This document shows, piece by piece, positions 1-64,000 of a stretch of 64,000 nucleotides of DNA. The translations under genes were made by a program, and so were the position numbers. Numbering within the stretch: position 1 is the stretch's first letter; each line of letters starts with the position of its first letter. The notes beneath the pieces are model-generated. The model saw only the letters and a program-made list of their open reading frames with translations. It was not told the DNA's origin and searched no databases. This stretch comes from a virus (lineage: Duplodnaviria; Caudoviricetes): the IMG/VR virus record IMGVR_UViG_3300046517_000603, positions 371 through 64,370 of that record. The stretch is one strand, 5' to 3'.

Positions 1-2
1 GC

Positions 3-74
3 GGTCGTCATTCGGTAAAGGCTCAGGAAAAGGCCGCCAAAAAGGCGTCCGCTAACCTGACCGCTACCGCGTAG
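3..74 (+). CDS. 3' end of a truncated gene (…GRHSVKAQEKAAKKASANLTATA*)
   Basis: Open frame from window start to TAG 72-74; may be the continuation of the gene starting at 63924 if the genome is circular. Confidence 0.45.
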   Translation, partial: GRHSVKAQEKAAKKASANLTATA

Positions 75-163
75 CGAATTGCTCCCCGGAATTGGATCGT
101 TGAATTTCGGGGAGCTTTTCGGTGCGGCAATACCGCTGTACCGCGTATAGGAGGGTCCAAATG
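72..163 (+). promoter_or_regulatory. Double-hairpin early leader copy + RBS
   Basis: TAGC; stem GCTCCCCGGAATT(81-93)/AATTTCGGGGAGC(103-115); stem CGGTGCGGC(120-128)/GCTGTACCG(135-143); AGGAGGGT; ATG 161. Confidence 0.75.
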
Positions 164-349
164 AATCGTCCCGAATCTCGCCGGAATGAGATTGCGAAAT
201 TGCGATCGCGGCGGTATAATTGGGCAGTAAAGGCCGACGAATTGGCCGTTGAGCGTTTTGAGCGGTATTGCGCCGCTCGCCGCGTATTTGGTCAGACAAT
301 TTTCGCGTCAGATTCTGACAAGAAATTCGTCAAATTCAACGGCCGGTAG
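161..349 (+). CDS. hypothetical early protein
   Basis: ATG 161 after AGGAGGGT and the conserved leader. Confidence 0.65.
   Translation: MNRPESRRNEIAKLRSRRYNWAVKADELAVERFERYCAARRVFGQTIFASDSDKKFVKFNGR
192..220 (+). promoter_or_regulatory. putative sigma-70/SigA promoter
   Basis: TTGCGA(192-197)-17 bp-TATAAT(215-220). Confidence 0.45.
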
Positions 350-359
350 GACGGAATTC

Positions 360-467
360 ATGAACCGAATTCCGCGCTGGAATGACGCCTGGCCGATGTA
401 TTTGGTCGCGGCGCCGATCGTTGTAATTTGTGCCGGAATTATCGCCAACATAGCGATGAGTTTGTAG
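360..467 (+). CDS. small membrane peptide
   Basis: AGGA RBS; hydrophobic stretch YLVAAPIVVICAGIIANIAMSL. Confidence 0.45.
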   Translation: MNRIPRWNDAWPMYLVAAPIVVICAGIIANIAMSL

Positions 468-556
468 TATTTCGGCCGTATTTAGTTGATATTTACAATG
501 GAGGGTTTGAGATTCCGGAATTGATCTTCCGTCATTGGCGCGAGCTCGTGGCGGAT

Positions 557-765
557 GGGGAATTCCGGAATTCAGATTCCCGAATTCAGTTTCGGAGGCC
601 ACAACACCGGAATGTTTATACCCGATGAGCAATTCGGGTATTCAGGTTCGGGTCTGCGGTTCAAGGAATTGAAATTCGGGTTTTGGAATACCGGAATTGG
701 GGTTCGGGTTTTGCGATTCGGGAATCCACAATCCGGATTCAAGACTCGGGGATGTCAATTCCCGA
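557..765. repeat. degenerate ~13-15 bp tandem repeat tract (approx. RTTCGGGWWTT…)
   Basis: Units such as ATTCGGGTATTCAG, GTTCGGGTCTGCG, ATTCGGGTTTTGGA, GTTCGGGTTTTGCG, ATTCGGGAATCCACA. Confidence 0.6.
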
Positions 766-818
766 AACATAAGCTACAAAAGCGTGCCCACAAAAATTGT
801 GAAACATAAGCTACAAAA
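764..818 (+). repeat. 18-bp direct repeat GAAACATAAGCTACAAAA x2
   Basis: Exact copies at 764-781 and 801-818; 16-bp third copy at 4081-4096. Confidence 0.85.
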
Positions 819-849
819 CCCTACCCACACAACCAGAAGGAGGTGAGAA

Positions 850-1125
850 ATGGCAAAGCGACGCCCGCGTAACAAGAACAATGGGCCTGTAAACGTCAGG
901 CGCAAAGGCGGCGGCGGTCGAGCAAGGGATACGTTCCAAGATGTCTGGTCAACAGGTGTACCGCAAGTTGACCGGGATTTGATGGACAATCCTACGTGTA
1001 ACGTCCGCTATGAACCTCAGCCGAACAAGCGACCTGGACGTTTTGTAACATGTGGCGAGCCCGCTATAAGCACAAGGTTCGCCGCAGGCAAAACGATGAG
1101 AGTCTGCGTCAAGCATATGAGCTAG
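850..1125 (+). CDS. basic, Cys-containing hypothetical protein
   Basis: Strong AGGAGGTGA RBS; 91 aa. Confidence 0.7.
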   Translation: MAKRRPRNKNNGPVNVRRKGGGGRARDTFQDVWSTGVPQVDRDLMDNPTCNVRYEPQPNKRPGRFVTCGEPAISTRFAAGKTMRVCVKHMS

Positions 1126-1226
1126 TGTGGGTTCTGAATCCCTGCCGACGGACAAACGGCAGGGGTTGAGCACCCCGCTCAAACCGCCCACAGATCAGGG
1201 CGGTTCCCGAAAAGGAGGGTCGAATG
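1123..1226 (+). promoter_or_regulatory. Double-hairpin early leader copy (variant) + RBS
   Basis: TAGT; CCCTGCCG/CGGCAGGG stem; AACCGCCC/GGGCGGTT stem; CCGAAAAGGAGGGTCGAATG. Confidence 0.65.
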
Positions 1227-1574
1227 ACACCCAAAGAGGCTCGATACCATGTCTTCGTGAATGGTGTTGAGAAACGAGTGACGGATGATCCCGACTCTGC
1301 CGAAGACTGGGCAGAGCTGTCCCGCGAGAAAGGTCGAGCTGAGGTACACGTCATCAAGACGATTCCTCACCAGGTCATTCTCGTTGACCACATCCCGTCG
1401 TGCAACTTCTGTCAGAGCCTGGGCGAGTACGACTTCAAGACCGTCCATGGCCCTTGGGCCAACGGCTGCGAAGCGCATTGGCAGGCATACCGTGCCTACC
1501 CAAAGCTCGGCACAGGTTTTGGCCAGAAGTGGGTTCAGCGTCCGAAGAAGCTGACTGGTGGTGTCCACCAATGA
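1224..1574 (+). CDS. hypothetical protein with putative Zn-binding motif
   Basis: CNFC…GPWANGCEAH…LGTGFGQK; strong RBS. Confidence 0.8.
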   Translation: MTPKEARYHVFVNGVEKRVTDDPDSAEDWAELSREKGRAEVHVIKTIPHQVILVDHIPSCNFCQSLGEYDFKTVHGPWANGCEAHWQAYRAYPKLGTGFGQKWVQRPKKLTGGVHQ

Positions 1575-1792
1575 GCCTCGCCAGCGTCAACCTCGATGAG
1601 TACGTCAGCGAGATCATCAAGTGCTTCAAGGAGAACGATGTTCCGCTTGACAAGAAAAGCGTCGCAGCCGAGATCATGGACACCTTGTATTCGCAAGGCG
1701 TCTTCGGCGATGACCCGTCGGAAGGTGAGCTGGATCTGGCTGAGAAGCAGATCATGGACAACCTCCCGTACTACGCACCGGAACTCAGGTAG
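1571..1792 (+). CDS. acidic hypothetical protein
   Basis: ATGA overlap with the upstream stop; MSLASVNLDEY…. Confidence 0.7.
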   Translation: MSLASVNLDEYVSEIIKCFKENDVPLDKKSVAAEIMDTLYSQGVFGDDPSEGELDLAEKQIMDNLPYYAPELR

Positions 1793-1892
1793 TATACAGC
1801 CGATGTACTTCTGGTGGCCACCGATGATCGCAGGAATCATCCTAGCGTTCATTGTGGGCATCATGATCGGCATCTTGACGTCCGATAGTGCT

Positions 1893-1971
1893 CAGCAGCC
1901 GCCTTGGCATAACAGGCCAAGGTTGGCTGGTGTGCATCAATCGGCACCGCAACAACCGAAGGAGGGTCATG
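1893..1971 (+). promoter_or_regulatory. Double-hairpin early leader copy + RBS
   Basis: CAGC; CAGCCGCCTTGGC/GCCAAGGTTGGCTG; weaker GGTGT/GCACC; CCGAAGGAGGGTCATG. Confidence 0.7.
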
Positions 1972-2241
1972 TCAGAAGAACAAAAGTTCTTCACAATTGA
2001 GGGGATCATCGTGGGCTATCTTATGCCTGAGATGGACGATCCCAAGTGGGATTTCATCGAGTGTCATGGCGAGATCCTGGTGGTGAGGACGAATCCGGGC
2101 CGCATCTACCTGCGATCCATCATCAACGACGTGTACATGACGGACGGTGAGAACGAAGATCCGGAACTAAACTTCAAGATCGGTCAGCGTGTCACGTTCA
2201 GCACGAACATCGTAGAGCAGAGAAGCTACGGCTATGCCTAG
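1969..2241 (+). CDS. hypothetical protein
   Basis: ATG 1969 after the conserved RBS (MSEEQKFF…). Confidence 0.75.
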   Translation: MSEEQKFFTIEGIIVGYLMPEMDDPKWDFIECHGEILVVRTNPGRIYLRSIINDVYMTDGENEDPELNFKIGQRVTFSTNIVEQRSYGYA

Positions 2242-2629
2242 CCCTAGCAACTACCCGCCAGGCGTCTCAGGGAATGAGCCTGAGATCACTGGTCAGTGGC
2301 CGGCCGATCCGCACAACCCATGGCAGGTCACCTACGCCGGTGTTGGGCAGACGGAACGCTTCGCCGTTCAGCACATGGGCAGCGAAGAACTAGTGCTGCT
2401 CTACGATGACCTGGCGAGTGAAGGCGGCATGGATCGCGATGCTGCTGAAGAGCTGGCCCGCCAGCTGAACGAGCTGACGGCTAAGCCGTACTGCTGCGTC
2501 AATGAACGTGGAACATGTCTGATCTGCGGTGACTACTCTGCTCATTCAGATTCTGACTACCCGTTCTTGAAGCCAGTGAAGAAAGCCAATGGTACGTATT
2601 ACTGGCTTGCCAGCACATCCCTGGATTGA
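2234..2629 (+). CDS. hypothetical protein (Cys/His cluster)
   Basis: Overlaps the upstream stop; SNYPPGV N-terminus; CC…CLIC motif. Confidence 0.7.
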   Translation: MPSPSNYPPGVSGNEPEITGQWPADPHNPWQVTYAGVGQTERFAVQHMGSEELVLLYDDLASEGGMDRDAAEELARQLNELTAKPYCCVNERGTCLICGDYSAHSDSDYPFLKPVKKANGTYYWLASTSLD

Positions 2630-2677
2630 TTCCAGGGGTGTCGTGGCAATTCAGCCACGGAAAGAAGGAGGGTCATG
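2611..2677 (+). promoter_or_regulatory. Double-hairpin early leader copy + RBS
   Basis: CAGC; ACATCCCTGGA(2615-2625)/TCCAGGGGTGT(2631-2641); CGTGGC/GCCACG; GAAGGAGGGTCATG. Confidence 0.8.
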
Positions 2678-2992
2678 AGAACACAGTTTGACTCGATGGA
2701 GAAAGCTCTCAACGACGCTGAGACTCACGATCAACCGCGCATCGCTTGGACAGCAACGCCGTCAAGTGGAAGCACGGTTTTGATGTGGGTTGAGCACGAT
2801 CGCGACGAGCACTCAATCGAGTACGATCTGCTCTGTGTGACCAAAGGTCATCAGCCGTTCGTCACCTACCGGCTCATCACCGGCGTCGAACAGATGAGCG
2901 ACGGGAAGTACAGAGCGATTGTGCCGTACACCATCTGGGGTCACTTCTTCGAGGGGCTCCAGGAAGCGATGGACGACTTCTGGGGCCGTTGA
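2675..2992 (+). CDS. hypothetical protein
   Basis: Conserved RBS; 105 aa. Confidence 0.75.
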   Translation: MRTQFDSMEKALNDAETHDQPRIAWTATPSSGSTVLMWVEHDRDEHSIEYDLLCVTKGHQPFVTYRLITGVEQMSDGKYRAIVPYTIWGHFFEGLQEAMDDFWGR

Positions 2993-2996
2993 CATC

Positions 2997-3287
2997 ATGC
3001 ATGAAATGAGTCAAGAGCAATTCTACATTGATCTCGTCGGCGTCGCAGAAACCATCGCCAAAGACATCAAGGGTGACTACCCTCACATTAACACAGAATC
3101 CGAGTGTTACGTGTACGAGATTGACGGAAGACTCGTCGGCTACATCTACATGGGTGATGCCGGCGAGTGGGCTTTCATCGACAAGTTCGACCAGTTCGAT
3201 ACTTGTGATGAGGAAGGCACTCAGCTCCACGAAGCGCATGAGTATCTGGAGCGCGCTAAGGCGCTGAGTCCGTACAAGAGCTGGTAA
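2997..3287 (+). CDS. acidic hypothetical protein
   Basis: Tight packing after the upstream gene; exact start uncertain (2997 or 3006). Confidence 0.65.
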   Translation: MHEMSQEQFYIDLVGVAETIAKDIKGDYPHINTESECYVYEIDGRLVGYIYMGDAGEWAFIDKFDQFDTCDEEGTQLHEAHEYLERAKALSPYKSW

Positions 3288-3289
3288 CA

Positions 3290-3369
3290 CAGCGATGGCT
3301 GCCCCCGTTGTCCGGGGCAGCTGTCGGTGGTTATCAACCATCGAACATAAGCCGAAGGAGGGAATCATG
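3290..3369 (+). promoter_or_regulatory. Double-hairpin early leader copy + RBS
   Basis: CAGC; CGATGGCTGCCCC/GGGGCAGCTGTCG (13 bp, 2 G-U); CGGTGGTT/AACCATCG; CCGAAGGAGGGAATCATG. Confidence 0.8.
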
Positions 3370-3699
3370 TCAGTAATCAAGTGCTTCGATTGCACGCAGA
3401 CATTCACAACACAGGACGAGATGGAATACACCACCGCGCTCTGTGGCGACTGCTGCATCAAGTGGGGTATCACGCCCGAGATCGCCGACAAGATCATGCG
3501 CATCGACAAGCAGTTCGGCAACCCAGCGAGCATCTGGGAAGCGAGTTCAGCCGAAGTCGTGGACTGGATGTGGGACTGCGCGAAATCCGGTGTGGACGCC
3601 TCTGAAACAAGCGAGGAGTCAGCCGACTGGATCGCAGCCCGGCGACTCGTCCATGCGCACAACGTCCTGTGGTTCGGCTCCGAGATCCTACTGAGGTGA
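3367..3699 (+). CDS. hypothetical protein with N-terminal CxxC…CxxC Zn finger
   Basis: CFDC…CGDC; conserved RBS. Confidence 0.75.
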   Translation: MSVIKCFDCTQTFTTQDEMEYTTALCGDCCIKWGITPEIADKIMRIDKQFGNPASIWEASSAEVVDWMWDCAKSGVDASETSEESADWIAARRLVHAHNVLWFGSEILLR

Positions 3700-3917
3700 G
3701 AGTGGCTACGTTTGAAATCAAGAGAGTGCTGCAAGGCAGCCGAAGCGGTTTGAGAAGAGTCGCAGTCGTGAATGCCCCGACGGCGATGCACGCGCTGCGT
3801 AAGTTCGCGGATAGGAGACAGGCAATCCTGCGCCCTGAGGACGACGGTAGGCTATGGCGAGCTACCATTCTCATGGACAACGGAACGCTCCGCGACTTTG
3901 TCGCATCGACGGACTGA
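3696..3917 (+). CDS. hypothetical protein
   Basis: GTGA overlap with the upstream stop. Confidence 0.55.
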   Translation: MRVATFEIKRVLQGSRSGLRRVAVVNAPTAMHALRKFADRRQAILRPEDDGRLWRATILMDNGTLRDFVASTD

Positions 3918-3919
3918 AA

Positions 3920-3994
3920 CAGCCGGTCGCAGATGCCACCAGCTCTGCGGCCGAGTGTTCCAGCCGGAACGCTGAACCGAAGGAGGGTCATATG
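3920..3994 (+). promoter_or_regulatory. Double-hairpin early leader copy + RBS
   Basis: CAGC; CGGTCGCAGA/TCTGCGGCCG; AGTGTTCC/GGAACGCT; CCGAAGGAGGGTCATATG. Confidence 0.8.
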
Positions 3995-4213
3995 GGTTGG
4001 TTGATAGGGGTGGCGGCCATACCGTTTGTGCTAGCGTTTCTGTTTCAACTCTGCCTAGTTCATTACGCTCACATGGAACGGAAACATAAGCTACAAGAGC
4101 GGGATGCACAAATCAGAGAGAAGCTAAAACCCCCGGACAATGTTGTTCCAATCACGAAGAAACTCGTGGACGACATTGTGACACTCGAAATCGAGCGAAA
4201 GATCAACCAATGA
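3992..4213 (+). CDS. small membrane protein
   Basis: N-terminal TM segment WLIGVAAIPFVLAFLFQLCLV; conserved RBS. Confidence 0.7.
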   Translation: MGWLIGVAAIPFVLAFLFQLCLVHYAHMERKHKLQERDAQIREKLKPPDNVVPITKKLVDDIVTLEIERKINQ

Positions 4214-4440
4214 GTCTGCCACAGACGCTGTACGAATCACCCTCGGGCTTGGTACATCTGGCTGGCCTTTTGAAGGCCACGTCGTACAGCCCGAAGCGAG
4301 CTATCACTCGCTGTGGTCGGGAAGTGAATCTTGAGACCTGGAGCCGAATCCCCATGCTTGACGAGTGGATGTTCGGTAAGGGGCTCAGGGTGATCGCTGA
4401 CAAGATCGAGCTGCCGAAGTGCGATCGTTGCTTCGAGTGA
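4210..4440 (+). CDS. hypothetical protein (H…C…CxxC)
   Basis: ATGA overlap; VH…TRCG…CDRC. Confidence 0.65.
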   Translation: MSLPQTLYESPSGLVHLAGLLKATSYSPKRAITRCGREVNLETWSRIPMLDEWMFGKGLRVIADKIELPKCDRCFE

Positions 4441-4442
4441 GA

Positions 4443-4518
4443 CAGCCTATCCACTCCGCACTGCGGTCGGAGTGGGTGGGGTGCTCATAAGAGCACCAAA
4501 CCGCGAAGGAGGGTCATG
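4443..4518 (+). promoter_or_regulatory. Double-hairpin early leader copy + RBS
   Basis: CAGC; CCTATCCACTCCG/CGGAGTGGGTGGG; GGTGCTC/GAGCACC; GAAGGAGGGTCATG. Confidence 0.85.
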
Positions 4519-4902
4519 CCACTCAATATCTACGTCGAGCGGCGCGGCAAGAGACGCAAGGATCTCATTTGGGATCAGCAGATGCTTGACTTCTGCTACA
4601 CCGTCGCGTACATGGACGAAGATCCTGACCGGGTGTACTCCGAGGGCAAGACGTTCGGAGGACTTGGAAAGTGGGTGTTCGATCCGGAGAACAAGTGCGA
4701 GACGAAGTGGGCAGGTCAAGAATTCGAGCACTACGTCAGCTTCACGTTCGGCGTGTACTACATCGAAGGCGATTGCGGTCTTGTCAAAGAGGGCGAACAA
4801 GTCGTGAAGAAGAAGCATCGCTTCTTTCACACGGCTGCTGAGAAGCCAGTTGTGTTTCTGCCCGGAGACAAGATCGTTGCGTGGAGGTCACACAAGTCAT
4901 GA
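4516..4902 (+). CDS. hypothetical protein
   Basis: Conserved RBS; 128 aa. Confidence 0.75.
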   Translation: MPLNIYVERRGKRRKDLIWDQQMLDFCYTVAYMDEDPDRVYSEGKTFGGLGKWVFDPENKCETKWAGQEFEHYVSFTFGVYYIEGDCGLVKEGEQVVKKKHRFFHTAAEKPVVFLPGDKIVAWRSHKS

Positions 4903-5111
4903 CGATCAAAGACTACACCACCGATCAGCCTGGCGAAGGCGAGCAGACATGGACAACTGATGAGATGACCCGAGACTTTGAAGTCAAGGGTTTCTCAGCT
5001 CCGTACGTTGTCGTGATCCGAAAGTCAGATCGCCAGCTCGGATCTCTACAGTTCACGCATAACCCGAGAGTGTACTTCAACTTCCAGCCTACTTCGGCGC
5101 GACCATCATGA
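4899..5111 (+). CDS. hypothetical protein
   Basis: GGAGG RBS; ATGA overlap; DFEVKGFSAPYVVVIRKSD. Confidence 0.7.
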   Translation: MTIKDYTTDQPGEGEQTWTTDEMTRDFEVKGFSAPYVVVIRKSDRQLGSLQFTHNPRVYFNFQPTSARPS

Positions 5112-5341
5112 TCACGCTCAAACAGGCGAAGGAGCTGAAGCCCGGAGATATCCTCCACGATGACACGGTCAAGAGCGCCGACGGCTCCTGTATGCGCTGG
5201 CGTGTCAATGGCCATGTCAAAACGTGGAAGACAATGCCGGATCGTATCAGAGTTCCGCTCAAGCATGGTCTGTACGACTACGGCCGCTTGACGGAAGCAG
5301 AGCTGCGAACAGTCCATCGCGAGATTGACTGCGAAGGCTGA
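5108..5341 (+). CDS. hypothetical protein
   Basis: ATGA overlap; WRVNGHVKTWKT…PLKHGLY. Confidence 0.7.
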   Translation: MITLKQAKELKPGDILHDDTVKSADGSCMRWRVNGHVKTWKTMPDRIRVPLKHGLYDYGRLTEAELRTVHREIDCEG

Positions 5342-5342
5342 C

Positions 5343-5480
5343 CAGCCCATCCATCCCAACATCCTGGGGTGGGTGGAGTGGTCAACTTCATTGTGATCAG
5401 CGTGCCCCTGCTCGTTGTTGACCCTCCGCGAGCGGGGGCACGGTGCTCATGGTGAGTACCAATACCGAAGGAGGGTCATG
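5343..5480 (+). promoter_or_regulatory. Two tandem leader copies (the first has no RBS or gene) + RBS
   Basis: CAGC-CCATCCATCCCA/TGGGGTGGGTGG; then CAGC-CGTGCCCCTGCTCG/CGAGCGGGGGCACG, GGTGCTCA/TGAGTACC, CCGAAGGAGGGTCATG. Confidence 0.8.
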
Positions 5481-6014
5481 CCAAGAATGACAGCTCAGCT
5501 CGTGCTGGGGGAGTCCATCCTGGACATCAAAGCCGGACATTGGCTTTGTGGCGAGATCATGCAGGCGGCGGAAGCCAACGGAAACAAGAAGCCGGACGGC
5601 TGCGCAGTCGGCCTCGCAGTCATCAATGCGAAGCTCGCACCTATCGTCATCGAGGAGGACACCACGGGGCAGTTCGAGTCGGGCCTGTATGCGTATTGCC
5701 CGATCATCTTGAATCCATCGGAATACTTCAAAGGCGACGGGGAATACACCCAGGCTCAGCTGAAGGCACTGGAGAAGTCGATCATGGCGCTTGCTCTGGC
5801 CATCCCGATGGACTTCCGGGACGTCACAACGATCGAGCATACAGGCGCAGACGGAGAGAGTTACTGGGAAGACATCCCACTCTCCAACGACGAGATCAAG
5901 GACTTCAGCATCAATCAGTTGGAGAAAATCGTCATCGAGTACAACGACTCCAGCATCAACGCTCACGAAGCGGAGCAGTGGTTTCAAGCAGCGTACGACA
6001 GCGTCAAGAGCTGA
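5478..6014 (+). CDS. hypothetical protein (DUF6197-like, GHWLCG…GCAVG motif)
   Basis: Conserved RBS; family call tentative. Confidence 0.7.
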   Translation: MPRMTAQLVLGESILDIKAGHWLCGEIMQAAEANGNKKPDGCAVGLAVINAKLAPIVIEEDTTGQFESGLYAYCPIILNPSEYFKGDGEYTQAQLKALEKSIMALALAIPMDFRDVTTIEHTGADGESYWEDIPLSNDEIKDFSINQLEKIVIEYNDSSINAHEAEQWFQAAYDSVKS

Positions 6015-6015
6015 A

Positions 6016-6243
6016 ATGCCAGTTCCTCTGATCATCGGCTTGACATACGAGATCGAATATCGGCTCTCGTCTCAACGCAGACGTCATGTGTTGGTCGGAA
6101 TGTACCTGGGTGTGGATACCAAGCATTGCCGAGTATTCAACACGAGAACAGACTGGGTATACGATCCGGCTGCCATGATCGTCATACCGGCCGAATCTGT
6201 CACATCGTATCGACGGATGACAGATCAGGAAGTGATGGGGTAG
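6016..6243 (+). CDS. hypothetical protein
   Basis: Starts 1 nt after the upstream stop. Confidence 0.6.
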   Translation: MPVPLIIGLTYEIEYRLSSQRRRHVLVGMYLGVDTKHCRVFNTRTDWVYDPAAMIVIPAESVTSYRRMTDQEVMG

Positions 6244-6316
6244 TGGGTTGCGAGCCTGTCCCACCGGGGCAGGCTCGGAGTTCATTCGGACTCCATTAAC
6301 CGAAGGAGGGTCAATG
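6241..6316 (+). promoter_or_regulatory. Double-hairpin early leader copy + RBS
   Basis: TAGT; CGAGCCTGTCCC/GGGGCAGGCTCG; GGAGTTC/GGACTCC; CCGAAGGAGGGTCAATG. Confidence 0.8.
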
Positions 6317-6844
6317 GCTTCGACAGCCTGGACAGAGGATCCAGCATCGGAGGCTCAGCTCGCGTTCATACAAGACCTCTCACAGAAGCACGAGATGTCT
6401 GATGAGCAAGCTGAGTTCCTTGCCAGAGTCGGCATGGGTGGACGTAAGCTAAGCAAAGGCGAAGCGTCCAAGATCATCACGGCTCTCAAGGAGATGCCCC
6501 GGAAGGCACAGTCGCGAGACTGGCCTGATATCCCTGCCGGTCGCTACGCCATTGTCGATCCGCTAGACGATGTCCTCAAGTTCTACCGCGTGGACAAGCC
6601 GACGGAAGGCAAGTGGCAGGGCTTCACGTTCCTGAGCGTGTACGCTTCAGATGAACAGTACCCAATCAAGAACAAGGAGCACAAGAAAGCGATCATGGAT
6701 GAGATCGCCAAGAATCCCGAAGCTGCCATGTCTCGGTACGGTCTTGAGATCGGCAAGTGCGGGATCTGCGGACGAACGCTCACAGATGAAACCAGCAGGG
6801 CTCGGGGTATCGGCCCGATCTGCGCAGCCAAGGAAGGCTGGTGA
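6314..6844 (+). CDS. DUF6011-family Zn-finger protein
   Basis: C-terminal CGICGRTLTDETSRARGIGPICA; N-terminal PASEAQLAFI…LSKGEASKII. Confidence 0.8.
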   Translation: MASTAWTEDPASEAQLAFIQDLSQKHEMSDEQAEFLARVGMGGRKLSKGEASKIITALKEMPRKAQSRDWPDIPAGRYAIVDPLDDVLKFYRVDKPTEGKWQGFTFLSVYASDEQYPIKNKEHKKAIMDEIAKNPEAAMSRYGLEIGKCGICGRTLTDETSRARGIGPICAAKEGW

Positions 6845-7047
6845 TGGCTCAGCTGAACCTTCAAGTCACTCGCGCCGGCAACGTGATCACGGTGAAAACA
6901 GACACCAACACCGAGATTTTCAGCGCCGAGTACAAGAATCGAGGCGAGATCATCGACCATTGCCTCTGGCTAGCTCGAACAGGTAGAGTCAATGCCGATC
7001 GTCAAACGATCATCGACCTGCTGAAGAAGAACGGTGTGATCACTTGA
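6841..7047 (+). CDS. hypothetical protein
   Basis: GTGA overlap. Confidence 0.65.
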   Translation: MMAQLNLQVTRAGNVITVKTDTNTEIFSAEYKNRGEIIDHCLWLARTGRVNADRQTIIDLLKKNGVIT

Positions 7048-7175
7048 ATGAGTTCCGGTGGTACATACGCCGACTCACTCTCGATGAGATCCTCGGCCTG
7101 GTCAGAACGCAGAACGTACCGAAAGCGTTCATGCCGGCGATTCTCTCCGAGTTGAAACGAAGGAAGTACACATGA
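7044..7175 (+). CDS. small hypothetical protein (43 aa)
   Basis: TTGA overlap upstream and ATGA overlap downstream fill the gap exactly. Confidence 0.45.
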   Translation: MNEFRWYIRRLTLDEILGLVRTQNVPKAFMPAILSELKRRKYT

Positions 7176-7387
7176 TCAAGTGGCGTGAAGTCGAATCGAG
7201 CAACGTTGATAGCATCGGCTGGGATGACAAAGGCAATATGTACGTCCGGTACATCGGATCTGGTAAGACGTACATGTATGTTGGCGTTCCTCGTCAACGC
7301 GCCGTAGCTGCCTCGCGAGCTAAGAGCGTAGGAAGCTACATCGCGCGTCACATCAAAGGTCGGTACGAGCCAGTACACATCGGCTAG
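7172..7387 (+). CDS. KTSC domain protein
   Basis: VESSNVDSIGWD…Y…G.TY.Y.GVP…A.SVGSY…IKG.Y pattern. Confidence 0.85.
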   Translation: MIKWREVESSNVDSIGWDDKGNMYVRYIGSGKTYMYVGVPRQRAVAASRAKSVGSYIARHIKGRYEPVHIG

Positions 7388-7469
7388 TAGTGGGTGTCTC
7401 AGATAGGCTCTGAGACGCCCGGTACCAGTCGGTGCCGCAGCAATCCGAGAGGAGGGGCGTAGTGAAATG
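7388..7469 (+). promoter_or_regulatory. Double-hairpin early leader copy + RBS
   Basis: TAGT; GGGTGTCTCAGA/TCTGAGACGCCC; CGGTACC/GGTGCCG; CCGAGAGGAGGGG. Confidence 0.8.
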
Positions 7470-7718
7470 ACCAGAAAGCTGAAGGTCAGGTTAGAAGATC
7501 GAGGTCACGGGGACATGACAATCCATCTACCGGCGTTACCGCCTGAAATGGATGGTGAGCACGACGTCATCTTCCACGACGGCGATCGAGTGATCTTCGG
7601 CTTGATGATCTACCGCTATGAGGACGGTCACGTGAACGTCGGATTGTTCGACCCTCACGTGGCTGATCCGGTCTACGACCACGAGTTCAAGGAGACGCAT
7701 GGGCAAAAAGAAGCCTGA
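7467..7718 (+). CDS. hypothetical protein
   Basis: RBS after the leader; 83 aa. Confidence 0.65.
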   Translation: MTRKLKVRLEDRGHGDMTIHLPALPPEMDGEHDVIFHDGDRVIFGLMIYRYEDGHVNVGLFDPHVADPVYDHEFKETHGQKEA

Positions 7719-7968
7719 GAACATCGTGCTCAAACACGTCGATGTGGTCAATCTTGACCATCCGGATGGAGACAACACATTCTCCATCCGAGACGGACAT
7801 GTTGAGTTCTTCATGGACGAGCATGATCTCCAGTGGATCAAGTTCACGCCCTCCAACGGCTATCACGCCGGGCAGGAGCATTGTGTTCCACGCGAACGTA
7901 TCATCGCCGTGGTCTACGAGAAACGAAAGTCTGAGCCAAAAGCGGTTCAGGAGATTCGCGTAACCTGA
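7699..7968 (+). CDS. hypothetical protein
   Basis: AAGGAG RBS. Confidence 0.65.
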   Translation: MGKKKPENIVLKHVDVVNLDHPDGDNTFSIRDGHVEFFMDEHDLQWIKFTPSNGYHAGQEHCVPRERIIAVVYEKRKSEPKAVQEIRVT

Positions 7969-8051
7969 GAAGATGACGAAACCTCCAATCATATTCTCTC
8001 CTCGGTGGTTCCGCATCCTCTGGATGTTGATCCAAGAGTCTAGAAAGTGAG

Positions 8052-8117
8052 TAGTGGCCCCACAGAGTAGCGTCTGTGGGGCCGGTGCTCATTCGAGTAC
8101 CAGAGAGGAGGGTCATG
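8052..8117 (+). promoter_or_regulatory. Double-hairpin early leader copy + RBS
   Basis: TAGT; GGCCCCACAGA/TCTGTGGGGCC; GGTGCTC/GAGTACC; GAGGAGGGTCATG. Confidence 0.85.
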
Positions 8118-8438
8118 GCGAAAGAGAAGTCACGCTCGAAGCGGTGGCAGGAAGCCATCGACAAAGCCAAGGAGATGTTCGAGTTGATCCGAAACGCCGG
8201 TGATGAACTAGCGTCTGCGTGCTCCGAGCTACACGAAATTCAACAGGAGTATCAGGACTGGCTCGACAACTTGCCCGAGAATCTGGAGAACAGTGCCCTG
8301 GGCGAGAAGCTCCAAGCTGTCTGCGACATCGACATCGAGAGCCTAGCGGATGATCCGTTGTCCGATTGGCCAAATCTGGAAAGCACACTCGAAGAAGCTG
8401 AGTCGACGGAACTGCCGATGGGCTTCGGGAGGGACTAA
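8115..8438 (+). CDS. hypothetical coiled-coil protein
   Basis: EEYQDWLDNLPENLENS.LGEKL-type motif ending GFGRD. Confidence 0.75.
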   Translation: MAKEKSRSKRWQEAIDKAKEMFELIRNAGDELASACSELHEIQQEYQDWLDNLPENLENSALGEKLQAVCDIDIESLADDPLSDWPNLESTLEEAESTELPMGFGRD

Positions 8439-8603
8439 ATGGACAAGCCAGCCAATTACGTCATCGTCAAGTGCGAGTCAGAAGACGAGGCTCAGAAGCT
8501 CCTCGACCACGTCGTGGATGAGTTCGAGTCGGCGACGGTCTGGCCGTACCTGGCATTTGATGACGGCTTCGGTCACTTCGTCCGGAAGGGCGAGGCCGAA
8601 TAG
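8439..8603 (+). CDS. small hypothetical protein (54 aa)
   Basis: GGAGG RBS; MDKPANYVIVKCES…. Confidence 0.6.
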   Translation: MDKPANYVIVKCESEDEAQKLLDHVVDEFESATVWPYLAFDDGFGHFVRKGEAE

Positions 8604-8606
8604 TCT

Positions 8607-8740
8607 CAGCGCTGTGAGTCAGAATCCCTGCTAACACAAGGATTCTGGCTCAGAGTGGCTAAGGGACTAGCCATTCTACCGCCGATTAGGTATGATATCG
8701 GCGGCCAGATTCACCACCACTACCAGAAGGAGGGATCATG
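8607..8740 (+). promoter_or_regulatory. Double-hairpin leader copy + third hairpin/possible promoter + RBS
   Basis: TGAGTCAGAATCC/GGATTCTGGCTCA; GAGTGGCTA/TAGCCATTC; CCGCCGAT/ATCGGCGG around TATGAT (TAGCCA-17-TATGAT); AGAAGGAGGGATCATG. Confidence 0.7.
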
Positions 8741-9274
8741 GCCAGAGTCCCAGTCGAGCTGGATCCAGCTCAAATCTCAGCTGCCGCAAAGGCAATTGGG
8801 AAGTTCGATGACGAGGATTCCGACAGCTCGAAGATCCAAGCTGTCGAGAAAGCCGTCAAGGGAGTTTCACCCATGATGGCTGCTCGTCTCGTGTACGCGG
8901 CAGAGGTCAAGCTCGACCCGTCGCTCAAGTTCAAGGCCACCGCGAAGAACATCGTGCAGGCACGTGAGCCTGTCGCGGAAGGTGGAATGGGCATGAGGTG
9001 GGAGCGCGTTGTGGCTCGCACCGGCTTGGCCTCCATAGGTGAGGTCAAGAACGTCCTCTTGGACGCCGGGGTTGACCCGGACGAGACGTATGTTGGTCGT
9101 GGCAAGAGAACAATCGCCAACGGCAACAGCTTCTCGCCCAAGGCCAAGAAGGCAGAGGCTGAGAAGCCGAAGCGTGGGCCTGGACGACCCAAGAAGTCCG
9201 AGACTGATGCGGACGCGACGGGAACCAAGGTGCGCAAGCGGCAGGCGTTGAAGCCGCGCCCTTCGCGCACGTAG
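8738..9274 (+). CDS. putative DNA-binding protein with AT-hook
   Basis: C-terminal basic tail with KRGPGRPKK (GRP-core AT-hook). Confidence 0.7.
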   Translation: MARVPVELDPAQISAAAKAIGKFDDEDSDSSKIQAVEKAVKGVSPMMAARLVYAAEVKLDPSLKFKATAKNIVQAREPVAEGGMGMRWERVVARTGLASIGEVKNVLLDAGVDPDETYVGRGKRTIANGNSFSPKAKKAEAEKPKRGPGRPKKSETDADATGTKVRKRQALKPRPSRT

Positions 9275-9321
9275 ATACGGATGTAGAATACATAGCCCTG
9301 CTGGAAGGTAGAACCTTCACT

Positions 9322-9654
9322 GTGAAGTCTGAACTGATGAACAACGACGGTGAAACGTCGATAACGGGCGTCAGTGATTATCACTGCGAGAAGTTTCTAC
9401 GCTTTCTTCCAGCAGGGCAAACCGAAAAGGGATTCAGGGCAAGACCGTTGATCCAATTCTATCGCGACCGCTACACATATCGGGGTCGTGACGGATTTGG
9501 ACACATGCATACGATCTGCCCTGATGACATCATCCGTGTCAAGGGCTTCACCGAGGCGCAGATCAAGCAGCGGATCATCCAGATTCGGCGAGGATTGCCG
9601 GTTCAGGAGGAGAAGCCGCCGAAGGTGCGTCGTCGGAAGCAACTCAAGAAGTGA
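9322..9654 (+). CDS. hypothetical basic protein
   Basis: 110-aa ORF filling the gap; start/RBS unclear. Confidence 0.5.
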   Translation: MKSELMNNDGETSITGVSDYHCEKFLRFLPAGQTEKGFRARPLIQFYRDRYTYRGRDGFGHMHTICPDDIIRVKGFTEAQIKQRIIQIRRGLPVQEEKPPKVRRRKQLKK

Positions 9655-9808
9655 GCGGTGGGCGGGGGAACCCGCCCAACTGCTCTGCTGCACGAGGCGG
9701 GAGGATGGGCAATACGGCCGTAACGGGCGCTGCCTACTGACACTTAGGTGAACCCGTGTCCGCCCGCCTCGTGGAGCAGAACGCTCCAATCCCGAAGGGA
9801 GGGTTTCG
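9653..9808 (+). ncRNA. putative structured 5' leader of the helicase gene
   Basis: GGGCGGG-GGAA-CCCGCCC hairpin followed by a 22-bp long-range stem 9684-9705/9759-9780 (2 mismatches) enclosing inner stems. Confidence 0.55.
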
Positions 9809-11689
9809 ATGGGTAAGACCATCTATGCTGAAGTCGATGACTCCGGCCGCAGGATTTGGCTGAGATTCGACTACGACTACGGCATAAAGGAAAAGATCAA
9901 GCGCAAGGTGCCAAACAGCCGGTTTATAGCCCCGGACAAAGGTGGCCCCGCCTGGTCTGTGCCTCTAGACCTAATCGTCGCTCGCCAGTTGCGAGAGCTG
10001 TTCGGACAAAGCCTCCAGCTAGGCCCGAAACTGCTCCAGTGGGGCAGGGACGAGGTTCAGCGGGAGCGTAATCTGAGCGGGCTCGCTCTGGCGGAAGACG
10101 CTGAGTTGGTCCACTGTCCGATTGATTTGCCCGAGATGTGCGATCTGATCAAGGGCGATGGGACTGAAGAACGTCCCGATCGGAAGTACCAGCGCGCCGA
10201 CATTGCGTTCATGGCTGCGACTAACGCCGGCAACTTGAACCAGATGGGCCTCGGGAAGACAATTGAGGTTATCGGCGCAATCTACGAGGCAGAGCTAGCG
10301 AATGGACCACACTTGATTATCGCTCCGAAGACAGCTCTGGAGACTGTGTGGCGATTCGAGCTTGAACGGTGGACTGACATCCCTGTCTTCACGCTCTACA
10401 GCGAGACGCCGAGCGCGGAGCGCAACGCTCTGCCTCAGCTGATTGCGAAAGCGATGGAAGATTGGGAAGCCTACGCATTCGTGACGACGGCGAGCATGCT
10501 CCGCTCTAAGAAGTGGCGCGAGATGTTCCTTGAACGCGAATGGAACACGTTCACCATCGATGAGTACCACAAGACGGGGCTCTGCGAGCCTACGTCACAG
10601 TTTGCTAAGCTAGCGAAGGCGATCAAAGCAGAACGGCGCATCCCGATGTCTGGGACGCCGATGGGCGGTAAGCCGGTTAAGCTGTGGAGTGCCTTGAACT
10701 TCATCGATCCCGACCGCTTCAGCTCGAAGTGGAAGTGGGCTGAGCAATGGTTGATCATCTCGTCCGGGTTTAGAGACCACAAGGTCATCGAAGGACTGAA
10801 GCCGGGCATCGAGTCCAAGTTCTACGAAGCTCATGCTCCGTATCTGGTACGTCGATTGAAGTCGGAAGTAGCGTCTCAGCTGCCTCCGAAACAGCACGTT
10901 GACGTGTGGTGCGAGATGACGCCAGCTCAGAACAAGCAGTATCGCGAGTTTGCGGCAGCTGCTGAGATCCGCATCGAGGAGAATCATCTGTCTGCGACTA
11001 ACATCCTGACGGAATATCTCCGGCTGAAGCAGTTCTCAAACGCCGTCTGCCTCGTGCATGAATACACAGTCGATTGTAAGCACAATAAGAACGAAGGTGA
11101 TAAGCTCGGCTGTGAAGATTGCATGGGGTCAGGAATCGTAGTCAAACAGAAGCTAATCCCTCAAGAGGACTCTGGTAAGCTACCACACCTACTTGAGAAC
11201 CTCAACGAGCTAGGCATCGACCCAACAGATCCCGAGGGCGACGCACAAACCGTGATCGCCTCGCAGTTCAGGGAGATGATCGAGATGGTCGCGCGCTGGC
11301 TAGAGAAGCAAGGAATCCCAGTTGCGTTGATCACGGGCTCTGTCAAAGGCAAGGATCGTGTGCGGATTCAGCGCGAGTTTCAGGACGGAACTGGCCCGCG
11401 TGTCGTTTGTATGACGACGACTGCCGGTGGAGTATCAATCACACTTGACCGGGCCGATACCGTACACATTCTAGATGAGACTTGGAACCCCGATGACCAG
11501 GAACAGCTGGAGGATAGAATCCACCGGATTTCCAGGGTTCATCAAGTGACTTGCTACTACTATCGGAGTCGAAATACCGTTGAACAATACATTGCGGAAA
11601 CGACGGCCGATAAAAGCAAGTTGAACGACATCGTGTTGGATGTGCATCGTAAGGCGATGCGACAACTCAAAAATCACAAGAAATCATAG
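9809..11689 (+). CDS. SNF2-family (SF2) DNA helicase/translocase
   Basis: MGLGKT Walker A, IDEYH, SGTP, LVRRLK, GGVSITL, WNP…Q.EDRIHRI. Confidence 0.9.
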   Translation: MGKTIYAEVDDSGRRIWLRFDYDYGIKEKIKRKVPNSRFIAPDKGGPAWSVPLDLIVARQLRELFGQSLQLGPKLLQWGRDEVQRERNLSGLALAEDAELVHCPIDLPEMCDLIKGDGTEERPDRKYQRADIAFMAATNAGNLNQMGLGKTIEVIGAIYEAELANGPHLIIAPKTALETVWRFELERWTDIPVFTLYSETPSAERNALPQLIAKAMEDWEAYAFVTTASMLRSKKWREMFLEREWNTFTIDEYHKTGLCEPTSQFAKLAKAIKAERRIPMSGTPMGGKPVKLWSALNFIDPDRFSSKWKWAEQWLIISSGFRDHKVIEGLKPGIESKFYEAHAPYLVRRLKSEVASQLPPKQHVDVWCEMTPAQNKQYREFAAAAEIRIEENHLSATNILTEYLRLKQFSNAVCLVHEYTVDCKHNKNEGDKLGCEDCMGSGIVVKQKLIPQEDSGKLPHLLENLNELGIDPTDPEGDAQTVIASQFREMIEMVARWLEKQGIPVALITGSVKGKDRVRIQREFQDGTGPRVVCMTTTAGGVSITLDRADTVHILDETWNPDDQEQLEDRIHRISRVHQVTCYYYRSRNTVEQYIAETTADKSKLNDIVLDVHRKAMRQLKNHKKS

Positions 11690-11721
11690 CTGCCCGCCAA
11701 AGGGAGGGGAAATAAGCATAG

Positions 11722-11990
11722 TAAAAACCCCTGATTTCCAGGGCTTTTCAATACCACTTTGGAGCTCTCCGAAGTAGGTAATGTGAAAGTACCTGGAAAT
11801 CGGGGGTTTTTTTTGTGTGCTGAATTGGCCCAAACCCAAAAACACATTTATAGCGCGCGGGCGGGCGGGGAGGAAAAAAACCTCTAGTAGATCATCACTA
11901 CTCCTACGCGCGTACACGAGCGCGAGTATGCGCGTAGGAGGAGCTGCCTCGCGCGTAAGGCGGGCGGGCGTCGCGCGCGTGCAATTCCCG
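11722..11990. promoter_or_regulatory. noncoding control element A (possible origin/promoter)
   Basis: Inverted repeat AAAAACCCCTGATTTCCAGG/CCTGGAAATCGGGGGTTTTT; CTCCTACGCGCGTAC/GTATGCGCGTAGGAG; CG-alternating runs; related to 62572-62850. Confidence 0.55.
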
Positions 11991-12126
11991 AAGCTGAGCA
12001 GGGCTGAGAATCGGCCGTTTCCGGGGGTTTATAAGTCATCATCGAATCGGCTTTACTTCTCAGGCGAGGTCGTATAGGCTCCCCGAGTCGGTTCGCCGCC
12101 GACAGGGATCGTGTCAAAGGAGGGAA

Positions 12127-13143
12127 ATGCCGCAATCTCGCGTGACAATTCCGCGACTAAGAACGTCAGAAAGAGGAGCGTTTGAAAGGTGCCACTTTCA
12201 GTGGTACCTTGCCTACGTTCTAAAACGCCGACCGAATATTGAGCGGCCGCCATTGCGGTTCGGGACTCTCATCCACGCAGCTCTGGCGGCGTACTACATT
12301 CCCGGTCAAAAACGCGGGCCTCATCCAGCCAGAACCTTCAAACAGCTCTACAAACAGGACGCAGAAGCCGCAGGCGAATTCGGCTTCAAGGTCTGGGAGG
12401 ATGAGATCTGGGCTGACGCTGAAACGCTCGGCCCGGACATGCTGGAGCATTACGTTGACTACTACGGGAGGGACGACGACTGGAATGTTCTGGTTACCGA
12501 GCATCCATTCACCATCAAAGTTCGACACGACGTTCCTTTTGTCTACACAGGAGTGCTCGATCTCGTTGCGCGCCACCGCCCGACCAATAAGCTCTGGATG
12601 TGGGATCATAAGTCAGCGGCGGGCATTGAGCGCGACCCGAAGTGGCTGCTCTTGGACGATCAAGCGGGCGCGTATTGGACATTCGGCCTGGAGTGGTTGT
12701 ACCGGCAAGGATTCCTAAAGCGCAAGGATAAGCTCGCCGGGATCATGTTCAATTTCCTCCGGAAGCAGTACCGGGATGATCGCCCGAAGAACGACGCCGG
12801 ATTGAGCCTGAACCAGGACGGCTCTGTCAGTGGGAAGCAGCCCGCGCCCTACTTTGACCGCAAAATGGTCTTCCGCGATGAGGATGACCGGAGATCGGTC
12901 TATGAGCGCGTACAGAAGCAGTGGCCCCAGATCCACGCCGCCACTCAGAGCGCCTCCACGTTCGGCGACGCGAGCGATCTCATCTACAAGAACGCGAACA
13001 AGTTCAATTGTCAAAGCTGCGGGATGTTCGATATCTGCGAGCTACACGAAATGAGGAAGGACTGGCGCGAGTTAATGGAAGCTACAACTCAGACCTGGAA
13101 TCCGTACGCGGAGCACGAGATCAGAGCGGCAGAGCAAAAATGA
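12127..13143 (+). CDS. PD-(D/E)xK RecB/Cas4-like exonuclease
   Basis: FERC…GTLIH…TEH…GVLD…DHKS…CQSC…C. Confidence 0.85.
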   Translation: MPQSRVTIPRLRTSERGAFERCHFQWYLAYVLKRRPNIERPPLRFGTLIHAALAAYYIPGQKRGPHPARTFKQLYKQDAEAAGEFGFKVWEDEIWADAETLGPDMLEHYVDYYGRDDDWNVLVTEHPFTIKVRHDVPFVYTGVLDLVARHRPTNKLWMWDHKSAAGIERDPKWLLLDDQAGAYWTFGLEWLYRQGFLKRKDKLAGIMFNFLRKQYRDDRPKNDAGLSLNQDGSVSGKQPAPYFDRKMVFRDEDDRRSVYERVQKQWPQIHAATQSASTFGDASDLIYKNANKFNCQSCGMFDICELHEMRKDWRELMEATTQTWNPYAEHEIRAAEQK

Positions 13144-13913
13144 CGCTCTACGTCCCTAGCCGCCGCCGACCGCAACTCATGGCGAGGATTCTTCCCGCGC
13201 TCCAGGCGACTGGTCTGCCCGTAACTGTGGTGATTGAGCGCGAAGATCTGGACGACTACCGTGGGGTCATCGGGTCATCCTTTCAGATGTACGTGCTCCC
13301 CAGAAGCGGTCAAGGTATCTCCTACGCACGGCGCCAGATCCTACGCATCGCGGCGCGTCGGGACGAGAACGAGATCATTATGTGCGACGATGACGTTGAG
13401 CCTCCCCCGAACGTTCAGAAACTCACGCTATTCCTGGGCAGGCGCCGCAAAATAGCGGGAGTCGGTTGCTGGTTTCCGATCTATCAGCACTTTGGCGGAT
13501 ACGAGCCGAACACTGGCCCTCAGGTTCATAGTGGTGCGATGGGGAAGCGGCTAATCGCTATTCGGCCCAGACGAGCGCTGGAACTTGGATGCTATTCAAC
13601 TCCTCTCCAGGCGAACGACGACAACGACCTGGTGATGCGCCACTTACGCGCTGGTTACGTCCCTTGGTACATTCATACTGACGTTCAGGGGAATTCTCTG
13701 GCGCTCCGTTCCGCTCCGGGAGGAATTGAGTCCATGCCCGGAACGATGGAGGAGAAGAACGCTCACGACCTTGATCTCATAACGCGCGAATTCGGGGCAG
13801 GCTTGGCCTCGTACTCAAAGCGCGGCGGTATTCGCTTCAGCTGGAAGAAGATGTATCAGCAATGGCATCCGAAGATTGAGTACAGTCAGCTCTCTCCGAA
13901 AGGGAAGCTATGA
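13140..13913 (+). CDS. GT-A glycosyltransferase, TET/JBP-associated (TAGT/GREB1-like) type
   Basis: LYVPSRRRP…VVIE.ED.DDY…GISYARRQI…IMCDDDV…NDD.DL…GG pattern. Confidence 0.7.
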   Translation: MTLYVPSRRRPQLMARILPALQATGLPVTVVIEREDLDDYRGVIGSSFQMYVLPRSGQGISYARRQILRIAARRDENEIIMCDDDVEPPPNVQKLTLFLGRRRKIAGVGCWFPIYQHFGGYEPNTGPQVHSGAMGKRLIAIRPRRALELGCYSTPLQANDDNDLVMRHLRAGYVPWYIHTDVQGNSLALRSAPGGIESMPGTMEEKNAHDLDLITREFGAGLASYSKRGGIRFSWKKMYQQWHPKIEYSQLSPKGKL

Positions 13914-14059
13914 CGTACTATGTCGATTGTCCGAGCTGCGCGAAGCTACGCCCGTGGGCCAAGAGGCCCGAGCTAGTCGTGAAGGGTGAGAAGAAGTGTC
14001 GTTATTGCGGCACGAGAGTGATTCGGAAAATCCGACGGAAAAACCCCCGAATTGCTTAG
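13910..14059 (+). CDS. small Zn-ribbon protein (49 aa)
   Basis: ATGA overlap; CPSC…CRYCG. Confidence 0.6.
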   Translation: MTYYVDCPSCAKLRPWAKRPELVVKGEKKCRYCGTRVIRKIRRKNPRIA

Positions 14060-14104
14060 GTGTGGAAAATTGGTTTTTAGTTGCATCGAATTGGGAGGTC
14101 GGAC

Positions 14105-14899
14105 GTGGCGAAACCAGACGCAATAAAACCGATCGAGTCTAGTAAGCATATCAACATTCTGCTCTACGGCGATCCGGGTGCGCGCAAAACGACGTTCGCC
14201 GGTAGCGGGGGCGCAGGGACTCTGATCCTCCATCCGCACGTCGAGCATATGGATCCGATCGTCAACTCGGGAGCGGATCACTGGCTCATCCACGACTGGT
14301 CTGAGATGCAAGAAGCTCTCTCCTGGGCTCGACACGAGGGCGATGCGTACCGATGGATCTGGCTCGACTCGATCTCTTGCTGGCAAGACGTGGGCCTTGA
14401 CGACATCTTCGCGGTCGCGAAGGAACGCAATCCGCGTCGCGCGACGGCGTTCTGGGACAAAGGCGACTACGGCGTCAACATGGGTCGGATCGCGGAGTGG
14501 GTTCGGTTCATGATGGGGTGCGACCTGTTCAACTTCGGTATCACCGCCCATCAGTTCTGGGTGGAAGTTCAGGAGGGCGAGCCGGATACCCACGGCCCGA
14601 ATTACATCGAGCGCATGATGCCGTGGATTCAGGGGAAAGGCATGCCTCAAAGGATTGCCGGCTATATGCAGATGGTCGGCTACAGCACCGTCCACGAATC
14701 AAAGAAACGGAAAGGAGAGCAGTATGTAAAGACTCGGTTCCGAGGCAACGTCAACTTCTACGCGAAGGATCAGTTCCATGCCTTCCCGAGCGGACAGGTC
14801 ATTGACCTGACAGTTCCTAAGCTAGAAGCTGCGGTTGCTGCTGCGAAGAAGACCAAGTCCACCACTACCGGAAGAAGGAGCAAAGTTGCCAACAATTAG
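14105..14899 (+). CDS. AAA_24/Sak4-like ATPase (recombinase)
   Basis: LLYGDPGARKT Walker A, WLDS Walker B, ITAH, YAKD; adjacent to SSB. Confidence 0.8.
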   Translation: MAKPDAIKPIESSKHINILLYGDPGARKTTFAGSGGAGTLILHPHVEHMDPIVNSGADHWLIHDWSEMQEALSWARHEGDAYRWIWLDSISCWQDVGLDDIFAVAKERNPRRATAFWDKGDYGVNMGRIAEWVRFMMGCDLFNFGITAHQFWVEVQEGEPDTHGPNYIERMMPWIQGKGMPQRIAGYMQMVGYSTVHESKKRKGEQYVKTRFRGNVNFYAKDQFHAFPSGQVIDLTVPKLEAAVAAAKKTKSTTTGRRSKVANN

Positions 14900-15665
14900 G
14901 TACGACGTCAGCGGAGTTGAGGGTGGCGGTGGAGAGCAGCCGCAGCCTGGAACATACAACGCTGAAATCACGGAAGTCGAGCATCGCACCGAGCGAGCCG
15001 ACGGCACGAAGATCGACGGCAAAGGCGACATTCACGTCGTACTGAACGTCGGGAGCGACTACGCGCGGCTCCATACATACGTCGGCATGTACGACGCGAC
15101 GGCGTGGAAACTCCGGGAGTTCATCGACGCTCTCGATATGGGAGAGAAGGGCTCCCTCAACACGACTAAGCTTGTCGGCCAGAAGCTCCGTGTCCTGATC
15201 GCCAAGGACGAGTACGAAGGAGCATACAAGGCTCGCGTCAAGACCTTCCTCAAGGCCAAGGACGGAGATGAGGCAGACGAGGAGGAGGAGACTGACGAGG
15301 AGGAGCCAGAAGAGGAGGAGGTTGAAGAAGACGAGGAGGAAGAAGAAGATGAAGTTGAAGAGGAGGAGGAGCCAGAAGAGGATGAGGCTGATCCCCTCGA
15401 CGACATGGATCGCTCCGAGCTGAAGAAGCACATCAAGTCGGAAGGGATCGAAGTCAAGGTCACGACGAAGATGTCCGACGACGACATTCGCGAGGCGATC
15501 CGCGCGCAATCAAGCGACGACGGCGACGACTACGATGAGTGGTCGCTCGCGGAGCTGAAGGAGCAGTTCGAGCAACGCGACCTGAAGCTCAAGAAGGGTG
15601 ACAAGGCAACCAAGGCCGCACTCATCGCGGCCCTGCGCGCCGACGACGCAGAAGAGCCATTCTGA
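14886..15665 (+). CDS. ssDNA-binding protein (DUF669-like) with acidic linker and C-terminal helical domains
   Basis: PGTYNAEITEVE…WKLREF.DAL…LVGQKL; Glu-rich tract; ends EEPF. Confidence 0.7.
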   Translation: MPTIRYDVSGVEGGGGEQPQPGTYNAEITEVEHRTERADGTKIDGKGDIHVVLNVGSDYARLHTYVGMYDATAWKLREFIDALDMGEKGSLNTTKLVGQKLRVLIAKDEYEGAYKARVKTFLKAKDGDEADEEEETDEEEPEEEEVEEDEEEEEDEVEEEEEPEEDEADPLDDMDRSELKKHIKSEGIEVKVTTKMSDDDIREAIRAQSSDDGDDYDEWSLAELKEQFEQRDLKLKKGDKATKAALIAALRADDAEEPF

Positions 15666-15674
15666 GGAGGCATC

Positions 15675-16037
15675 TTGTTCTACGAATGGTTTGACAGAGT
15701 CGAGGGAAAGATCAACTCGATCAACAAGAAGCTCAACCACATTCTAAGGGAGGTACGACACTTGTCAGTCGATCAAGCCACATTCGATCAGCACCTTCAG
15801 GATCTATCTCAGGGCATCGAGGATCTGGTCTCGGCCGTCCAGGCGAAGCTGTCCGCAATTCCAGCGGCAGACTTCACCGAGGAAGACGCGGTGCTCCAGG
15901 CTGCATCTCAGAAGGTGAAGGACGCTATGGACACGATCAACCCGAACGTGCCCGACCCGGCACCCGCCGACGGTGGCGATGTTCCGCCGCCTGACACGGC
16001 CCCGACCGGCGATGAGCCGCAGGTGAATCCCCTGTAG
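15675..16037 (+). CDS. coiled-coil hypothetical protein
   Basis: GAGGAGG RBS; second possible start TTG 15762 with GGGAGGT RBS. Confidence 0.65.
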   Translation: MFYEWFDRVEGKINSINKKLNHILREVRHLSVDQATFDQHLQDLSQGIEDLVSAVQAKLSAIPAADFTEEDAVLQAASQKVKDAMDTINPNVPDPAPADGGDVPPPDTAPTGDEPQVNPL

Positions 16038-16038
16038 C

Positions 16039-18825
16039 ATGCCGATCACGAACCGGCAGATTCGGGCGTTGCGTGACTACTGGGTCAGCGACGGGCCGCG
16101 CGATGACGGCGAGTGGTACTTGCTCTGTCCGCTACACGAGGATACCAAGCGGTCGGCGTCGATCAACGTGTACTCTGCCGAGTTCTACTGCCATGCGGGT
16201 TGCGGCGGAAGCACCGTGAAGGATCTGATCAAAGCGAAGTCTCGCTGGATCGCTCCGGAACGGGGAGCCGCAACCCGCTCAGGCGGGTCAACGATCAAGC
16301 ACTCTCACCCAGAGGAGACTATCAATATGGCGATGGTCGATGCCTGGGCTGCGAACCTGATGGATGACGAAGCCGCGCGAGACGAGCTAATTGGTCTACG
16401 CGGCCTCACGTCCGATACGCTACGCCGGTACAAAATCGGCTGGGACAGGGATAGACGAGTCTTTACGATCCCTGTCTTCGGGGCTGAGGGGGAGCTGTAC
16501 AACGTCCGGAGGTACACCCCGCGTCCGAAGGGGGACACCAAGATCTGGGGCGTTACCGGACTCAACACTCCCAGACTCTACCCGATCGACCAACTAGAGA
16601 ACGATACCGTTGTCGTCTGTGAAGGAGAATGGGATGCCCTCGCGACCATCCAGGCAGGCTACGCCGCCATCACAAAAACTGGAGCAGCGAAGATTTGGAA
16701 GCCAGAATGGAATCATCTCTTTGCTGGAAAGCGCGTGTATCTGTGTCATGACAGGGATGACACTGGCGTGGATGCTAACCGCGTGGTGGGACGAAATCTT
16801 GGCAACAGTAGTGACTGTTACGTGGTTAATCTGCCGTATCCTCTTGACGAGAAACATGGGAAGGATCTAACCGACTTCTGGTTGGAGCATGACAACGGAA
16901 CATTCGAGCGCCTACTCCGCGAGGCTCAGCCCTGGAACGGACATAAGCCGCGTGAGCCGCTTGAATCAGAGCCAGAAACTATCTCGGTGCTGGACAGCTT
17001 TGACGCTAACCGAATCGCCAAGGCTGTCAATCTCATCGTAACCATCAAGGGCAAAAGAGAGCCGGGTTACACCGTGCCGCGCACGGCTCAGCTTACGTGT
17101 ACGCGTGACGCTGGCCTCAAGTGCAGCTTCTGCCCGATGAAGGCCCACGGGTCTACCACGATTGAGATAAACGGCGACAGCCCGACAATTCTGGCTCTGA
17201 TTGACGCGACTCAGGCCCAGCTCTGGGACGCACTTCGTCTGGAGTACGGCGCGCAGAAGTGTAATAAGCTCACCATTGAGCCCAAGGATTATCAGGCCGT
17301 AGAGATTCTCTACGCCAGACCGAGCATCGATCATGTTGAGTCAACGGAAGCTGGCTCGTACAAAACTATGAGGATTATCTCGGTCGGGCGGCATGATACT
17401 CTGCCTAACAATACCTTCAGTATAACAGGCGCGCTCCACCCGAACCCAAAGGATCAAAGCAACGAGTTTCTTTCCTGGGAGCTAGCGCCCGTCTCAACCT
17501 CGCTCGATAACTTTGAACTGGATCCGGCTATGGGGAAGCAGCTACGCATCTTCCAGCCACGCCCGAACCAGCGACCCGCTCGTAAATTGCGACAGCTCGC
17601 GGAGGCGCTGAGTGACCAAGTCACTCGCATCACCGGCAGATGGGAGATGCATGCGGTCTTTGATCTCACGCTACATTCTGTACTGGCGTTCAAATTCAAC
17701 GAGAAAGAAATCGGTCGCGGATGGATCCAGAGTTGCGTGTATGGTGACACTCGAACTGGTAAATCCGAAGCAGCAAGGAATCTCATCCGTCATTACGGTG
17801 CAGGTGAGATCATCGGCGGTGAATCAGCGTCTTATGCAGGAGTTGTTGGTGGTTTGCAGCAGCTTGGCGGAAAGGAATGGGTGGTCACATGGGGTGTCCT
17901 TCCGCTCAACGATCGTCGGGCGGTTGTGATAGACGAAATCTCCGCGCTGTCCTACGAGGATATCGGTCATATGTCCGATCTGCGCTCGGATGGAGTGGTG
18001 AGGATCTCGAAGATCCAGCAGGAAGCTACGCATGCGCGGACGAGAATGATATGGCTGGGGAATCCTCGGAATGGCGGGAACATGGGGCAGTTCACGTACG
18101 GGGTTGACGCGCTCCGGCCGCTGATCGGCGCGATGGAGGATATCGCTCGCTTCGATATGGCCATGGCCGTTACGATGCACGACATCCCTGTCGAGACATA
18201 CAACACTCAACACGAGAGTACCGCGACCCGCTACTCGTCTGAGCTTTGTCACAACCTCATCTTGTGGGCTTGGACACGCCGGCCAGAGCACGTCGTCTGG
18301 ACGCAAGGCGCTGAGAAGGCAGCCCTGGATCTAGCCACAAAGGTCGGTAGAAGCTACATCGAGGATCCACCACTCGTCCAGGCAGCTGATATCCGCGAGA
18401 AGATTGCTCGTGTGAGTACCGCTCTCGCGGCGAGGGTCTTCAGCACGGACGAAACCTACGAGAAGCTCATCGTCAGACACGAGCACGTTCACGACGCCGT
18501 AGCGTTTCTCAACCACATATACTCGATGCCAACGTTCGGCTACCGCGACCGCTCGGATGAGGTCTTCGCCGACCGGCAGGAAGCAGAGCAGAACCGTGAC
18601 TTGATGCGCAACTATCTTCTGACGACCGATAACCGGCCGCTAGGAAAATTCCTGCGCTCAAATGCGACGTTCCGGCGCCAGGATCTAGAGGAGATCCTCA
18701 ACATATCCCGAGAGGAGGCCAACGCCAAGATCAACAAATTGTGGAGTATGAGGATGGTTCGTAAGGACGCTGGTGATATCAGGGTGGAGCCTACCTTACA
18801 CACTATCTTGAGGGAGCTGAAGTAG
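16039..18825 (+). CDS. primase-helicase (Zn finger + TOPRIM + MCM-like AAA+ helicase)
   Basis: CPLHED…CHAGC; CEGEWDAL…HDRDDTG…GKDLTD; GDTRTGKS, VIDEIS, GNPR, IARFD. Confidence 0.85.
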   Translation: MPITNRQIRALRDYWVSDGPRDDGEWYLLCPLHEDTKRSASINVYSAEFYCHAGCGGSTVKDLIKAKSRWIAPERGAATRSGGSTIKHSHPEETINMAMVDAWAANLMDDEAARDELIGLRGLTSDTLRRYKIGWDRDRRVFTIPVFGAEGELYNVRRYTPRPKGDTKIWGVTGLNTPRLYPIDQLENDTVVVCEGEWDALATIQAGYAAITKTGAAKIWKPEWNHLFAGKRVYLCHDRDDTGVDANRVVGRNLGNSSDCYVVNLPYPLDEKHGKDLTDFWLEHDNGTFERLLREAQPWNGHKPREPLESEPETISVLDSFDANRIAKAVNLIVTIKGKREPGYTVPRTAQLTCTRDAGLKCSFCPMKAHGSTTIEINGDSPTILALIDATQAQLWDALRLEYGAQKCNKLTIEPKDYQAVEILYARPSIDHVESTEAGSYKTMRIISVGRHDTLPNNTFSITGALHPNPKDQSNEFLSWELAPVSTSLDNFELDPAMGKQLRIFQPRPNQRPARKLRQLAEALSDQVTRITGRWEMHAVFDLTLHSVLAFKFNEKEIGRGWIQSCVYGDTRTGKSEAARNLIRHYGAGEIIGGESASYAGVVGGLQQLGGKEWVVTWGVLPLNDRRAVVIDEISALSYEDIGHMSDLRSDGVVRISKIQQEATHARTRMIWLGNPRNGGNMGQFTYGVDALRPLIGAMEDIARFDMAMAVTMHDIPVETYNTQHESTATRYSSELCHNLILWAWTRRPEHVVWTQGAEKAALDLATKVGRSYIEDPPLVQAADIREKIARVSTALAARVFSTDETYEKLIVRHEHVHDAVAFLNHIYSMPTFGYRDRSDEVFADRQEAEQNRDLMRNYLLTTDNRPLGKFLRSNATFRRQDLEEILNISREEANAKINKLWSMRMVRKDAGDIRVEPTLHTILRELK

Positions 18826-19128
18826 ATGATGAAACATGGTCACTGGGCTGGACATCAAATGACTCCTACTTACCGATCGTGGATGGCGATGAAATCTAGA
18901 TGTCTCAATCCAAACCGACGCGACTACGATCGTTATGGCGGTCGAGGGATAACAGTCTGTGACGATTGGCTGGGTTTCGAGAACTTCCTAGCTGACATGG
19001 GTATCAGGCCGGAGGGGATGACACTAGATCGGATCGACCCTAATGGTGACTATGAGCCCAGCAATGTCCGCTGGGCTACTGCGAAGCAACAGGGCCGGAA
19101 TCAACGACGAAATAAGAGGGTGAAATGA
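18826..19128 (+). CDS. HNH homing endonuclease-like protein
   Basis: W.AMKSRC…YGGRGITVC..W..FENFLADMG…TLDRIDPNGDYEPSNVRWAT…Q..N. Confidence 0.85.
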   Translation: MMKHGHWAGHQMTPTYRSWMAMKSRCLNPNRRDYDRYGGRGITVCDDWLGFENFLADMGIRPEGMTLDRIDPNGDYEPSNVRWATAKQQGRNQRRNKRVK

Positions 19129-19397
19129 TCAACGCAGAAGCTCTAGCTCGGGCAGAGACTGTGCTCCAGGTGGCGTACGCGGGCGCGCCGGACTACGGGA
19201 GGCAGTTGAGCGCCTTGGAGGTAGAGCGAGAGGCGTTCGACAACCTACTCCAGCGGCGGGTGGGTCACGTCAAGCGAGAGTACCCAGCCTGGAAGACAAT
19301 GGATCCGAAGATCGAGCCCGCAATCAATACGCTGTTCATGCACTTCTTTCTGGTCGGACTTATCGCCGGGAGGCACCAAGCGAGGGAGTTGGTATAA
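19125..19397 (+). CDS. hypothetical protein
   Basis: ATGA overlap; GAGGGTGA RBS. Confidence 0.65.
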   Translation: MINAEALARAETVLQVAYAGAPDYGRQLSALEVEREAFDNLLQRRVGHVKREYPAWKTMDPKIEPAINTLFMHFFLVGLIAGRHQARELV

Positions 19398-19754
19398 ATG
19401 AAGAGTCAGAAGAAAGGTCGCGTCATATTCGAGTCAGACACCGAGGCCACGGCTACCGATCAGCTAGCCGAGCAGATGGAGGCTGCATTGAGTATCGTAT
19501 TCGCTCAGGGGAAGAAGATCGGTTCATGCCAGATCGTAAACAACAGGATCGTTATCAGGTTCGATGACGGCACTGGGCTGCTCATCTCCGGCCAGCATCT
19601 TCGAGTGGAAGAGCTGGAGATTGAAGATGTTCCCGGCTTCGAGGAGTGGGCTCCTGAGACTCTTGAGACGCCGGAGCAGAGGCTGGCCAGAGCCGAGCGA
19701 ACGGCACTCCCACCCGCGTCTTCACCACCGCCGCTTCCGCGAGTCGACGAATGA
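19398..19754 (+). CDS. hypothetical protein
   Basis: GGGAG RBS; operonic. Confidence 0.65.
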   Translation: MKSQKKGRVIFESDTEATATDQLAEQMEAALSIVFAQGKKIGSCQIVNNRIVIRFDDGTGLLISGQHLRVEELEIEDVPGFEEWAPETLETPEQRLARAERTALPPASSPPPLPRVDE

Positions 19755-20509
19755 CTATCGCAATCATAGGTAGCGGGCCATCGGGACTACTCGCGGCGCA
19801 TGCCGTACAGCGGCTTGGAATTCGTTCATTGATCTACGCTCTGGATAAGCAGCCATCGAAGCTCTGGGGAGCCATGTATCTCCACGAGCCGATCGAAGGG
19901 TTGACGGGAGAGAAGCCGGATGGCACTCTTGTCATCATGAAGGACGGAACGGCCGAGGGCTACGCCAAGAAGGTGTATGGCGACGAGAGCCACCCCGTCA
20001 GCTGGCATCATTTCGAGGAGGGCGAGACTCCAATGTGGAGCCTGAGGCTCGCGTACGAGAGGCTCTGGATGTCGTACCGATCTCAGATCCGAGCGCGCGA
20101 GATCAATCATATCGGTCTCCACGAGTTGACGCAGGAGTTCGACACCGTCATCTGTACCGCGCCTAAGCCTCGATTCTGCCTCAATCCAGATAAGCATACG
20201 TTCACCGCGCAACCCATCTGGATCCGAGTCGTGACGTCCGCCCATCCGATGCAAGGGAACGTCATGGCGTATAACGGTCGAGAGGAGACACCTTGGTACC
20301 GGATGAGTCACATCGACAATATCCTGAGCTTCGAGTACGCGACGAAGCCTCCATTTTCGGGACTGTTGGAGGGGAAGAAACCCATCGAGAACAACTGCGA
20401 CTGCTGGCCGACGGTCACCTGGACGGGCAGATTCGGCTCTTGGACGAAGGGTGTTTTGACCCACCACGTCTACGCCATGGTTCATGATGCTTTGTACGCG
20501 CTGCTCTAG
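19751..20509 (+). CDS. FAD/NAD(P)-dependent oxidoreductase (UDP-galactopyranose mutase-like fold)
   Basis: IAIIGSGPSGLLAA Rossmann motif; GAMYLH; VICTAP; C-terminal GRFGSW. Confidence 0.75.
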   Translation: MTIAIIGSGPSGLLAAHAVQRLGIRSLIYALDKQPSKLWGAMYLHEPIEGLTGEKPDGTLVIMKDGTAEGYAKKVYGDESHPVSWHHFEEGETPMWSLRLAYERLWMSYRSQIRAREINHIGLHELTQEFDTVICTAPKPRFCLNPDKHTFTAQPIWIRVVTSAHPMQGNVMAYNGREETPWYRMSHIDNILSFEYATKPPFSGLLEGKKPIENNCDCWPTVTWTGRFGSWTKGVLTHHVYAMVHDALYALL

Positions 20510-21140
20510 CCCAGTCAAACCGATCGCTGTCTTCGACATCGACGGCACGATGGGCGACTACCATCAGCACTTCATCAACTTTGCCACGGAGTACCTCGGC
20601 AGCGAGGGCTGGCAGGATTGGTGGAAGTATTCCGGCAATGAAGGATTCCGTGACTGGTTCTGTGAAGCGTTCGACATCGAGCACGCCACCTGGTACGACA
20701 TCAAGCTTGCGTACCGGCAGGGAGCGCAGAAAAGGTCAATGCCACCGTACGACGGAATGATCGACGTAGCTCGCGCGGCCTACAAGGTAGACTGCGAAAT
20801 CTGGATCGCGACGACGCGGCCGTATCTGCGGCTCGACAACATTGATCCGGATACTCGCGAGTGGTTGAGCAGGAACCACGTCCCGTATGATGGCCTACTC
20901 TTTGATGAGCATAAATACTACCGGCTCGCTGAGATAGTTGAACCGGAACGAGTGGTCGTAGTCTATGAGGATCTCGCTGAGATGTATGATGAAGCCGAGA
21001 TTATCTTCTCTGAGAATGTGCCCTTCCTGGTTAAGACATCCTGGAACCGATCCTGGGATCGCCAGAACCAGGGCACGTCTGAGAAAGCCCTCGTCCACCT
21101 CAACGATCAACTTCGAGCGTGGAGGCGTAATGGAAGCTGA
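20484..21140 (+). CDS. HAD-superfamily phosphatase (nucleotidase-like)
   Basis: VFDIDGT motif I, ATTRP motif II, K, YEDL; N-terminal CxxC. Confidence 0.8.
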   Translation: MMLCTRCSSPVKPIAVFDIDGTMGDYHQHFINFATEYLGSEGWQDWWKYSGNEGFRDWFCEAFDIEHATWYDIKLAYRQGAQKRSMPPYDGMIDVARAAYKVDCEIWIATTRPYLRLDNIDPDTREWLSRNHVPYDGLLFDEHKYYRLAEIVEPERVVVVYEDLAEMYDEAEIIFSENVPFLVKTSWNRSWDRQNQGTSEKALVHLNDQLRAWRRNGS

Positions 21141-21327
21141 GAATATGGAGTGGCCTCGTGTCCTCGCCGTTCACACCGACGAGGTCATCTGGTATCCCAA
21201 CGGAGGAGAAGTCATCTGGTTCAAGGACGCAATGGGGACTGTCTGGTGTAAGTTCGGCGCCATGGAAGAGGAAGGGATCACCTGTATCCCGCAGCTCTAC
21301 ATCACAAGGGTCGAACTGGAATGTTGA
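21130..21327 (+). CDS. hypothetical protein
   Basis: GGAGG RBS. Confidence 0.6.
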   Translation: MEAENMEWPRVLAVHTDEVIWYPNGGEVIWFKDAMGTVWCKFGAMEEEGITCIPQLYITRVELEC

Positions 21328-21608
21328 CGACAGAAGATCAGTGGGAGCACTACATCGATGAAGCGAGGCTCATACTCCAGAAACGCCAGGGAGTCCGTCA
21401 GGATCTTTGGCGTGGCATCGGAGCGCGCGGTCAAGTGGTCATGCTCCATGGCAAGTCAGAGCGTGTCTTCCGCAATCTCATGTCGACTCAACCATCCAAA
21501 ACAGAAGCTATGAAAGAGATCCCAGACATTATCAACTATGCTGTCTTCTGCGCGATTCTCGCGGACGAGGAAGACTGGAACGGAAAATGGCCATGGCCAT
21601 CAGTATGA
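21321..21608 (+). CDS. all-alpha nucleotide-modification-associated domain protein (Nmad1/DUF1599, MazG-like)
   Basis: K..R…DIINYAVF signature. Confidence 0.6.
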   Translation: MLTTEDQWEHYIDEARLILQKRQGVRQDLWRGIGARGQVVMLHGKSERVFRNLMSTQPSKTEAMKEIPDIINYAVFCAILADEEDWNGKWPWPSV

Positions 21609-22129
21609 AAGTACACCAGATCCCGTACTCCCTCATCAGTCTGTTTGAAGTCGGGATGGATCGGCAGCTACCGCTCTACCACAGGATCAGCGAGAATGAT
21701 CCGCTCATCCTCAATCTTGGAGCCGGTTATAAGCACATAACCGGGACGGCTAGGCTGAGCCTAGAGATGGGCTGGTCAGCGCCTCGTCTCAAAAGCTACA
21801 AGAACGAGTCTGTGGATGGCATCTTCGCGCTTCACTTCTTTGAGCATCTGGAGAAGTGGGATCTCCTAGCGATGCTTCGCGAGTGCGAGCGAGTAATGAA
21901 GCAGGGGGCGTCGCTAAATGTGGTTGTCCCCTGGTACGGTTCTCAAATGGCCTTCCAGGATCTCGACCACAAATCGTTCTGGACAGTTGATACCTGGAAG
22001 GAACTCTTCAACAATCCATACTACGACACCACGATACCGCAGGATTGGAAGCTCCGCGAGAACTTCAGCATCATCATGGGGCTAAACGATCGGAACCTCG
22101 CCGTGGTATCGCAGCTCTTGAAGACATGA
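21605..22129 (+). CDS. class I SAM-dependent methyltransferase-like protein
   Basis: LNLGAG, ESVDGI, HFFEHL, ECERVMK.G…VP…D.DH. Confidence 0.75.
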   Translation: MKVHQIPYSLISLFEVGMDRQLPLYHRISENDPLILNLGAGYKHITGTARLSLEMGWSAPRLKSYKNESVDGIFALHFFEHLEKWDLLAMLRECERVMKQGASLNVVVPWYGSQMAFQDLDHKSFWTVDTWKELFNNPYYDTTIPQDWKLRENFSIIMGLNDRNLAVVSQLLKT

Positions 22130-22413
22130 CCAAACGCGAATTCCGCCAGCAACTTGATCTCTACTTCTCGCTCACTCATCACGACCGGCCATGCAGGGTG
22201 CTCGCCGAGAGATACGCGACTATCGACCATGAGGAGAAGACCGGCATTGCCCTCATCATCTACCAGCCAGAGGATCGGGAATGGAGGAACATGGACGATG
22301 GGACAGGGATCGAGCGAGTCTCATACCACGGAGAGATCCGCTACATGGTCGTTGTGGACGGCAAGACGCGAGAGGATGGGATCGTAGACAGTTGGGTGAA
22401 ATATGCCGAGTAA
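22126..22413 (+). CDS. hypothetical protein
   Basis: ATGA overlap. Confidence 0.6.
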   Translation: MTKREFRQQLDLYFSLTHHDRPCRVLAERYATIDHEEKTGIALIIYQPEDREWRNMDDGTGIERVSYHGEIRYMVVVDGKTREDGIVDSWVKYAE

Positions 22414-25400
22414 GGACTTCAGAAGCAGTCTTGACGATTCAGGTATCTCTGCCTTCAGTGGCCGGGATCAGAAGGAGTGTGACCATGAGCAGCCAGCTCT
22501 CGTCCGGCGGGACAAGCGGACCAACCGTGTACATCGGACTATGCGGCCGATGCGATTTAGTAGTCTCCATCATCATTCCACCTACAGCTTCCTGGACGGA
22601 TATGCGTTGCCCGAGGCGCACGTGCGGCGTGCCTCTGAGCTTGGGATGGGTTCGCTCGCTCTCACCGAGCACGGCAATGTCTTCTCTCATGCTAAGTTTG
22701 AACAAGCTGCCGTTAAAGAGGGCATCAAACCGATCTTTGGATGCGAGTTCTACTGCGGGGCAATAGACGAAGGGCATAGACAGCAGACCAAGAACCACCT
22801 CACGATCCTGGCCGAGACGCAGAAGGGCTATCGGAACATCCTACGACTCGTGACGGAGGCGAATGATGCAGGATTCTACTACCACCCAACCATTTCCGGG
22901 TCTATGCTTGGGAAGCGCAACGATGGAATCATTGTCCTCTCGGGATGCCAGAGTAGTCTGCTCTTTACCTCGCTCATGGGCGGCAAGGGCATTTCTCCCG
23001 CGAAGGCAGGTTTTGCTCGCGCTAAGGCTGTCGCACGAAGATTTGCTCGTACATTTGGAGATCGGTATTACATCGAAGTCCAAGCGTTCCCTGAACTGGA
23101 GGAGACCTGTGCCGCTAACCCTGCTCTGGCTGAGATCGCGCGCCAGCTCAATGTTCCGCTCGTCGCGACGATGGATTGCCACTATACCCTCCCGACTGAG
23201 CAAGAGATCCAGAAAGTCCTCCACAATGTCCGAGCCGGAGGAAGGCAGACCCTCGAAGAACAATCCCGAGCCTGGGGATATACAGCAGACCTCTGTCCAC
23301 CCCTCAACGACAACACCCTCATCCGACGACTTGTGGGCACCGGACTGGACAGGAGAATGGCCCGAGCCGCCGTTCTCGCCTCGGAGGAGATTGCGTCGCG
23401 CTGCTCAGTTGATCTCCCTAAGCTCCCCATGGTTCGATACAAGTCGGCCGATACCACCGCCACATGGCGTGAATGGCTGCGAGATGGCTGGCGATTGCGG
23501 AAGTGTGATCATCTTCCTACCGCAGAACGGCGACGATACGCGGAGCGCCTGAGATATGAGATGTCCATCATCGAGGAAAAGGATTTTGTTGACTATTTCC
23601 TCATTGTTAGCGACGCTCTACGCTGGGCGAAGGATCGCGGAATTGCGGTTGGCCCGGCACGCGGATCTGCCGCCGCCTCACTGGCGTGTTGGCTACTCCG
23701 CATCACTGAGGTCAATCCAATGCTCTTTGAGCATCTTGTATTTGAGAGGTTCATCGACATCTCGCGGCAGGATCTACCTGACATCGACGTGGACTTCGAG
23801 TCAGAGAGACGAGATGAAGTTGTGGACTACCTCGTCGCCCGCTACGGTCGGGATAATGTGTCAGACGTTGGGACGTTTACAATGTATAAGAGCAAGCTGG
23901 CCCTCGACGATGTCGCCCGTGTCCATCACATCCCCTCCTTTGAAGTAGAGAAGGTGAAAGATGTCCTTATTGAACGTAGCAGCGGTGATCTCCGCTCCTC
24001 GGCAACCATCGAGGATACTTTTGATCAGTTTGAGCAAGCGGCGGAAGTTCGCAAGGCGTTTCCTAAGATCGAAGAAGCCACCCGTCTGGAAGGGAACGCC
24101 AAGGGCTTTGGTGTTCACGCAGCTGGTGTGGTTGTTTCCAATGGACCAATCACTGACGTATGTTCCGTCATTACAAGAGTCGTTGATGGCCGAACACGTA
24201 AAGTCGTCGGGATCGACAAATACGATTCTGAGTATCTGGGTCTGCTCAAACTAGACTTCCTGCGCCTCTCCGCGATGGATCGGCTCGCGGGCTGCTGTCG
24301 GGATATCGACGTGCCTGTCACCTACCTATACGATATCCCGACGGAGGATAAAGCGGTCATTGATCTTTTCCAACGTAACGACGTCACGGGGGTGTTTCAG
24401 TATGAAGGCCGAGCTGTCCGTAGCATCAACGGTGCCCTCAAACCGGATAACTTCGAGGAAGTCTGTCACATTACCGCTCTGGCCAGACCTGGCCCTCTAC
24501 ATAACGGGAGTGCTCAATCGTACATTGATATCAAAAGAGGCGTTCTTAAGCCTACGGTTAGTCACCCCGCGCTCGCAGCGATCACTGCGGGTACATTTTA
24601 TCAGATCATCTACCAGGAGCAGATCCTCCGGATCGTCCGCGAGATCGGCAACTTCGACTGGACGCACGCCGCCCACATCCGCCGCATCATCTCAAGAAAG
24701 CTAGGCGATCAGGAGTTCATGCGTCAGTGGGGCCGCTTCTGGGAAGGAGCACAAACCATCCATGAGCGCCTAGAGGTTCCGGAGATGGACGAGGCTACGG
24801 CGAAAGCAATCTGGGGCGATTGCATCACCGCCGGTTCCTACGCATTTAACGCCGCGCACTCAGTCGCGTACGGCTACATCTCCTGGATGGACGCCCACTT
24901 CAAGACTCACCACCCAGGGATCTTCTACAAGCATTTGCTTCGGAAAGCGAGCGCGCGTAGCTCCGCGAACACTTCCGGCTCAAGAGGGAATACGAAAGCG
25001 TCGGCGGTATCTAAGGCGAGGATTGACCCAGAGACTGTCGCGCTCCGAGACGCGCTGACACACGGCTTCCAGATCGAGCCGCCGGAGTTTACAGGAGCTA
25101 CAACGACCTGGGAGCTAGTCGATCGAACGCTTCACGCCGGGCTGCTTCAGATCCCCGGCATCGGCGACAAGAAAGCCAAAGCACTTATCGAGGGGAGAGA
25201 TGCTCTTGGTATCACTGAGTGGGGTGAAATAGAACGCATTAACGGTTTTGGGCCGAAGACAGCGGCCTCAATCCAAGACTGGGTCAGCCATCCGGATCCA
25301 TTCCGCATCTACGAGCTGGACGATAAGATCCAGCGCGTCAAGGCGGATCTGCCCAACCTGGGCTTGCCGGAGCCGACCCATACCGCGCTGGAAGTTCCAT

Positions 25401-25738
25401 ATGAGCGCGGGCGTGACGAGGAAGTCACGTGGCTAGGAGTCATCGTCCAGCGTAACCTTCGGGATCTGTACGAAATAAACAAAGCGCGTGGGGTCGAACT
25501 TGATCTGGAGAAGTTAGACCGTCCAGATCTCAACGAGTGGATGATCCTGGCAGGCTACGACGGCACGGAGTTAGTCTCAATCCGTGTAGACCGCTACAAG
25601 TATCCAGGCTTCAAAAAGGCCATCTGGGGCCTGCGACTGAACGGGGATATCGTAGTCGTTCAAGGCGTTAAGCCTGGGTTCAGGGCTGCGCGCGAGGTCA
25701 AAGCGAGCAAGATGTGGGTGATTGACCCCGATGCGTAG
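22403..25738 (+). CDS. dnaE: DNA polymerase III alpha subunit (DnaE-type)
   Basis: PHP LHHHSTYSFLDG, TEHG, DCHY; GPARGSAA, FERF, PDIDVD, HAAG, GLLKLDFL, ARPGPL, YQEQ, YAFNAAH. Confidence 0.95.
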   Translation: MPSKDFRSSLDDSGISAFSGRDQKECDHEQPALVRRDKRTNRVHRTMRPMRFSSLHHHSTYSFLDGYALPEAHVRRASELGMGSLALTEHGNVFSHAKFEQAAVKEGIKPIFGCEFYCGAIDEGHRQQTKNHLTILAETQKGYRNILRLVTEANDAGFYYHPTISGSMLGKRNDGIIVLSGCQSSLLFTSLMGGKGISPAKAGFARAKAVARRFARTFGDRYYIEVQAFPELEETCAANPALAEIARQLNVPLVATMDCHYTLPTEQEIQKVLHNVRAGGRQTLEEQSRAWGYTADLCPPLNDNTLIRRLVGTGLDRRMARAAVLASEEIASRCSVDLPKLPMVRYKSADTTATWREWLRDGWRLRKCDHLPTAERRRYAERLRYEMSIIEEKDFVDYFLIVSDALRWAKDRGIAVGPARGSAAASLACWLLRITEVNPMLFEHLVFERFIDISRQDLPDIDVDFESERRDEVVDYLVARYGRDNVSDVGTFTMYKSKLALDDVARVHHIPSFEVEKVKDVLIERSSGDLRSSATIEDTFDQFEQAAEVRKAFPKIEEATRLEGNAKGFGVHAAGVVVSNGPITDVCSVITRVVDGRTRKVVGIDKYDSEYLGLLKLDFLRLSAMDRLAGCCRDIDVPVTYLYDIPTEDKAVIDLFQRNDVTGVFQYEGRAVRSINGALKPDNFEEVCHITALARPGPLHNGSAQSYIDIKRGVLKPTVSHPALAAITAGTFYQIIYQEQILRIVREIGNFDWTHAAHIRRIISRKLGDQEFMRQWGRFWEGAQTIHERLEVPEMDEATAKAIWGDCITAGSYAFNAAHSVAYGYISWMDAHFKTHHPGIFYKHLLRKASARSSANTSGSRGNTKASAVSKARIDPETVALRDALTHGFQIEPPEFTGATTTWELVDRTLHAGLLQIPGIGDKKAKALIEGRDALGITEWGEIERINGFGPKTAASIQDWVSHPDPFRIYELDDKIQRVKADLPNLGLPEPTHTALEVPYERGRDEEVTWLGVIVQRNLRDLYEINKARGVELDLEKLDRPDLNEWMILAGYDGTELVSIRVDRYKYPGFKKAIWGLRLNGDIVVVQGVKPGFRAAREVKASKMWVIDPDA

Positions 25739-25761
25739 CGACCCCCAACGTTGGGAGGTTA

Positions 25762-26106
25762 ATGAGGCGACTCGCCGCCATGATCATCGTGGGGTTCGCC
25801 CTCACGACAGTCGCAACAGCGAGCACGTTCAGAGTACCCCAGCGTCCGCGATGGCTGCCAAAGCTGTACTGGTCAGTCGGGATGTGCGAGACGCAGCTGA
25901 ACTGGAGGCACAACAGCGGAACGTACCAAGGTGCCTTCGGTTTCGCAGTCGGAGCCTGGGATCAATACAGGTATCCCGGCTACCCATCCGAGGCGTACAA
26001 CGCTACGCCTTGGCAGCAATATCGCGTCATCCGGCGTATAGGTCTAGGAGGGAATGGCTGCTACATACACGGCGGCTATCTCTACTGGATGGGCCGGGCA
26101 CCCTAG
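25762..26106 (+). CDS. secreted Rpf-like lytic transglycosylase
   Basis: Signal peptide; W…CET..NW..NSG.Y.G..F…W…A..ATP.QQ..V matches the Rpf domain pattern with catalytic Glu. Confidence 0.75.
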   Translation: MRRLAAMIIVGFALTTVATASTFRVPQRPRWLPKLYWSVGMCETQLNWRHNSGTYQGAFGFAVGAWDQYRYPGYPSEAYNATPWQQYRVIRRIGLGGNGCYIHGGYLYWMGRAP

Positions 26107-26127
26107 AAGCAACGAGAAGGGAGCGCA

Positions 26128-26517
26128 ATGCTACGAAGAACCGAGATCGCGGCACAGATCGAGGAGCTGACCGGAATCAAGCCCAACCTGACGAAGTCAG
26201 TTCTGGACGCTCTGGCCGAGATCGCCGCCGACGAGATCGCAGCGGGTGAGGACTTCACCGTTCCAGGGATCGCTCGCCTCAGCTGGCGTTACAAGGCAGC
26301 TCGCAAGAAGGGCGAGGGGTACAAGAAGGGTGAAACCTACATGACCCCCGGCGGTGAAAAGGTCGCCGAAGCCGACAGCCCAGCCCGCAAGGCTAGCGTC
26401 CGGCTCGCAGCAGCACCTACCGGCGAAGTCGGCAGGGTACGTCCCAAGCGAGCCGAGATGGGTCGGTTCCTCACTACCAAGGCCGGGAAGAACATCGCCG
26501 GTCGAAGCAAGGGGTAA
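26128..26517 (+). CDS. HU/IHF-family DNA-binding protein
   Basis: EIAAQIEELTG…VLDAL…GE…VPGIARL…KAARK…PARKASVRL. Confidence 0.8.
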   Translation: MLRRTEIAAQIEELTGIKPNLTKSVLDALAEIAADEIAAGEDFTVPGIARLSWRYKAARKKGEGYKKGETYMTPGGEKVAEADSPARKASVRLAAAPTGEVGRVRPKRAEMGRFLTTKAGKNIAGRSKG

Positions 26518-26521
26518 GAAC

Positions 26522-27418
26522 ATGCCTCTCATCTTCATCGAGAACATCGACGGTGAGTTCACCGAGTATGAGACTAGCCGGGAGTCGGGCGACTTTACCG
26601 AGCACGACCTGACCAGGGACGTGGCGTTCAATCGTCACTCGAAGAATCAGGACGGCCAGCATAACAGCCCGTCGAACAACGGCAAAATCTCTATCGGTAC
26701 GGATGAGATCAAAGTTCGACTCATCCAAGGAGTCAACGAGGCCGATTTTAAGCTCGTGAACAGTAAGGCACTACGAGCTACGACCGGCCTCAACGTCGGC
26801 GAAGATGAGATGGCGGACTGGGATGAAATGCTCCGGGGAGGCCTGCAAGCCTCCCTGGAGACCCAGGTTGTCGTCTTTGAAATCTCCGGCGTAAGCCGAT
26901 GTTGTACTCATCAGCTCGTCCGAACGCGCAAGGCAGGGTTCCACCAGCAGTCTCAACGAGCTACCTGGTACGGGACTCAGCCGGACATCCGAATGCCAGA
27001 GTCAGTATGGCGACAGCCGGTTGTCCGGAATGCCTTCATGGAAGCGATCGCGGCGGCGCACGAGGCGTACCGGGTCGCCTGCGCTCACGACGTCAGCTAC
27101 CAGGACGCCCGCTACATCCTGCCGGAAGGAACGACCAACTACATCCTCTGCGAGTACCCGCTCCGGGAGTTCATTGCGACCTACGCTTACCGGGCGTGTA
27201 CGATGTTCCAGCACGAGATCGTCTACTGCTTCCGAGAGATGGGCCGGCAACTCATCGAAGCCCACCCCTGGCTAGATCCGTACATCAAGATCACCTGCGA
27301 GAAAACCAAGATGTGCGAGTTCCAGGGCTGGGAGCAAGTTGAGGGTCAATGTAGCTTCCCCTACGCCATCGAGGAGAATCGGCGCTTCAAGCCGAAGAAG
27401 GAGCTAAAGATCGTCTGA
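26522..27418 (+). CDS. thyX: ThyX-like flavin-dependent thymidylate synthase
   Basis: FEISGVSR..THQLVRTR…QQSQR, QDARYILP.GT, R.C…Q.EI; motif is variant (RTR, not RHR). Confidence 0.8.
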   Translation: MPLIFIENIDGEFTEYETSRESGDFTEHDLTRDVAFNRHSKNQDGQHNSPSNNGKISIGTDEIKVRLIQGVNEADFKLVNSKALRATTGLNVGEDEMADWDEMLRGGLQASLETQVVVFEISGVSRCCTHQLVRTRKAGFHQQSQRATWYGTQPDIRMPESVWRQPVVRNAFMEAIAAAHEAYRVACAHDVSYQDARYILPEGTTNYILCEYPLREFIATYAYRACTMFQHEIVYCFREMGRQLIEAHPWLDPYIKITCEKTKMCEFQGWEQVEGQCSFPYAIEENRRFKPKKELKIV

Positions 27419-27543
27419 GAGAGCCGTTTCAGACGAGGAAGACCGTGAGAGAGAATTGTACAAGGGCCGTACAACTCGTCGGAGAACTTTTCCGACCCGT
27501 TCTACGTCCGGAAAATCTACGGATTGTACGGGGCTGATAGACA

Positions 27544-28005
27544 ATGTACCTGGAGGAGTTCTACAACAAGCGTCTCAAGATCGACTCGAAGATCACGAGT
27601 GCTGAGATTGCGACGGCAGAGATCGCGAGGATTCAGACCCAGGCCTGTATGTTGCTCGTCGCGATCGAAATGCCCCGTAGGATCGGCTCGGATGCCACGA
27701 AGGCAGAACTGGCGCTAGAGAAGCGTCGATGTCGTCGTGTCCTCTGGGTTCTCAAGCAGCAGCTAGCCGCCTGGGCCGAGAAGGATGATAAGAATATCGA
27801 GTGGCGGCCCATCAACGACCAGGATCGGCAGGACGGAGCTGCCCTTCTTTGGGACAAGTGGTGGGCCGCCCATCGTAAGTATCTGGATCAAAGACGATCC
27901 TGGATCGCGACCTGGGGACTCAAGAAGCCCGACCCCGACTTCGCTAACAAAGCTGTGAACCGGATTAACCAGGAACTACAGCACATGGAGTACGCGCTAC
28001 GTTGA
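27544..28005 (+). CDS. hypothetical protein
   Basis: 153 aa; last + strand gene, converges on the late operon. Confidence 0.6.
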   Translation: MYLEEFYNKRLKIDSKITSAEIATAEIARIQTQACMLLVAIEMPRRIGSDATKAELALEKRRCRRVLWVLKQQLAAWAEKDDKNIEWRPINDQDRQDGAALLWDKWWAAHRKYLDQRRSWIATWGLKKPDPDFANKAVNRINQELQHMEYALR

Positions 28006-28215
28006 TTCTTCTTCGCGCCAAGCTATGATCGCGGGCGTGGCCTTGTAGACCGCTTCGATCATGTTGGCAGCGGAGAGTTTCTTTATGATCTGCTTCTTGC
28101 GAGAACGGACTGTGTGGCTACTGAGGTGGAGCGCATTTGCGATCTCGTTTGAGGTCATACCATCAGCGACTAGCGACAGGACTTCTAAATCCCTCTCATT
28201 GAGGGCTATGTCCAT
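27997..28215 (-). CDS. LuxR/GerE-type HTH transcriptional regulator
   Basis: LNERDLEVLSLVADGMTSNEIANALHLSSHTVRS…I.KKL.A.N..EAV. Confidence 0.9.
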   Translation of the reverse strand: MDIALNERDLEVLSLVADGMTSNEIANALHLSSHTVRSRKKQIIKKLSAANMIEAVYKATPAIIAWREEEST

Positions 28216-28411
28216 TGGAGCGACTCTTGTTGTAGAGCGGCTTCGCTCCCGCGATCCGAAGTAGCAGTCGCATATCCTGGGATGTTAGCTCGTCGCCATA
28301 CTCGCGCTTCTTGGTAGCTCGTTCGACAGCCCCGCCGATTGTCTTACCGATGGTCGGGATCGGCGTACTAGGATCGGGCAGCGGACGATCCGTTCTATTG
28401 CCCTGACTCAT
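28196..28411 (-). CDS. hypothetical protein
   Basis: ATGA overlap with the holin stop; GGAG RBS. Confidence 0.5.
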   Translation of the reverse strand: MSQGNRTDRPLPDPSTPIPTIGKTIGGAVERATKKREYGDELTSQDMRLLLRIAGAKPLYNKSRSNGHSPQ

Positions 28412-28653
28412 TTCTTGTCTCCGTTCGCCCCACGCCACAATTTGACGGCTAGACCTCGGATGCCGTTCCTACCGAGAGCAGCGGAGGCGATGATGATGAA
28501 GGTTGTTATTGTCGCCGTAGCTGCGGGTGGAAGCTCAGCACCAAACAGAGACGCGACCCAGACGGTCAGGATACCGATTCCACCACCACTAGCCGCGTCA
28601 GTTGCACGCTGTACTCTGTTTGGATGATCCTCCGGGATTTGAACGTCGTTCAC
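28408..28653 (-). CDS. putative holin (2 TM)
   Basis: Two hydrophobic segments and a basic C-terminus; follows the tail fibre gene. Confidence 0.6.
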   Translation of the reverse strand: MNDVQIPEDHPNRVQRATDAASGGGIGILTVWVASLFGAELPPAATATITTFIIIASAALGRNGIRGLAVKLWRGANGDKK

Positions 28654-29870
28654 GAAAGCCTCAGGGGGAACGCCTTCATCCATGCCTTGATGATGTTCAC
28701 CGGCGCTCCCGGATCGGCCGGACTTGTGACCCCGTAAGCGTAAGCCGCTGCTGACTGCCCAGTAGTGGACGGGGCATAGTCGTTGGCGATCTCGACCGTC
28801 TGCGCCGTGTGGCCGCCGGTAGCGTCCAGCCAACCCTCGCCTTGGATCCCTGCGATGCCGCCGATCCCGGTGCCGAGGTTGAGATGCGTCCCGGAGTTGG
28901 AAGCTGCCGCCCGGTCGAAGACGCCGCCTGCCTCCAAGCGATACTCACCCGAGCGCGGCAGCTGAACCTGGCAGACTGCTATAGCTGAGGCCGACAGAGG
29001 AATCGAGCCGGACGAGTTTGCGTACATCGGCTCTTGCCGTCCGATACACTTCCATTTGTACTGAGTCGGTTCGGCTGCCTCGTAGCGGACATGCCAGACG
29101 GTTCGAGCGTCGATCTTGAGGTATAGCTCTTGGCCGTCTGCTGGAGAGCTAGGTGGGAAACTCGCGATCGGCATGTATGTTGGACCAGCGAGTGAGTGCT
29201 GAACGACCCGGTACCAGGCAGTCCCATCGCTGTAGTAGAGATCCTGAGTGTCTGTCTCGTACCAGAACAACCCTGGCGCCGTGTTCGCTGTCCGAGCGAT
29301 GCGCTGGTTGTTGGTTCCGAATAGGTTGACCTTGGTGTAGTCGATCGGATCGACGCCACCATTGTAAGTGGGCTGGTGGTAAGGGCTGTGAATTCCCGCC
29401 GCTGCCTGTCCAGGGCCATAGCCGAGAGCGCGCAGAGCTTCTGTTGAAGACGCTGCTCCTCCTGACGGCTTCAAACTTGTGTGAACCTTCGGGCCGGTGA
29501 CGGAGTTGTCGAGCGGAGTCCGCTGATCGCTAAGCCGGGGATCGTCGCCAGCGCAAGCTTGCTGGTGTCCCGTCCCGAGCGTACGCAGACCTGGAACCGT
29601 CTGGTCGGGATCCACCGGCGCGGACATCGTAACCTGATCCCAGCCGAGACCATTGTCTCGATAGAGGATCGTCTGGTCAGTGGCCCAGTAGTACCGTCCT
29701 TTGATGCCTGGAGTCCCTGGCGTACTGACCGGCCGCGCCGAGAACGCACCCTGGTCGTCAATGGCCGCTCTGTCGAGCGCAACCGCGAGTGCTTGGAACG
29801 AGGCAGGGCCGTCGGCTACGTCGGTGAGCGCCGGATAGGGCAGGCTGAGTCTCGGTGTCAGTGAACCCAT
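28650..29870 (-). CDS. tail fibre / receptor-binding protein
   Basis: TPRLSLPYP N-terminus; GRYYWATD and GLFWYETD hyaluronidase-like repeats; DPRLSD motif; AGGAGGAG RBS. Confidence 0.75.
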   Translation of the reverse strand: MGSLTPRLSLPYPALTDVADGPASFQALAVALDRAAIDDQGAFSARPVSTPGTPGIKGRYYWATDQTILYRDNGLGWDQVTMSAPVDPDQTVPGLRTLGTGHQQACAGDDPRLSDQRTPLDNSVTGPKVHTSLKPSGGAASSTEALRALGYGPGQAAAGIHSPYHQPTYNGGVDPIDYTKVNLFGTNNQRIARTANTAPGLFWYETDTQDLYYSDGTAWYRVVQHSLAGPTYMPIASFPPSSPADGQELYLKIDARTVWHVRYEAAEPTQYKWKCIGRQEPMYANSSGSIPLSASAIAVCQVQLPRSGEYRLEAGGVFDRAAASNSGTHLNLGTGIGGIAGIQGEGWLDATGGHTAQTVEIANDYAPSTTGQSAAAYAYGVTSPADPGAPVNIIKAWMKAFPLRLS

Positions 29871-29878
29871 TGCTCCTC

Positions 29879-31438
29879 CTAGTAGTAGGTCACGTCGCGA
29901 ACGTGCTCCCAATCAGCGTAGTCAGCCTTGGCGTTCGACCATAGCCGTTGAGTCGTCGGTGGGTAGTGATCGCGTAGCCACTGCCAGATCTGACCCGAGC
30001 GAGAGAGTAGCGTCAGCTGGAGCCCAGCGGGCTTGGCAGCTATAAGCGCCGCGAGCGTCTTGGCCTGATCTGGAGTCTGAGACAAGTATGTGATGAACGT
30101 GATATGGTAGGCCCGATCCTGTCCGGGGAAGTTGGTGTCGTACCGCTCGTAGACGATCACCGTCTTGTTGCCGGTGAGCGTGAACTGGGCAGCTTTGATC
30201 ATTGACTGTAGCGTCCCACGCTTCCAGCCGGGGGCGTCGTGGATCATCGCTCGCTTGTCGGGATTGGAGAGATTCGTGAAGGAAAGAACTGGAATCCCGA
30301 CGACCTGCGCTAGCCAGTCTAGGAATTTGGACGGAACATCGTCCACGTTGAGGATTAGCTCCCACCCCGGATCGACGGCCAGTGCGTACGGCTCGTGGAC
30401 GATGTAGCAAATCGACTTGAAGAAGTTGAGCATCGGCCAGCCCGTGAACTCGTCGGCCCACGCGAGCGGCAGCATCGCGTTGTAGAGGATGTAGGTGAAC
30501 GGCCCATCGATGGCCGGTACATCTCGCGGGTCTGGCGGTGGAGCCGGTGGCGGAGGAGTCGGTGGTGGGATGGGAGGGAAGACCGGAACATCGGTATGGC
30601 CAACCGCTGGAGCTGCCGTTGAGGTAGAGATCCCTGGCGGAGCTGCCGAGGCCCGCATTGTACTGACTCCGGCCATCGCTACCGCTGTCGAGAGCGCGAC
30701 GACTGTCAATGCTGCCATCTTGGAGTTACCGGCGGGAGCTGAAGCCGTGGCCGTCGCTGGAGCGCAGATCCCTTGGAGCGACTTCATGCTCCCAGCGGGG
30801 AGCGCCGAGGCCGTTGCTATAGCTGGTGTCGCGTTACCCTTCTTGCCGAGAGAGCCGCCACCCAGGTTGTCCAGAGCGACAGACTGCGATCCTGAGATCC
30901 GTAGACCAAAGTACTGACTCGCGACGACACCAAAGTAAGTATCGGTGTAGTTGCATTGCAGAACCCAAGCGCCACCTGTCCACGCATAGCACCAAATCTG
31001 CATGCCGGTTGTACCGGACGGCTCGAAGTACACCCAGAGTCTCGTGCAGTTTGCGGTTGCTCCGCTGTTCGATGCGAGCGTTGTGTCTGCCCCGGCGACC
31101 ATTCGGTTCAGCCGGTAGATGTCATTCGCCTGATCACAGACGAAGCGCCATCCGTAGCCTACCGCCGTAAGTCCGAAGATCAGCTGGAAGTTCTGGCCTC
31201 CGCTGAAACTCGCCAAGTCGATGTAGCACTCGGCGCCACCGGAAGCATCGAATAGCGTGTTAAAGTAACTAGAGGCGGGGATGTTCTGCCCGACGTAGGC
31301 GACAGCGTTATTGCCACCAATCTTGAGAGAACTCTCTCCGGACAGGGCGGGAGAAGACCAAGCCGACCCGAGTGACCCAGAGTCCGCGCGATTGAAGTTG
31401 TCGAGACTTCCGGTTTGTGGGTTAGCTCCCGGAGGCAT
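29879..31438 (-). CDS. baseplate wedge (P2 gpI-like) with N-terminal lectin-like domain
   Basis: C-terminal LDWLAQVVG…KRGT…KPAG; N-terminal DNFNRAD…W domain; follows the gpJ-like gene. Confidence 0.75.
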   Translation of the reverse strand: MPPGANPQTGSLDNFNRADSGSLGSAWSSPALSGESSLKIGGNNAVAYVGQNIPASSYFNTLFDASGGAECYIDLASFSGGQNFQLIFGLTAVGYGWRFVCDQANDIYRLNRMVAGADTTLASNSGATANCTRLWVYFEPSGTTGMQIWCYAWTGGAWVLQCNYTDTYFGVVASQYFGLRISGSQSVALDNLGGGSLGKKGNATPAIATASALPAGSMKSLQGICAPATATASAPAGNSKMAALTVVALSTAVAMAGVSTMRASAAPPGISTSTAAPAVGHTDVPVFPPIPPPTPPPPAPPPDPRDVPAIDGPFTYILYNAMLPLAWADEFTGWPMLNFFKSICYIVHEPYALAVDPGWELILNVDDVPSKFLDWLAQVVGIPVLSFTNLSNPDKRAMIHDAPGWKRGTLQSMIKAAQFTLTGNKTVIVYERYDTNFPGQDRAYHITFITYLSQTPDQAKTLAALIAAKPAGLQLTLLSRSGQIWQWLRDHYPPTTQRLWSNAKADYADWEHVRDVTYY

Positions 31439-32916
31439 TAGTCCACCGTCACCACGATCGAGCCCGCCGTCGGGAGAGCCACATCACCCAACATCTGGAT
31501 ATCGGTCACGTTCGGTGAACCATTGTGGATCGCCGTCGTCATGCTGACGATGTAACGGACACCGAACACGTTGTTGACAACCTGGGCTACTTCCAAGAAT
31601 CGAAGCTTGGTGTCATTAACCCATTCCGTCAGGTCTGAAAACGGAACGCCCCAGAGCGCCGGGTTGAGATAGTTCTGGAGCGACGAGATGACTGCCGACT
31701 GGAGCGCCACCTTGTCTGTCCCTGGGTTCGCTGTAAGCTCGACTTGAACATCAATCTGAGTGTAAGTCGGATCGGCGATGGGGACGACAAAGTTGACCTC
31801 GCGGAGCGACTCCATGTAAGCAGAGAGCGTAGCCTTCAACCCGGCAGAGATCGGCTGGCCGAATTCGTCAACCGGGAAGACAGTTGTATACCGTTCGGTA
31901 TTGTACGCCGTAGGGCTTCCATTCTTGACAGTTGTGACAGTTGCGGTGTGAGCCGAGCCGGTAAGCAAGGTAGCGTTAGTCGTCATAGCTGCCTGGTTAG
32001 TGGCTCCGCGCGCTCCGACGAAAGTAATGAGGTACGGCGTTGTACCGCCAGCTCCACCCGGCCCGCCGGTGACTACGACGTTCCCCGAGCCGATCGTGCT
32101 GAGCCCCTGTAGCGCGGTTGAGAGCGCCGCCGGTGAGATGTTGAACGCGAGAGCAGCTGTCGTCCCCGCGCCAAATGTGACTGTGAAGGTGCCGGCCGTC
32201 GCGTCCACGGCGATCTGTTGGACTTCGTTCACCGAAGGAACCAGACCGTCATACGCATACGCTCTGAAGACGCCCGCGATGTTCTTGGCCATAGCTGCGA
32301 AGTCAGCTGGCAGGATCGGACGCGGGGCCATAAGCTGGAGCTGCTCGACCAGATGATCGAGATACTCGTCATCAGTCTGCGCGTCCTGGCCTCCTGTCGT
32401 CTGACCCTCAACTACCACGCTTTGAACAAAGGCCAAAACGTCTAGGGTGTCTACTGTGCCGCTGAGCCCTGAACCATCTACGCCCTCAAAGACCGCCGTG
32501 ATAAGAACCCCGCCCGTATCAGTCACAGTGTTGCCCGTAGGGACGATCACGTCAACACTCGTAACGAAGGGGTGCTCGTTCCCGGCGTTGTCGAGCATGA
32601 CGACCTGAGTGCCCGCAGGGATCGTGTAGCCTGAGTCATCCACCATAGTCCATGTTGTGTAGCCGGTCGCCGGTGTAGCCTCGATCGGCACAATGCCCAT
32701 GAGGGTCATTCCGAAGTATTTGAAGATGGCGGTAGGGACGAGGCTCGTGATGTCGCGCAGCTCTGCGATTAGTCGCGAGAGAGCTTCGATCAGCCAGACC
32801 TCAAAGTTGCCCTCGTTCGGAAGCCAGCCGGGGTACTCAGTCTGGAGAAAGTTGAAGCACTCCTCGGCGAGGATATCCGGATCAGTCTCAATTGGTGGAG
32901 CCAGATAGCTAGGCAC
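31438..32916 (-). CDS. baseplate J/gp47-like protein
   Basis: TIPAGT, TTGGQDAQTDDEY, DF…A..I.GV.RA. Confidence 0.9.
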   Translation of the reverse strand: MPSYLAPPIETDPDILAEECFNFLQTEYPGWLPNEGNFEVWLIEALSRLIAELRDITSLVPTAIFKYFGMTLMGIVPIEATPATGYTTWTMVDDSGYTIPAGTQVVMLDNAGNEHPFVTSVDVIVPTGNTVTDTGGVLITAVFEGVDGSGLSGTVDTLDVLAFVQSVVVEGQTTGGQDAQTDDEYLDHLVEQLQLMAPRPILPADFAAMAKNIAGVFRAYAYDGLVPSVNEVQQIAVDATAGTFTVTFGAGTTAALAFNISPAALSTALQGLSTIGSGNVVVTGGPGGAGGTTPYLITFVGARGATNQAAMTTNATLLTGSAHTATVTTVKNGSPTAYNTERYTTVFPVDEFGQPISAGLKATLSAYMESLREVNFVVPIADPTYTQIDVQVELTANPGTDKVALQSAVISSLQNYLNPALWGVPFSDLTEWVNDTKLRFLEVAQVVNNVFGVRYIVSMTTAIHNGSPNVTDIQMLGDVALPTAGSIVVTVD

Positions 32917-33268
32917 TCACGCCTCCGATCGTGGTGGAGAGTTTAGCGACTCTCACTTTGACAAGGTCGTCGAGCAGCATCGGGCCGCTGAGCGTCTGCT
33001 CGTAGAGAGCGTCGGAGCGCGACTCCCAGGTTGCGACCTTATCCGCGATCAGACTGAGGTCAATCTCATCCTCGGCGAATGTCTGGTCAGTGATCCCGAA
33101 ACCAGGCAGCTCTGGCCGCCAGCCCTCGGGGCAGCGAATGATGGCCTGTACGCAGTCATAGATGTCATCGAGCGTATCCTGCTCGTTGACGTCCATGCCT
33201 CCAGCGCCGCCGCCCAGGAACGTGAGAGGGATAGCGATGTGTGGGATGAGTACGTCTTTCGATCTCAC
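32909..33268 (-). CDS. baseplate gp25/GPW-like protein
   Basis: G.RPE.P.FG…WE.R pattern; position. Confidence 0.75.
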   Translation of the reverse strand: MRSKDVLIPHIAIPLTFLGGGAGGMDVNEQDTLDDIYDCVQAIIRCPEGWRPELPGFGITDQTFAEDEIDLSLIADKVATWESRSDALYEQTLSGPMLLDDLVKVRVAKLSTTIGGVSA

Positions 33269-34149
33269 ATGTAATCACTCCAAGGGAAGCCTGTACCCGG
33301 ATCGGCGTGGTCGTTGTCAGGAACGTCATTGTGTCCGAACCATCCAGCGTTCGCCCAGTTTACTCCACGGTTCGCTGGATTCCCCTGATACGTCATCGGG
33401 ACTCCGACGCCTCCCATCAAGCCCTGGAGTGCATCACTGATCGGTTTTAGCCAGGTACGCCAGTCACCTTTAGTGTAACCGACCGCTGCGCCGGACGGTG
33501 CGATGATCTCGATTTGGCACCAGATCTCGAAGTCGTGGGCTACTGTCGCGTCGGCGGATGTCCCGAGCGGATAGAACTGAGTGATCCGTGGCCGGCCGGC
33601 ATCGACGCCGATCGCGAAGTGAGGCGGATAGTTGGCGGCAATGAAGTCGATCTGGCCTTGGTAGTCACCAGCGCCCTCGGTGTCGTGGATGACGCCTCGC
33701 TTCGTTGTCGTCGTCACCGGGACACCACCACCATCCCCCAGGCCTGCTCCATTATGTACCGTCACTGTCTTCTGATCGACGTGAATACCACCGATCGAAT
33801 TCACCTTGCCGGTTACAGCGTCTACCTTTGGCGGGTACTTGGACTTCGGAGGAGGCAGAGTCGTCTCTCCGGTATTGTCGGTGAACGGCCACCAGGCGAT
33901 CAGCCAGAGGTTCCGACGGTTATCAAAGACCACGATCCCCAGATCGTCCTTCTGAGGTAGGGTCTGGGCATCCCTGCTCTGCCAGCCACATGGGCCCCAG
34001 TAATGCGTAGGGGAAGCGTCCGGGATGACGACCCAGACGGGCTGGTTGAAATCCGCGACATCATAAGCTATGGTCGCGAACCAGGCCCCGTCGTAGTCAT
34101 CTATCTCAGGATTCTGGAGAAGGTTGGTAAGTATGCTGGTTTGGGTCAT
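33265..34149 (-). CDS. baseplate spike-like protein with C-terminal N-acetylmuramoyl-L-alanine amidase
   Basis: N-terminal OB-like VVIP…GP…LP.K.D.G.V.F; C-terminal VIHDTE…PHF…QIE…GH..VP.NDH.DPG. Confidence 0.7.
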   Translation of the reverse strand: MTQTSILTNLLQNPEIDDYDGAWFATIAYDVADFNQPVWVVIPDASPTHYWGPCGWQSRDAQTLPQKDDLGIVVFDNRRNLWLIAWWPFTDNTGETTLPPPKSKYPPKVDAVTGKVNSIGGIHVDQKTVTVHNGAGLGDGGGVPVTTTTKRGVIHDTEGAGDYQGQIDFIAANYPPHFAIGVDAGRPRITQFYPLGTSADATVAHDFEIWCQIEIIAPSGAAVGYTKGDWRTWLKPISDALQGLMGGVGVPMTYQGNPANRGVNWANAGWFGHNDVPDNDHADPGTGFPWSDYM

Positions 34150-36356
34150 TAGTCTATGTAGTTGAAGAAGGTTGGGTTAGCCCCTCTGGATACGTGATAA
34201 CGGTTCTCATCCTTAAAGCTGATGATGGAGGGCCCAGGCGAACTTCCCCCATGACTCACCATCTCAGTATCCTCACCGTTCCAGTCCTGTACGAAGACAG
34301 CTGTGTGCTCAGCGTTGCCGCCAACGGCAGGGATCGAGGCGCTCCAGATAACGACATCGGCCACCTGAGCTGCCCCTTGCTGAATCGTTCTACCGTTACC
34401 GGACATCGAGGCAGTATTTCCATCCGACCAGTTGTTCTGGTTCGGGTCATACTGCTCAACGAAGTTAGACCCCCAGGCGAAGCACTGAACTACGAAGTCA
34501 GAGCAGTCCATCCGCTCCGGCCAGTTCCCCATCTTGCCCTTGTAGCCGCCGCTGTAATCTCCATAGTACGGCGGTGGGCCTTTTGCACCAGAACGAGCCC
34601 AAGCGCCGATCTTCGCGCGAATGTTACGAACCTTGACGGGGCTGGTCGCTTTGGGGTACTTCTTGCTGGGATCAGTTATACCGCCGCCGAAGTTCGGCTG
34701 CTGAGTTGGAGCGCCGATAGCCTGAGCCTCAGTGAGCTTCGGCTTCGGCTTGACGGCTGTGACGGTGACCTCGTGAGAGAACAGACTGCGCTCGTAGCTG
34801 CTGACGAGCCACTGGCCGTCCCAGATCCCCATGTCTTCAAGAATAATAACGTTCCCTGGATCTACCGGCCACTCATTCATACGAGTGTGGATCGTTACCG
34901 ATCCGTTCTTCTTGTTGACGTCGTAGTCGCCGTCGATGTATCCGACTCCTGTCTCAAACTCCTTGAACTTGAAGGTGTTAGGCTTATCGAACAGCCAGTC
35001 ACCCGGAGCGAACACTACATAGTCACCAAGCATGAAAGCGTACCAGTTGACCTCTTGCGCCATCCGCTGGATACAGCCCCAAGTGTTCTCCGTCTCCCAG
35101 CGATGAACACCCTTCTTCTTCTTTGGACTGCCTCGATGCCATTGAGTGTTCGTTCCACCACCGGCCGTGCCCGGATTGAATCCGGGAGGAATGATGATCG
35201 GAGGTACGTCAGTCTGGCTGCCAGCGGCCTTGCTGGTATCACTCGGATTCGGAACCTTGCTCCGGATGTCGCCACCCGACCAGCCCCAGGCAGTTACGAT
35301 GCGCTCGGCCTCGACACGGAACAGACCGCCAGAACCGCCGAAGAAATAGTTAGTTCCTCCACCAGGATACTGAACCTGGTTCGCTATCTGATTGACACTC
35401 CAGTTCGGCTCCTGATGATCAACCATGTTCGCTCTCTTGACGAATCCGTCGTGAGTTCCGTCACCGATAGCGTCAGTCTTCACGTTACCACTCGCGGGCC
35501 AGAAGCGTGGATCCTGCTGCCAGACGCCTCGATGACCTACTCGCCCGAGAGGGAATAGAGGATTGTCGTAGCCAGGAGCATCCGAGAGAGGCGACTGCGC
35601 GAAGGTGAGGTTGCGGATGCTGGACTCGTGAATCCCCACCATGATTGCGCAGACCGCGACTTTCCGCCGGACGTTCATCCCGGAACAGACATCCATAATG
35701 GTGTTGATGTTATCTAGCTGTTCGTTCGTCGGAGCAGCAGTGTCGATCTTGATTTTGATCTTGCCCTTTGGCTCCTGCGATACGAATGGATCTCTGATGT
35801 AAGGAGACGGGGGCTCCTTAAGCCCGAGCACCATGTCCACGAGCTTCGTGGGAATCTGCTTCCCAACGCAGGGAGCTTCAAAGTTGAGAGTCCTATCCGT
35901 CGCGGCTGCCTCCAGCACGAGGCGCCAGACGAACTGGCAGCGACTGCCCCAGCTCTTAGGCGTGGAGATGAACTTCCCGTACGTTCTCATGTTGGCGACG
36001 TGAGAATCCTCGAAGGTGAGATCGAGCTGATCGCCGTTCTTGGTTCCCTGCACGAGCGTCCACCAACGATCCTGAACGAAGATCTGAGACTTGTGACGTA
36101 TGATGTTCTTGCCTCGAAGGATCTTCCGGTTGTAGTCGTCCAGGCTGACTGTCACCGTGCTCGCGCCGTCGATCGTCAGCTTGATCTTGCAGCCGTCTGC
36201 GATCACGCGCTCTCGAACGTTCTCGACTTTGTTCCCCTCGACGTAGATCCATAGCTCCTTGAGATCCGCGCCGGTGCCATAGCTCTCGTCTGGCCGGTGA
36301 CCAGCAGACTTATTGACGGGCGGCTCTGGCTTGGTTGGCTGCTTAGGCTTTGGCAT
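34149..36356 (-). CDS. baseplate hub with lysozyme-like and NlpC/P60 domains
   Basis: HESSIRNL…GVWQQ; ENTWGCIQRMAQE…G.W.V; C-terminal MDCSDFV…DVV…HTA…SHG. Confidence 0.75.
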   Translation of the reverse strand: MPKPKQPTKPEPPVNKSAGHRPDESYGTGADLKELWIYVEGNKVENVRERVIADGCKIKLTIDGASTVTVSLDDYNRKILRGKNIIRHKSQIFVQDRWWTLVQGTKNGDQLDLTFEDSHVANMRTYGKFISTPKSWGSRCQFVWRLVLEAAATDRTLNFEAPCVGKQIPTKLVDMVLGLKEPPSPYIRDPFVSQEPKGKIKIKIDTAAPTNEQLDNINTIMDVCSGMNVRRKVAVCAIMVGIHESSIRNLTFAQSPLSDAPGYDNPLFPLGRVGHRGVWQQDPRFWPASGNVKTDAIGDGTHDGFVKRANMVDHQEPNWSVNQIANQVQYPGGGTNYFFGGSGGLFRVEAERIVTAWGWSGGDIRSKVPNPSDTSKAAGSQTDVPPIIIPPGFNPGTAGGGTNTQWHRGSPKKKKGVHRWETENTWGCIQRMAQEVNWYAFMLGDYVVFAPGDWLFDKPNTFKFKEFETGVGYIDGDYDVNKKNGSVTIHTRMNEWPVDPGNVIILEDMGIWDGQWLVSSYERSLFSHEVTVTAVKPKPKLTEAQAIGAPTQQPNFGGGITDPSKKYPKATSPVKVRNIRAKIGAWARSGAKGPPPYYGDYSGGYKGKMGNWPERMDCSDFVVQCFAWGSNFVEQYDPNQNNWSDGNTASMSGNGRTIQQGAAQVADVVIWSASIPAVGGNAEHTAVFVQDWNGEDTEMVSHGGSSPGPSIISFKDENRYHVSRGANPTFFNYID

Positions 36357-37081
36357 TAGTTCACTGGCACCTTAAGACGTTGCCCGAAGGGGAGAGGCAG
36401 AAACGGAACCACGACGTTGTTGAGGTCAGATAGTTCCTTCCATCTCTGCCAGTCGCCTAGCTCCCTTGCCGCGATCCCATCGAGTGTCTCACCTACGTGG
36501 GTAGTATAGATGGTCGTCGCTGTCGCGTTCGCAGTCGGGTCGGGCTGATAGCTATGCTTTGATGCAGTGAAGCTCCGAGTGCTCTTGCCCTTCTCCTGAG
36601 TCGTCTTCGTCTTCGCCTTGGCCTTGGCGGTACTAGCTGGTGACTTCGTGACGATATCGGCCGGGACAAACTGCCAGAGCGTCACGGACATCTTCTGCCG
36701 GACGAGTTCCCCCTTGTCGTTACGCATCGACTCTCCCCAGGCAATTGAGGAGATGACCCAGGACAGATCGGTGTGAGGAACGAATCCATATAGCTTAACT
36801 ATTGGAGGTTTAGTAACTCCGTCGCCAGGGAGCGCCATAGCTTCCAGGCGCTTCACCTGCGGCATGACACCAAAGTCTTCTTTGAGTCCATCGAAGACGA
36901 TTCCAACCGTCATCTTGAGAGCAGGCTTTCCAGGCCAGTCCACGTAGCTCGTCCGGCGCGCTCGGTCTACTTCCTTCCAACCGCCGTAACCATCAGTGAC
37001 CGTTGGAGTCGTTTCATCCAGGAGCGCAGCCACGTTATCGTTGGCAGTCTTGAACTGGAGATAATACTTAGGAGCTGGCAT
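36356..37081 (-). CDS. tail tube initiator with C-terminal LysM domain
   Basis: YTTHVGETLDGIAARELGD..RW..L..LN…GQRLKVP. Confidence 0.8.
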   Translation of the reverse strand: MPAPKYYLQFKTANDNVAALLDETTPTVTDGYGGWKEVDRARRTSYVDWPGKPALKMTVGIVFDGLKEDFGVMPQVKRLEAMALPGDGVTKPPIVKLYGFVPHTDLSWVISSIAWGESMRNDKGELVRQKMSVTLWQFVPADIVTKSPASTAKAKAKTKTTQEKGKSTRSFTASKHSYQPDPTANATATTIYTTHVGETLDGIAARELGDWQRWKELSDLNNVVVPFLPLPFGQRLKVPVN

Positions 37082-39297
37082 TAAGCCCTCGCCATATGAT
37101 CGAGCATCACAGCGGCGTTCGCCTCGGCGATCGCATTACCGTGAATGTTGACAGGGACGTGAATATGGATCGCTCCGTTGCCTCCATACGGCTGGATCGG
37201 TTGATACTTGGGGTCACTTACCCGAGACATGGGCGAGATGTTGGTTCCCTTGGGCATCCAGATTAGCTCTGGGCCTTTCTCACCTACCACTCCATATCCC
37301 CCTTGAGAGAGCACTCCACCATCAGCATTGAGGAATGGAGAGGCGAACGGGATCGCGAACTTCAACGCATCCTTCCATCCGAAGTGCACTTTGCCCTTGC
37401 CTCCGATGACGCTCCCCGTCCCGAACGGCAGCCAGTTGCGGGGATCTAGCGCGTCCTGGGCCATCTTCTTGACCTTATCCCAGAGCCCCTGGAACGTCGT
37501 TTCGATCCAGTGGATAGCGTTCCAGAACATCTGCTTGATCCAATTCCAGGCATTCGTGAGCCCGGCGACCATTGGATCCCAGAAGTGATACAGGATGTTG
37601 CCGGCTCCAAACGTGGTCAGAAATAGAACGAGATCGAGCCAGTGACTCTTAACGAAGTTGACGACATACACAAACACATCCTTGAACTGCTTCCAGTAGC
37701 CGATGATCATCAAGATGACAGCTACTACCTGGAGCCCAGGGATGAACATCAAAATGGCCCAGCCGAAGTGTAGCATGAACTCGCGGAACGCCTTCACCTT
37801 CACCATCAGAATCACGAAGGCAACGTAGAGAGCTATGACCGCTAGGATGACCCAGGTGAGAGGGTTGGACAGAAGAGCGACGGTGAAAGTCCAGACGGCA
37901 CCAGCAGCACTGGTGGCAGCTCCTGTGACCGCTTCGTACGCTCCGACCAGACCCCATGTGACCCCGAGCGAGTAGAGCGCATAGATGATCCCATCCTCGC
38001 GAGCGACGTTAAGAAACGATTGTGCGATGAATGCGGCAACAGTCGCTACCTGTAGCGCCCAGAGAGCTGCCTCGTACAGCCAAGTTGCGATCGCCGCGAT
38101 CTTTGTCCAGATAGCCGCGTAGACCATGTAGATTCCCCAAACATACATCAACCCGACAAGTGGGTACAAAACGTAGTAGAGATAGTCCGATCGAGTCCCC
38201 AGCCATTCAACCCCTTTGATTACTAGGAACAACGGAGCGAACAGGTAAAACAGGACGGACGAGACATCCTTGAAGATCGTGTAGATGTTCCGAGCAGCGA
38301 ACCACATATATTTGAGGGTGGAGACGAGCAGATCGAATCCAAATGACAACTTGCCACCCAGACCCAGCATCGAGTCGAGCTGATTAATGAAGGCTGTAAT
38401 GCCCTTATTCTGGGCAGTCTTAGTAAGCGTCACCAGAGCGTCGTTCACCTTGCCCAGCGTCTTCGTGGATCTGTTGAATAGACCTAGCTCCAGAGTCCCC
38501 ATAAGCTGCGAGATGTAGTCCTTGAACGTCGAGGCCTCGCCCTGGAACGTCTTGGACTGAATCGCAGCCATCCCGCCGAACCTTTGCTGGAGGTACTTCA
38601 TGATGGCCGGAATGCCGTACTGGCTCGGGATGACGAGCTGGCCCTTCATGAATTGCTCGATCTGCTTCTGAGTCAGGCCCAGCTCCTTACGCAGAGCCGG
38701 GAAGACAGGGATGCCTGCCTGCTCCAGCTGCCTCATGTCCTGACCGAGCAGACGACCGGACTGGTGGATCTGCCCGAAGACGACTGCGAGATGCGAGATC
38801 TGCTCTCCGCTCAGACCGAACGCGCTAACGGTATCGCCTAGAACGTTCAGATACTTGTTGGTATCTTGAAGTGTGAAGCCGAACGCCAAGAACTGACGAG
38901 CGGTCGCCGTGACGTTCTGGAACGTGAACGGGGTCTTCGCCGCTATGTTGAACAGCGTGGTGATTTCCTGGCGCGCCAAGCCCGCGTTGCCCAGCAGGCT
39001 CGTGAACGCTAACGTACTCTGCTGCCTGAAAGAGTCAAACTGCCACCCCATCGCTACCAGGCTGACGACCGTAGCACTCGCGGCTAGCGTGAATCCGTAC
39101 AAGTAGCGACGAGCTGTGAAGAGAGCCTGGTTGAATAGCCAGGAACGCTGCTTCGTCTCATCCAGCTTCTTCCCGGTTAGCGAAGCAGCTTCACCAATGC
39201 CCAGGATCGCATCGCGCTCGGCTTTAGCGCCAGCAACGACCTGGCCCACATCGACGAGCGTGATCTTAATGCTGGCCTGGTCAGTCGAGAATGGCAT
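37081..39297 (-). CDS. tape measure protein
   Basis: AAKTPF…LGD…GQI…GRL.GQD..QL..AGIP tape-measure domain; hydrophobic and W-periodic regions. Confidence 0.9.
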   Translation of the reverse strand: MPFSTDQASIKITLVDVGQVVAGAKAERDAILGIGEAASLTGKKLDETKQRSWLFNQALFTARRYLYGFTLAASATVVSLVAMGWQFDSFRQQSTLAFTSLLGNAGLARQEITTLFNIAAKTPFTFQNVTATARQFLAFGFTLQDTNKYLNVLGDTVSAFGLSGEQISHLAVVFGQIHQSGRLLGQDMRQLEQAGIPVFPALRKELGLTQKQIEQFMKGQLVIPSQYGIPAIMKYLQQRFGGMAAIQSKTFQGEASTFKDYISQLMGTLELGLFNRSTKTLGKVNDALVTLTKTAQNKGITAFINQLDSMLGLGGKLSFGFDLLVSTLKYMWFAARNIYTIFKDVSSVLFYLFAPLFLVIKGVEWLGTRSDYLYYVLYPLVGLMYVWGIYMVYAAIWTKIAAIATWLYEAALWALQVATVAAFIAQSFLNVAREDGIIYALYSLGVTWGLVGAYEAVTGAATSAAGAVWTFTVALLSNPLTWVILAVIALYVAFVILMVKVKAFREFMLHFGWAILMFIPGLQVVAVILMIIGYWKQFKDVFVYVVNFVKSHWLDLVLFLTTFGAGNILYHFWDPMVAGLTNAWNWIKQMFWNAIHWIETTFQGLWDKVKKMAQDALDPRNWLPFGTGSVIGGKGKVHFGWKDALKFAIPFASPFLNADGGVLSQGGYGVVGEKGPELIWMPKGTNISPMSRVSDPKYQPIQPYGGNGAIHIHVPVNIHGNAIAEANAAVMLDHMARA

Positions 39298-39479
39298 TAT
39301 CGCCTGAAGCTCCTAGCGACAGCTGACGCGATTCTTCGCGCCAGGTTCTCAAACAGGATCTCATCCTGCATCTTCAATGCCTTGACCGCGACTAGGTACA
39401 TGATGTTGGCCTCCACCGCGTCGTCGGTGTTAAGCCACTGTAGGGGATCTCCGCCAGCGAGGAGTATTTGCGCGGCCAT
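39297..39479 (-). CDS. tail assembly chaperone, frameshifted C-terminal part (GT-like)
   Basis: Lies in the -1 frame from the slippery site of the upstream chaperone gene. Confidence 0.7.
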   Translation of the reverse strand: MAAQILLAGGDPLQWLNTDDAVEANIMYLVAVKALKMQDEILFENLARRIASAVARSFRR

Positions 39480-39499
39480 GGTGATCTCATCGCTGGCTT

Positions 39500-40072
39500 C
39501 TATTCCCCCAGGAATGTCTCATCTACATCCTTGGACGTGTCTTCGTACCAACGGTTAAGTTTGAGACCGTGAGCGAGCAGAGACATCTCGTTGAACTGGA
39601 AGACTCCGAGTAGTGATCCACGCGCCGTCTCCGAATCAAAGCCGAAGTATTCGGCTGTCCTTGGATCCCCATACGTCAGAGGATCTCCGGAATTATCCGG
39701 GTCGATGTGGGTGAGGCTGTTGTCCTCCTCCACGTAATAGAGTCCCTGATTGGCCCGGATAAGAATGTCCATGATCGCATTGATCTGCCGATCACCGTCA
39801 TCCTTGTACTGACGCTGGATCTTCCGGCCGATCATGGTCATCTCGGTCGAGTCCAGGACGCTGTACTCTGCCTTCATGAGCCCCTTGTACCCAGGCACCG
39901 TGATGAAGCAAGTGACGTCTTGTGTCTGGGCATCACGCTGGGCCCGAAGCCGATCCATGATCGTGCGCTGCTCGTTACTGGTCGGCTCCGGGCCGTTCTC
40001 GCTCGACTCCTCAACATCAGGCGCAACAGGTGGGAACACCTGGGTCACCTTCTCTTCATCTGGCAATGGCAT
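39500..40072 (-). CDS. tail assembly chaperone (G-like)
   Basis: Between tube and tape measure; GGAGGGAG RBS; ends at the slippery site. Confidence 0.75.
   Translation of the reverse strand: MPLPDEEKVTQVFPPVAPDVEESSENGPEPTSNEQRTIMDRLRAQRDAQTQDVTCFITVPGYKGLMKAEYSVLDSTEMTMIGRKIQRQYKDDGDRQINAIMDILIRANQGLYYVEEDNSLTHIDPDNSGDPLTYGDPRTAEYFGFDSETARGSLLGVFQFNEMSLLAHGLKLNRWYEDTSKDVDETFLGE
39503..39509 (-). other. programmed -1 frameshift site GGGGGAA
   Basis: CTG GGG GAA TAG; the -1 frame reads GGA ATA GAA GCC AGC GAT GAG ATC ACC ATG into 39297..39479. Confidence 0.7.
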
Positions 40073-40095
40073 TTCGCTCCCTCCCTGACCTGGGT

Positions 40096-40551
40096 TTAGC
40101 CCTTCACCACCGGGACGCCATACGGAGTGAACTCCAGCTCCAGCATGCCCGGATCTGACGACTCGGAATCGACTTCTGGTACCGTGACGCGCTTGAGGGT
40201 GCCCGTCCAAACGATTGGTGATCCATCGTAGACGTTACCCTCGATGTCCATCGGCTGGCGCGTGATCGTTCCCGTCTCCTTGCCGACGGCCTGGTACAAC
40301 TTCTGCACCATGTCGTGATCACGCTGAAGCCGGTAGATCCGAGAGACTACAACGTTGGACGGATTGACCTTGCCTCCGAGGGAGATCGGATCGACCATCC
40401 CTCCAGGGTAATACTTGAACTCGTCCGAGTCCAGATCCCCGCCGGTCATCTTGTCGAACACTCCAGCCTTGAGAGGAGTGTTATCGACGGAGACCATGAC
40501 CGTGTAGGTGTCCTTCCTGGTCGGCCCGCCCTTCGATGACTTCACTGGCAA
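40096..40551 (-). CDS. tail tube protein
   Basis: Follows the sheath; FDKMTGG…YYPGGM…SLGG…VVVSR. Confidence 0.8.
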   Translation of the reverse strand: MPVKSSKGGPTRKDTYTVMVSVDNTPLKAGVFDKMTGGDLDSDEFKYYPGGMVDPISLGGKVNPSNVVVSRIYRLQRDHDMVQKLYQAVGKETGTITRQPMDIEGNVYDGSPIVWTGTLKRVTVPEVDSESSDPGMLELEFTPYGVPVVKG

Positions 40552-40564
40552 CTACTTCACCCCC

Positions 40565-42013
40565 TTAGACGTTTTGAGTGACGAGCTTCTTGACGATGTC
40601 GATGTGCACCAGCTCTCCGAACGGAGACATCCGGATGCGCAACACCGCATGGATCTCCAGGTTCGCGATCGACTCTGGAGTGTTGACCGTCGAGCCGGTG
40701 TCTACGATGAACGCCTCGTCCGGCGTCGCGCCGTAGAGCGAGCCCTCGTTGTAGTAGCCGTTGAGCATGCTGGCCAGCTCGCCACCCATGGCCTTGAACA
40801 CCAGCCCCTTGCCGTCGATCTCCGCGAACACGAATGTCTCAGCAATCGCGTCGGCGTCGGCGTAGATCGCCATGTAGAGCCGCGAGTTGCTGAACGCGAT
40901 CCAGTTGGGATCTCCAGCGGGCTGCACCAGAGTGCGGAATCCATACGCCATGATCCCGTTGAATAGAGCGCGAACGACGTTCACCGATGATGCGTTCAGA
41001 TCCTGTCGATCGGAGTCGATGAAGGGTGGCTGGCTGAGTCCGATCGCGTAGACAGACTGGCCATTCTGAAGACCAGCAGCTGCGGTGTTCGGGGAAAGAT
41101 GCGCATCATTACGAGAGATGATACCGGCCTCGATGGCGCTCCAAGGCACCGTGCGAGTTGTACCAGCAACAATTCCCGGAACGATAGCCCAGGGTGCAAA
41201 CAGGGCAGCATGGCGATTTCCTGGTACCGCCCCCTGGAGGGCGGCGGCGGCGGATTTGAGCGTGGCCTTGGAGCCGGAGTCCACACAGTCCACGAGAGCA
41301 ACTCGGTTGTTGGCGTCCGCGTGGGCCAGGAGCGCCGTCTGTCCCGCCAGCGTTGTATGGCCCGGAGCGGCGACCTGACCAGGCCCGAGATCCTTGCTGA
41401 GGAAAGAAAGTGCATTCGTCCAGTTCTGCTCCACGATGTTGGTGTTGTCATCCGTGCCGCCGAGGAGAGCAGAAGCAGCGATCACGGCTGGATCCTGAAC
41501 GCTTCCCGCCTGATCCACCAGCGTGATGTAGTCCGAGGATTGAGCCCAGACTAGAGCTGCCGGCTTGTCGAGCAGATCGCCGGAGTTCTCCAGGATCGTA
41601 GCGCCGGTAGCAACTTGGATCTGGAAGTACCCACCCACCGTTCCTGCGAGGATCTGAACAGTGAGAGCGTTGGCCCATGATCCAGGACTGTTGGCTAGAA
41701 CCTGAAGGCAGCTCGCATTCGACGCATCCTTCAACATGAAAGATGCAGCTACAGGTGCCGGGCCAACGACGCGCTGGATGTAAGCTCGACTCCCGCCCTC
41801 CTTGAAGTAGCAGTCGATCGCGTCGTACAGGTAGCTGTAGGTCACGCGCTGACCAAACAGCGTCGTGAACTCCGACATGCTGCGAATGAACTGCGGAGTG
41901 TTAGCCGAGCCCTTCTGTGCCGGGCCAATCGCAAGGAATACGCCCGTGTCAGTCGGAGGAGTTCTTGAAGGCGGCTCCTCCAACAGGGCAATCTCGACTC
42001 CTGGCCTGCTCAT
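40565..42013 (-). CDS. tail sheath protein
   Basis: RPGVEI…GPAQKG…F…FG…YF.EGG; NRVALVD; LN…VN; G.RTL; F.F…D. Confidence 0.92.
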   Translation of the reverse strand: MSRPGVEIALLEEPPSRTPPTDTGVFLAIGPAQKGSANTPQFIRSMSEFTTLFGQRVTYSYLYDAIDCYFKEGGSRAYIQRVVGPAPVAASFMLKDASNASCLQVLANSPGSWANALTVQILAGTVGGYFQIQVATGATILENSGDLLDKPAALVWAQSSDYITLVDQAGSVQDPAVIAASALLGGTDDNTNIVEQNWTNALSFLSKDLGPGQVAAPGHTTLAGQTALLAHADANNRVALVDCVDSGSKATLKSAAAALQGAVPGNRHAALFAPWAIVPGIVAGTTRTVPWSAIEAGIISRNDAHLSPNTAAAGLQNGQSVYAIGLSQPPFIDSDRQDLNASSVNVVRALFNGIMAYGFRTLVQPAGDPNWIAFSNSRLYMAIYADADAIAETFVFAEIDGKGLVFKAMGGELASMLNGYYNEGSLYGATPDEAFIVDTGSTVNTPESIANLEIHAVLRIRMSPFGELVHIDIVKKLVTQNV

Positions 42014-42213
42014 TTGTCACCACCCTTCTTCGTTGTGGCCTTTGGCTCCTCCTCGATGACGGCGGTCGTATCCACGATCCGTCCTTCTTCGATGAGACGG
42101 GCATTGTACGGATCTGCCTGAGCCTCCGCGTCCAGCTCCTTCGCCTCTCCTGGCGCCAGGATACTCCCATCGGCCAGGTCGGTGAGAGCGCCGACGTTCC
42201 TGAACTCAGTCAT
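42010..42213 (-). CDS. small virion-associated hypothetical protein
   Basis: Operonic, upstream of the sheath. Confidence 0.6.
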   Translation of the reverse strand: MTEFRNVGALTDLADGSILAPGEAKELDAEAQADPYNARLIEEGRIVDTTAVIEEEPKATTKKGGDK

Positions 42214-42866
42214 TAATTCACCCCTTCCGATTCTACGTCAACGATCACGTCCTGGGCCTCTGGCCATTGGCTGCCAGGTTGCGTCTCCGGGTCAGGATCT
42301 TCGATGAACGGATACGTGCGTGGCCCTCCCCTCTTGTCGAGAACGGAATCAACTGCTACCTCGAAGAACCCAACTCCGGTAGAGATGGTTCGCTCGTCCT
42401 CTGGAATAAAGATGTCGTCGTAGCTCTCGTCCATCCACTCTGTGTGGAACGCGACGCCGCCGCAGTCCGGCTTCTGAAGGATGATTCCACGCACGGCTGC
42501 CGCGTACACCTTCGCGAGCTGGTTCGTTGAGTTCTGATCTCTAGCCGAGACGAACGCAGCCACCCCGATGTTCCAGATCGCGGTGAAGGTTCCGTCGCCC
42601 TCCATCGTCGGTTTGCGGGCAAGTCCAGGCGAGAAGACGAGCAGCCCCGGCAATTGCTGCTCATCGAAGCGGTCGATTCTGCTGAAGGTTGTGAACGAGC
42701 GAATCGCCGGTAGATGTTGGTCAGCTGGATAGCCGAGTTGAAGTTCCATCTCGCGCAGATAGACCGGCATCCAATCGTGAAGATGTCGAAGGATGGACTC
42801 CTCGATGGAAGCTCCATCGACTATCGGCCCGAAGATGTCACTGACTACCGCTGATGGGGTAGACAT
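42213..42866 (-). CDS. tail completion/terminator protein
   Basis: Position; GGAGG RBS; MSTPSAVVSDIFGP…. Confidence 0.6.
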   Translation of the reverse strand: MSTPSAVVSDIFGPIVDGASIEESILRHLHDWMPVYLREMELQLGYPADQHLPAIRSFTTFSRIDRFDEQQLPGLLVFSPGLARKPTMEGDGTFTAIWNIGVAAFVSARDQNSTNQLAKVYAAAVRGIILQKPDCGGVAFHTEWMDESYDDIFIPEDERTISTGVGFFEVAVDSVLDKRGGPRTYPFIEDPDPETQPGSQWPEAQDVIVDVESEGVN

Positions 42867-43524
42867 ACCCTCCATATCCTCTCGTCCGCTTAGCTCCGCT
42901 GACTCCACCAAACCACTGCTCGTACACGTAATCCTCAATGATCTGCATCATCCGGATGCGATCTGCCTGAGTGATCAGCAGATAGTCGCGCCCTGGGATC
43001 TTGTTCTTTCCGCCGCCGAACCGTTGGACTTGAGCGTAAGGAATGCCCTCGACTCCGACGATGACATGCCTCGCGCCGATCTCTCCAACGCTCTCATCTG
43101 TATGCCCCACCGCAGCGTTGTAGAGCCGATCGGTTAGACGTACCGGCTCGAAGACATGCTTGGGGACGCCCTTGCGGTTGACGGGATGTAGCGTCGGGCC
43201 GAACTTGTTGCCCCTCTTGGTCGTGAATCCTCCGTGAGGATTTGATCCGGTGATAGTGAGGCCCGAGGTTCCAGCGACCAGCCTCATCTTCTTCCTGATG
43301 GTAGCAGGCTTCAGAGCTGCCCAGCTTCCTCCCCGGCGGCGACCCTCGGACTCGAAGTTGGCCCTGATCAGATCTTTGATATGCCGACCGATCAGTCGCA
43401 TCGCGGGTTCCATATGCTCAGCGCGATCAATGGTGAGGTTGTACTTCTCCAGGATCGGCTGCATATTCTCGACAGTAACGCTGAACCCCGTGAATTGTTT
43501 GTCGATCACCAGCGGGTACTCCAT
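42838..43524 (-). CDS. virion morphogenesis (Mu gpG/P2 gpS-like) protein
   Basis: NFESEG…WAALKPAT; YAQ.QRFGG…IPGRDYL. Confidence 0.8.
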   Translation of the reverse strand: MEYPLVIDKQFTGFSVTVENMQPILEKYNLTIDRAEHMEPAMRLIGRHIKDLIRANFESEGRRRGGSWAALKPATIRKKMRLVAGTSGLTITGSNPHGGFTTKRGNKFGPTLHPVNRKGVPKHVFEPVRLTDRLYNAAVGHTDESVGEIGARHVIVGVEGIPYAQVQRFGGGKNKIPGRDYLLITQADRIRMMQIIEDYVYEQWFGGVSGAKRTRGYGGYVYPISGSQ

Positions 43525-44240
43525 CCAACAAGAATGCTGGTGTCGGGGAAGGTATAGGCCGCCATCCCAGGGCTGAGTGCATCTTCGCCGGTGATCAGCT
43601 CTCCCTGCTCGCGCTCGATCGCTTTCTCCAGGTTCAGCATGAAGTTGTCGAACATCGCGGCGTACTGAGGGTATGGGGAGCGGCCGGTGTTGATTTGCTC
43701 CGGCCAGTAGCCTAGCTCGACCAGCATGGCGGTGCGGTAAATGATCGCTTGCTTGGCGTAGCGGTAGGCACCCGGAGGGATGTCTACGTCGAAACCCGCC
43801 ATCACGTCGTCAGCCGCCTGAACGATGAGCCGGTTGACTTCCTCGCCGGTCGGTCGAGTGTCCTCGTTGAACGTTCCGACCTCATCCCCCATGACGGTTA
43901 CGGTACGCGCTCTCATGAGAGCCCCGATGTCCGCCAGAGTCGGCAGATACGGCATTGTCTCGCTGGGGATGTTCTGGATCGGAACGGTTGGAACTGCCGT
44001 GGAGGCGGCAGGATCGTGGAAGATGATCTGATACCAGCCGTTCGGTAGCGTCGCCTGGTCAGTCGTGAAGGCGCGCGCCATCGGCTCCGTTGGGTTGGAA
44101 TCGAGCGGGCTTAGGGGCTGGACGTCAATTTCCGTCCAAGGCCCGCTCGAACCAATCGACTCCTCGATGTGGATCGAGTTCCAGGGGATGCCGTCGAACT
44201 TTGGAGGCGGAGTAAAGTCTTCAAATGTGACGACGTACAT
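43506..44240 (-). CDS. head-tail adaptor with N-terminal Ig/FN3-like extension
   Basis: PT..D.GAL.RART…F…TRPT..EV..LI…A.LVEL.YWPEQ. Confidence 0.7.
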   Translation of the reverse strand: MYVVTFEDFTPPPKFDGIPWNSIHIEESIGSSGPWTEIDVQPLSPLDSNPTEPMARAFTTDQATLPNGWYQIIFHDPAASTAVPTVPIQNIPSETMPYLPTLADIGALMRARTVTVMGDEVGTFNEDTRPTGEEVNRLIVQAADDVMAGFDVDIPPGAYRYAKQAIIYRTAMLVELGYWPEQINTGRSPYPQYAAMFDNFMLNLEKAIEREQGELITGEDALSPGMAAYTFPDTSILVGWSTRW

Positions 44241-46372
44241 CAGAACCTTTCGTAGGATTGAACGATCCGTCCCGTCTTAGGCACTATCATGTCTCCGTCC
44301 GGAGCCTGCCAGACCACTCCTGGGGTATAAGTATAGCTCATCCCGGAACCTACGATGACTACTCGGGATTTCAGTCCATCGAAGATCGCCTGAGTAGGTA
44401 CGGCATAGACGTAAACAAACGATCCAAAGCTTGGGGTCACAGTATTGAATACGGATGCTGCCGCCGGGGCATCCAGCCGGATAGCGACCAGGGGAGAGCC
44501 AACAGTCGCCTGCCAAGCACCGGCTGGTGCCCCAACGATTGCTCCCGTCAAGAATGACGGAGCCACAGCCGAGAAGGTGGAGGTCGCCACAGGAGTCACG
44601 AGTAGCTTGGAGACTACGAAGCTCGGCGCTAGCGCGCTCATAGTCATCGTTGCCGGCGGGATGACGACACTACTCGACTCTAGTAGGATCGGCGCGCTCG
44701 ATGCGTAGCTCGCTGTCGCAGGCGGTACAACGACGAGTACCCCCGACCCGGCGAGAATCCCCGGAGCGGTACTCGCGAACGTTGCAGAGGCCGGAGGCAT
44801 TGTGACAGTAGCCGTCCGCGTCACCACCGGCGCCAGAGTGCTGAAGGTTGAGGTCGCGACCGGAGCCACCACAGTAGCTCCAGCACCCGTGACGAACGTC
44901 GGAGCTACAGAGCTAGATGTGAAGATACCCGGAGGAGCGACAACTGTCCCACTTTGCTGGATCCCAGGAGCGACAGAGCTAGCCGAGAAAGCAGCCGGTG
45001 GTACCGCTATCGTGATCCCGGCCCCAGTCTGAATGGCTGGTGTGGGCGCTGTGAAGGTTGCGAGGGCAGGAGGCGAAGGATAGAACGAATGGAGGAAGAT
45101 GAATGGCCCGACTGCGGCTGCCGTCCAGATCCCTGGCGGAACAGTCAAGGTATTGATCTGAACAGGAGCCACCGAAGTCGCCGTCCAGATCGCAACCGTC
45201 GCAGTCAAAGAGATAGACGTTTGGATCGGAGGCGCCACCGAACTGAAAGTCGCCAGGGCCGCGCTGGGGGCTATGCTCCCGCCGCGCGAGAGCCCAGCCG
45301 AGACAGCCGAGAAGGTCGTCACTCCTGGTGGAGCTACAACAAGGTTGGTGAACGTGACGGGCGGCGCGACCGATGAGAACGTCGTCAGCGCGGCGCTAGG
45401 CGCCATCAATCTGCCTAGTCCTGGCGAGATGGAAGATGCCGTAAATACAGCGACAGGCGATATAATGAGCAGAAGCAGATTGGGCGCTACAGTCGAAGCT
45501 GTGAAGATCCCTGGCGGCGACGTCAGCAGAATTGACTTCGTTAGTACGGGTGCGACCGAACTGCCAGAGAAGGTGGCAGGTGGCGCAACTACCGTCTTCG
45601 ATATGGCGATGGATACTGTCGGAGCTACGGACGACGCCGAGAAGGTACCGGGTGGAGTGATGACTCCACCGCCCAATCCTGGTGCTACCGAGCTAGCGGT
45701 CAAGACTGCCGGCGGAGCTACAACCGTCGCATCTCTCGCTATCACCGGAGCGACAGAACTGCCTGTGAATGTCGCTGGTGGCGCGACTATTGTGTTCGAG
45801 ACAACACTGAGCGGGTAGTCCGCCGCCGTCTGAGACACTTGCACCAGATCGCAGTTAAGGGTGACGAACACCGAGAACCCAGTTGTGTGCCCGAGATAGA
45901 TCCCGTTGACTGTTGAGGCAGCAACAGCATAGGTGATCTGTGTCTGGGGAACACCGTCGATCTGCCAGTCGATCACCCACGGATTCGCAGACTGGTTAAT
46001 ACGGAACTCAAAGAGATACCATTGTCCAGCTACCGGCGTAACATTGGACAGGCGATCCATCGCCTGTGCTGTCCCATTGATCCACCCGAACTTGTTTGAC
46101 GCTATGTCGTAACCGAAACGAGGGCCACCGTTCAAAGTCATCAATTCGATGCCCTGGCTCGGAATAGCCGCAAGACAGATCCAAGCTTTGAACACAGTGA
46201 TGGGGCCAGAAGTCCAAGTGTGGAGTCCATAAGCAGGATCACCATTGAACCTGGCCGATTTGGCTCCAGTTTTGAAGACAACGGTGTCAATCGAGGCATT
46301 CGAGTTCCCGCCAGGAAAGATCGTGGCAATCGTGTTCGTCTCGAAATCCTCGTTCCAGATTAGGGTTGCCAC
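44240..46372 (-). CDS. virion fibre-like protein: lectin-like head + ~22 xxAPPAxFxASSVAP repeats
   Basis: N-terminal EDFE…GQWY…WQIDG (ConA/LamG-like); P/A/S/T/V repeats; C-terminal YTYTPG. Confidence 0.7.
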   Translation of the reverse strand: MATLIWNEDFETNTIATIFPGGNSNASIDTVVFKTGAKSARFNGDPAYGLHTWTSGPITVFKAWICLAAIPSQGIELMTLNGGPRFGYDIASNKFGWINGTAQAMDRLSNVTPVAGQWYLFEFRINQSANPWVIDWQIDGVPQTQITYAVAASTVNGIYLGHTTGFSVFVTLNCDLVQVSQTAADYPLSVVSNTIVAPPATFTGSSVAPVIARDATVVAPPAVLTASSVAPGLGGGVITPPGTFSASSVAPTVSIAISKTVVAPPATFSGSSVAPVLTKSILLTSPPGIFTASTVAPNLLLLIISPVAVFTASSISPGLGRLMAPSAALTTFSSVAPPVTFTNLVVAPPGVTTFSAVSAGLSRGGSIAPSAALATFSSVAPPIQTSISLTATVAIWTATSVAPVQINTLTVPPGIWTAAAVGPFIFLHSFYPSPPALATFTAPTPAIQTGAGITIAVPPAAFSASSVAPGIQQSGTVVAPPGIFTSSSVAPTFVTGAGATVVAPVATSTFSTLAPVVTRTATVTMPPASATFASTAPGILAGSGVLVVVPPATASYASSAPILLESSSVVIPPATMTMSALAPSFVVSKLLVTPVATSTFSAVAPSFLTGAIVGAPAGAWQATVGSPLVAIRLDAPAAASVFNTVTPSFGSFVYVYAVPTQAIFDGLKSRVVIVGSGMSYTYTPGVVWQAPDGDMIVPKTGRIVQSYERF

Positions 46373-48577
46373 CTACGCTCCCACATGATCAGGCCAGGAA
46401 TTAGAGTCCACGATGTCTCCGGGCGGGTAGGTGTAGATGGCAGGGGAGCTGAAGGTATGAGGGGCTGGGACAGGCGCGCTGAACGTAGTCTCGGCTGGGA
46501 CGGCGCTCGTTCCTCGATTGAGTCCGATCGCCGTTGTGTTCGCCGTGAACGTCGCCGGTGGCGAGAACAGACGCAACATAGGGGCTGGATCCAAAGCGCC
46601 GAACAAAACGCGAGCAGCATCATCGAGCACGACTGTCTTCTGAAGTCCGAGCGTCGGCGCTGATGCCCTCACTGTGAAGACCCCGACCGGAACCGGAACA
46701 GTCAATGCGAGCTGCGGCATAGACACGCTCGCAATCCAAATCCCGGCCGGGGAATTGACCGCCATCCCGAGCCCTGGCACGCTCGCGGAGAACGTCGCCC
46801 GAGATGGCGGAGCGGAGAGCTGAACAATCAAAGCCGGAACAAATACAGTCGCAGTGAAGATCCCTGGCGTTGGAAACAACCTCTGCCCAGGAATAGGCGA
46901 AGTTCCTCCGGCAATAAACTGAGCAGCTGGAATCGGAAGATCGAGGGAGAGCTTGACCGCTCCAGCTCCGAACGTCGCCGTAGACGGTGGCGCAATCGTG
47001 AGCGGACTCTGGATCGTCAGCGGAGCGCCGGAGGATGCCGTCCAGAACGCCGGTGGAATGAACTGTGTCAGGGCTGGAACTGGAACGGCGCTCGACGCCG
47101 TGAACGTAGCGGGCGGCACGCTCGACGCAGTTGAGTATCCAGGCGGAACGACCGAAGCCGAGAAGATTGCGGCCGGAACCGCAAGCGCGAATCCAGACCC
47201 GGCGACGAAAGATGGAGCAGCTGCGCTAGCCGTCCAGATCCCTGCCGTGACAACCGTCTGAAGTTTCAGTCCTGGGCCGACTCCCGAGAACGATGAGACT
47301 GCCGCTGCCGGGATCAGAGCCAGGCGAGGGCTCGGAGCAACGCTCGTGGCCGTGAACGCCGCAGCAGGCGGCAAGAACCTCTCGACCAGAAGAGGGTTCA
47401 TTGCGTTCGCCGTAAGGAGCGCGACCGGCGAGAAGACAAGCACGCCGACGAACGGATTGGGCACCGGCGCGCTGAAGTTAGTGATCGCAGGCGGCACCAC
47501 CATCAAGAGACTCAATGTCGGCGCGACCGTCGAGGCAGTCATGATCGCGGGCGGTGAAACGATTGAGGCGCTCACAATTACTAGCGGAGCCACCGCGCTC
47601 ATGGTAAAAACAGGAGGGACTCCGAAAATCCGCTGCCCCAGTCCGGGCGCGACCGCTCCGAAGGTAGAGAGCGCAGGAGGCGTCACTGTGATGGGGGAGA
47701 TAATGAATGATGGACTGAGAGAGTTCGCGATGAGAAGCGCCGCTGGTGCTATCACGAGCGCCGTTCCAGAAACAATCGGCGCCACCGCGTTCCCCGCGAA
47801 AGAAGCAGCAGGCGCTACAATTGTCTTCGGAATACTAACAACCGGCGCTATTGGAGCTGCGGTGAAGACGGCTGGAGGCGCTACAACTGAGTCGTCTATC
47901 CGAGGCACTGGCGCGACCGAAGACATCGTTGCGCTCGCTGGCGGAGCTACGACAGTTTTGGATACTGCGGTCGCGCCGCCGCCAAAGTTATCGATGAAGG
48001 AGTTAAAGGTTTGACTAGATCCTAGACGGACACCGATGTAACCAGAAGTCCTGAGCAAGGTAGTGTCCGTGGTGACGGGAAACGCTTGCGTCCAAGCCCC
48101 GGCATGCGAGTTACGATACATGCAATAGATGTCGAGCCCTGGGCCGCTTGGCGTCGGCTCGACCCACATCCACATCTGGCCACCACCAGATACGTTTACG
48201 CCATCAGACTGATGAACGTTGGTATCAACCCCGGCCTGACAGACGACTAAGCGCAGTCTACCGTTGACCGCATCACTGACGAAGCGGTAGTGGTAACCAA
48301 CAGCATACATATATCCAATAACCTGGACGCTGTACGCTGCTGACAAGACAATATCCAGATAGCTTTCGACCGCGCCAGCGGTAAAGTCGAAGACTGTTGC
48401 GTTCCAATAATCAGATGAAGGCTGCAACTGAGACCCCATCTGATTGCTGGAAATTGCACAACCGATATCAGCTGACACGGCAGCCGGAAAACTCCAGTTC
48501 GGGCCCATGGCTCCGTTCGCCCTGTTGAAGGCATCAATTACTGGAGTGCTAGGGCCAGTGGTCAAATTTGGTGGCAT
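46373..48577 (-). CDS. virion fibre-like protein: lectin-like head + ~24 repeats
   Basis: N-terminal DAFNRANG…SGYIG…DNFGGG; same repeat unit; C-terminal YTYPPG. Confidence 0.7.
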   Translation of the reverse strand: MPPNLTTGPSTPVIDAFNRANGAMGPNWSFPAAVSADIGCAISSNQMGSQLQPSSDYWNATVFDFTAGAVESYLDIVLSAAYSVQVIGYMYAVGYHYRFVSDAVNGRLRLVVCQAGVDTNVHQSDGVNVSGGGQMWMWVEPTPSGPGLDIYCMYRNSHAGAWTQAFPVTTDTTLLRTSGYIGVRLGSSQTFNSFIDNFGGGATAVSKTVVAPPASATMSSVAPVPRIDDSVVAPPAVFTAAPIAPVVSIPKTIVAPAASFAGNAVAPIVSGTALVIAPAALLIANSLSPSFIISPITVTPPALSTFGAVAPGLGQRIFGVPPVFTMSAVAPLVIVSASIVSPPAIMTASTVAPTLSLLMVVPPAITNFSAPVPNPFVGVLVFSPVALLTANAMNPLLVERFLPPAAAFTATSVAPSPRLALIPAAAVSSFSGVGPGLKLQTVVTAGIWTASAAAPSFVAGSGFALAVPAAIFSASVVPPGYSTASSVPPATFTASSAVPVPALTQFIPPAFWTASSGAPLTIQSPLTIAPPSTATFGAGAVKLSLDLPIPAAQFIAGGTSPIPGQRLFPTPGIFTATVFVPALIVQLSAPPSRATFSASVPGLGMAVNSPAGIWIASVSMPQLALTVPVPVGVFTVRASAPTLGLQKTVVLDDAARVLFGALDPAPMLRLFSPPATFTANTTAIGLNRGTSAVPAETTFSAPVPAPHTFSSPAIYTYPPGDIVDSNSWPDHVGA

Positions 48578-48651
48578 AGGCTACAGGGATGACTCCCGCG
48601 TTGCCGCGAAAGTCACCCCTGCCTCCCACCCGGTCAGCAAACTCCGACGCA

Positions 48652-48975
48652 TCACGCCTCCGGAGTTGACTCCGTCGGTGCCGTCGCTGGTGCGTCTTCG
48701 CTCTCGATCGACTTGATCTGCCACTGGCGAGCCAGAACTGCCTCCATGGAGGCGTCCGGGTCGTCAGTGTGCTCTCCTGATTGAGCGACTTCCTGAGTCG
48801 CGATGTCGAACGCTTGCCGCTCACAAACGATCCGAGCGGCGTTCTCGCTCCCGGCCTGAAGGGTGATATCCCGCAGATATGGACGCTCGAAATCCTCGTC
48901 GATCGCGTCGTTGTGATCCGTGAAGGTCTGCGGTTGACCATCCGGCGGAACCATAATCACTCTGAAGATACTCAA
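48652..48975 (-). CDS. acidic hypothetical protein
   Basis: TTGA overlap with the upstream stop; GGAGGAG RBS. Confidence 0.6.
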   Translation of the reverse strand: MSIFRVIMVPPDGQPQTFTDHNDAIDEDFERPYLRDITLQAGSENAARIVCERQAFDIATQEVAQSGEHTDDPDASMEAVLARQWQIKSIESEDAPATAPTESTPEA

Positions 48976-49379
48976 GAGTCTCCTCCGATCATGATGTCGG
49001 GTGACTTCTCCAGGAATCTGCCGAAGACCGGCCCCGCATTTCCTTCCTGCCATTCGGCGATCTGGATTTCCGCCCCCTTGAACTTTTCGAACAGCTCGCG
49101 ATCCAAAGACACCACATCCTCTCCCGTATGAAGCAGGATCACATGCATACAGCAGATACAGAAGCGCGTGATCGTATGGGTCGCGATCTTGTGGATTTCC
49201 ATTGCTTTCTTAAGCTCCCGAATCTCTGCCGCCTGCATCGCGATGATGTCTTGTGGCGTGACTTCGGCGGAAATTGAATCGAGAGCCCTTCTCCGAGTCG
49301 GATCTGGCCAGATAGCAGCTGGGGCGTAGACCGTGAGATCTGGCCCCAGCCGCTCAACGCTACCGACCTTCTTGTTCAC
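48972..49379 (-). CDS. hypothetical protein
   Basis: GTGA overlap; coiled-coil + CICC. Confidence 0.6.
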   Translation of the reverse strand: MNKKVGSVERLGPDLTVYAPAAIWPDPTRRRALDSISAEVTPQDIIAMQAAEIRELKKAMEIHKIATHTITRFCICCMHVILLHTGEDVVSLDRELFEKFKGAEIQIAEWQEGNAGPVFGRFLEKSPDIMIGGDS

Positions 49380-49834
49380 GCCGCTGTACCCTTGAGGACG
49401 CCAGTAGCGTCCCACTGGATCGTGAACGTACCCGAGGAGACTGACTGAGCAGCCCCCATGTCCACGAATCCCTGCAAGGGAGACGTAGTGGTCGTGCCCG
49501 TGTACTTGTAGATAACGGCAACCTGACAGGTGAACGTCGCGGATGCCCAGGATGCGTTCGCCGCCCCCAGACGCGACTCATTCGATGCGGTGTCGTAGGT
49601 ACATGTCTTGGTTCCGAGTACGACGCCGCCAGACGTGTAGCCGCCTGCGGTAGCCAGCTCATTGGTGACTACGCTATAGAACTCATCGGTGTCCTGGTTG
49701 TAAGCGTAGGCCGCAGTGGTGAGAGCGACCTTGATGTTGGCGTCGGTGATCCAGTTGACGGGAACGGTTGCGCCGGTCGGGCCACCCCACTGATCTCTGA
49801 TGGCCAGGCCGTACCACTTTGCAACAACTGCCAT
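49376..49834 (-). CDS. small virion structural protein (paralog 2)
   Basis: AKWY…QW.G…V.W…IKVAL.T.AY…NELAT.GGY..GG..L..KT…W..ATFT…SPL.G..D…QS.SSGT.T. Confidence 0.75.
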   Translation of the reverse strand: MAVVAKWYGLAIRDQWGGPTGATVPVNWITDANIKVALTTAAYAYNQDTDEFYSVVTNELATAGGYTSGGVVLGTKTCTYDTASNESRLGAANASWASATFTCQVAVIYKYTGTTTTSPLQGFVDMGAAQSVSSGTFTIQWDATGVLKGTAA

Positions 49835-49844
49835 TTATAACCTC

Positions 49845-50285
49845 CTACGAAACTACGTCCTTGAGCCAGCCAGTAGCATCTCCGACTAGCGTGTACGTGC
49901 CTGACGAGATTGACTGATCCGTGGTCATGTCTCCGTATCCGAGTAGTGGAGACGTAGTGGGCGTACCCGTGTCCTTGCGAAGCACGTAGTACCGGAACGT
50001 GAACGTTGCCGTTGTCCACTGGGGGTCATCAGCATCGAGCCTGATCTCACTCCCAGAGATGGTGAGCGTCTTGTTGACCAACGTGTAGCCACCGGCGAAG
50101 TAGCCCGAGCCAGTCGCTAGCTCAGCCGCCAGATCGCTGTAGTAGGTGTGGGTGAACTGTAGCGGGGTGTATGCGCTGGTATGGAGCGATACCTTGATGG
50201 TATCGTTCACCCAGTCCACGCGACGGGCAGCCGTGCCGCTCCATTGGCCAAGAACTCCGTTGGAATACCACTTAGCGGATGCCAT
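49845..50285 (-). CDS. small virion structural protein (paralog 1)
   Basis: Colinear similarity to 49376..49834. Confidence 0.75.
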   Translation of the reverse strand: MASAKWYSNGVLGQWSGTAARRVDWVNDTIKVSLHTSAYTPLQFTHTYYSDLAAELATGSGYFAGGYTLVNKTLTISGSEIRLDADDPQWTTATFTFRYYVLRKDTGTPTTSPLLGYGDMTTDQSISSGTYTLVGDATGWLKDVVS

Positions 50286-50305
50286 CTGTTGTTTCTAGTG
50301 GAGTG

Positions 50306-50336
50306 GGTGAGGGCGGGCTGTTGACCCGCCCCTCGC
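50306..50336 (-). terminator. intergenic GC hairpin (possible terminator/stabiliser)
   Basis: GGTGAGGGCGGG/CCCGCCCTCGCC after the 50343..50888 stop; no U-tract. Confidence 0.35.
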
Positions 50337-50342
50337 CACCGA

Positions 50343-50888
50343 CTAGCCCTCTCCGATGATCGCGGTCAGGCCTTTGGTAACTCCCGACCGTGGATCACCA
50401 CCCGTCGCGATGCCCTCTGCCTCCAATACACGGGCGGCGGCTTCCGGATCGCCCTTTGCCAAAGCGATGGTGTCGTCCACGTTCGGATGGTTCTGCTCGA
50501 TGTACTCCGTCAGCTCGTGGACTCCCATCTCGTCGCTAGCCGATCCAGCTTCGAGCTGAGCAACCTCGCCCTCCACCGGCGCCGGGCCTGCTTCCAAAGC
50601 CTTCAGCTCTTTGTCGGTGTAGAACGAGCCGAGACGCTCGCCACGCTCCAGCGCGAGCGGACCCAGCTCCTCAGTAGTGATCGTGTCTCCCTGCGACAGT
50701 GTCCTTTCCTTCAGTACCGGCCCCGCGTCCGGCATTGAAGGGTTCGGCGACTCAACGAGGAAGGGGAACATGAGATGCTTGACGGTACGGCTGTCGCCCT
50801 GATCTGTGTAGTCTTCGGACGACTCGTAACCCGCCAGATCGGACGAAGTTGTATCCTTACCGTAGATTGATTCCGACATGTAATTCAC
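50343..50888 (-). CDS. acidic capsid-associated protein
   Basis: Directly after the MCP; C-terminal VLEAE…PR.GV helical motif. Confidence 0.65.
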   Translation of the reverse strand: MNYMSESIYGKDTTSSDLAGYESSEDYTDQGDSRTVKHLMFPFLVESPNPSMPDAGPVLKERTLSQGDTITTEELGPLALERGERLGSFYTDKELKALEAGPAPVEGEVAQLEAGSASDEMGVHELTEYIEQNHPNVDDTIALAKGDPEAAARVLEAEGIATGGDPRSGVTKGLTAIIGEG

Positions 50889-50897
50889 CCCCTCCCT

Positions 50898-51869
50898 TTA
50901 GCCTGCGAGTCCGGTGATCTTGACGACGGCGTACGGCTGGTTGACAAACCACATCGGCCGAACGCTGCTCTGCGTCCAGTACCGCTGCGTCTCCTGCTCG
51001 TACCAGGCCTCGGTCATGAGAGGCTGCTCGACTCGCATCTCTCCGACCTGACCCTGTGCGACGACGTACGCCACGCCGGGAGCGACCCTGTTGGTCACGA
51101 ACAAGTCGTAACCCGTGCTGGCGAGCAGATCGCTGAGGTAGTTGCCGTAAACGGTGGCGAGGTTGAAATACTCCTGCGGATTCATGATCCACAGGTCGTA
51201 CGTGTATCCCAGCTCGTCCAGCTCTGCCATCTGCGTAACGCGAGCGAAGTCACGCGCAGGCCAGAGAGTTGCGTTCGACGCGGACGAGCCGGTGGTGACC
51301 ACCGTCGTCCAGTTGTTCCCAGTCGTGGTTCGAGAGAACGCCGTGATCGCAGCCTCCAACGTATCCACCGCGCGCTGATTGATCTTGCGAACCAGCGTGT
51401 TCGCCATCTGGCGAACTTGCTGCGTGTACGTGGAGATCTGGTTGCGGTCACGAGCCTCGGCCGTGATGTAGAACTTGGCGCCCCACTTCTCTACCTGCGC
51501 CACGCGCGGAGCGACCCGCTGAGACGTCACGATCGGGAACTCTGCTCCCGGAGCGATCATCTCGAAGTCGCGTGTGAGGTAGAGCTGGTTCAGGAGCAGA
51601 ACGTCATAGATGACCGCGCCGCCTGTCACGCCGCCCGCGTTGGTGAACACGCGATCGGCGAAGAACCGTTGGAGAGTCAGATCCATGAGTGTCTGCGTGA
51701 CGCGTGTAGGGTTGTTGAGCGCCCAGTCCACAGTGTAGGTCGTCCCTGAGAGCGTTGGCGGCCCGAGAGGGTGAGCGACTATGTTGGGGAAATACGATGC
51801 TTTGATCTCATCCTCCATGAGGAGGACGGCCCCGTTCGGTAGAACGTGATGCTTCATGTGTGTCTTCAC
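50898..51869 (-). CDS. major capsid protein (HK97 fold)
   Basis: IAPGAEFP…VEKWG.K..IT.EARDRN; MNP; P.A.VKITG. Confidence 0.88.
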   Translation of the reverse strand: MKTHMKHHVLPNGAVLLMEDEIKASYFPNIVAHPLGPPTLSGTTYTVDWALNNPTRVTQTLMDLTLQRFFADRVFTNAGGVTGGAVIYDVLLLNQLYLTRDFEMIAPGAEFPIVTSQRVAPRVAQVEKWGAKFYITAEARDRNQISTYTQQVRQMANTLVRKINQRAVDTLEAAITAFSRTTTGNNWTTVVTTGSSASNATLWPARDFARVTQMAELDELGYTYDLWIMNPQEYFNLATVYGNYLSDLLASTGYDLFVTNRVAPGVAYVVAQGQVGEMRVEQPLMTEAWYEQETQRYWTQSSVRPMWFVNQPYAVVKITGLAG

Positions 51870-51875
51870 CCCCTC

Positions 51876-52334
51876 CTATGCCTCGTAGAGTAGAACTTCT
51901 GCGTCGTTGCCGACAGTTGCCTGGTCGGCCATGGCCATACCGACCTTGGCATTGACCATGTTCGCTGCGAAGATCCAGGGAGTTACACGGCCCTGGGTGT
52001 CGTTCATCAGTTCCTGGCCGGCCGTGATTGCTGCTCCGGCCGTGACGGGAACGATACCCGTCCGGATGACGTTGACCATCTGACCGGACGCGGCATCGAA
52101 CGCGGCTACGCCGAGCCCGCGCTGGCCGAGAGTTGCGACCTGCTTCACTCGGTAGACGTTGGACTTGTCGACAGAAGCGTCCGCCACCAGGCCCGCACCC
52201 TGACCAGTCGCCTGAAACGTCGATGTCCTGGTTCCGGAGACGTACACGAACCGCTTGCCCGTGACAGGCGCAGCATCCGCTTCACAGGTAATATGGTCGC
52301 CGTCCTCCTTGAACTTGATGCAGTCGTTGGCCAT
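51876..52334 (-). CDS. capsid decoration/cement protein (DUF2190-like)
   Basis: GVAAFDAASG..V.V.R.GIVPVTAGAAITAG.EL..D..GR…VG.A. Confidence 0.8.
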   Translation of the reverse strand: MANDCIKFKEDGDHITCEADAAPVTGKRFVYVSGTRTSTFQATGQGAGLVADASVDKSNVYRVKQVATLGQRGLGVAAFDAASGQMVNVIRTGIVPVTAGAAITAGQELMNDTQGRVTPWIFAANMVNAKVGMAMADQATVGNDAEVLLYEA

Positions 52335-53839
52335 TAGTTGACTCCCGCCTTGAGGTTCTCAGTGCCGGAGCGGTCGGCGTACTTGCCGTCGGCCTGAACT
52401 GTGCTACCGGAAGCCGCCGCGAGCTTCTGCGCGCGTGCGCGATCCCTCGCGAACCACGGCAGACCCTCGTTGACTTCGTTCTCGACTTCGTCACCCGCAG
52501 CCGAGCTACCGATGGAATTGACAGGAACGACGCCTGCCTCCAGCTCCTTGATCCACTTGACTGCGGACTCGCGAGTTGCTGGATTTTCGAGCTGCTTGCG
52601 AACGGACGCGGCGACGGCCGGAGCAAACTTGCCCACCCGCACCGCTTCCTTGACGATCGTGTCGTTTTCGAGCGTGACGTTCTGGTTGTGCATCTGCCGC
52701 GCGAGTGCGGCATCGGACTTCATCTGCTCGAAGACGGATGCTTCGACTTGAACTGTTCGGGGTAGACCAGCGCTGACTTCTTCCTCCACACTGGCTTCCT
52801 CCTCGTTGCTCTCCTCCTCGTCGTTATCCTCGCTGTCATCCTCGGGCTGCTCCTCCTCGCCCGTGGAGGCAACGATGACACCATCTGCTGTGAGCTTCTC
52901 TCGGACTTCTTCGTCCGTTGCGGACTCGGCCAGTCCGAGAGAGGCACAGAGCGCAGCACGGTTCATCTGTCCTCCTTCTGTTGACTCCGGGCGGGATTCC
53001 GCCCTACTCGCGAACAGGACAGCGGCATCCTGCTCCTGGCGGCGACCGATGATCGCTTCGGTCGTAATGCCCGCCGCCACTTCCTCGGGAACGTCCTTGT
53101 AATCCACGATCACCTGGACTGGATCCCCGAACTCGACAACGTCGCCATCGACCGTGAACGGAACACGGAACAGATGGCCACCATCGTCGTCCACGACCAG
53201 CTCGTTGGGTTCGAGCCGCATGCCTCGGATCCACCACCAGTAGTAATCCGAGCCCTGATCATTGAGGTGATCGTAGTATTCTGTGCGAACGTCCTCGATA
53301 TTCATGGCGGCTTTAACTGTCACCCCCTCACCAGTAGAAAGCAGTTGGAGATCATCTAGCGTAGAACAACCAGGCCAGGTGATACCGAGCAGAGCTACGC
53401 CTGTCAGCACCATCCGGTATTTCTTGCCGGTGACAGTCTCGTGGTTCTCTACCCACATCGGCTGTACACCAGATCCTGCCTCGACGGAGCGGTTGGGGTA
53501 GGCGAGTGGGATCAACTGAGCCAGCCAGTCGAAGGTGACATAGTCACCATAAACAGTCTGTCCGTTATCGCTCAGTGAGAGATTCTCGATCCTGCCCACC
53601 GCAGGCTCTCCGTCAAACTCGGGGCTATCGAAGCGAGGATCGTCATGCCCCAGCTTCATTCGAGGCTCCACGATCGCTGGATCGTCCATGGCCGCTACTA
53701 CATCCGCCAGCATCTCCTCCGAGATCGTGAAGCCCTGAGGATGCGTCGAGATGGAATAGTCGATCCCTGTGCCCACCAACGGCGCGCCCTTGAGGCGCGT
53801 GTAAGGCGTGCCCTCTATCTTCTCAAGTACCCAGGTCAT
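52334..53839 (-). CDS. capsid maturation protease/scaffold (Mu gpI-like)
   Basis: KLGH…GEPAVG…YPNRSVE…LTGVALLG…PG…L; acidic/coiled C-terminus. Confidence 0.85.
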   Translation of the reverse strand: MTWVLEKIEGTPYTRLKGAPLVGTGIDYSISTHPQGFTISEEMLADVVAAMDDPAIVEPRMKLGHDDPRFDSPEFDGEPAVGRIENLSLSDNGQTVYGDYVTFDWLAQLIPLAYPNRSVEAGSGVQPMWVENHETVTGKKYRMVLTGVALLGITWPGCSTLDDLQLLSTGEGVTVKAAMNIEDVRTEYYDHLNDQGSDYYWWWIRGMRLEPNELVVDDDGGHLFRVPFTVDGDVVEFGDPVQVIVDYKDVPEEVAAGITTEAIIGRRQEQDAAVLFASRAESRPESTEGGQMNRAALCASLGLAESATDEEVREKLTADGVIVASTGEEEQPEDDSEDNDEEESNEEEASVEEEVSAGLPRTVQVEASVFEQMKSDAALARQMHNQNVTLENDTIVKEAVRVGKFAPAVAASVRKQLENPATRESAVKWIKELEAGVVPVNSIGSSAAGDEVENEVNEGLPWFARDRARAQKLAAASGSTVQADGKYADRSGTENLKAGVN

Positions 53840-54034
53840 TTACGGAACCTTGAGACCCGTGCCCCTCGATTTGGCGTACTCCTTCTTGAGCATAGCGCCC
53901 GCGAAGGCAGCTCCTGCCGTCTCCGGCCTGAACTTGACGTTCTGAACTTCCCACATCGATGTGGGAATGTTACCAGTCTTCGGGCCACCCTGCCCGAAGT
54001 TCTTGCCTGTAGCTCCACTGATCTTACCGGCCAT
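53840..54034 (-). CDS. small basic hypothetical protein
   Basis: AAAGGAGG RBS. Confidence 0.6.
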   Translation of the reverse strand: MAGKISGATGKNFGQGGPKTGNIPTSMWEVQNVKFRPETAGAAFAGAMLKKEYAKSRGTGLKVP

Positions 54035-54103
54035 TTGGCCTCCTTTGAGTAACGAGCAGGGCCGTGACGGGAGGGAGCGCCCCCATCCGGAGGTTGAGCG
54101 ACC

Positions 54104-55522
54104 TCATCGGCCCTGCCCACCTGTTGGTTCATTACCAGATCCGGGGGTTTCCTGACCCGGCTTATTCCCGAACCCACCACCACTACCGGAAGAAGGAGGA
54201 GGTTTCAGAGGAACCGGGTCAGGCGACCCCACTTGCTTCGGGGGTAGCCCTGTCTCACGCCTCAGGGCGTCTTCCAACTCGCGATCCACGACGATAGCTC
54301 CTGTCGTGATCAGGCCTGAGATCTCACTCAATGCCAGGTCGATGTCAGGCTCGTATCCGAGGAGAGGTACTTGATCGACTCCCTCGCCATAGTTCCAGTC
54401 CACCCAGTCTTCGATCATGAATGGATTGAACACCTCACAGAACCAGTCAGCGATCGCTGCCTGTCCTGTGGCAAAGAAGTCATGGAACGTCCGGCCGAGC
54501 GCGCGAGAGCCGCTGGTGGTCATTCCGAGCTGCATCATCATCAGCAGCCATTGACGTGCCATCGACTCGTCGTGGTACTTGATAGATCCGACGACATCGG
54601 TATTCCCCGCCCGAGCGATGTCAAGCTTCGCTCCAAACGGAACGGCACCGCCGCTAGCCTCTCCGATCTTGAAGTCACGAGCTAGATTGTGAAGCTGCTC
54701 GATCTCGCCGCCTGTCGCTCCGGGCTGCGCGGTGACGTACGGTACGCCGCCCGCGCGCTCGTGGTTGATAGCGTCGATCCTGATCAGCCGATCTTTGACG
54801 AGCCAGTTCTTGTAACAATCCCTCAAAGCAGAGCGCCCGACCCAGCTACCGTCTTCCTGCTCCCAGACGTACGCGACGAGACGATCGACAGGGATCTCAG
54901 GTGGCATCATATAGCCGGGGGTTCCAAACCCGGTGAGCCTGCTCAGGTTCTGGCGAATTGAGATCAGACCGCCCTGGTCGTTTACGAGAATCTGATCAAT
55001 CGTCTTCTGAGGGCGCTCGCCTAGCTTCCTTAGAACCCAACGGCCGTCCGGGAATCCAGGGGTTGGAGTGATATCACCTAGCTGCTCGAAGTAGGCGTAG
55101 CCGAACAAGAGCGCCCGCATCGCTAGGCGCATATGCTCCTTGAATGCGAACCTGTTCTTGGATCGACCACGCTTCGGCTCCAGCGAGAGCTTCTCGCCCT
55201 CGATTGGAATATTGAGATCCTTCTGCAGCTCGGTCACCATGGCGTCGTCGGCCCCGTTCGGGATTATGTGCCAATCCCACCGCCGAATCGGTAGGGTTGT
55301 CCCCTTGAACAGGGCCGACAACTGTGAATCCGTCCTCATCTGGTTGTACACCGCCACCGACAGAGGCCACTTCAAGTCCGGCACGTACTCAGACGTGTCG
55401 TACCATTGCGACCACGGCGCCATGCCTACCGGGCTAAGTGTACCCTGGAGTACCGCGCCGAGTGGATCGGTGGGCGGTGGGCCGATGCGATCGCCGAGCT
55501 TCTGTGGAGGCGTCATTGCCAT
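54104..55522 (-). CDS. portal protein (DUF935/Mu gp29-like)
   Basis: YNQMRTD.Q…FGYAYFEQ…GRSALR.CY..W..K…ER…GVP…GSRALG. Confidence 0.9.
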   Translation of the reverse strand: MAMTPPQKLGDRIGPPPTDPLGAVLQGTLSPVGMAPWSQWYDTSEYVPDLKWPLSVAVYNQMRTDSQLSALFKGTTLPIRRWDWHIIPNGADDAMVTELQKDLNIPIEGEKLSLEPKRGRSKNRFAFKEHMRLAMRALLFGYAYFEQLGDITPTPGFPDGRWVLRKLGERPQKTIDQILVNDQGGLISIRQNLSRLTGFGTPGYMMPPEIPVDRLVAYVWEQEDGSWVGRSALRDCYKNWLVKDRLIRIDAINHERAGGVPYVTAQPGATGGEIEQLHNLARDFKIGEASGGAVPFGAKLDIARAGNTDVVGSIKYHDESMARQWLLMMMQLGMTTSGSRALGRTFHDFFATGQAAIADWFCEVFNPFMIEDWVDWNYGEGVDQVPLLGYEPDIDLALSEISGLITTGAIVVDRELEDALRRETGLPPKQVGSPDPVPLKPPPSSGSGGGFGNKPGQETPGSGNEPTGGQGR

Positions 55523-55770
55523 CAGGCGAACTCGATCTCGCCCTCGTCCAGGACTGTGCCGTCCTCGTGCTCGATCTTGACGCTGTCGGTGCCCTCGTAG
55601 CCGTAAGCGACAGAAACGTCGAGCGTCCCGTCGTCAACGACTCGCTTGCTGGACTTGTCGCCGTTCGCCTGGTTGTGGAACTTGGCCGTGACCAGTCCGG
55701 CGCCAGTCGAGTTGTCGTAGCTGACCTCGTAGATGTCCCGGTCGTCGAGCTTCCGTGCCGTGATTGTCAT
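55522..55770 (-). CDS. acidic hypothetical protein
   Basis: AGGAG RBS; overlaps the portal start. Confidence 0.6.
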   Translation of the reverse strand: MTITARKLDDRDIYEVSYDNSTGAGLVTAKFHNQANGDKSSKRVVDDGTLDVSVAYGYEGTDSVKIEHEDGTVLDEGEIEFA

Positions 55771-55919
55771 CGTTTCCGCGCTCCTGCCTTCATGCTGCCT
55801 TTCCGGTTCCCAGAACCCCCGCGCTTGGTTCCCTGGTACTGAGCCGTGTTGACCGGCGGGGCAACCTTCCCCGCTACGTGCGCGCCACCTTTCCTACGAG
55901 TCGGCATCCTTCCCTCCTC

Positions 55920-56732
55920 TCAGACTACAGCGTGTGCTCGGATTGAAGCGATCGCTCCAGGCCCCTGATGAATCGACGACCACCAATCCGGGGCATTCTC
56001 GTTCCCCATCGAGGCAACTCGCGAAGGGCTCTTGATCGCTGAGACATGGTGCGTGTTGTAAATGTTGGAGCCGTAATAGACTCCAAGGTAGTAGTTCTCG
56101 CAAAACTTCGGAATCTCGCTCTCTCGGATGGACGTGCCGTTCCTGACGAGAGAGTCGGTATTGCCGTAGCCGCTGAAACCGTAAGCGACATCAGGTGACT
56201 TCGCACCGGCGAGAAACGCCGCGTAAATGAACGTCGAGGAGCAATCCTCGGAGTACGGCAGAATCGGCGGGCTGTGATGGCGAGCCAGCTGAGTCATCGG
56301 CCTCATCTGCGAGTAGTGGATCGACCGCTGACGAGCGATCATCCAGTCCCACCACTTGAAGATGTTTACGACCAGATCCTTGGCTCTAGCCGCCGGAGCA
56401 TAGCTGCCCGTGTAGAGCGCCTGGGAGTGCGCGTCCCAGATGTACTCGCCGGCATGTGGAATGCCTCGCGGAACGCGATGAGGGAGGGACACCTTGTGCG
56501 TGGCCGGGCCGTAAACTCCATCAGCCGTTACCTTGAGAGCCTTCTGAAGCCCGCGCACACCGCTCATGGCTTTCGTCCTGCCCTTGCCCATCATGAATTC
56601 CTTGTGGGCTATGTTGTCGAACTCGGCCCAGGGCCAGAAACCTGCACGACTCGTGATGATCTTCAGCGCCTTGACATCATCACCAGTCATGTTGGTTTTG
56701 ATGATGCGATTAAACTTGACGTTCGGCGGCAT
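55920..56732 (-). CDS. endolysin: peptidoglycan-binding + NlpC/P60-like peptidase
   Basis: GDDVKAL…LQKAL…DGVYGPAT; HYSQMRP…EDCSS…P…GYGNT…HHV…SMG. Confidence 0.8.
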   Translation of the reverse strand: MPPNVKFNRIIKTNMTGDDVKALKIITSRAGFWPWAEFDNIAHKEFMMGKGRTKAMSGVRGLQKALKVTADGVYGPATHKVSLPHRVPRGIPHAGEYIWDAHSQALYTGSYAPAARAKDLVVNIFKWWDWMIARQRSIHYSQMRPMTQLARHHSPPILPYSEDCSSTFIYAAFLAGAKSPDVAYGFSGYGNTDSLVRNGTSIRESEIPKFCENYYLGVYYGSNIYNTHHVSAIKSPSRVASMGNENAPDWWSSIHQGPGAIASIRAHAVV

Positions 56733-56821
56733 TACGGCCGCTTCCCGATCCATTGGATGAAGAGCACAAATGCGATGATCCCGACTTCGACCAACAGGAT
56801 CCAGGATTGTGTATCGGTCAT
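56732..56821 (-). CDS. 29-aa single-TM peptide (holin-like)
   Basis: GAGGAGGA RBS; MTDTQSWILLVEVGIIAFVLFIQWIGKRP; TAATG overlap with the endolysin. Confidence 0.6.
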   Translation of the reverse strand: MTDTQSWILLVEVGIIAFVLFIQWIGKRP

Positions 56822-56830
56822 ATCCTCCTC

Positions 56831-58315
56831 CTACATCGCCGCTGTCAGAAGATCGCCAGCGATCGAGTCAGAGTTGTACTTCAGAACCGTTCCAGCCTGC
56901 ACGCAGCACATTGCGCACGCATCCGCGTGGTTAGGAGATTGAACGCCTCGTTTCTTGGCATCCTCCTTCGTCTCGATACAGATGCGACCTGAAAGGTCAA
57001 CGTACCACTTAATCTGTTGAAGCTCCTCGGCGAGAATGGAGTCTTCCGGATCTAGGTCGATCATTCCATCCTCCATCATGTTCCGGAACGTCCACCACAT
57101 CTCCGAGCGCCGGTTGTTGAACTTTGTCGGGCTAAGTGCCTTGGCCGAGCCCTCGAAGTTGCCTACCTCGCAGCCGAGCTGCTTCAAACGGTCGTACACG
57201 CCGGCACCTAAGCCGATCGAGTCCACGTTCATGGGCACCATGCGCGGGAAGTGACGACTGAGATACCTGAAAGCACGATCGGCGCTATCCATGGTGTTCC
57301 GCTTCGCCCAGGAGTCAACCTTGCGGATCTGACCGCCCCGGTTGCGGTAAATGACGGTCATATCCTCGCCCATGCGGGATACGTCCATCCCGTAACGCCC
57401 GTACTCGAATCCGGGCAGATCTGTGGTGTGAGCCCTCACGATCATGCTCGGAGTGATGAGATAGTCGTCGCTGATGTCCGGGAATTCACCCTCGACCTTT
57501 GAGATCCACAGGTTCGACCCTTCGCCCCAGTCCCGGCGGCGCTCATCGACCCAGTCCTTGGTCGTAAGCTGCTTCAGCACCTGCTGGGGACATTCCTCGC
57601 CGGTGAACGCGGGAGTATCGAACGCGGATATGCGAATGACGTGCCAGTCGGTGCCCGGCTTGCAGTTCTGCGCGAATTCCGACCCAGGGTCATCCGGGTT
57701 GCCGATAGCGAGTACGCGGGACTCGTCGTTGGTTACTAGGGACTTGATGGCGTCCCAGAGCTGCTTCGGGATGCCACACGCCTCATCGGCAATAACTAGC
57801 ACGTACTCGGCGTGGATGCCCTGAAACGCCTGCTCGTCGTAGTCCTGCGGCTTGCGGCCCATGGCCACGATCTCTTCACCCGATCGACCCTCGCCCATAT
57901 GCCACATACACTCCAGCGTGATTCTCCCGAACAAGTTGGCTTGACGGTGAGTGCGGCGTATCTCACGCCAGAGGATCGCCTGTACCTGTGGCCAGCTAGG
58001 CGCGGTAGTGACAACGAACGCAGAACCGATCGGGTGAACAGACGGGTCAAGCCACCAAGACGCGAGTTTGCCAGCGATGAAACTCTTGCCTGGCCCGTGA
58101 CATGCTTTCACTCCCGTGTACTTGTTGACCACGACAGATTCGCAGATCTCCTCCTGCTTGCTCCAAACGTGAGCCTGACAACGCTCTCGAATCCAAAGGG
58201 CAGGCTCCGTCCGGTAAACACTCGGAGGAGGCCAGCAGTATCGCATGACAGCGTCAGCCGTCCCGTGCGGAAGTGAGACTATCCCCAAATCCGACGGGTT
58301 CATCAGCTCCATCAT
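56831..58315 (-). CDS. terL: terminase large subunit
   Basis: W.KQ.EI…HGPGKS, TAP…Q, IADEA.G, IGNP, GEFP, GMDVSR.G.D, VD.IG.GAG, SPNHADA. Confidence 0.93.
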   Translation of the reverse strand: MMELMNPSDLGIVSLPHGTADAVMRYCWPPPSVYRTEPALWIRERCQAHVWSKQEEICESVVVNKYTGVKACHGPGKSFIAGKLASWWLDPSVHPIGSAFVVTTAPSWPQVQAILWREIRRTHRQANLFGRITLECMWHMGEGRSGEEIVAMGRKPQDYDEQAFQGIHAEYVLVIADEACGIPKQLWDAIKSLVTNDESRVLAIGNPDDPGSEFAQNCKPGTDWHVIRISAFDTPAFTGEECPQQVLKQLTTKDWVDERRRDWGEGSNLWISKVEGEFPDISDDYLITPSMIVRAHTTDLPGFEYGRYGMDVSRMGEDMTVIYRNRGGQIRKVDSWAKRNTMDSADRAFRYLSRHFPRMVPMNVDSIGLGAGVYDRLKQLGCEVGNFEGSAKALSPTKFNNRRSEMWWTFRNMMEDGMIDLDPEDSILAEELQQIKWYVDLSGRICIETKEDAKKRGVQSPNHADACAMCCVQAGTVLKYNSDSIAGDLLTAAM

Positions 58316-59190
58316 GCTGTTATCGCGAATGATTCAACCTCCTCGACTTGAGCATCTTCGATCGCTTCCTCGATGACCTTGCCAGGGTCAACCGACTTCC
58401 GGCCCTCCAGAATCACCAAGTGCTTACGAACGACTTGAGGCGCCATCTGCGCCTGCTCCGGTGTCAGTTGGAGATCGTCCAGCACACCCATGATGAACCT
58501 GGAGAGCGCGATTCCGTACATCTCTGCCATCTTGATGGCGCGCTCCGCTAGACCGAGCTTGAGCGCGTCGTTGCCCATCCGGTACAAGAGCGCCACCCGG
58601 TCGCGTCTCTCGCGCACATACAGGTGGAACTGTTTGCCGACAATTGTGTTCTCGATGCCTTCCTTCTCGTCAAGCTCAGCAATCTTCTCGGAAAGCCACT
58701 TGACCTCGCCAGCCGTGATGCGGATTGACCAGATAATGGCCTCGATGGGGTTCATATCAATCGGAGCGCCCATAAGCTGGGCCCGCTCCTGGACTGCATG
58801 GCCGAATCCGACCCTAGTTGAGCCGCCGTGGTACTTACAGCGGCCGAGGCCCGGATGATCCGTCCCGAACCCAGCAGCCTGTTGACATTTTCCACCGGCT
58901 CTCGTCTTCGCCGCGCACTTTCCGGCATAAGCCAGTTGAGCCTGGCCTGGGATGCCTTCCTTGATCTTCAGCTTCTTCGGTGGGTTGAATCTATGTTTGG
59001 GAGCGCCACCCAGCCGTTCGGCCTTGGCAGCTCCTTTGCGTGGCACCTTCGCGCCGGGTGGCTTGTTCTTGTTCAGATCGGCTCGTCTCTTGGTGCGAAC
59101 ATGAAGCCTCTTCAATTGTTCGACCGAGGCATCCGTCATTTGGCCATTCTGGCGCTTGTGGACGTAGTTCTTTGGTGTAGCCACTACCAT
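58312..59190 (-). CDS. terS: terminase small subunit (HGGxSTG-type)
   Basis: CAAKTR.G..C…AG.GT.H.G.GRCK.HGG.T; immediately upstream of terL. Confidence 0.75.
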   Translation of the reverse strand: MVVATPKNYVHKRQNGQMTDASVEQLKRLHVRTKRRADLNKNKPPGAKVPRKGAAKAERLGGAPKHRFNPPKKLKIKEGIPGQAQLAYAGKCAAKTRAGGKCQQAAGFGTDHPGLGRCKYHGGSTRVGFGHAVQERAQLMGAPIDMNPIEAIIWSIRITAGEVKWLSEKIAELDEKEGIENTIVGKQFHLYVRERRDRVALLYRMGNDALKLGLAERAIKMAEMYGIALSRFIMGVLDDLQLTPEQAQMAPQVVRKHLVILEGRKSVDPGKVIEEAIEDAQVEEVESFAITA

Positions 59191-59387
59191 GGCCTCTCTG
59201 GAGGCTTGGCCGTGTACTTGATCGAGCTGACTTGGCGAAAGTCATTCCACCAGTCCAAGTCTCGGCTCCACTCGTACGTCATTGGGAGGGAGTAGAGCTG
59301 ATCGGCTCCCAGTTCTATGGGTTCCCAATCGACCGCACGGATAGCGACCGGCGGGAGCGGATCGGGCAGCATGTACGGGACTGACAC
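59184..59387 (-). CDS. hypothetical protein
   Basis: Overlaps the terS start; possible leaderless start (TACGAT 8 nt upstream). Confidence 0.5.
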   Translation of the reverse strand: MSVPYMLPDPLPPVAIRAVDWEPIELGADQLYSLPMTYEWSRDLDWWNDFRQVSSIKYTAKPPERPW

Positions 59388-59465
59388 CGGGCGGGATCGT
59401 ACCTATGATTCGGCGCTCGCGCTAGTAGCCGCTCAGAAACGGCTTGAACAAAGGGATTTGAGGCG

Positions 59466-60047
59466 TTACGCGAGCGCGCGTGCGGTCGCGCGTACGCGCG
59501 AGGCGCGAGAGCTTTGCTGAATCAAAGCGACTCTCAAAGCTACATGCTTCCACGCAGACCGCTCGTGTTGGTGGCCTCTCACCCAGACGCCCCAATCTTT
59601 GAGGCGCTCGGCCCGAGCGAAGGAGCTGGCTTGAGCCGGAGTCTGCCAATAGACGAAGACCGGCGGGACTTCACCGCAGTTCCAACGCTCGTGTTCGTGA
59701 GCCGAACCCAGCCGGTAGTAGTAAACACCCTGGCCAATGTTGACTGCCCGTAATGGGGCCTTGCCGCTAGGAGTCTTCGGGCCCAGAACAAAAGACTCGA
59801 TCACCATATAGCAGTCATGGGGCGGAATCCCCATCCCCATGACCCATGTCTTGTAGAGGGTGCGCCATCTCCGGCAGATCATTGTGACCTGGTTCCGGTC
59901 GCTGTCCTCTATCGTCAACTGTCCAGGAGCGAGCTTGGTCTCGATCGCTTCCTTGACAGTCTGAGCTTCCTTGTGAAAGGTTGCCCAGGCGAGCCCCGTA
60001 GACCCGCCTGGGTCAACCGCGAATATCGAGTACAGATTTTCCACCAT
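59466..60047 (-). CDS. RuvC-like Holliday junction resolvase
   Basis: IFAVDPGGSTGLA…VIESF…QTPAQA…H.R.A..H. Confidence 0.75.
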   Translation of the reverse strand: MVENLYSIFAVDPGGSTGLAWATFHKEAQTVKEAIETKLAPGQLTIEDSDRNQVTMICRRWRTLYKTWVMGMGIPPHDCYMVIESFVLGPKTPSGKAPLRAVNIGQGVYYYRLGSAHEHERWNCGEVPPVFVYWQTPAQASSFARAERLKDWGVWVRGHQHERSAWKHVALRVALIQQSSRASRVRATARALA

Positions 60048-60070
60048 GCGCTCCCATGGTAGTGGTTTGG

Positions 60071-60730
60071 CTACGGAGCCTTCACCAGATGGATGATGAT
60101 CTCGTCCTGACCCGTGCAGCTATGGGGAGGACTGACGTGTAGCTCGCCGGACGACGTATTTTCGCAAACAGGCAGAATAGTGAAGTTGTCGTCGTCGTCC
60201 TTCCCGCCTGGGCCAGTTGGTCCAGTCGGGCCACGCTGACCCGTGCCGGTTGGGCCTCGCGGGCCAGTAGCACCTTTTGGCCCAGTTGGGCCCTTGGGCC
60301 CTGGCGGCCCAGTGTCGCCCTTGTCGCCCTTTGGCCCGGTTGGGCCCTTTGGTCCAGTAGCACCCTTCGGCCCCGGAGCGCCGGTAGCGCCCTTTGGACC
60401 TGGAGGTCCAGTTGCTCCCTTGGGCCCGGTTGTCCCCTTCGGGCCTTTCGGGCCGGTGGCGCCTTTGGGCCCTGGCGGGCCAGGTGGGCCCGTGGCTCCC
60501 TTGGGGCCTGTTGCTCCACGCTGATTCCAGTTGAGTGGGATCTCGTAGAACTGGCACTGCGCCGTCGGCGCGTTGATGACGCGAAGAACGCCGGCAGTCT
60601 GCTGGGGCGTCCCGGTCTTGGCGTAGCAACCGTGGATCACGCCATTCGCGTCAGGAATGCTAGCGTTGACAGCGGTGGCGACCCCGAACGTGGCTCCAGC
60701 CACAACCAAAGCCACTATGAGTCTCTTCAT
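60071..60730 (-). CDS. secreted collagen-like protein
   Basis: Signal peptide; [12 protein letters not shown]…G.LRVI…C…WNQ; about 30 uninterrupted G-X-Y triplets. Confidence 0.85.
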
Positions 60731-60739
60731 CTCCCTCCC

Positions 60740-61018
60740 TCACGTCGATGTAACCCCGGCGACTTCAATCCTCGTGGTGCCGGGGATAATTGTCGGCTCT
60801 ATGCTCCACTCCTCCATGATCGCGGACGCATCCACGAGTATAAGCCACTCGTAGTCCGCCATATGCGGCCCGATGTGGCGTACGTTGTGGTTTGGACAGA
60901 TCGGCAGCTCGTTGAAGATTTCAACAGCGGCCCGGATCGTGTCCCGCTGGTAGTCCGTGAGCGGTAGTGAGTGGTTCATATCCGGCGGGTGGCGGCAGAT
61001 CCGGAAATCCACCGCCAC
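60740..61018 (-). CDS. hypothetical protein
   Basis: 92-aa ORF in operon orientation. Confidence 0.5.
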   Translation of the reverse strand: MAVDFRICRHPPDMNHSLPLTDYQRDTIRAAVEIFNELPICPNHNVRHIGPHMADYEWLILVDASAIMEEWSIEPTIIPGTTRIEVAGVTST

Positions 61019-61050
61019 CCGTTACCACGAGGGATCATGCACGAGGGAGT

Positions 61051-61203
61051 CTAGCAGGGATCGCCGCGTACGTCTAGCTTAGGCAACCCACAGTACGGGC
61101 AGCTCTCTCCGGTGCATTGTACTAGGATGGTCCGGCCGGGGTAGAGGAGCATGTGGTTGTGCTTGATAGGGGTGCGGCGTCGCCTGAAGGTGGGCAGTTT
61201 CAT
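61051..61203 (-). CDS. small basic Cys/His protein
   Basis: ATGA overlap; GAGG RBS; HNH…C…CPYC. Confidence 0.5.
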   Translation of the reverse strand: MKLPTFRRRRTPIKHNHMLLYPGRTILVQCTGESCPYCGLPKLDVRGDPC

Positions 61204-62099
61204 TGGAACCTCACAGTGGCTCGGAGTCTGATCGGAACGCGGGGCCAGGGCCGGAAGGTGTTCCAGCAATCCGGAGCTCCATAGCCACCCTCCCACCCGT
61301 GGATGGCAAGTCCACAAAGATCGTCCTTCCCCCACCGAGGAATCTCCGTTTGGTTCTTGAGGCGGCCATCAGGGGCGAGGCAATACTTCGGAGCGGGTTT
61401 GATGGAGCCGTCATAGCCCATTGAGAGGTTTGAGAGCGGTTCGGCCGCATTTGCGGGCTTTAACCACGGATTCCAGTCGATTTGGCTAAATCTGATCGTT
61501 AATTGGGGGAATTGAGTCGCTTTCGGCCGAAGGACGTATCGGAAGCGCGTTTTGTGCGGAATTTGGCAAGTTTTCCGGACGGGGTTGGTGAATTTGGTCA
61601 AATCGTACGTTTGGAGCTTCTTTCCGTGAATATCAAAGACGTCACACGTCTTATAGCCCAAAAGTCCATTAAAACAGAGCTTGGGCTCCTTGTACCAGAT
61701 GTCATCACGGAATTGAGGGGTGGCGGTGACTACGGCCGAGAGCTGATTCATGTTCTGGGAGAACTCATATTCCCATTTGACGCGTAGGCAGGGGGTTGTC
61801 TCGGCCGGCAGAATGAACATCCCTTCAGTTTTGTCGGGGTCTGCCTGCGCTAGGGTGCGGCTGGTGAATTCCCAAACATGGTTCCAGAACTCGGCCTTGT
61901 CGTGCGGAATCGGTGGCCTGGCGATGATCATCCCGAAAGCGAACAGGCCACCGTAGCGAGGGTCGTTGATGGTCCGGGTTTGTTTCTCGGTATCATCCTT
62001 CACCAGTGGGGCTTTCGGGTTGGCGCGCGGGTGAACCCGAGAATAGGTAGCCGCGTCCCGGAGCCACGTGTAAGTATTTGTGGTTTGAAGGGCTGTCAT
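61200..62099 (-). CDS. hypothetical protein (~299 aa)
   Basis: Long ORF starting just after the upstream stop; no motif recognised. Confidence 0.65.
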   Translation of the reverse strand: MTALQTTNTYTWLRDAATYSRVHPRANPKAPLVKDDTEKQTRTINDPRYGGLFAFGMIIARPPIPHDKAEFWNHVWEFTSRTLAQADPDKTEGMFILPAETTPCLRVKWEYEFSQNMNQLSAVVTATPQFRDDIWYKEPKLCFNGLLGYKTCDVFDIHGKKLQTYDLTKFTNPVRKTCQIPHKTRFRYVLRPKATQFPQLTIRFSQIDWNPWLKPANAAEPLSNLSMGYDGSIKPAPKYCLAPDGRLKNQTEIPRWGKDDLCGLAIHGWEGGYGAPDCWNTFRPWPRVPIRLRATVRFQ

Positions 62100-62103
62100 G
62101 GCG

Positions 62104-62310
62104 TCACTTGCGTTTCTTCGGCTTCTGTGGCCGGCGGAGCTTGGCGCCCTTGCCGTAAGTGGACTTGACCTTCCGGGTTGTTGATGTTCCGCGCTTCCCG
62201 TACTTGTTCGCCTTGGCGTAGAAGACACTCGCGCCCTTTTTAGCGCCATAACGCTTCTTCATCGCTCGGAGGGCTTTGTTTCCGCCCCGGCCGTAGGCAC
62301 GTTTGGGCAT
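62104..62310 (-). CDS. very basic small protein
   Basis: MKKRYGAKKG..VFYA..NK; K/R-rich. Confidence 0.7.
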   Translation of the reverse strand: MPKRAYGRGGNKALRAMKKRYGAKKGASVFYAKANKYGKRGTSTTRKVKSTYGKGAKLRRPQKPKKRK

Positions 62311-62311
62311 A

Positions 62312-62518
62312 TCAGACCCTCGCCCGGTTGAGGCTGCCGAGCTTCGTGTAGGTGTCATCGGTGAAGCAGTGGCAGTCGCCGGTATGGCCCTTGGGGAGCT
62401 GACAGAGGTGGTTGCCGTTGAGGGAAGGGGTGTTGGTCGTACAACCAGGCCCCCACATGAAGTTGCAAACGCCTTTGTCGCCTAAACTGCTGCCTGGGTC
62501 TTGGTCGGTGGTTGACAT
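62312..62518 (-). CDS. small Cys/His-rich protein; first gene of the leftward operon
   Basis: AAGGAGTGA RBS; H.C.L..GH.G.CHC. Confidence 0.65.
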   Translation of the reverse strand: MSTTDQDPGSSLGDKGVCNFMWGPGCTTNTPSLNGNHLCQLPKGHTGDCHCFTDDTYTKLGSLNRARV

Positions 62519-62571
62519 GGATCACTCCTTTCGGATCGGGCCTCGGATTCTAGCGGGACTAGGCGCGTGCG

Positions 62572-62850
62572 GCTCCTCCTACGCGCAAGTACGCGCGCGC
62601 GTATGCGCCCCTGCGCGCACGCGCGCGCGCGCTGTACTTAGATATATATAAGAGTTGGTAGTATGTAGGCGCGCGCAAGTACGCGCGTATACGTGCGCGT
62701 AGGAGTACGAAAATCTGCTAAGACCAGCTAGCTCGCGGGCGAAGTGTAGTTGGAAATTGGAATTTACCTGGAAATCACACTATTTTTTGTATAGTTTGGC
62801 GTTTTCTGGCTAGGCGACTGGTCAAAAGGCCTGGAAAAGTGGGTTTTTTG
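62572..62850. promoter_or_regulatory. noncoding control element B (possible origin/pac/late promoter region)
   Basis: GCTCCTCCTACGCGCA…GCGCGTAGGAGTA inverted pair flanking (CG)n and TATATATA; CCTGGAAA motifs; inverted relative of 11722-11990. Confidence 0.55.
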
Positions 62851-63261
62851 TGTTTTCTAGTTGAATTGCTTAGAATGTGAATTTGGTTTTTAATGCAGAC
62901 CTATAGGTCCACAGCCGGAGTCCCTTCTGTATAATTTTCGCCTCCAAAGTAGTGGCGTTTATACCGCTGAAACATTTGATTTCACATTTGATTCCACCAA
63001 CTCAATTGCGGGTAGTCCGATCCCCCTATTGATACTGGAAAGTGTGGTATTAGCAGGGATTTTCCACCCCCGATCGAATCACGACCCCTGGCGGTATCCC
63101 CTCCCCTACCTCTAGCTCGACCCGTAATTAGTTCCACTATCAATTACCCTCCCCACCCCCTTATCCCCTCGGAATAGAGCTCATTAATTCATATCGGTCA
63201 ATTATTACACGATTTTCAATATTCCATTCCCGATAGGCTTAACTCGCGAGAGCGAGGCGCT

Positions 63262-63477
63262 ATGGCGCCGCCCCTCCGCGAGGTTGAGCTTCTGAATCGA
63301 CTTCGCTACTCGGATTGTTCCCGGTATTCGGGGCGCCGAATTTTCCCCCGGATTCCCAATCCGAACGGTTCATTGGAGGCGGATATCGGACGCAAATTGC
63401 CTAGCCGGATTTGCGCCTCGGATATCGGTTACTTCGATGAATACGCGGGTAATTGGGAGGGACGCAATTATGCGTAG
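63262..63477 (+). CDS. hypothetical protein
   Basis: GAGG RBS; atypical composition. Confidence 0.35.
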   Translation: MAPPLREVELLNRLRYSDCSRYSGRRIFPRIPNPNGSLEADIGRKLPSRICASDIGYFDEYAGNWEGRNYA

Positions 63478-63799
63478 ATTCCGTGAGCCCCGCCCGTCGG
63501 GGAGGGGGAATTGAGAGTCGATACCGCGCCAAATTCTTCTTCCGAATTTTGAGGGGATTACGAGCGAGGGGTCGTTACTCAAAATCCAATTCGGCCGCCG
63601 ATTGTTTGGTAGCGAATTTTGACGCTAATAGGGGATTGGATTAGGGGGCGACTTTTATACGCTTTGACCGGAGTTTAGAACTGAAATACCGGCGACTAAT
63701 TGGAAATGACCGATTAATTCGGACGCGGGATTTGGGTATTGAATAGGCGCTACTCGCCGAATATGCGACTCTAATTGACCCTCCCTCCTTACGGGCGGG

Positions 63800-63926
63800 C
63801 CGCCCAATTTCTCGGGCGGTACCGCTGAGCCGAATTACGTTCGGCTGAGCGGTACGCTGACTCAAATTGAGTCGGGGCCTGCCGTCGGAATTTTCTGACG
63901 GTATCTACCCTTTAGGAGGGTAAATG
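63800..63926 (+). promoter_or_regulatory. multi-hairpin early leader copy + RBS
   Basis: GTACCGCTGAGCCGAA/TTCGGCTGAGCGGTAC; CTGACTCAA/TTGAGTCGG; TGCCGTCGGA/TCTGACGGTA; AGGAGGGTAAATG. Confidence 0.6.
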
Positions 63927-64000
63927 TCCTTCAATCTCACCCCTAATCGCGTCGCCAAGATTACCGAAATGGCGGCGGCGGGTGCCGGTCATTCCGATAT
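63924..64000 (+). CDS. 5' end of a truncated gene (MSFNLTPNRVAKITEMAAAGAGHSD…)
   Basis: Strong RBS; runs off the window end. Confidence 0.6.
   Translation, partial: MSFNLTPNRVAKITEMAAAGAGHSD

Follow-up and report, generated by a model that had tools for sequence, protein, structure and literature searches.

Comparison of aligned copies shows that the early genes of this phage carry a sense-strand, cis-acting structured RNA element. Three short segments surround a variable, GC-rich hairpin (stem 1). Segment 1, N-TGA-NN-AGC, contains the stop codon of the upstream gene; segment 2 is GGTGYTCAN and segment 3 is GAGYACC. Two mutually exclusive folds are predicted. In form X, pairing of segments 1 and 2 extends stem 1 to a helix of about 20 bp with one conserved G.G mismatch. 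In form Y, segment 2 pairs with segment 3 instead, giving a 7-bp hairpin (hairpin 2) stacked directly on stem 1. An A/C-rich linker and then a near-invariant, strong ribosome site lie 3' of the form Y hairpin.

The window, which is the whole 64,000-nucleotide stretch analysed, covers nearly all of a phage contig of 64,370 bp. The contig has a terminal overlap of 99 bp, its ends are classed as linear in IMG/VR and its completeness is 100% by CheckV. The source phage is uncultured and comes from soil, and its host is probably an actinobacterium. The early genes lie on the + strand, from about 1 to 28 kb, and the elements separate units of one to four overlapping genes.

Folding of the early gaps

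Thirteen gaps, each running from a stop codon to a ribosome site, were folded and compared with 200 dinucleotide shuffles apiece. They start at 72, 1123, 1886, 2608, 3285, 3915, 4438, 5339, 6241, 7385, 8048, 8601 and 9652, and the gap at 5339 contains two copies. Fold z-scores ranged from -3.44 to -8.25 across all 13. No shuffle folded as well for 12 of the gaps, and 2/200 did for the gap at 1886. The MFE was lower on the + than on the - strand in every gap except 8601.

An earlier note on this DNA had described about 14 copies with the same layout. Some ten do share one, in which GC-rich stem 1 is followed by an abutting short stem 2, an A/C linker and a near-identical ribosome site, but the copies are not uniform. 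Reading of the sequence found the full layout at 1886, 2608, 3285, 3915, 4438, 5393, 6241, 7385 and 8048, and loosely at 72. Additional hairpins are present at 1123 and 8601, and the copy at 5339 lacks both stem 2 and a ribosome site. The copy at 9652 is a different, larger structure; it gave no covariance-model match and does not belong to the three-segment family. The copies are as follows.

Copy A, 72..163, + strand: variant, fold z -5.44; stop TAG 72-74, stem 1 81-115, TTTT, second hairpin at about 120-143, ribosome site AGGAGGG at 149, ATG 161; no covariance-model match.
Copy B, 1123..1226, + strand: variant, z -6.40, X of 17 pairs and Y of 6; stop TAG 1123-1125, then a long hairpin (1129-1175, apical loop ACGGACAAA) whose 3' arm can alternatively form a short hairpin (to 1182), and a third hairpin, AGGAGGG at 1213, ATG 1224; no model match.
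Copy C, 1886..1971, + strand: z -3.44, the MFE fold being stem 1 extended by flank pairing; stop TAG 1886-1888 directly 5' of segment 1 GTGCTCAGC, then stem 1, segment 2 GGTGTGCAT, hairpin 2, linker and CCGAAGGAGGGTCATG; a TGC/GCA pair replaces TGA/TCA, as read from the sequence.
Copy D, 2608..2677, + strand: z -5.46, MFE fold the double hairpin; stem 1 2615-2641, abutting hairpin 2 2642-2659, ribosome site, ATG 2675; exceptional in that the upstream ORF (2234-2629) stops at a TGA in the stem 1 loop.
Copy E, 3285..3369, + strand: z -3.75, MFE fold the extended (X) form; stop TAA 3285-3287 in segment 1 TAACACAGC, paired with TTA of segment 2 GGTGGTTAT; stem 1, hairpin 2 and ATG 3367 follow in that order.
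Copy F, 3915..3994, + strand: z -4.62, MFE fold the double hairpin (Y); stop TGA 3915-3917 in segment 1 TGAAACAGC, stem 1, hairpin 2 of 8 bp (AGTGTTCC/GGAACGCT), ATG 3992.
Copy G, 4437..4518, + strand: model matches of 39.6 and 40.4 bits; segment 1 4437-4446, whose stop TGA (4438-4440) ends a 116-codon open frame, stem 1 4447-4479, segment 2 and hairpin 2 4480-4497, linker, AGGAGGG 4507, ATG 4516; E_X -26.9, E_Y -26.6.
Copy H1, 5338..5392, + strand: X form only, weak model match (19.7 bits, E 0.079); stop TGA 5339-5341 in TGACCA, paired with TGGTCA across stem 1; no hairpin 2, ribosome site or gene before copy H2.
Copy H2, 5393..5480, + strand: full copy, 48.7 and 49.1 bits; segment 1 GTGATCAGC, whose TGA is not the stop of any gene, long stem 1 with GACCCTCC in its loop, segment 2 GGTGCTCAT, hairpin 2, then CCGAAGGAGGGTCATG; in a local fold of 5419-5479 the loop pairs with the ribosome site (-32.0 kcal/mol).
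Copy I, 6241..6316, + strand: 45.8 and 47.2 bits; stop TAG 6241-6243 directly 5' of segment 1 GTGGGTTGC, stem 1, segment 2 GGAGTTCAT, segment 3 GGACTCC, ATG 6314.
Copy J, 7384..7469, + strand: z -5.12, 19.8 bits in both searches (E 0.077 and 0.0047); stop TAG 7385-7387 in segment 1 CTAGTAGT, stem 1, segment 2 GGTACCAG, hairpin 2, ribosome site GAGGAGGGG, ATG 7467.
Copy K, 8047..8117, + strand: the clearest in the window, 57.3 and 57.1 bits; segment 1 8047-8055, whose TGA (8048-8050) terminates an ORF of merely 25 codons (7973-8050), stem 1 8056-8083, segment 2 8084-8092, hairpin 2 8084-8101, ribosome site 8105-8112, ATG 8115; E_X -34.3, E_Y -33.5, with Y as the MFE and X as the centroid fold.
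Copy L, 8601..8740, + strand: hybrid, z -4.94, the only gap folding better on the - strand; stop TAG 8601-8603, CAGC, 20-bp hairpin 8610-8657, two further hairpins, promoter-like TAGCCA-17-TATGAT (8668-8696), long linker, AGGAGGG 8728, ATG 8738.
Copy M, 9652..9811, + strand: the different, larger structure, z -6.05; a tetraloop hairpin and a long branched stem ahead of an SNF2 helicase gene.

Covariation and the two folds

Each pairing was tested on the alignment fitted to the other pairing. Covariation was found in stem 1, between segments 1 and 2 and between segments 2 and 3, and the observed values were reached in none of 500 shuffles. Hairpin 2 was 95.8% paired, with changes on both sides in four of its seven pairs, and the two parts of the pairing between segments 1 and 2 were 97.5% and 84.0% paired; slid controls gave 34-48%. 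In copy I all three segments change together (A to T, T to A and A to T in segments 1, 2 and 3). G-U pairs outnumbered A-C pairs 116:7 in total (50:3 in stem 1, 44:2 between segments 1 and 2, 22:2 between segments 2 and 3). Selection on sense-strand structure, which the earlier note had proposed, is thus borne out by the covariation of every helix, the excess of G-U over A-C and the location of all strong model matches on the coding strand. The YAGY that it had reported is also real and lies within the conserved segment 1, with a G that is invariant in 36/36 + strand rows (alignment A4, column 10). Its stem 2 exists as well, but the strand involved has two exclusive pairings, of which stem 2 is one. 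The partner that had been missed is the flank holding the upstream stop codon: segment 1 occupies the 8-9 bases 5' of stem 1 and is complementary to the 5' arm of stem 2.

The X helix spans 18-25 positions in 28 of 34 copies, with a mode of 20. Two invariant G residues oppose each other where the upper stem (10-13 bp) meets the lower one (7-8 bp), and a U.G wobble is conserved at the fourth pair of stem 1 in 27/36 rows. Conservation does not extend to the loops, the two pairings account for the bases that are conserved, and hairpin 2 is missing from some copies. In predicted energy X and Y are nearly equal: ddG(Y-X) was +1.0 +/- 3.0 kcal/mol, X was favoured in 15 of 26 copies and the predicted barrier between them is about 8-9 kcal/mol. 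Over 23 copies, predicted access to the ribosome site was 0.48 for X against 0.54 for Y (p 0.012, Wilcoxon). Since access barely differs between the folds, erm-like masking is not indicated.

Stop codons, ribosome sites and promoters

The GC-rich hairpins begin 0-9 nt from stop codons. In 23 of 30 copies the upstream gene stops at the TGA at the base of X, in segment 1; the TAG that is often present four bases further on never serves as the stop. A binomial test against one third gave p 1.5e-6, which is overstated because the copies are related. The stop codon also covaries with segment 2 (TGA/TCA, TAA/TTA). Two other sequence subfamilies, the L012-type and the GGACAAC-loop, show the same stop placement, including a TAG paired with CTA. 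The TGA is retained in the copy without an upstream gene (5393), and one ORF extends into stem 1 (2608).

The extended ribosome site is near-invariant and confined to the early genes. Six matches to CCGAAGGAGGGTCATG were found with three or fewer mismatches, all on the + strand between 1956 and 6315; the expected count was 0.75 and none of 100 shuffles reached six. GAAGGAGGG occurs eight times on the + strand (1958-8726) and never on the - strand. The absence of U-tracts that had been claimed for the leaders holds for the gaps from 1123 to 8740, which have no T-run of three or more, but not for the copy at 72, where TTTT follows stem 1 directly. Twelve of the 13 gaps yielded no -35/-10 hexamers in a promoter scan, and its only promoter-like site at an element is that of copy L.

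The family in related phages

On the evidence of covariance-model searches, the element is a family common to related uncultured phages (IMG/VR contigs), which had been overlooked in the first reading of this DNA. The models gave 32 matches at E<=0.01, all 32 on the coding strand, and shadow matches on the opposite strand scored at most 17.2 bits. At E<=0.001 there were 29 matches in 680 kb of relatives, and none was found in 736 kb of unrelated viral loci. No Rfam family matched. A comparison of related genomes at the leaders, which the earlier note had suggested, found gene units permuted among the window, L005 and L006, with similarity beginning or stopping at elements.

Comparison with known systems

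T7 R1.1 is described in PMC6121014 as a hairpin of 60 nt that has an internal loop, lies between early genes 1.0 and 1.1 and is cut by RNase III. Like the early RNase III sites of T7, the element is a repeated hairpin of about two turns between early cistrons of what would be one long message, with a helix defect between upper and lower stem, as in R1.1, and no U-tract. In contrast to T7, the defect here is a 1x1 G.G mismatch rather than a 4/5 loop, the lower stem includes the upstream stop, and its 3' strand can pair elsewhere, again with covariation, in hairpin 2; cleavage is putative, and the probable host is an actinobacterium.

The start-associated sequences of cluster K phages (SAS/ESAS) include an extended ribosome site that is near-invariant and lies a few bases ahead of the starts of some non-structural genes. 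An inverted repeat is found just upstream in about half of them, all have one orientation and their function is putative (PMC3203893, PMC11373665, PMC12699233). The ESAS arms are conserved in sequence, and departures from it do not, according to their authors, support RNA pairing. ESAS are currently read as promoters with an operator. The ribosome site, upstream inverted repeat and single orientation are shared with our element. Unlike ESAS arms, the stems here vary freely and covary, and 12 of the 13 gaps gave no promoter hexamers in the scan. The SAS word GGGATAGGAGCCC had no match at two or fewer mismatches.

Translational attenuators of the ermC type rely on alternative hairpins driven by a ribosome. 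The element resembles them in having three competing segments, and a ribosome on segment 1 would release segment 2 for segment 3. It differs in having no fourth segment that masks the ribosome site, in a large variable hairpin between segments 1 and 2, and in its trigger, which would be normal termination of a full-length gene rather than stalling on a leader peptide. The put RNAs of HK022 are cis-acting antiterminators with two abutting stem-loops in early transcripts, present twice per genome just after the early promoters. The element, too, is a cis feature of early transcripts in which two stem-loops of about 55-70 nt abut, but it occurs in about ten intergenic copies, its X fold and embedded stop have no put counterpart, and it has no Rfam or sequence match. 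U-less "I-shaped" and tandem "V-shaped" hairpins are listed as actinobacterial terminators. They too are GC-rich hairpins right behind stops, without a U-tail and sometimes in tandem. Unlike them, the elements form an array inside an apparent single operon; their lower stem is conserved, a second, exclusive pairing exists, and they lie at a short and constant distance from a conserved ribosome site.

Possible functions

Our tentative first choice, at clearly less than even chances, is a putative RNase III-type site that both processes and stabilises the message and is switched between its folds by the terminating ribosome. The early genes would be transcribed as a long polycistronic RNA, and an RNase III-like host nuclease specific for double-stranded RNA would recognise the two-turn X helix and nick its continuous 3' strand near the mismatch. 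Stem 1 would be left on the upstream unit as a protective 3' hairpin, and segment 2 would refold onto segment 3, placing a hairpin at the extreme 5' end of the downstream unit, just before the ribosome site. A ribosome terminating at the embedded stop would open only the helix of segments 1 and 2; segment 3 would replace segment 1, so that a stack of about 20 bp is kept whether or not the upstream gene is translated. The coding-strand bias of the model matches and G-U pairs, the covariation of both pairings, the near balance of X and Y, the modal X length of 20 with its G.G mismatch between upper and lower stem, the position of the elements between units of one to four genes, the lack of T-runs from 1123 to 8740, the confinement of promoter-like sites to copy L and the parallel with T7 R1.1 favour this reading. 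However, RNase III sites do not need an embedded stop, and the stop placement points to a link with translation that processing explains weakly. A pure processing site would also be expected to favour X strongly, whereas X and Y are balanced. Further points against it are the 1x1 mismatch in place of the asymmetric loop of R1.1, the copies that lack hairpin 2 and the absence of a PF14622 match, that is, of an RNase III encoded by the phage.

The element may instead sense translation termination, a possibility to which we give a smaller but appreciable chance. A ribosome at the segment 1 TGA would release segment 2, which would then pair with segment 3, and the change of fold would report translation of the upstream cistron to the next cistron or to a nuclease. 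For example, the stop could be brought within a path of about 15 nt of the next ribosome site for re-initiation, or a single-stranded landing pad before that site could be altered. The precise stop placement, found also in two subfamilies, its covariation with segment 2, the near-equal energies and the low barrier are consistent with such a sensor. The distance from stop codon to stem 1 is 8-9 nt, and a terminating ribosome covers a stretch of about 8-9 nt. On the other hand, ribosome-site access is nearly the same in both folds, copy 5393 keeps its TGA without an upstream gene, an ORF enters stem 1 at 2608, and the stop placement could come from compaction or from recombination at conserved ends.

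It is unlikely that the elements are "I-shaped" or "V-shaped" terminators or attenuators without U-tracts, ending or thinning early transcripts per gene group. Their GC-rich hairpins do lie close behind stops, and copy 72 has a TTTT tail. About 12 elements follow one another in 10 kb, though, and the scan placed a promoter-like site at just one of them, so that the units behind them would fall silent if termination were efficient. T-runs are absent from the gaps between 1123 and 8740, and mycobacterial RNA polymerase reportedly requires a U-tract. Nor does termination require 20-bp helices, a second, alternative helix that covaries or constant spacing from the ribosome site.

It is improbable that the element binds a phage or host protein acting on RNA polymerase or translation, for example as an antiterminator RNA of the put kind or as the operator of a translational repressor by which early genes are shut off. 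Form Y, a long stem with an abutting short one, does resemble the two-stem put RNA of HK022, and the invariant unpaired G, the conserved U.G wobble and the near-invariant ribosome site of the early genes would suit a protein ligand. Against this, the loops are not conserved and the two pairings explain the bases that are, there are at least ten copies per genome rather than two, and a Pfam scan of 20 early proteins gave no RNA-binding candidate, with only DUF6011 and KTSC above the cut-offs.

Least probable is a DNA-level element, either an attC-like folded single-strand recombination site in a cassette array, as the earlier note had offered as its alternative, or a promoter/operator like ESAS, which PMC11373665 now presents as SigA-like promoters with an inverted repeat: conserved outer repeats around a variable inner repeat and the permutation of gene units at elements fit it, but the same permutations are expected from ordinary homologous recombination in the conserved stretch from segment 2 to the ribosome site, and the coding-strand excess of G-T over A-C, the third covarying segment, the fixed registers to stop codon and ribosome site, the 12 of 13 gaps in which the scan found no promoter hexamers and the lack of a PF00589 (tyrosine recombinase) match in the phage all count against it.

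Because the element can switch between two folds and holds the upstream stop in its base, it probably marks the points at which a long early message is cleaved, shielded from decay or passed on to the next gene.

Results

The early region and its intergenic gaps

The window covers positions 371-64370 of a contig that is 64,370 bp long, carries the same 99 bp at both ends, and is classed in IMG/VR as linear with a CheckV completeness of 100%. It encodes tailed-phage genes, including an SNF2 helicase, a PD-(D/E)XK nuclease, a primase/MCM-type helicase, DnaE, ThyX, and a Mu-like portal and capsid. The DnaE shares only about 41-42% identity with its counterparts in Microbacterium, Arthrobacter and Streptomyces phages, and a megablast search with window positions 1-10000 returned no near-identical phage record. 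Genes are on the + strand from about 1 to 28 kb, and the virion genes are on the - strand. When 20 early proteins were scanned, only DUF6011 and KTSC exceeded the Pfam cut-offs. The early region consists of units of 1-4 genes, with stops and starts that overlap or nearly touch within a unit and gaps of 45-154 nt between units.

The earlier note had described about 14 uniform leaders in these gaps, each with two abutting stems, a short linker and a ribosome site, folding on the sense strand. The folding is real, as all 13 gaps were more stable than their dinucleotide shuffles (z -3.44 to -8.25), and 12 of them folded better as + strand than as - strand RNA. The uniformity was overstated: nine copies have this layout and copy 72 approximates it, but the other four deviate.

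Layout of the window copies, named by window position
1886, 2608, 3285, 3915, 4438, 5393, 6241, 7385 and 8048; + strand; described layout
72; + strand; approximate layout
1123 and 8601; + strand; extra hairpins
5339; + strand; no stem 2 and no ribosome site
9652; + strand; another structure

U-tracts are absent, as had been claimed, except at copy 72, where TTTT follows the stem; the gaps between 1123 and 8740 contain no T-run of three or more. The canonical intrinsic terminator, a GC-rich hairpin directly followed by a U-tract, was rejected because of these missing T-runs, and a terminator scan of the window listed none of the elements. The proposal that the family is undescribed is consistent with Rfam, which gave no match at gathering scores in the 64-kb window and just four sub-threshold chance matches in window 1-10000 with E up to 5. 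The 16-mer of the ribosome site was matched six times in the window at three or fewer mismatches (0.75 expected), and GAAGGAGGG was found eight times, all within 1958-8726 on the + strand, with no occurrence on the - strand. The ribosome-site word is early-specific.

Other features of the window were also recorded. Positions 468-849 form a 382-nt non-coding stretch with local hairpins that is rich in GGAATT and TTCGG(G) repeats and may hold early promoters or an origin. GAAACATAAGCTACAAAA occurs there twice, at 764-781 and 801-818, 37 bp apart and just before the gene at 850, and a 16/18 copy is found at 4081-4098, inside the gene 3992-4213. GACCCTCCCTCCTT, on the + strand at about 63775-63790 in an AT-rich non-coding region, complements a AGGAGGGAGGGTC-type ribosome site and could represent either a ribosome site of the minus strand or an anti-ribosome-site word.

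An element with two alternative pairings

The second stem of the earlier note is only one of two mutually exclusive pairings. The flank upstream of stem 1 (seg 1) also pairs with the 5' arm of the second stem (seg 2), which lengthens stem 1, and when this flank was included the minimum free energy fold in many copies was the extended stem. The alternative pairing became evident from inspection of relatives, which were collected as 31 loci through an SNF2 helicase search of IMG/VR; all relatives that bear the element are metagenomic contigs. The closest two, L005 and L006, have 77% protein identity and carry this architecture repeatedly, with a more clear-cut consensus. This consensus runs from seg 1 (N-TGA-NN-AGC) through a variable stem 1 of 10-13 bp to seg 2 (GGTGYTCAN), then 2-3 more loop bases, seg 3 (GAGYACC), a short A/C-rich linker, AGGAGGG and the start codon. 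When seg 2 pairs with seg 1, the result is a single continuous helix that contains a G.G mismatch (form X). When it pairs with seg 3 instead, hairpin 2 is formed and stacks on stem 1 (form Y).

The same design, with its own words and its own conserved ribosome site, was found in L007-L009 (54% helicase identity) and in L012 and L016 (47%). An exact IMG/VR scan for the 16-mer ribosome site gave four loci with one match each. One cultured relative, Arthrobacter phage Wollypog, was compared by folding 14 gaps picked by eye, six of them among early genes before the helicase; none of the 14 had the three-segment layout, and single hairpins were the most that was seen. L005 and L006 lie on a single 129,757-bp IMG/VR contig. 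Their helicase loci are not copies of one another, and the places and identities at which these match the window differ as well. Two related genomes, each of about 65 kb, seem to be joined in this contig.

Covariation of the three helices

A MAFFT alignment of nine window copies was structurally incoherent and was replaced by a seed of 16 regular copies. Two covariance models were built from this seed, R1 with stem 1 and seg1:seg2 and R2 with stem 1 and seg2:seg3, and both were run on the two strands of the window plus the 31 loci (680,427 bases in all). R1 gave 37 matches at E<=1, with 36 on the + strand. R2 gave 47 at E<=1, and all 32 at E<=0.01 were on the + strand; its best reverse-strand shadow scored 17.2 bits, whereas the 28 highest-scoring + strand matches reached 30-66 bits. 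At E<=0.001, R2 found 29 matches in the relatives and none in 80 unrelated viral loci totalling 735,940 bases. These control loci came from a gapped-pattern scan of IMG/VR that matched at least 120 stretches, with 80 loci among the matches listed. L083 was the only locus with several pattern matches among those listed, and its six matches (1-240, minus strand) were rejected as a collagen-like G-X-Y coding repeat and not an RNA element. The models match six of the 14 window copies (8047, 5393, 6243, 4437, 7384 and 5338), being biased to the words of L005 and L006, and the remaining window copies were interpreted by eye from sequence.

Each alternative helix was counted on an alignment fitted to the other fold: A4, fitted to form X, has 36 distinct rows, and A5, fitted to form Y, has 46 distinct rows including weak and reverse matches. 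All three helices covary, as a covariance-model check proposed in the earlier note had called for. Stem 1 was 98.0% paired on A4 with all 10 pairs varying on both sides, hairpin 2 was 95.8% paired on A4 with 4 of 7 pairs varying on both sides, and seg1:seg2 on A5 was paired in 97.5% of cells at two of its positions and in 84.0% at five others, although these cell counts overstate independent events because the copies are partly orthologous. None of 500 shuffles reached the observed pairing in any case, and slid controls had 34-48% paired cells. Triple changes were also seen, in which GGTG to GGAG in seg 2 is accompanied by CAGC to CTGC in seg 1 and CACC to CTCC in seg 3. The excess of G-T positions on the + strand that the earlier note had reported was borne out, with 116 G-U against 7 A-C over the three helices, which fits + strand RNA folding and not a duplex palindrome.

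Geometry, energies and access to the ribosome site

The length of form X is between 18 and 25 positions for 28 of 34 copies and has a mode of 20; the other six are shortened by bulges or long loops. Form X therefore has the two-turn helix (~20 bp) that characterizes T7-type RNase III sites. A 1x1 G.G mismatch is conserved between the lower and upper stem, whereas the T7 early RNase III site R1.1 has a 4/5 asymmetric loop. Stem 1 and hairpin 2 of form Y stack to a length like that of X. By nearest-neighbour prediction, E(Y)-E(X) was +1.0 +/- 3.0 kcal/mol and X was lower in 15 of 26 complete copies. The best direct path between the forms had predicted barriers of ~9 and ~8 kcal/mol, suggesting that they should exchange readily and be easily tipped.

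The stretch that runs from ribosome site to start codon was predicted to be unpaired with a mean probability of 0.48 in X and 0.54 in Y (23 copies). Masking of the ribosome site was rejected as the main mechanism since this effect is small; an erm-type attenuator, by comparison, masks its ribosome site in the ground state and exposes it through the alternative pairing. Copy 5393 carries GACCCTCC in its stem 1 loop (5419-5426), the exact complement of its own ribosome-site GGAGGGTC (5470-5477), and its local fold pairs the two at -32.0 kcal/mol. Anti-ribosome-site loops were rejected as a general feature because GACCCTCC is in 5393 alone among the window stem 1 loops.

The upstream stop codon lies in seg 1

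An open frame of 50 codons or more lies upstream of 30 matched copies. The frame ends exactly at the seg 1 TGA (or TAG) in 23 of these, and in the other seven it ends 3, 3, 3, 4, 5, 7 and 22 nt upstream of that position. No frame among the 30 ended at the frequent TAG four bases later or ran into stem 1. Compared to a 1-in-3 chance, this placement gives p = 1.5e-6, a value that is overstated because the copies are related. The rule holds in L012 (three copies, TGA in CTGAGCAGGA) and is also followed by L016. L005 and L006 copies with a GGACAAC loop have TGA in CTGATAG or TAG in CTGTAG, and the latter TAG is paired with CTACAG. The stop of copy 3285 is TAA and pairs with TTA in seg 2, in contrast to TGA/TCA in other copies. 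The window has three exceptions: the ORF before copy 2608 ends in the stem 1 loop, copy 5393 keeps the TGA without an upstream gene, and the TGA of copy 8047 ends only a putative 25-codon ORF (7973-8050) that fills most of the preceding gap. Stop and following start share a reading frame in 8 of 28 copies, as chance would give, so read-through fusions were rejected as the purpose.

Variants, permuted units and a candidate promoter

Among the early hairpins, the leftmost ones belong to a second subfamily, in which an apical GGACAAC or GGACAAA loop is conserved and the stems vary. The conserved loop suggests a binding partner.

Hairpins with a GGACAAC or GGACAAA loop
Window 1148-1156; one site
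L005 383-424, 611-654, ~770-830 and 1168-1213; hairpins
L006 112-153, ~268-330 and 658-703; hairpins

Blocks consisting of hairpin 2, the ribosome site and the following gene(s) are 73-78% homologous to L005/L006 and occur in a different order. The earlier note had suggested comparing related genomes for gene gain or loss exactly at the leaders; a change of unit order is what was found, and similarity begins in or near seg 2.

Permuted blocks in window region 4472-7176
Window starts 4472, 5437 and 6267; L005 positions 3394, 7847 and 5750, respectively

Copy 8601 contains a promoter-like TAGCCA - 17 nt - TATGAT at 8668-8696, and the scan found no such site in the other 12 of 13 gaps. TAGCCA, the 17-nt spacing and TATNNT are also present upstream of the orthologous gene in L005, L006, L007 and L009. 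Judged from this conservation, the site is probably a promoter of the 178-aa gene at 8738.

Discussion

The element is a structured + strand RNA with two alternative states, placed in register with the upstream stop codon and the ribosome site. Hairpins between phage early genes are classic in T7, and we file the element among the structured RNA sites between phage early cistrons. Full-text literature searches on actinobacteriophage intergenic stem-loops and on RNase III intercistronic phage sites did not find a description of it.

The closest actinophage feature described is the start-associated sequences of cluster K mycobacteriophages (SAS/ESAS). Like the element, these combine an extended conserved ribosome site with an upstream inverted repeat and are found only at non-structural genes and in one orientation. 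The SAS is a 13-bp word, GGGATAGGAGCCC, located 3-9 bp before start codons. It had no match in the window at two or fewer mismatches, and a different conserved word, GAAGGAGGGTC, takes the analogous part. ESAS are 17-bp imperfect inverted repeats with sequence-conserved arms, whose departures, according to their authors, do not support RNA pairing (PMC3203893), and are currently interpreted as SigA-like promoters with an inverted repeat and -35/-10 hexamers (PMC11373665). In 2025 the function of SAS/ESAS was still termed unverified (PMC12699233). Unlike in ESAS, the stems of the element vary and covary, and 12 of 13 gaps lack a promoter-like site.

By analogy, we tentatively propose that the element is an RNase III-type processing and stabilising site, a role that we consider quite possible but short of probable. 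This reading is based on a two-turn helix with a central defect, which recurs from one early cistron boundary to the next and lacks a U-tract, and on the promoter-like site being present at just one element. This anatomy resembles that of the T7 early sites, apart from the form of the defect. No PF14622 match for a phage-encoded RNase III was found in the genome. Form X would be the nuclease substrate, nicked at the junction of stem 1 and seg 2. After the nick, stem 1 would cap the upstream 3' end and hairpin 2 would cap the new 5' end directly before the ribosome site, while seg 3 would keep the stack intact when a ribosome covers seg 1. The processing model would thus give both pairings a role. 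Terminal hairpins shield RNA ends from exonucleases and from the 5'-end-dependent RNases E and J.

The main rival is that the terminating ribosome flips the RNA and that the flip itself is the signal. This takes both the stop-codon rule and the balanced energies of X and Y at face value, and we regard it as rather unlikely; the two readings can be combined. Because the upstream stop is part of the lower helix and the RNA has two states, every ribosome that terminates there would flip the 20-bp hairpin to the stacked double hairpin. It is possible, if doubtful, that the element is an intercistronic riboregulator of a new class, one that responds to the normal termination of translation. If so, the flip would determine what happens to the following unit, be it re-initiation, cutting or decay, and the early region would be a chain in which the expression of each unit depends on translation of the preceding one.

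Terminators or attenuators that dispense with a U-tract are improbable and fit fewer features. Form Y matches, in its predicted fold, the two abutting stems of HK022 put RNA, which lie 0-1 nt apart and confer on RNA polymerase resistance to terminators; a protein-binding or put-like site accounts for fewer features and is very improbable. Least credible of all are DNA-level sites, which again fit fewer features and for which an attC-like site would be the example: the genome gave no match to the tyrosine recombinase family PF00589, and all 14 control genomes matched.

The 'start-associated' words of actinophages have been without an explanation since 2011. The family described here is a well-defined, covariation-backed RNA with about 10 copies per genome. 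It unites a two-turn helix, a conserved mismatch, a near-isoenergetic and exclusive second pairing, and the stop codon of the upstream gene in the switching strand. It opens the question of how long early messages are divided up, protected and translated in actinobacterial phages, and whether the terminating ribosome is involved; the combination of the four features makes that question testable with simple constructs. For annotation, the element can serve as a marker of early-gene unit boundaries in an uncultured soil phage clade. For synthetic operons in actinobacteria, it may offer a compact natural insulator or processing part.
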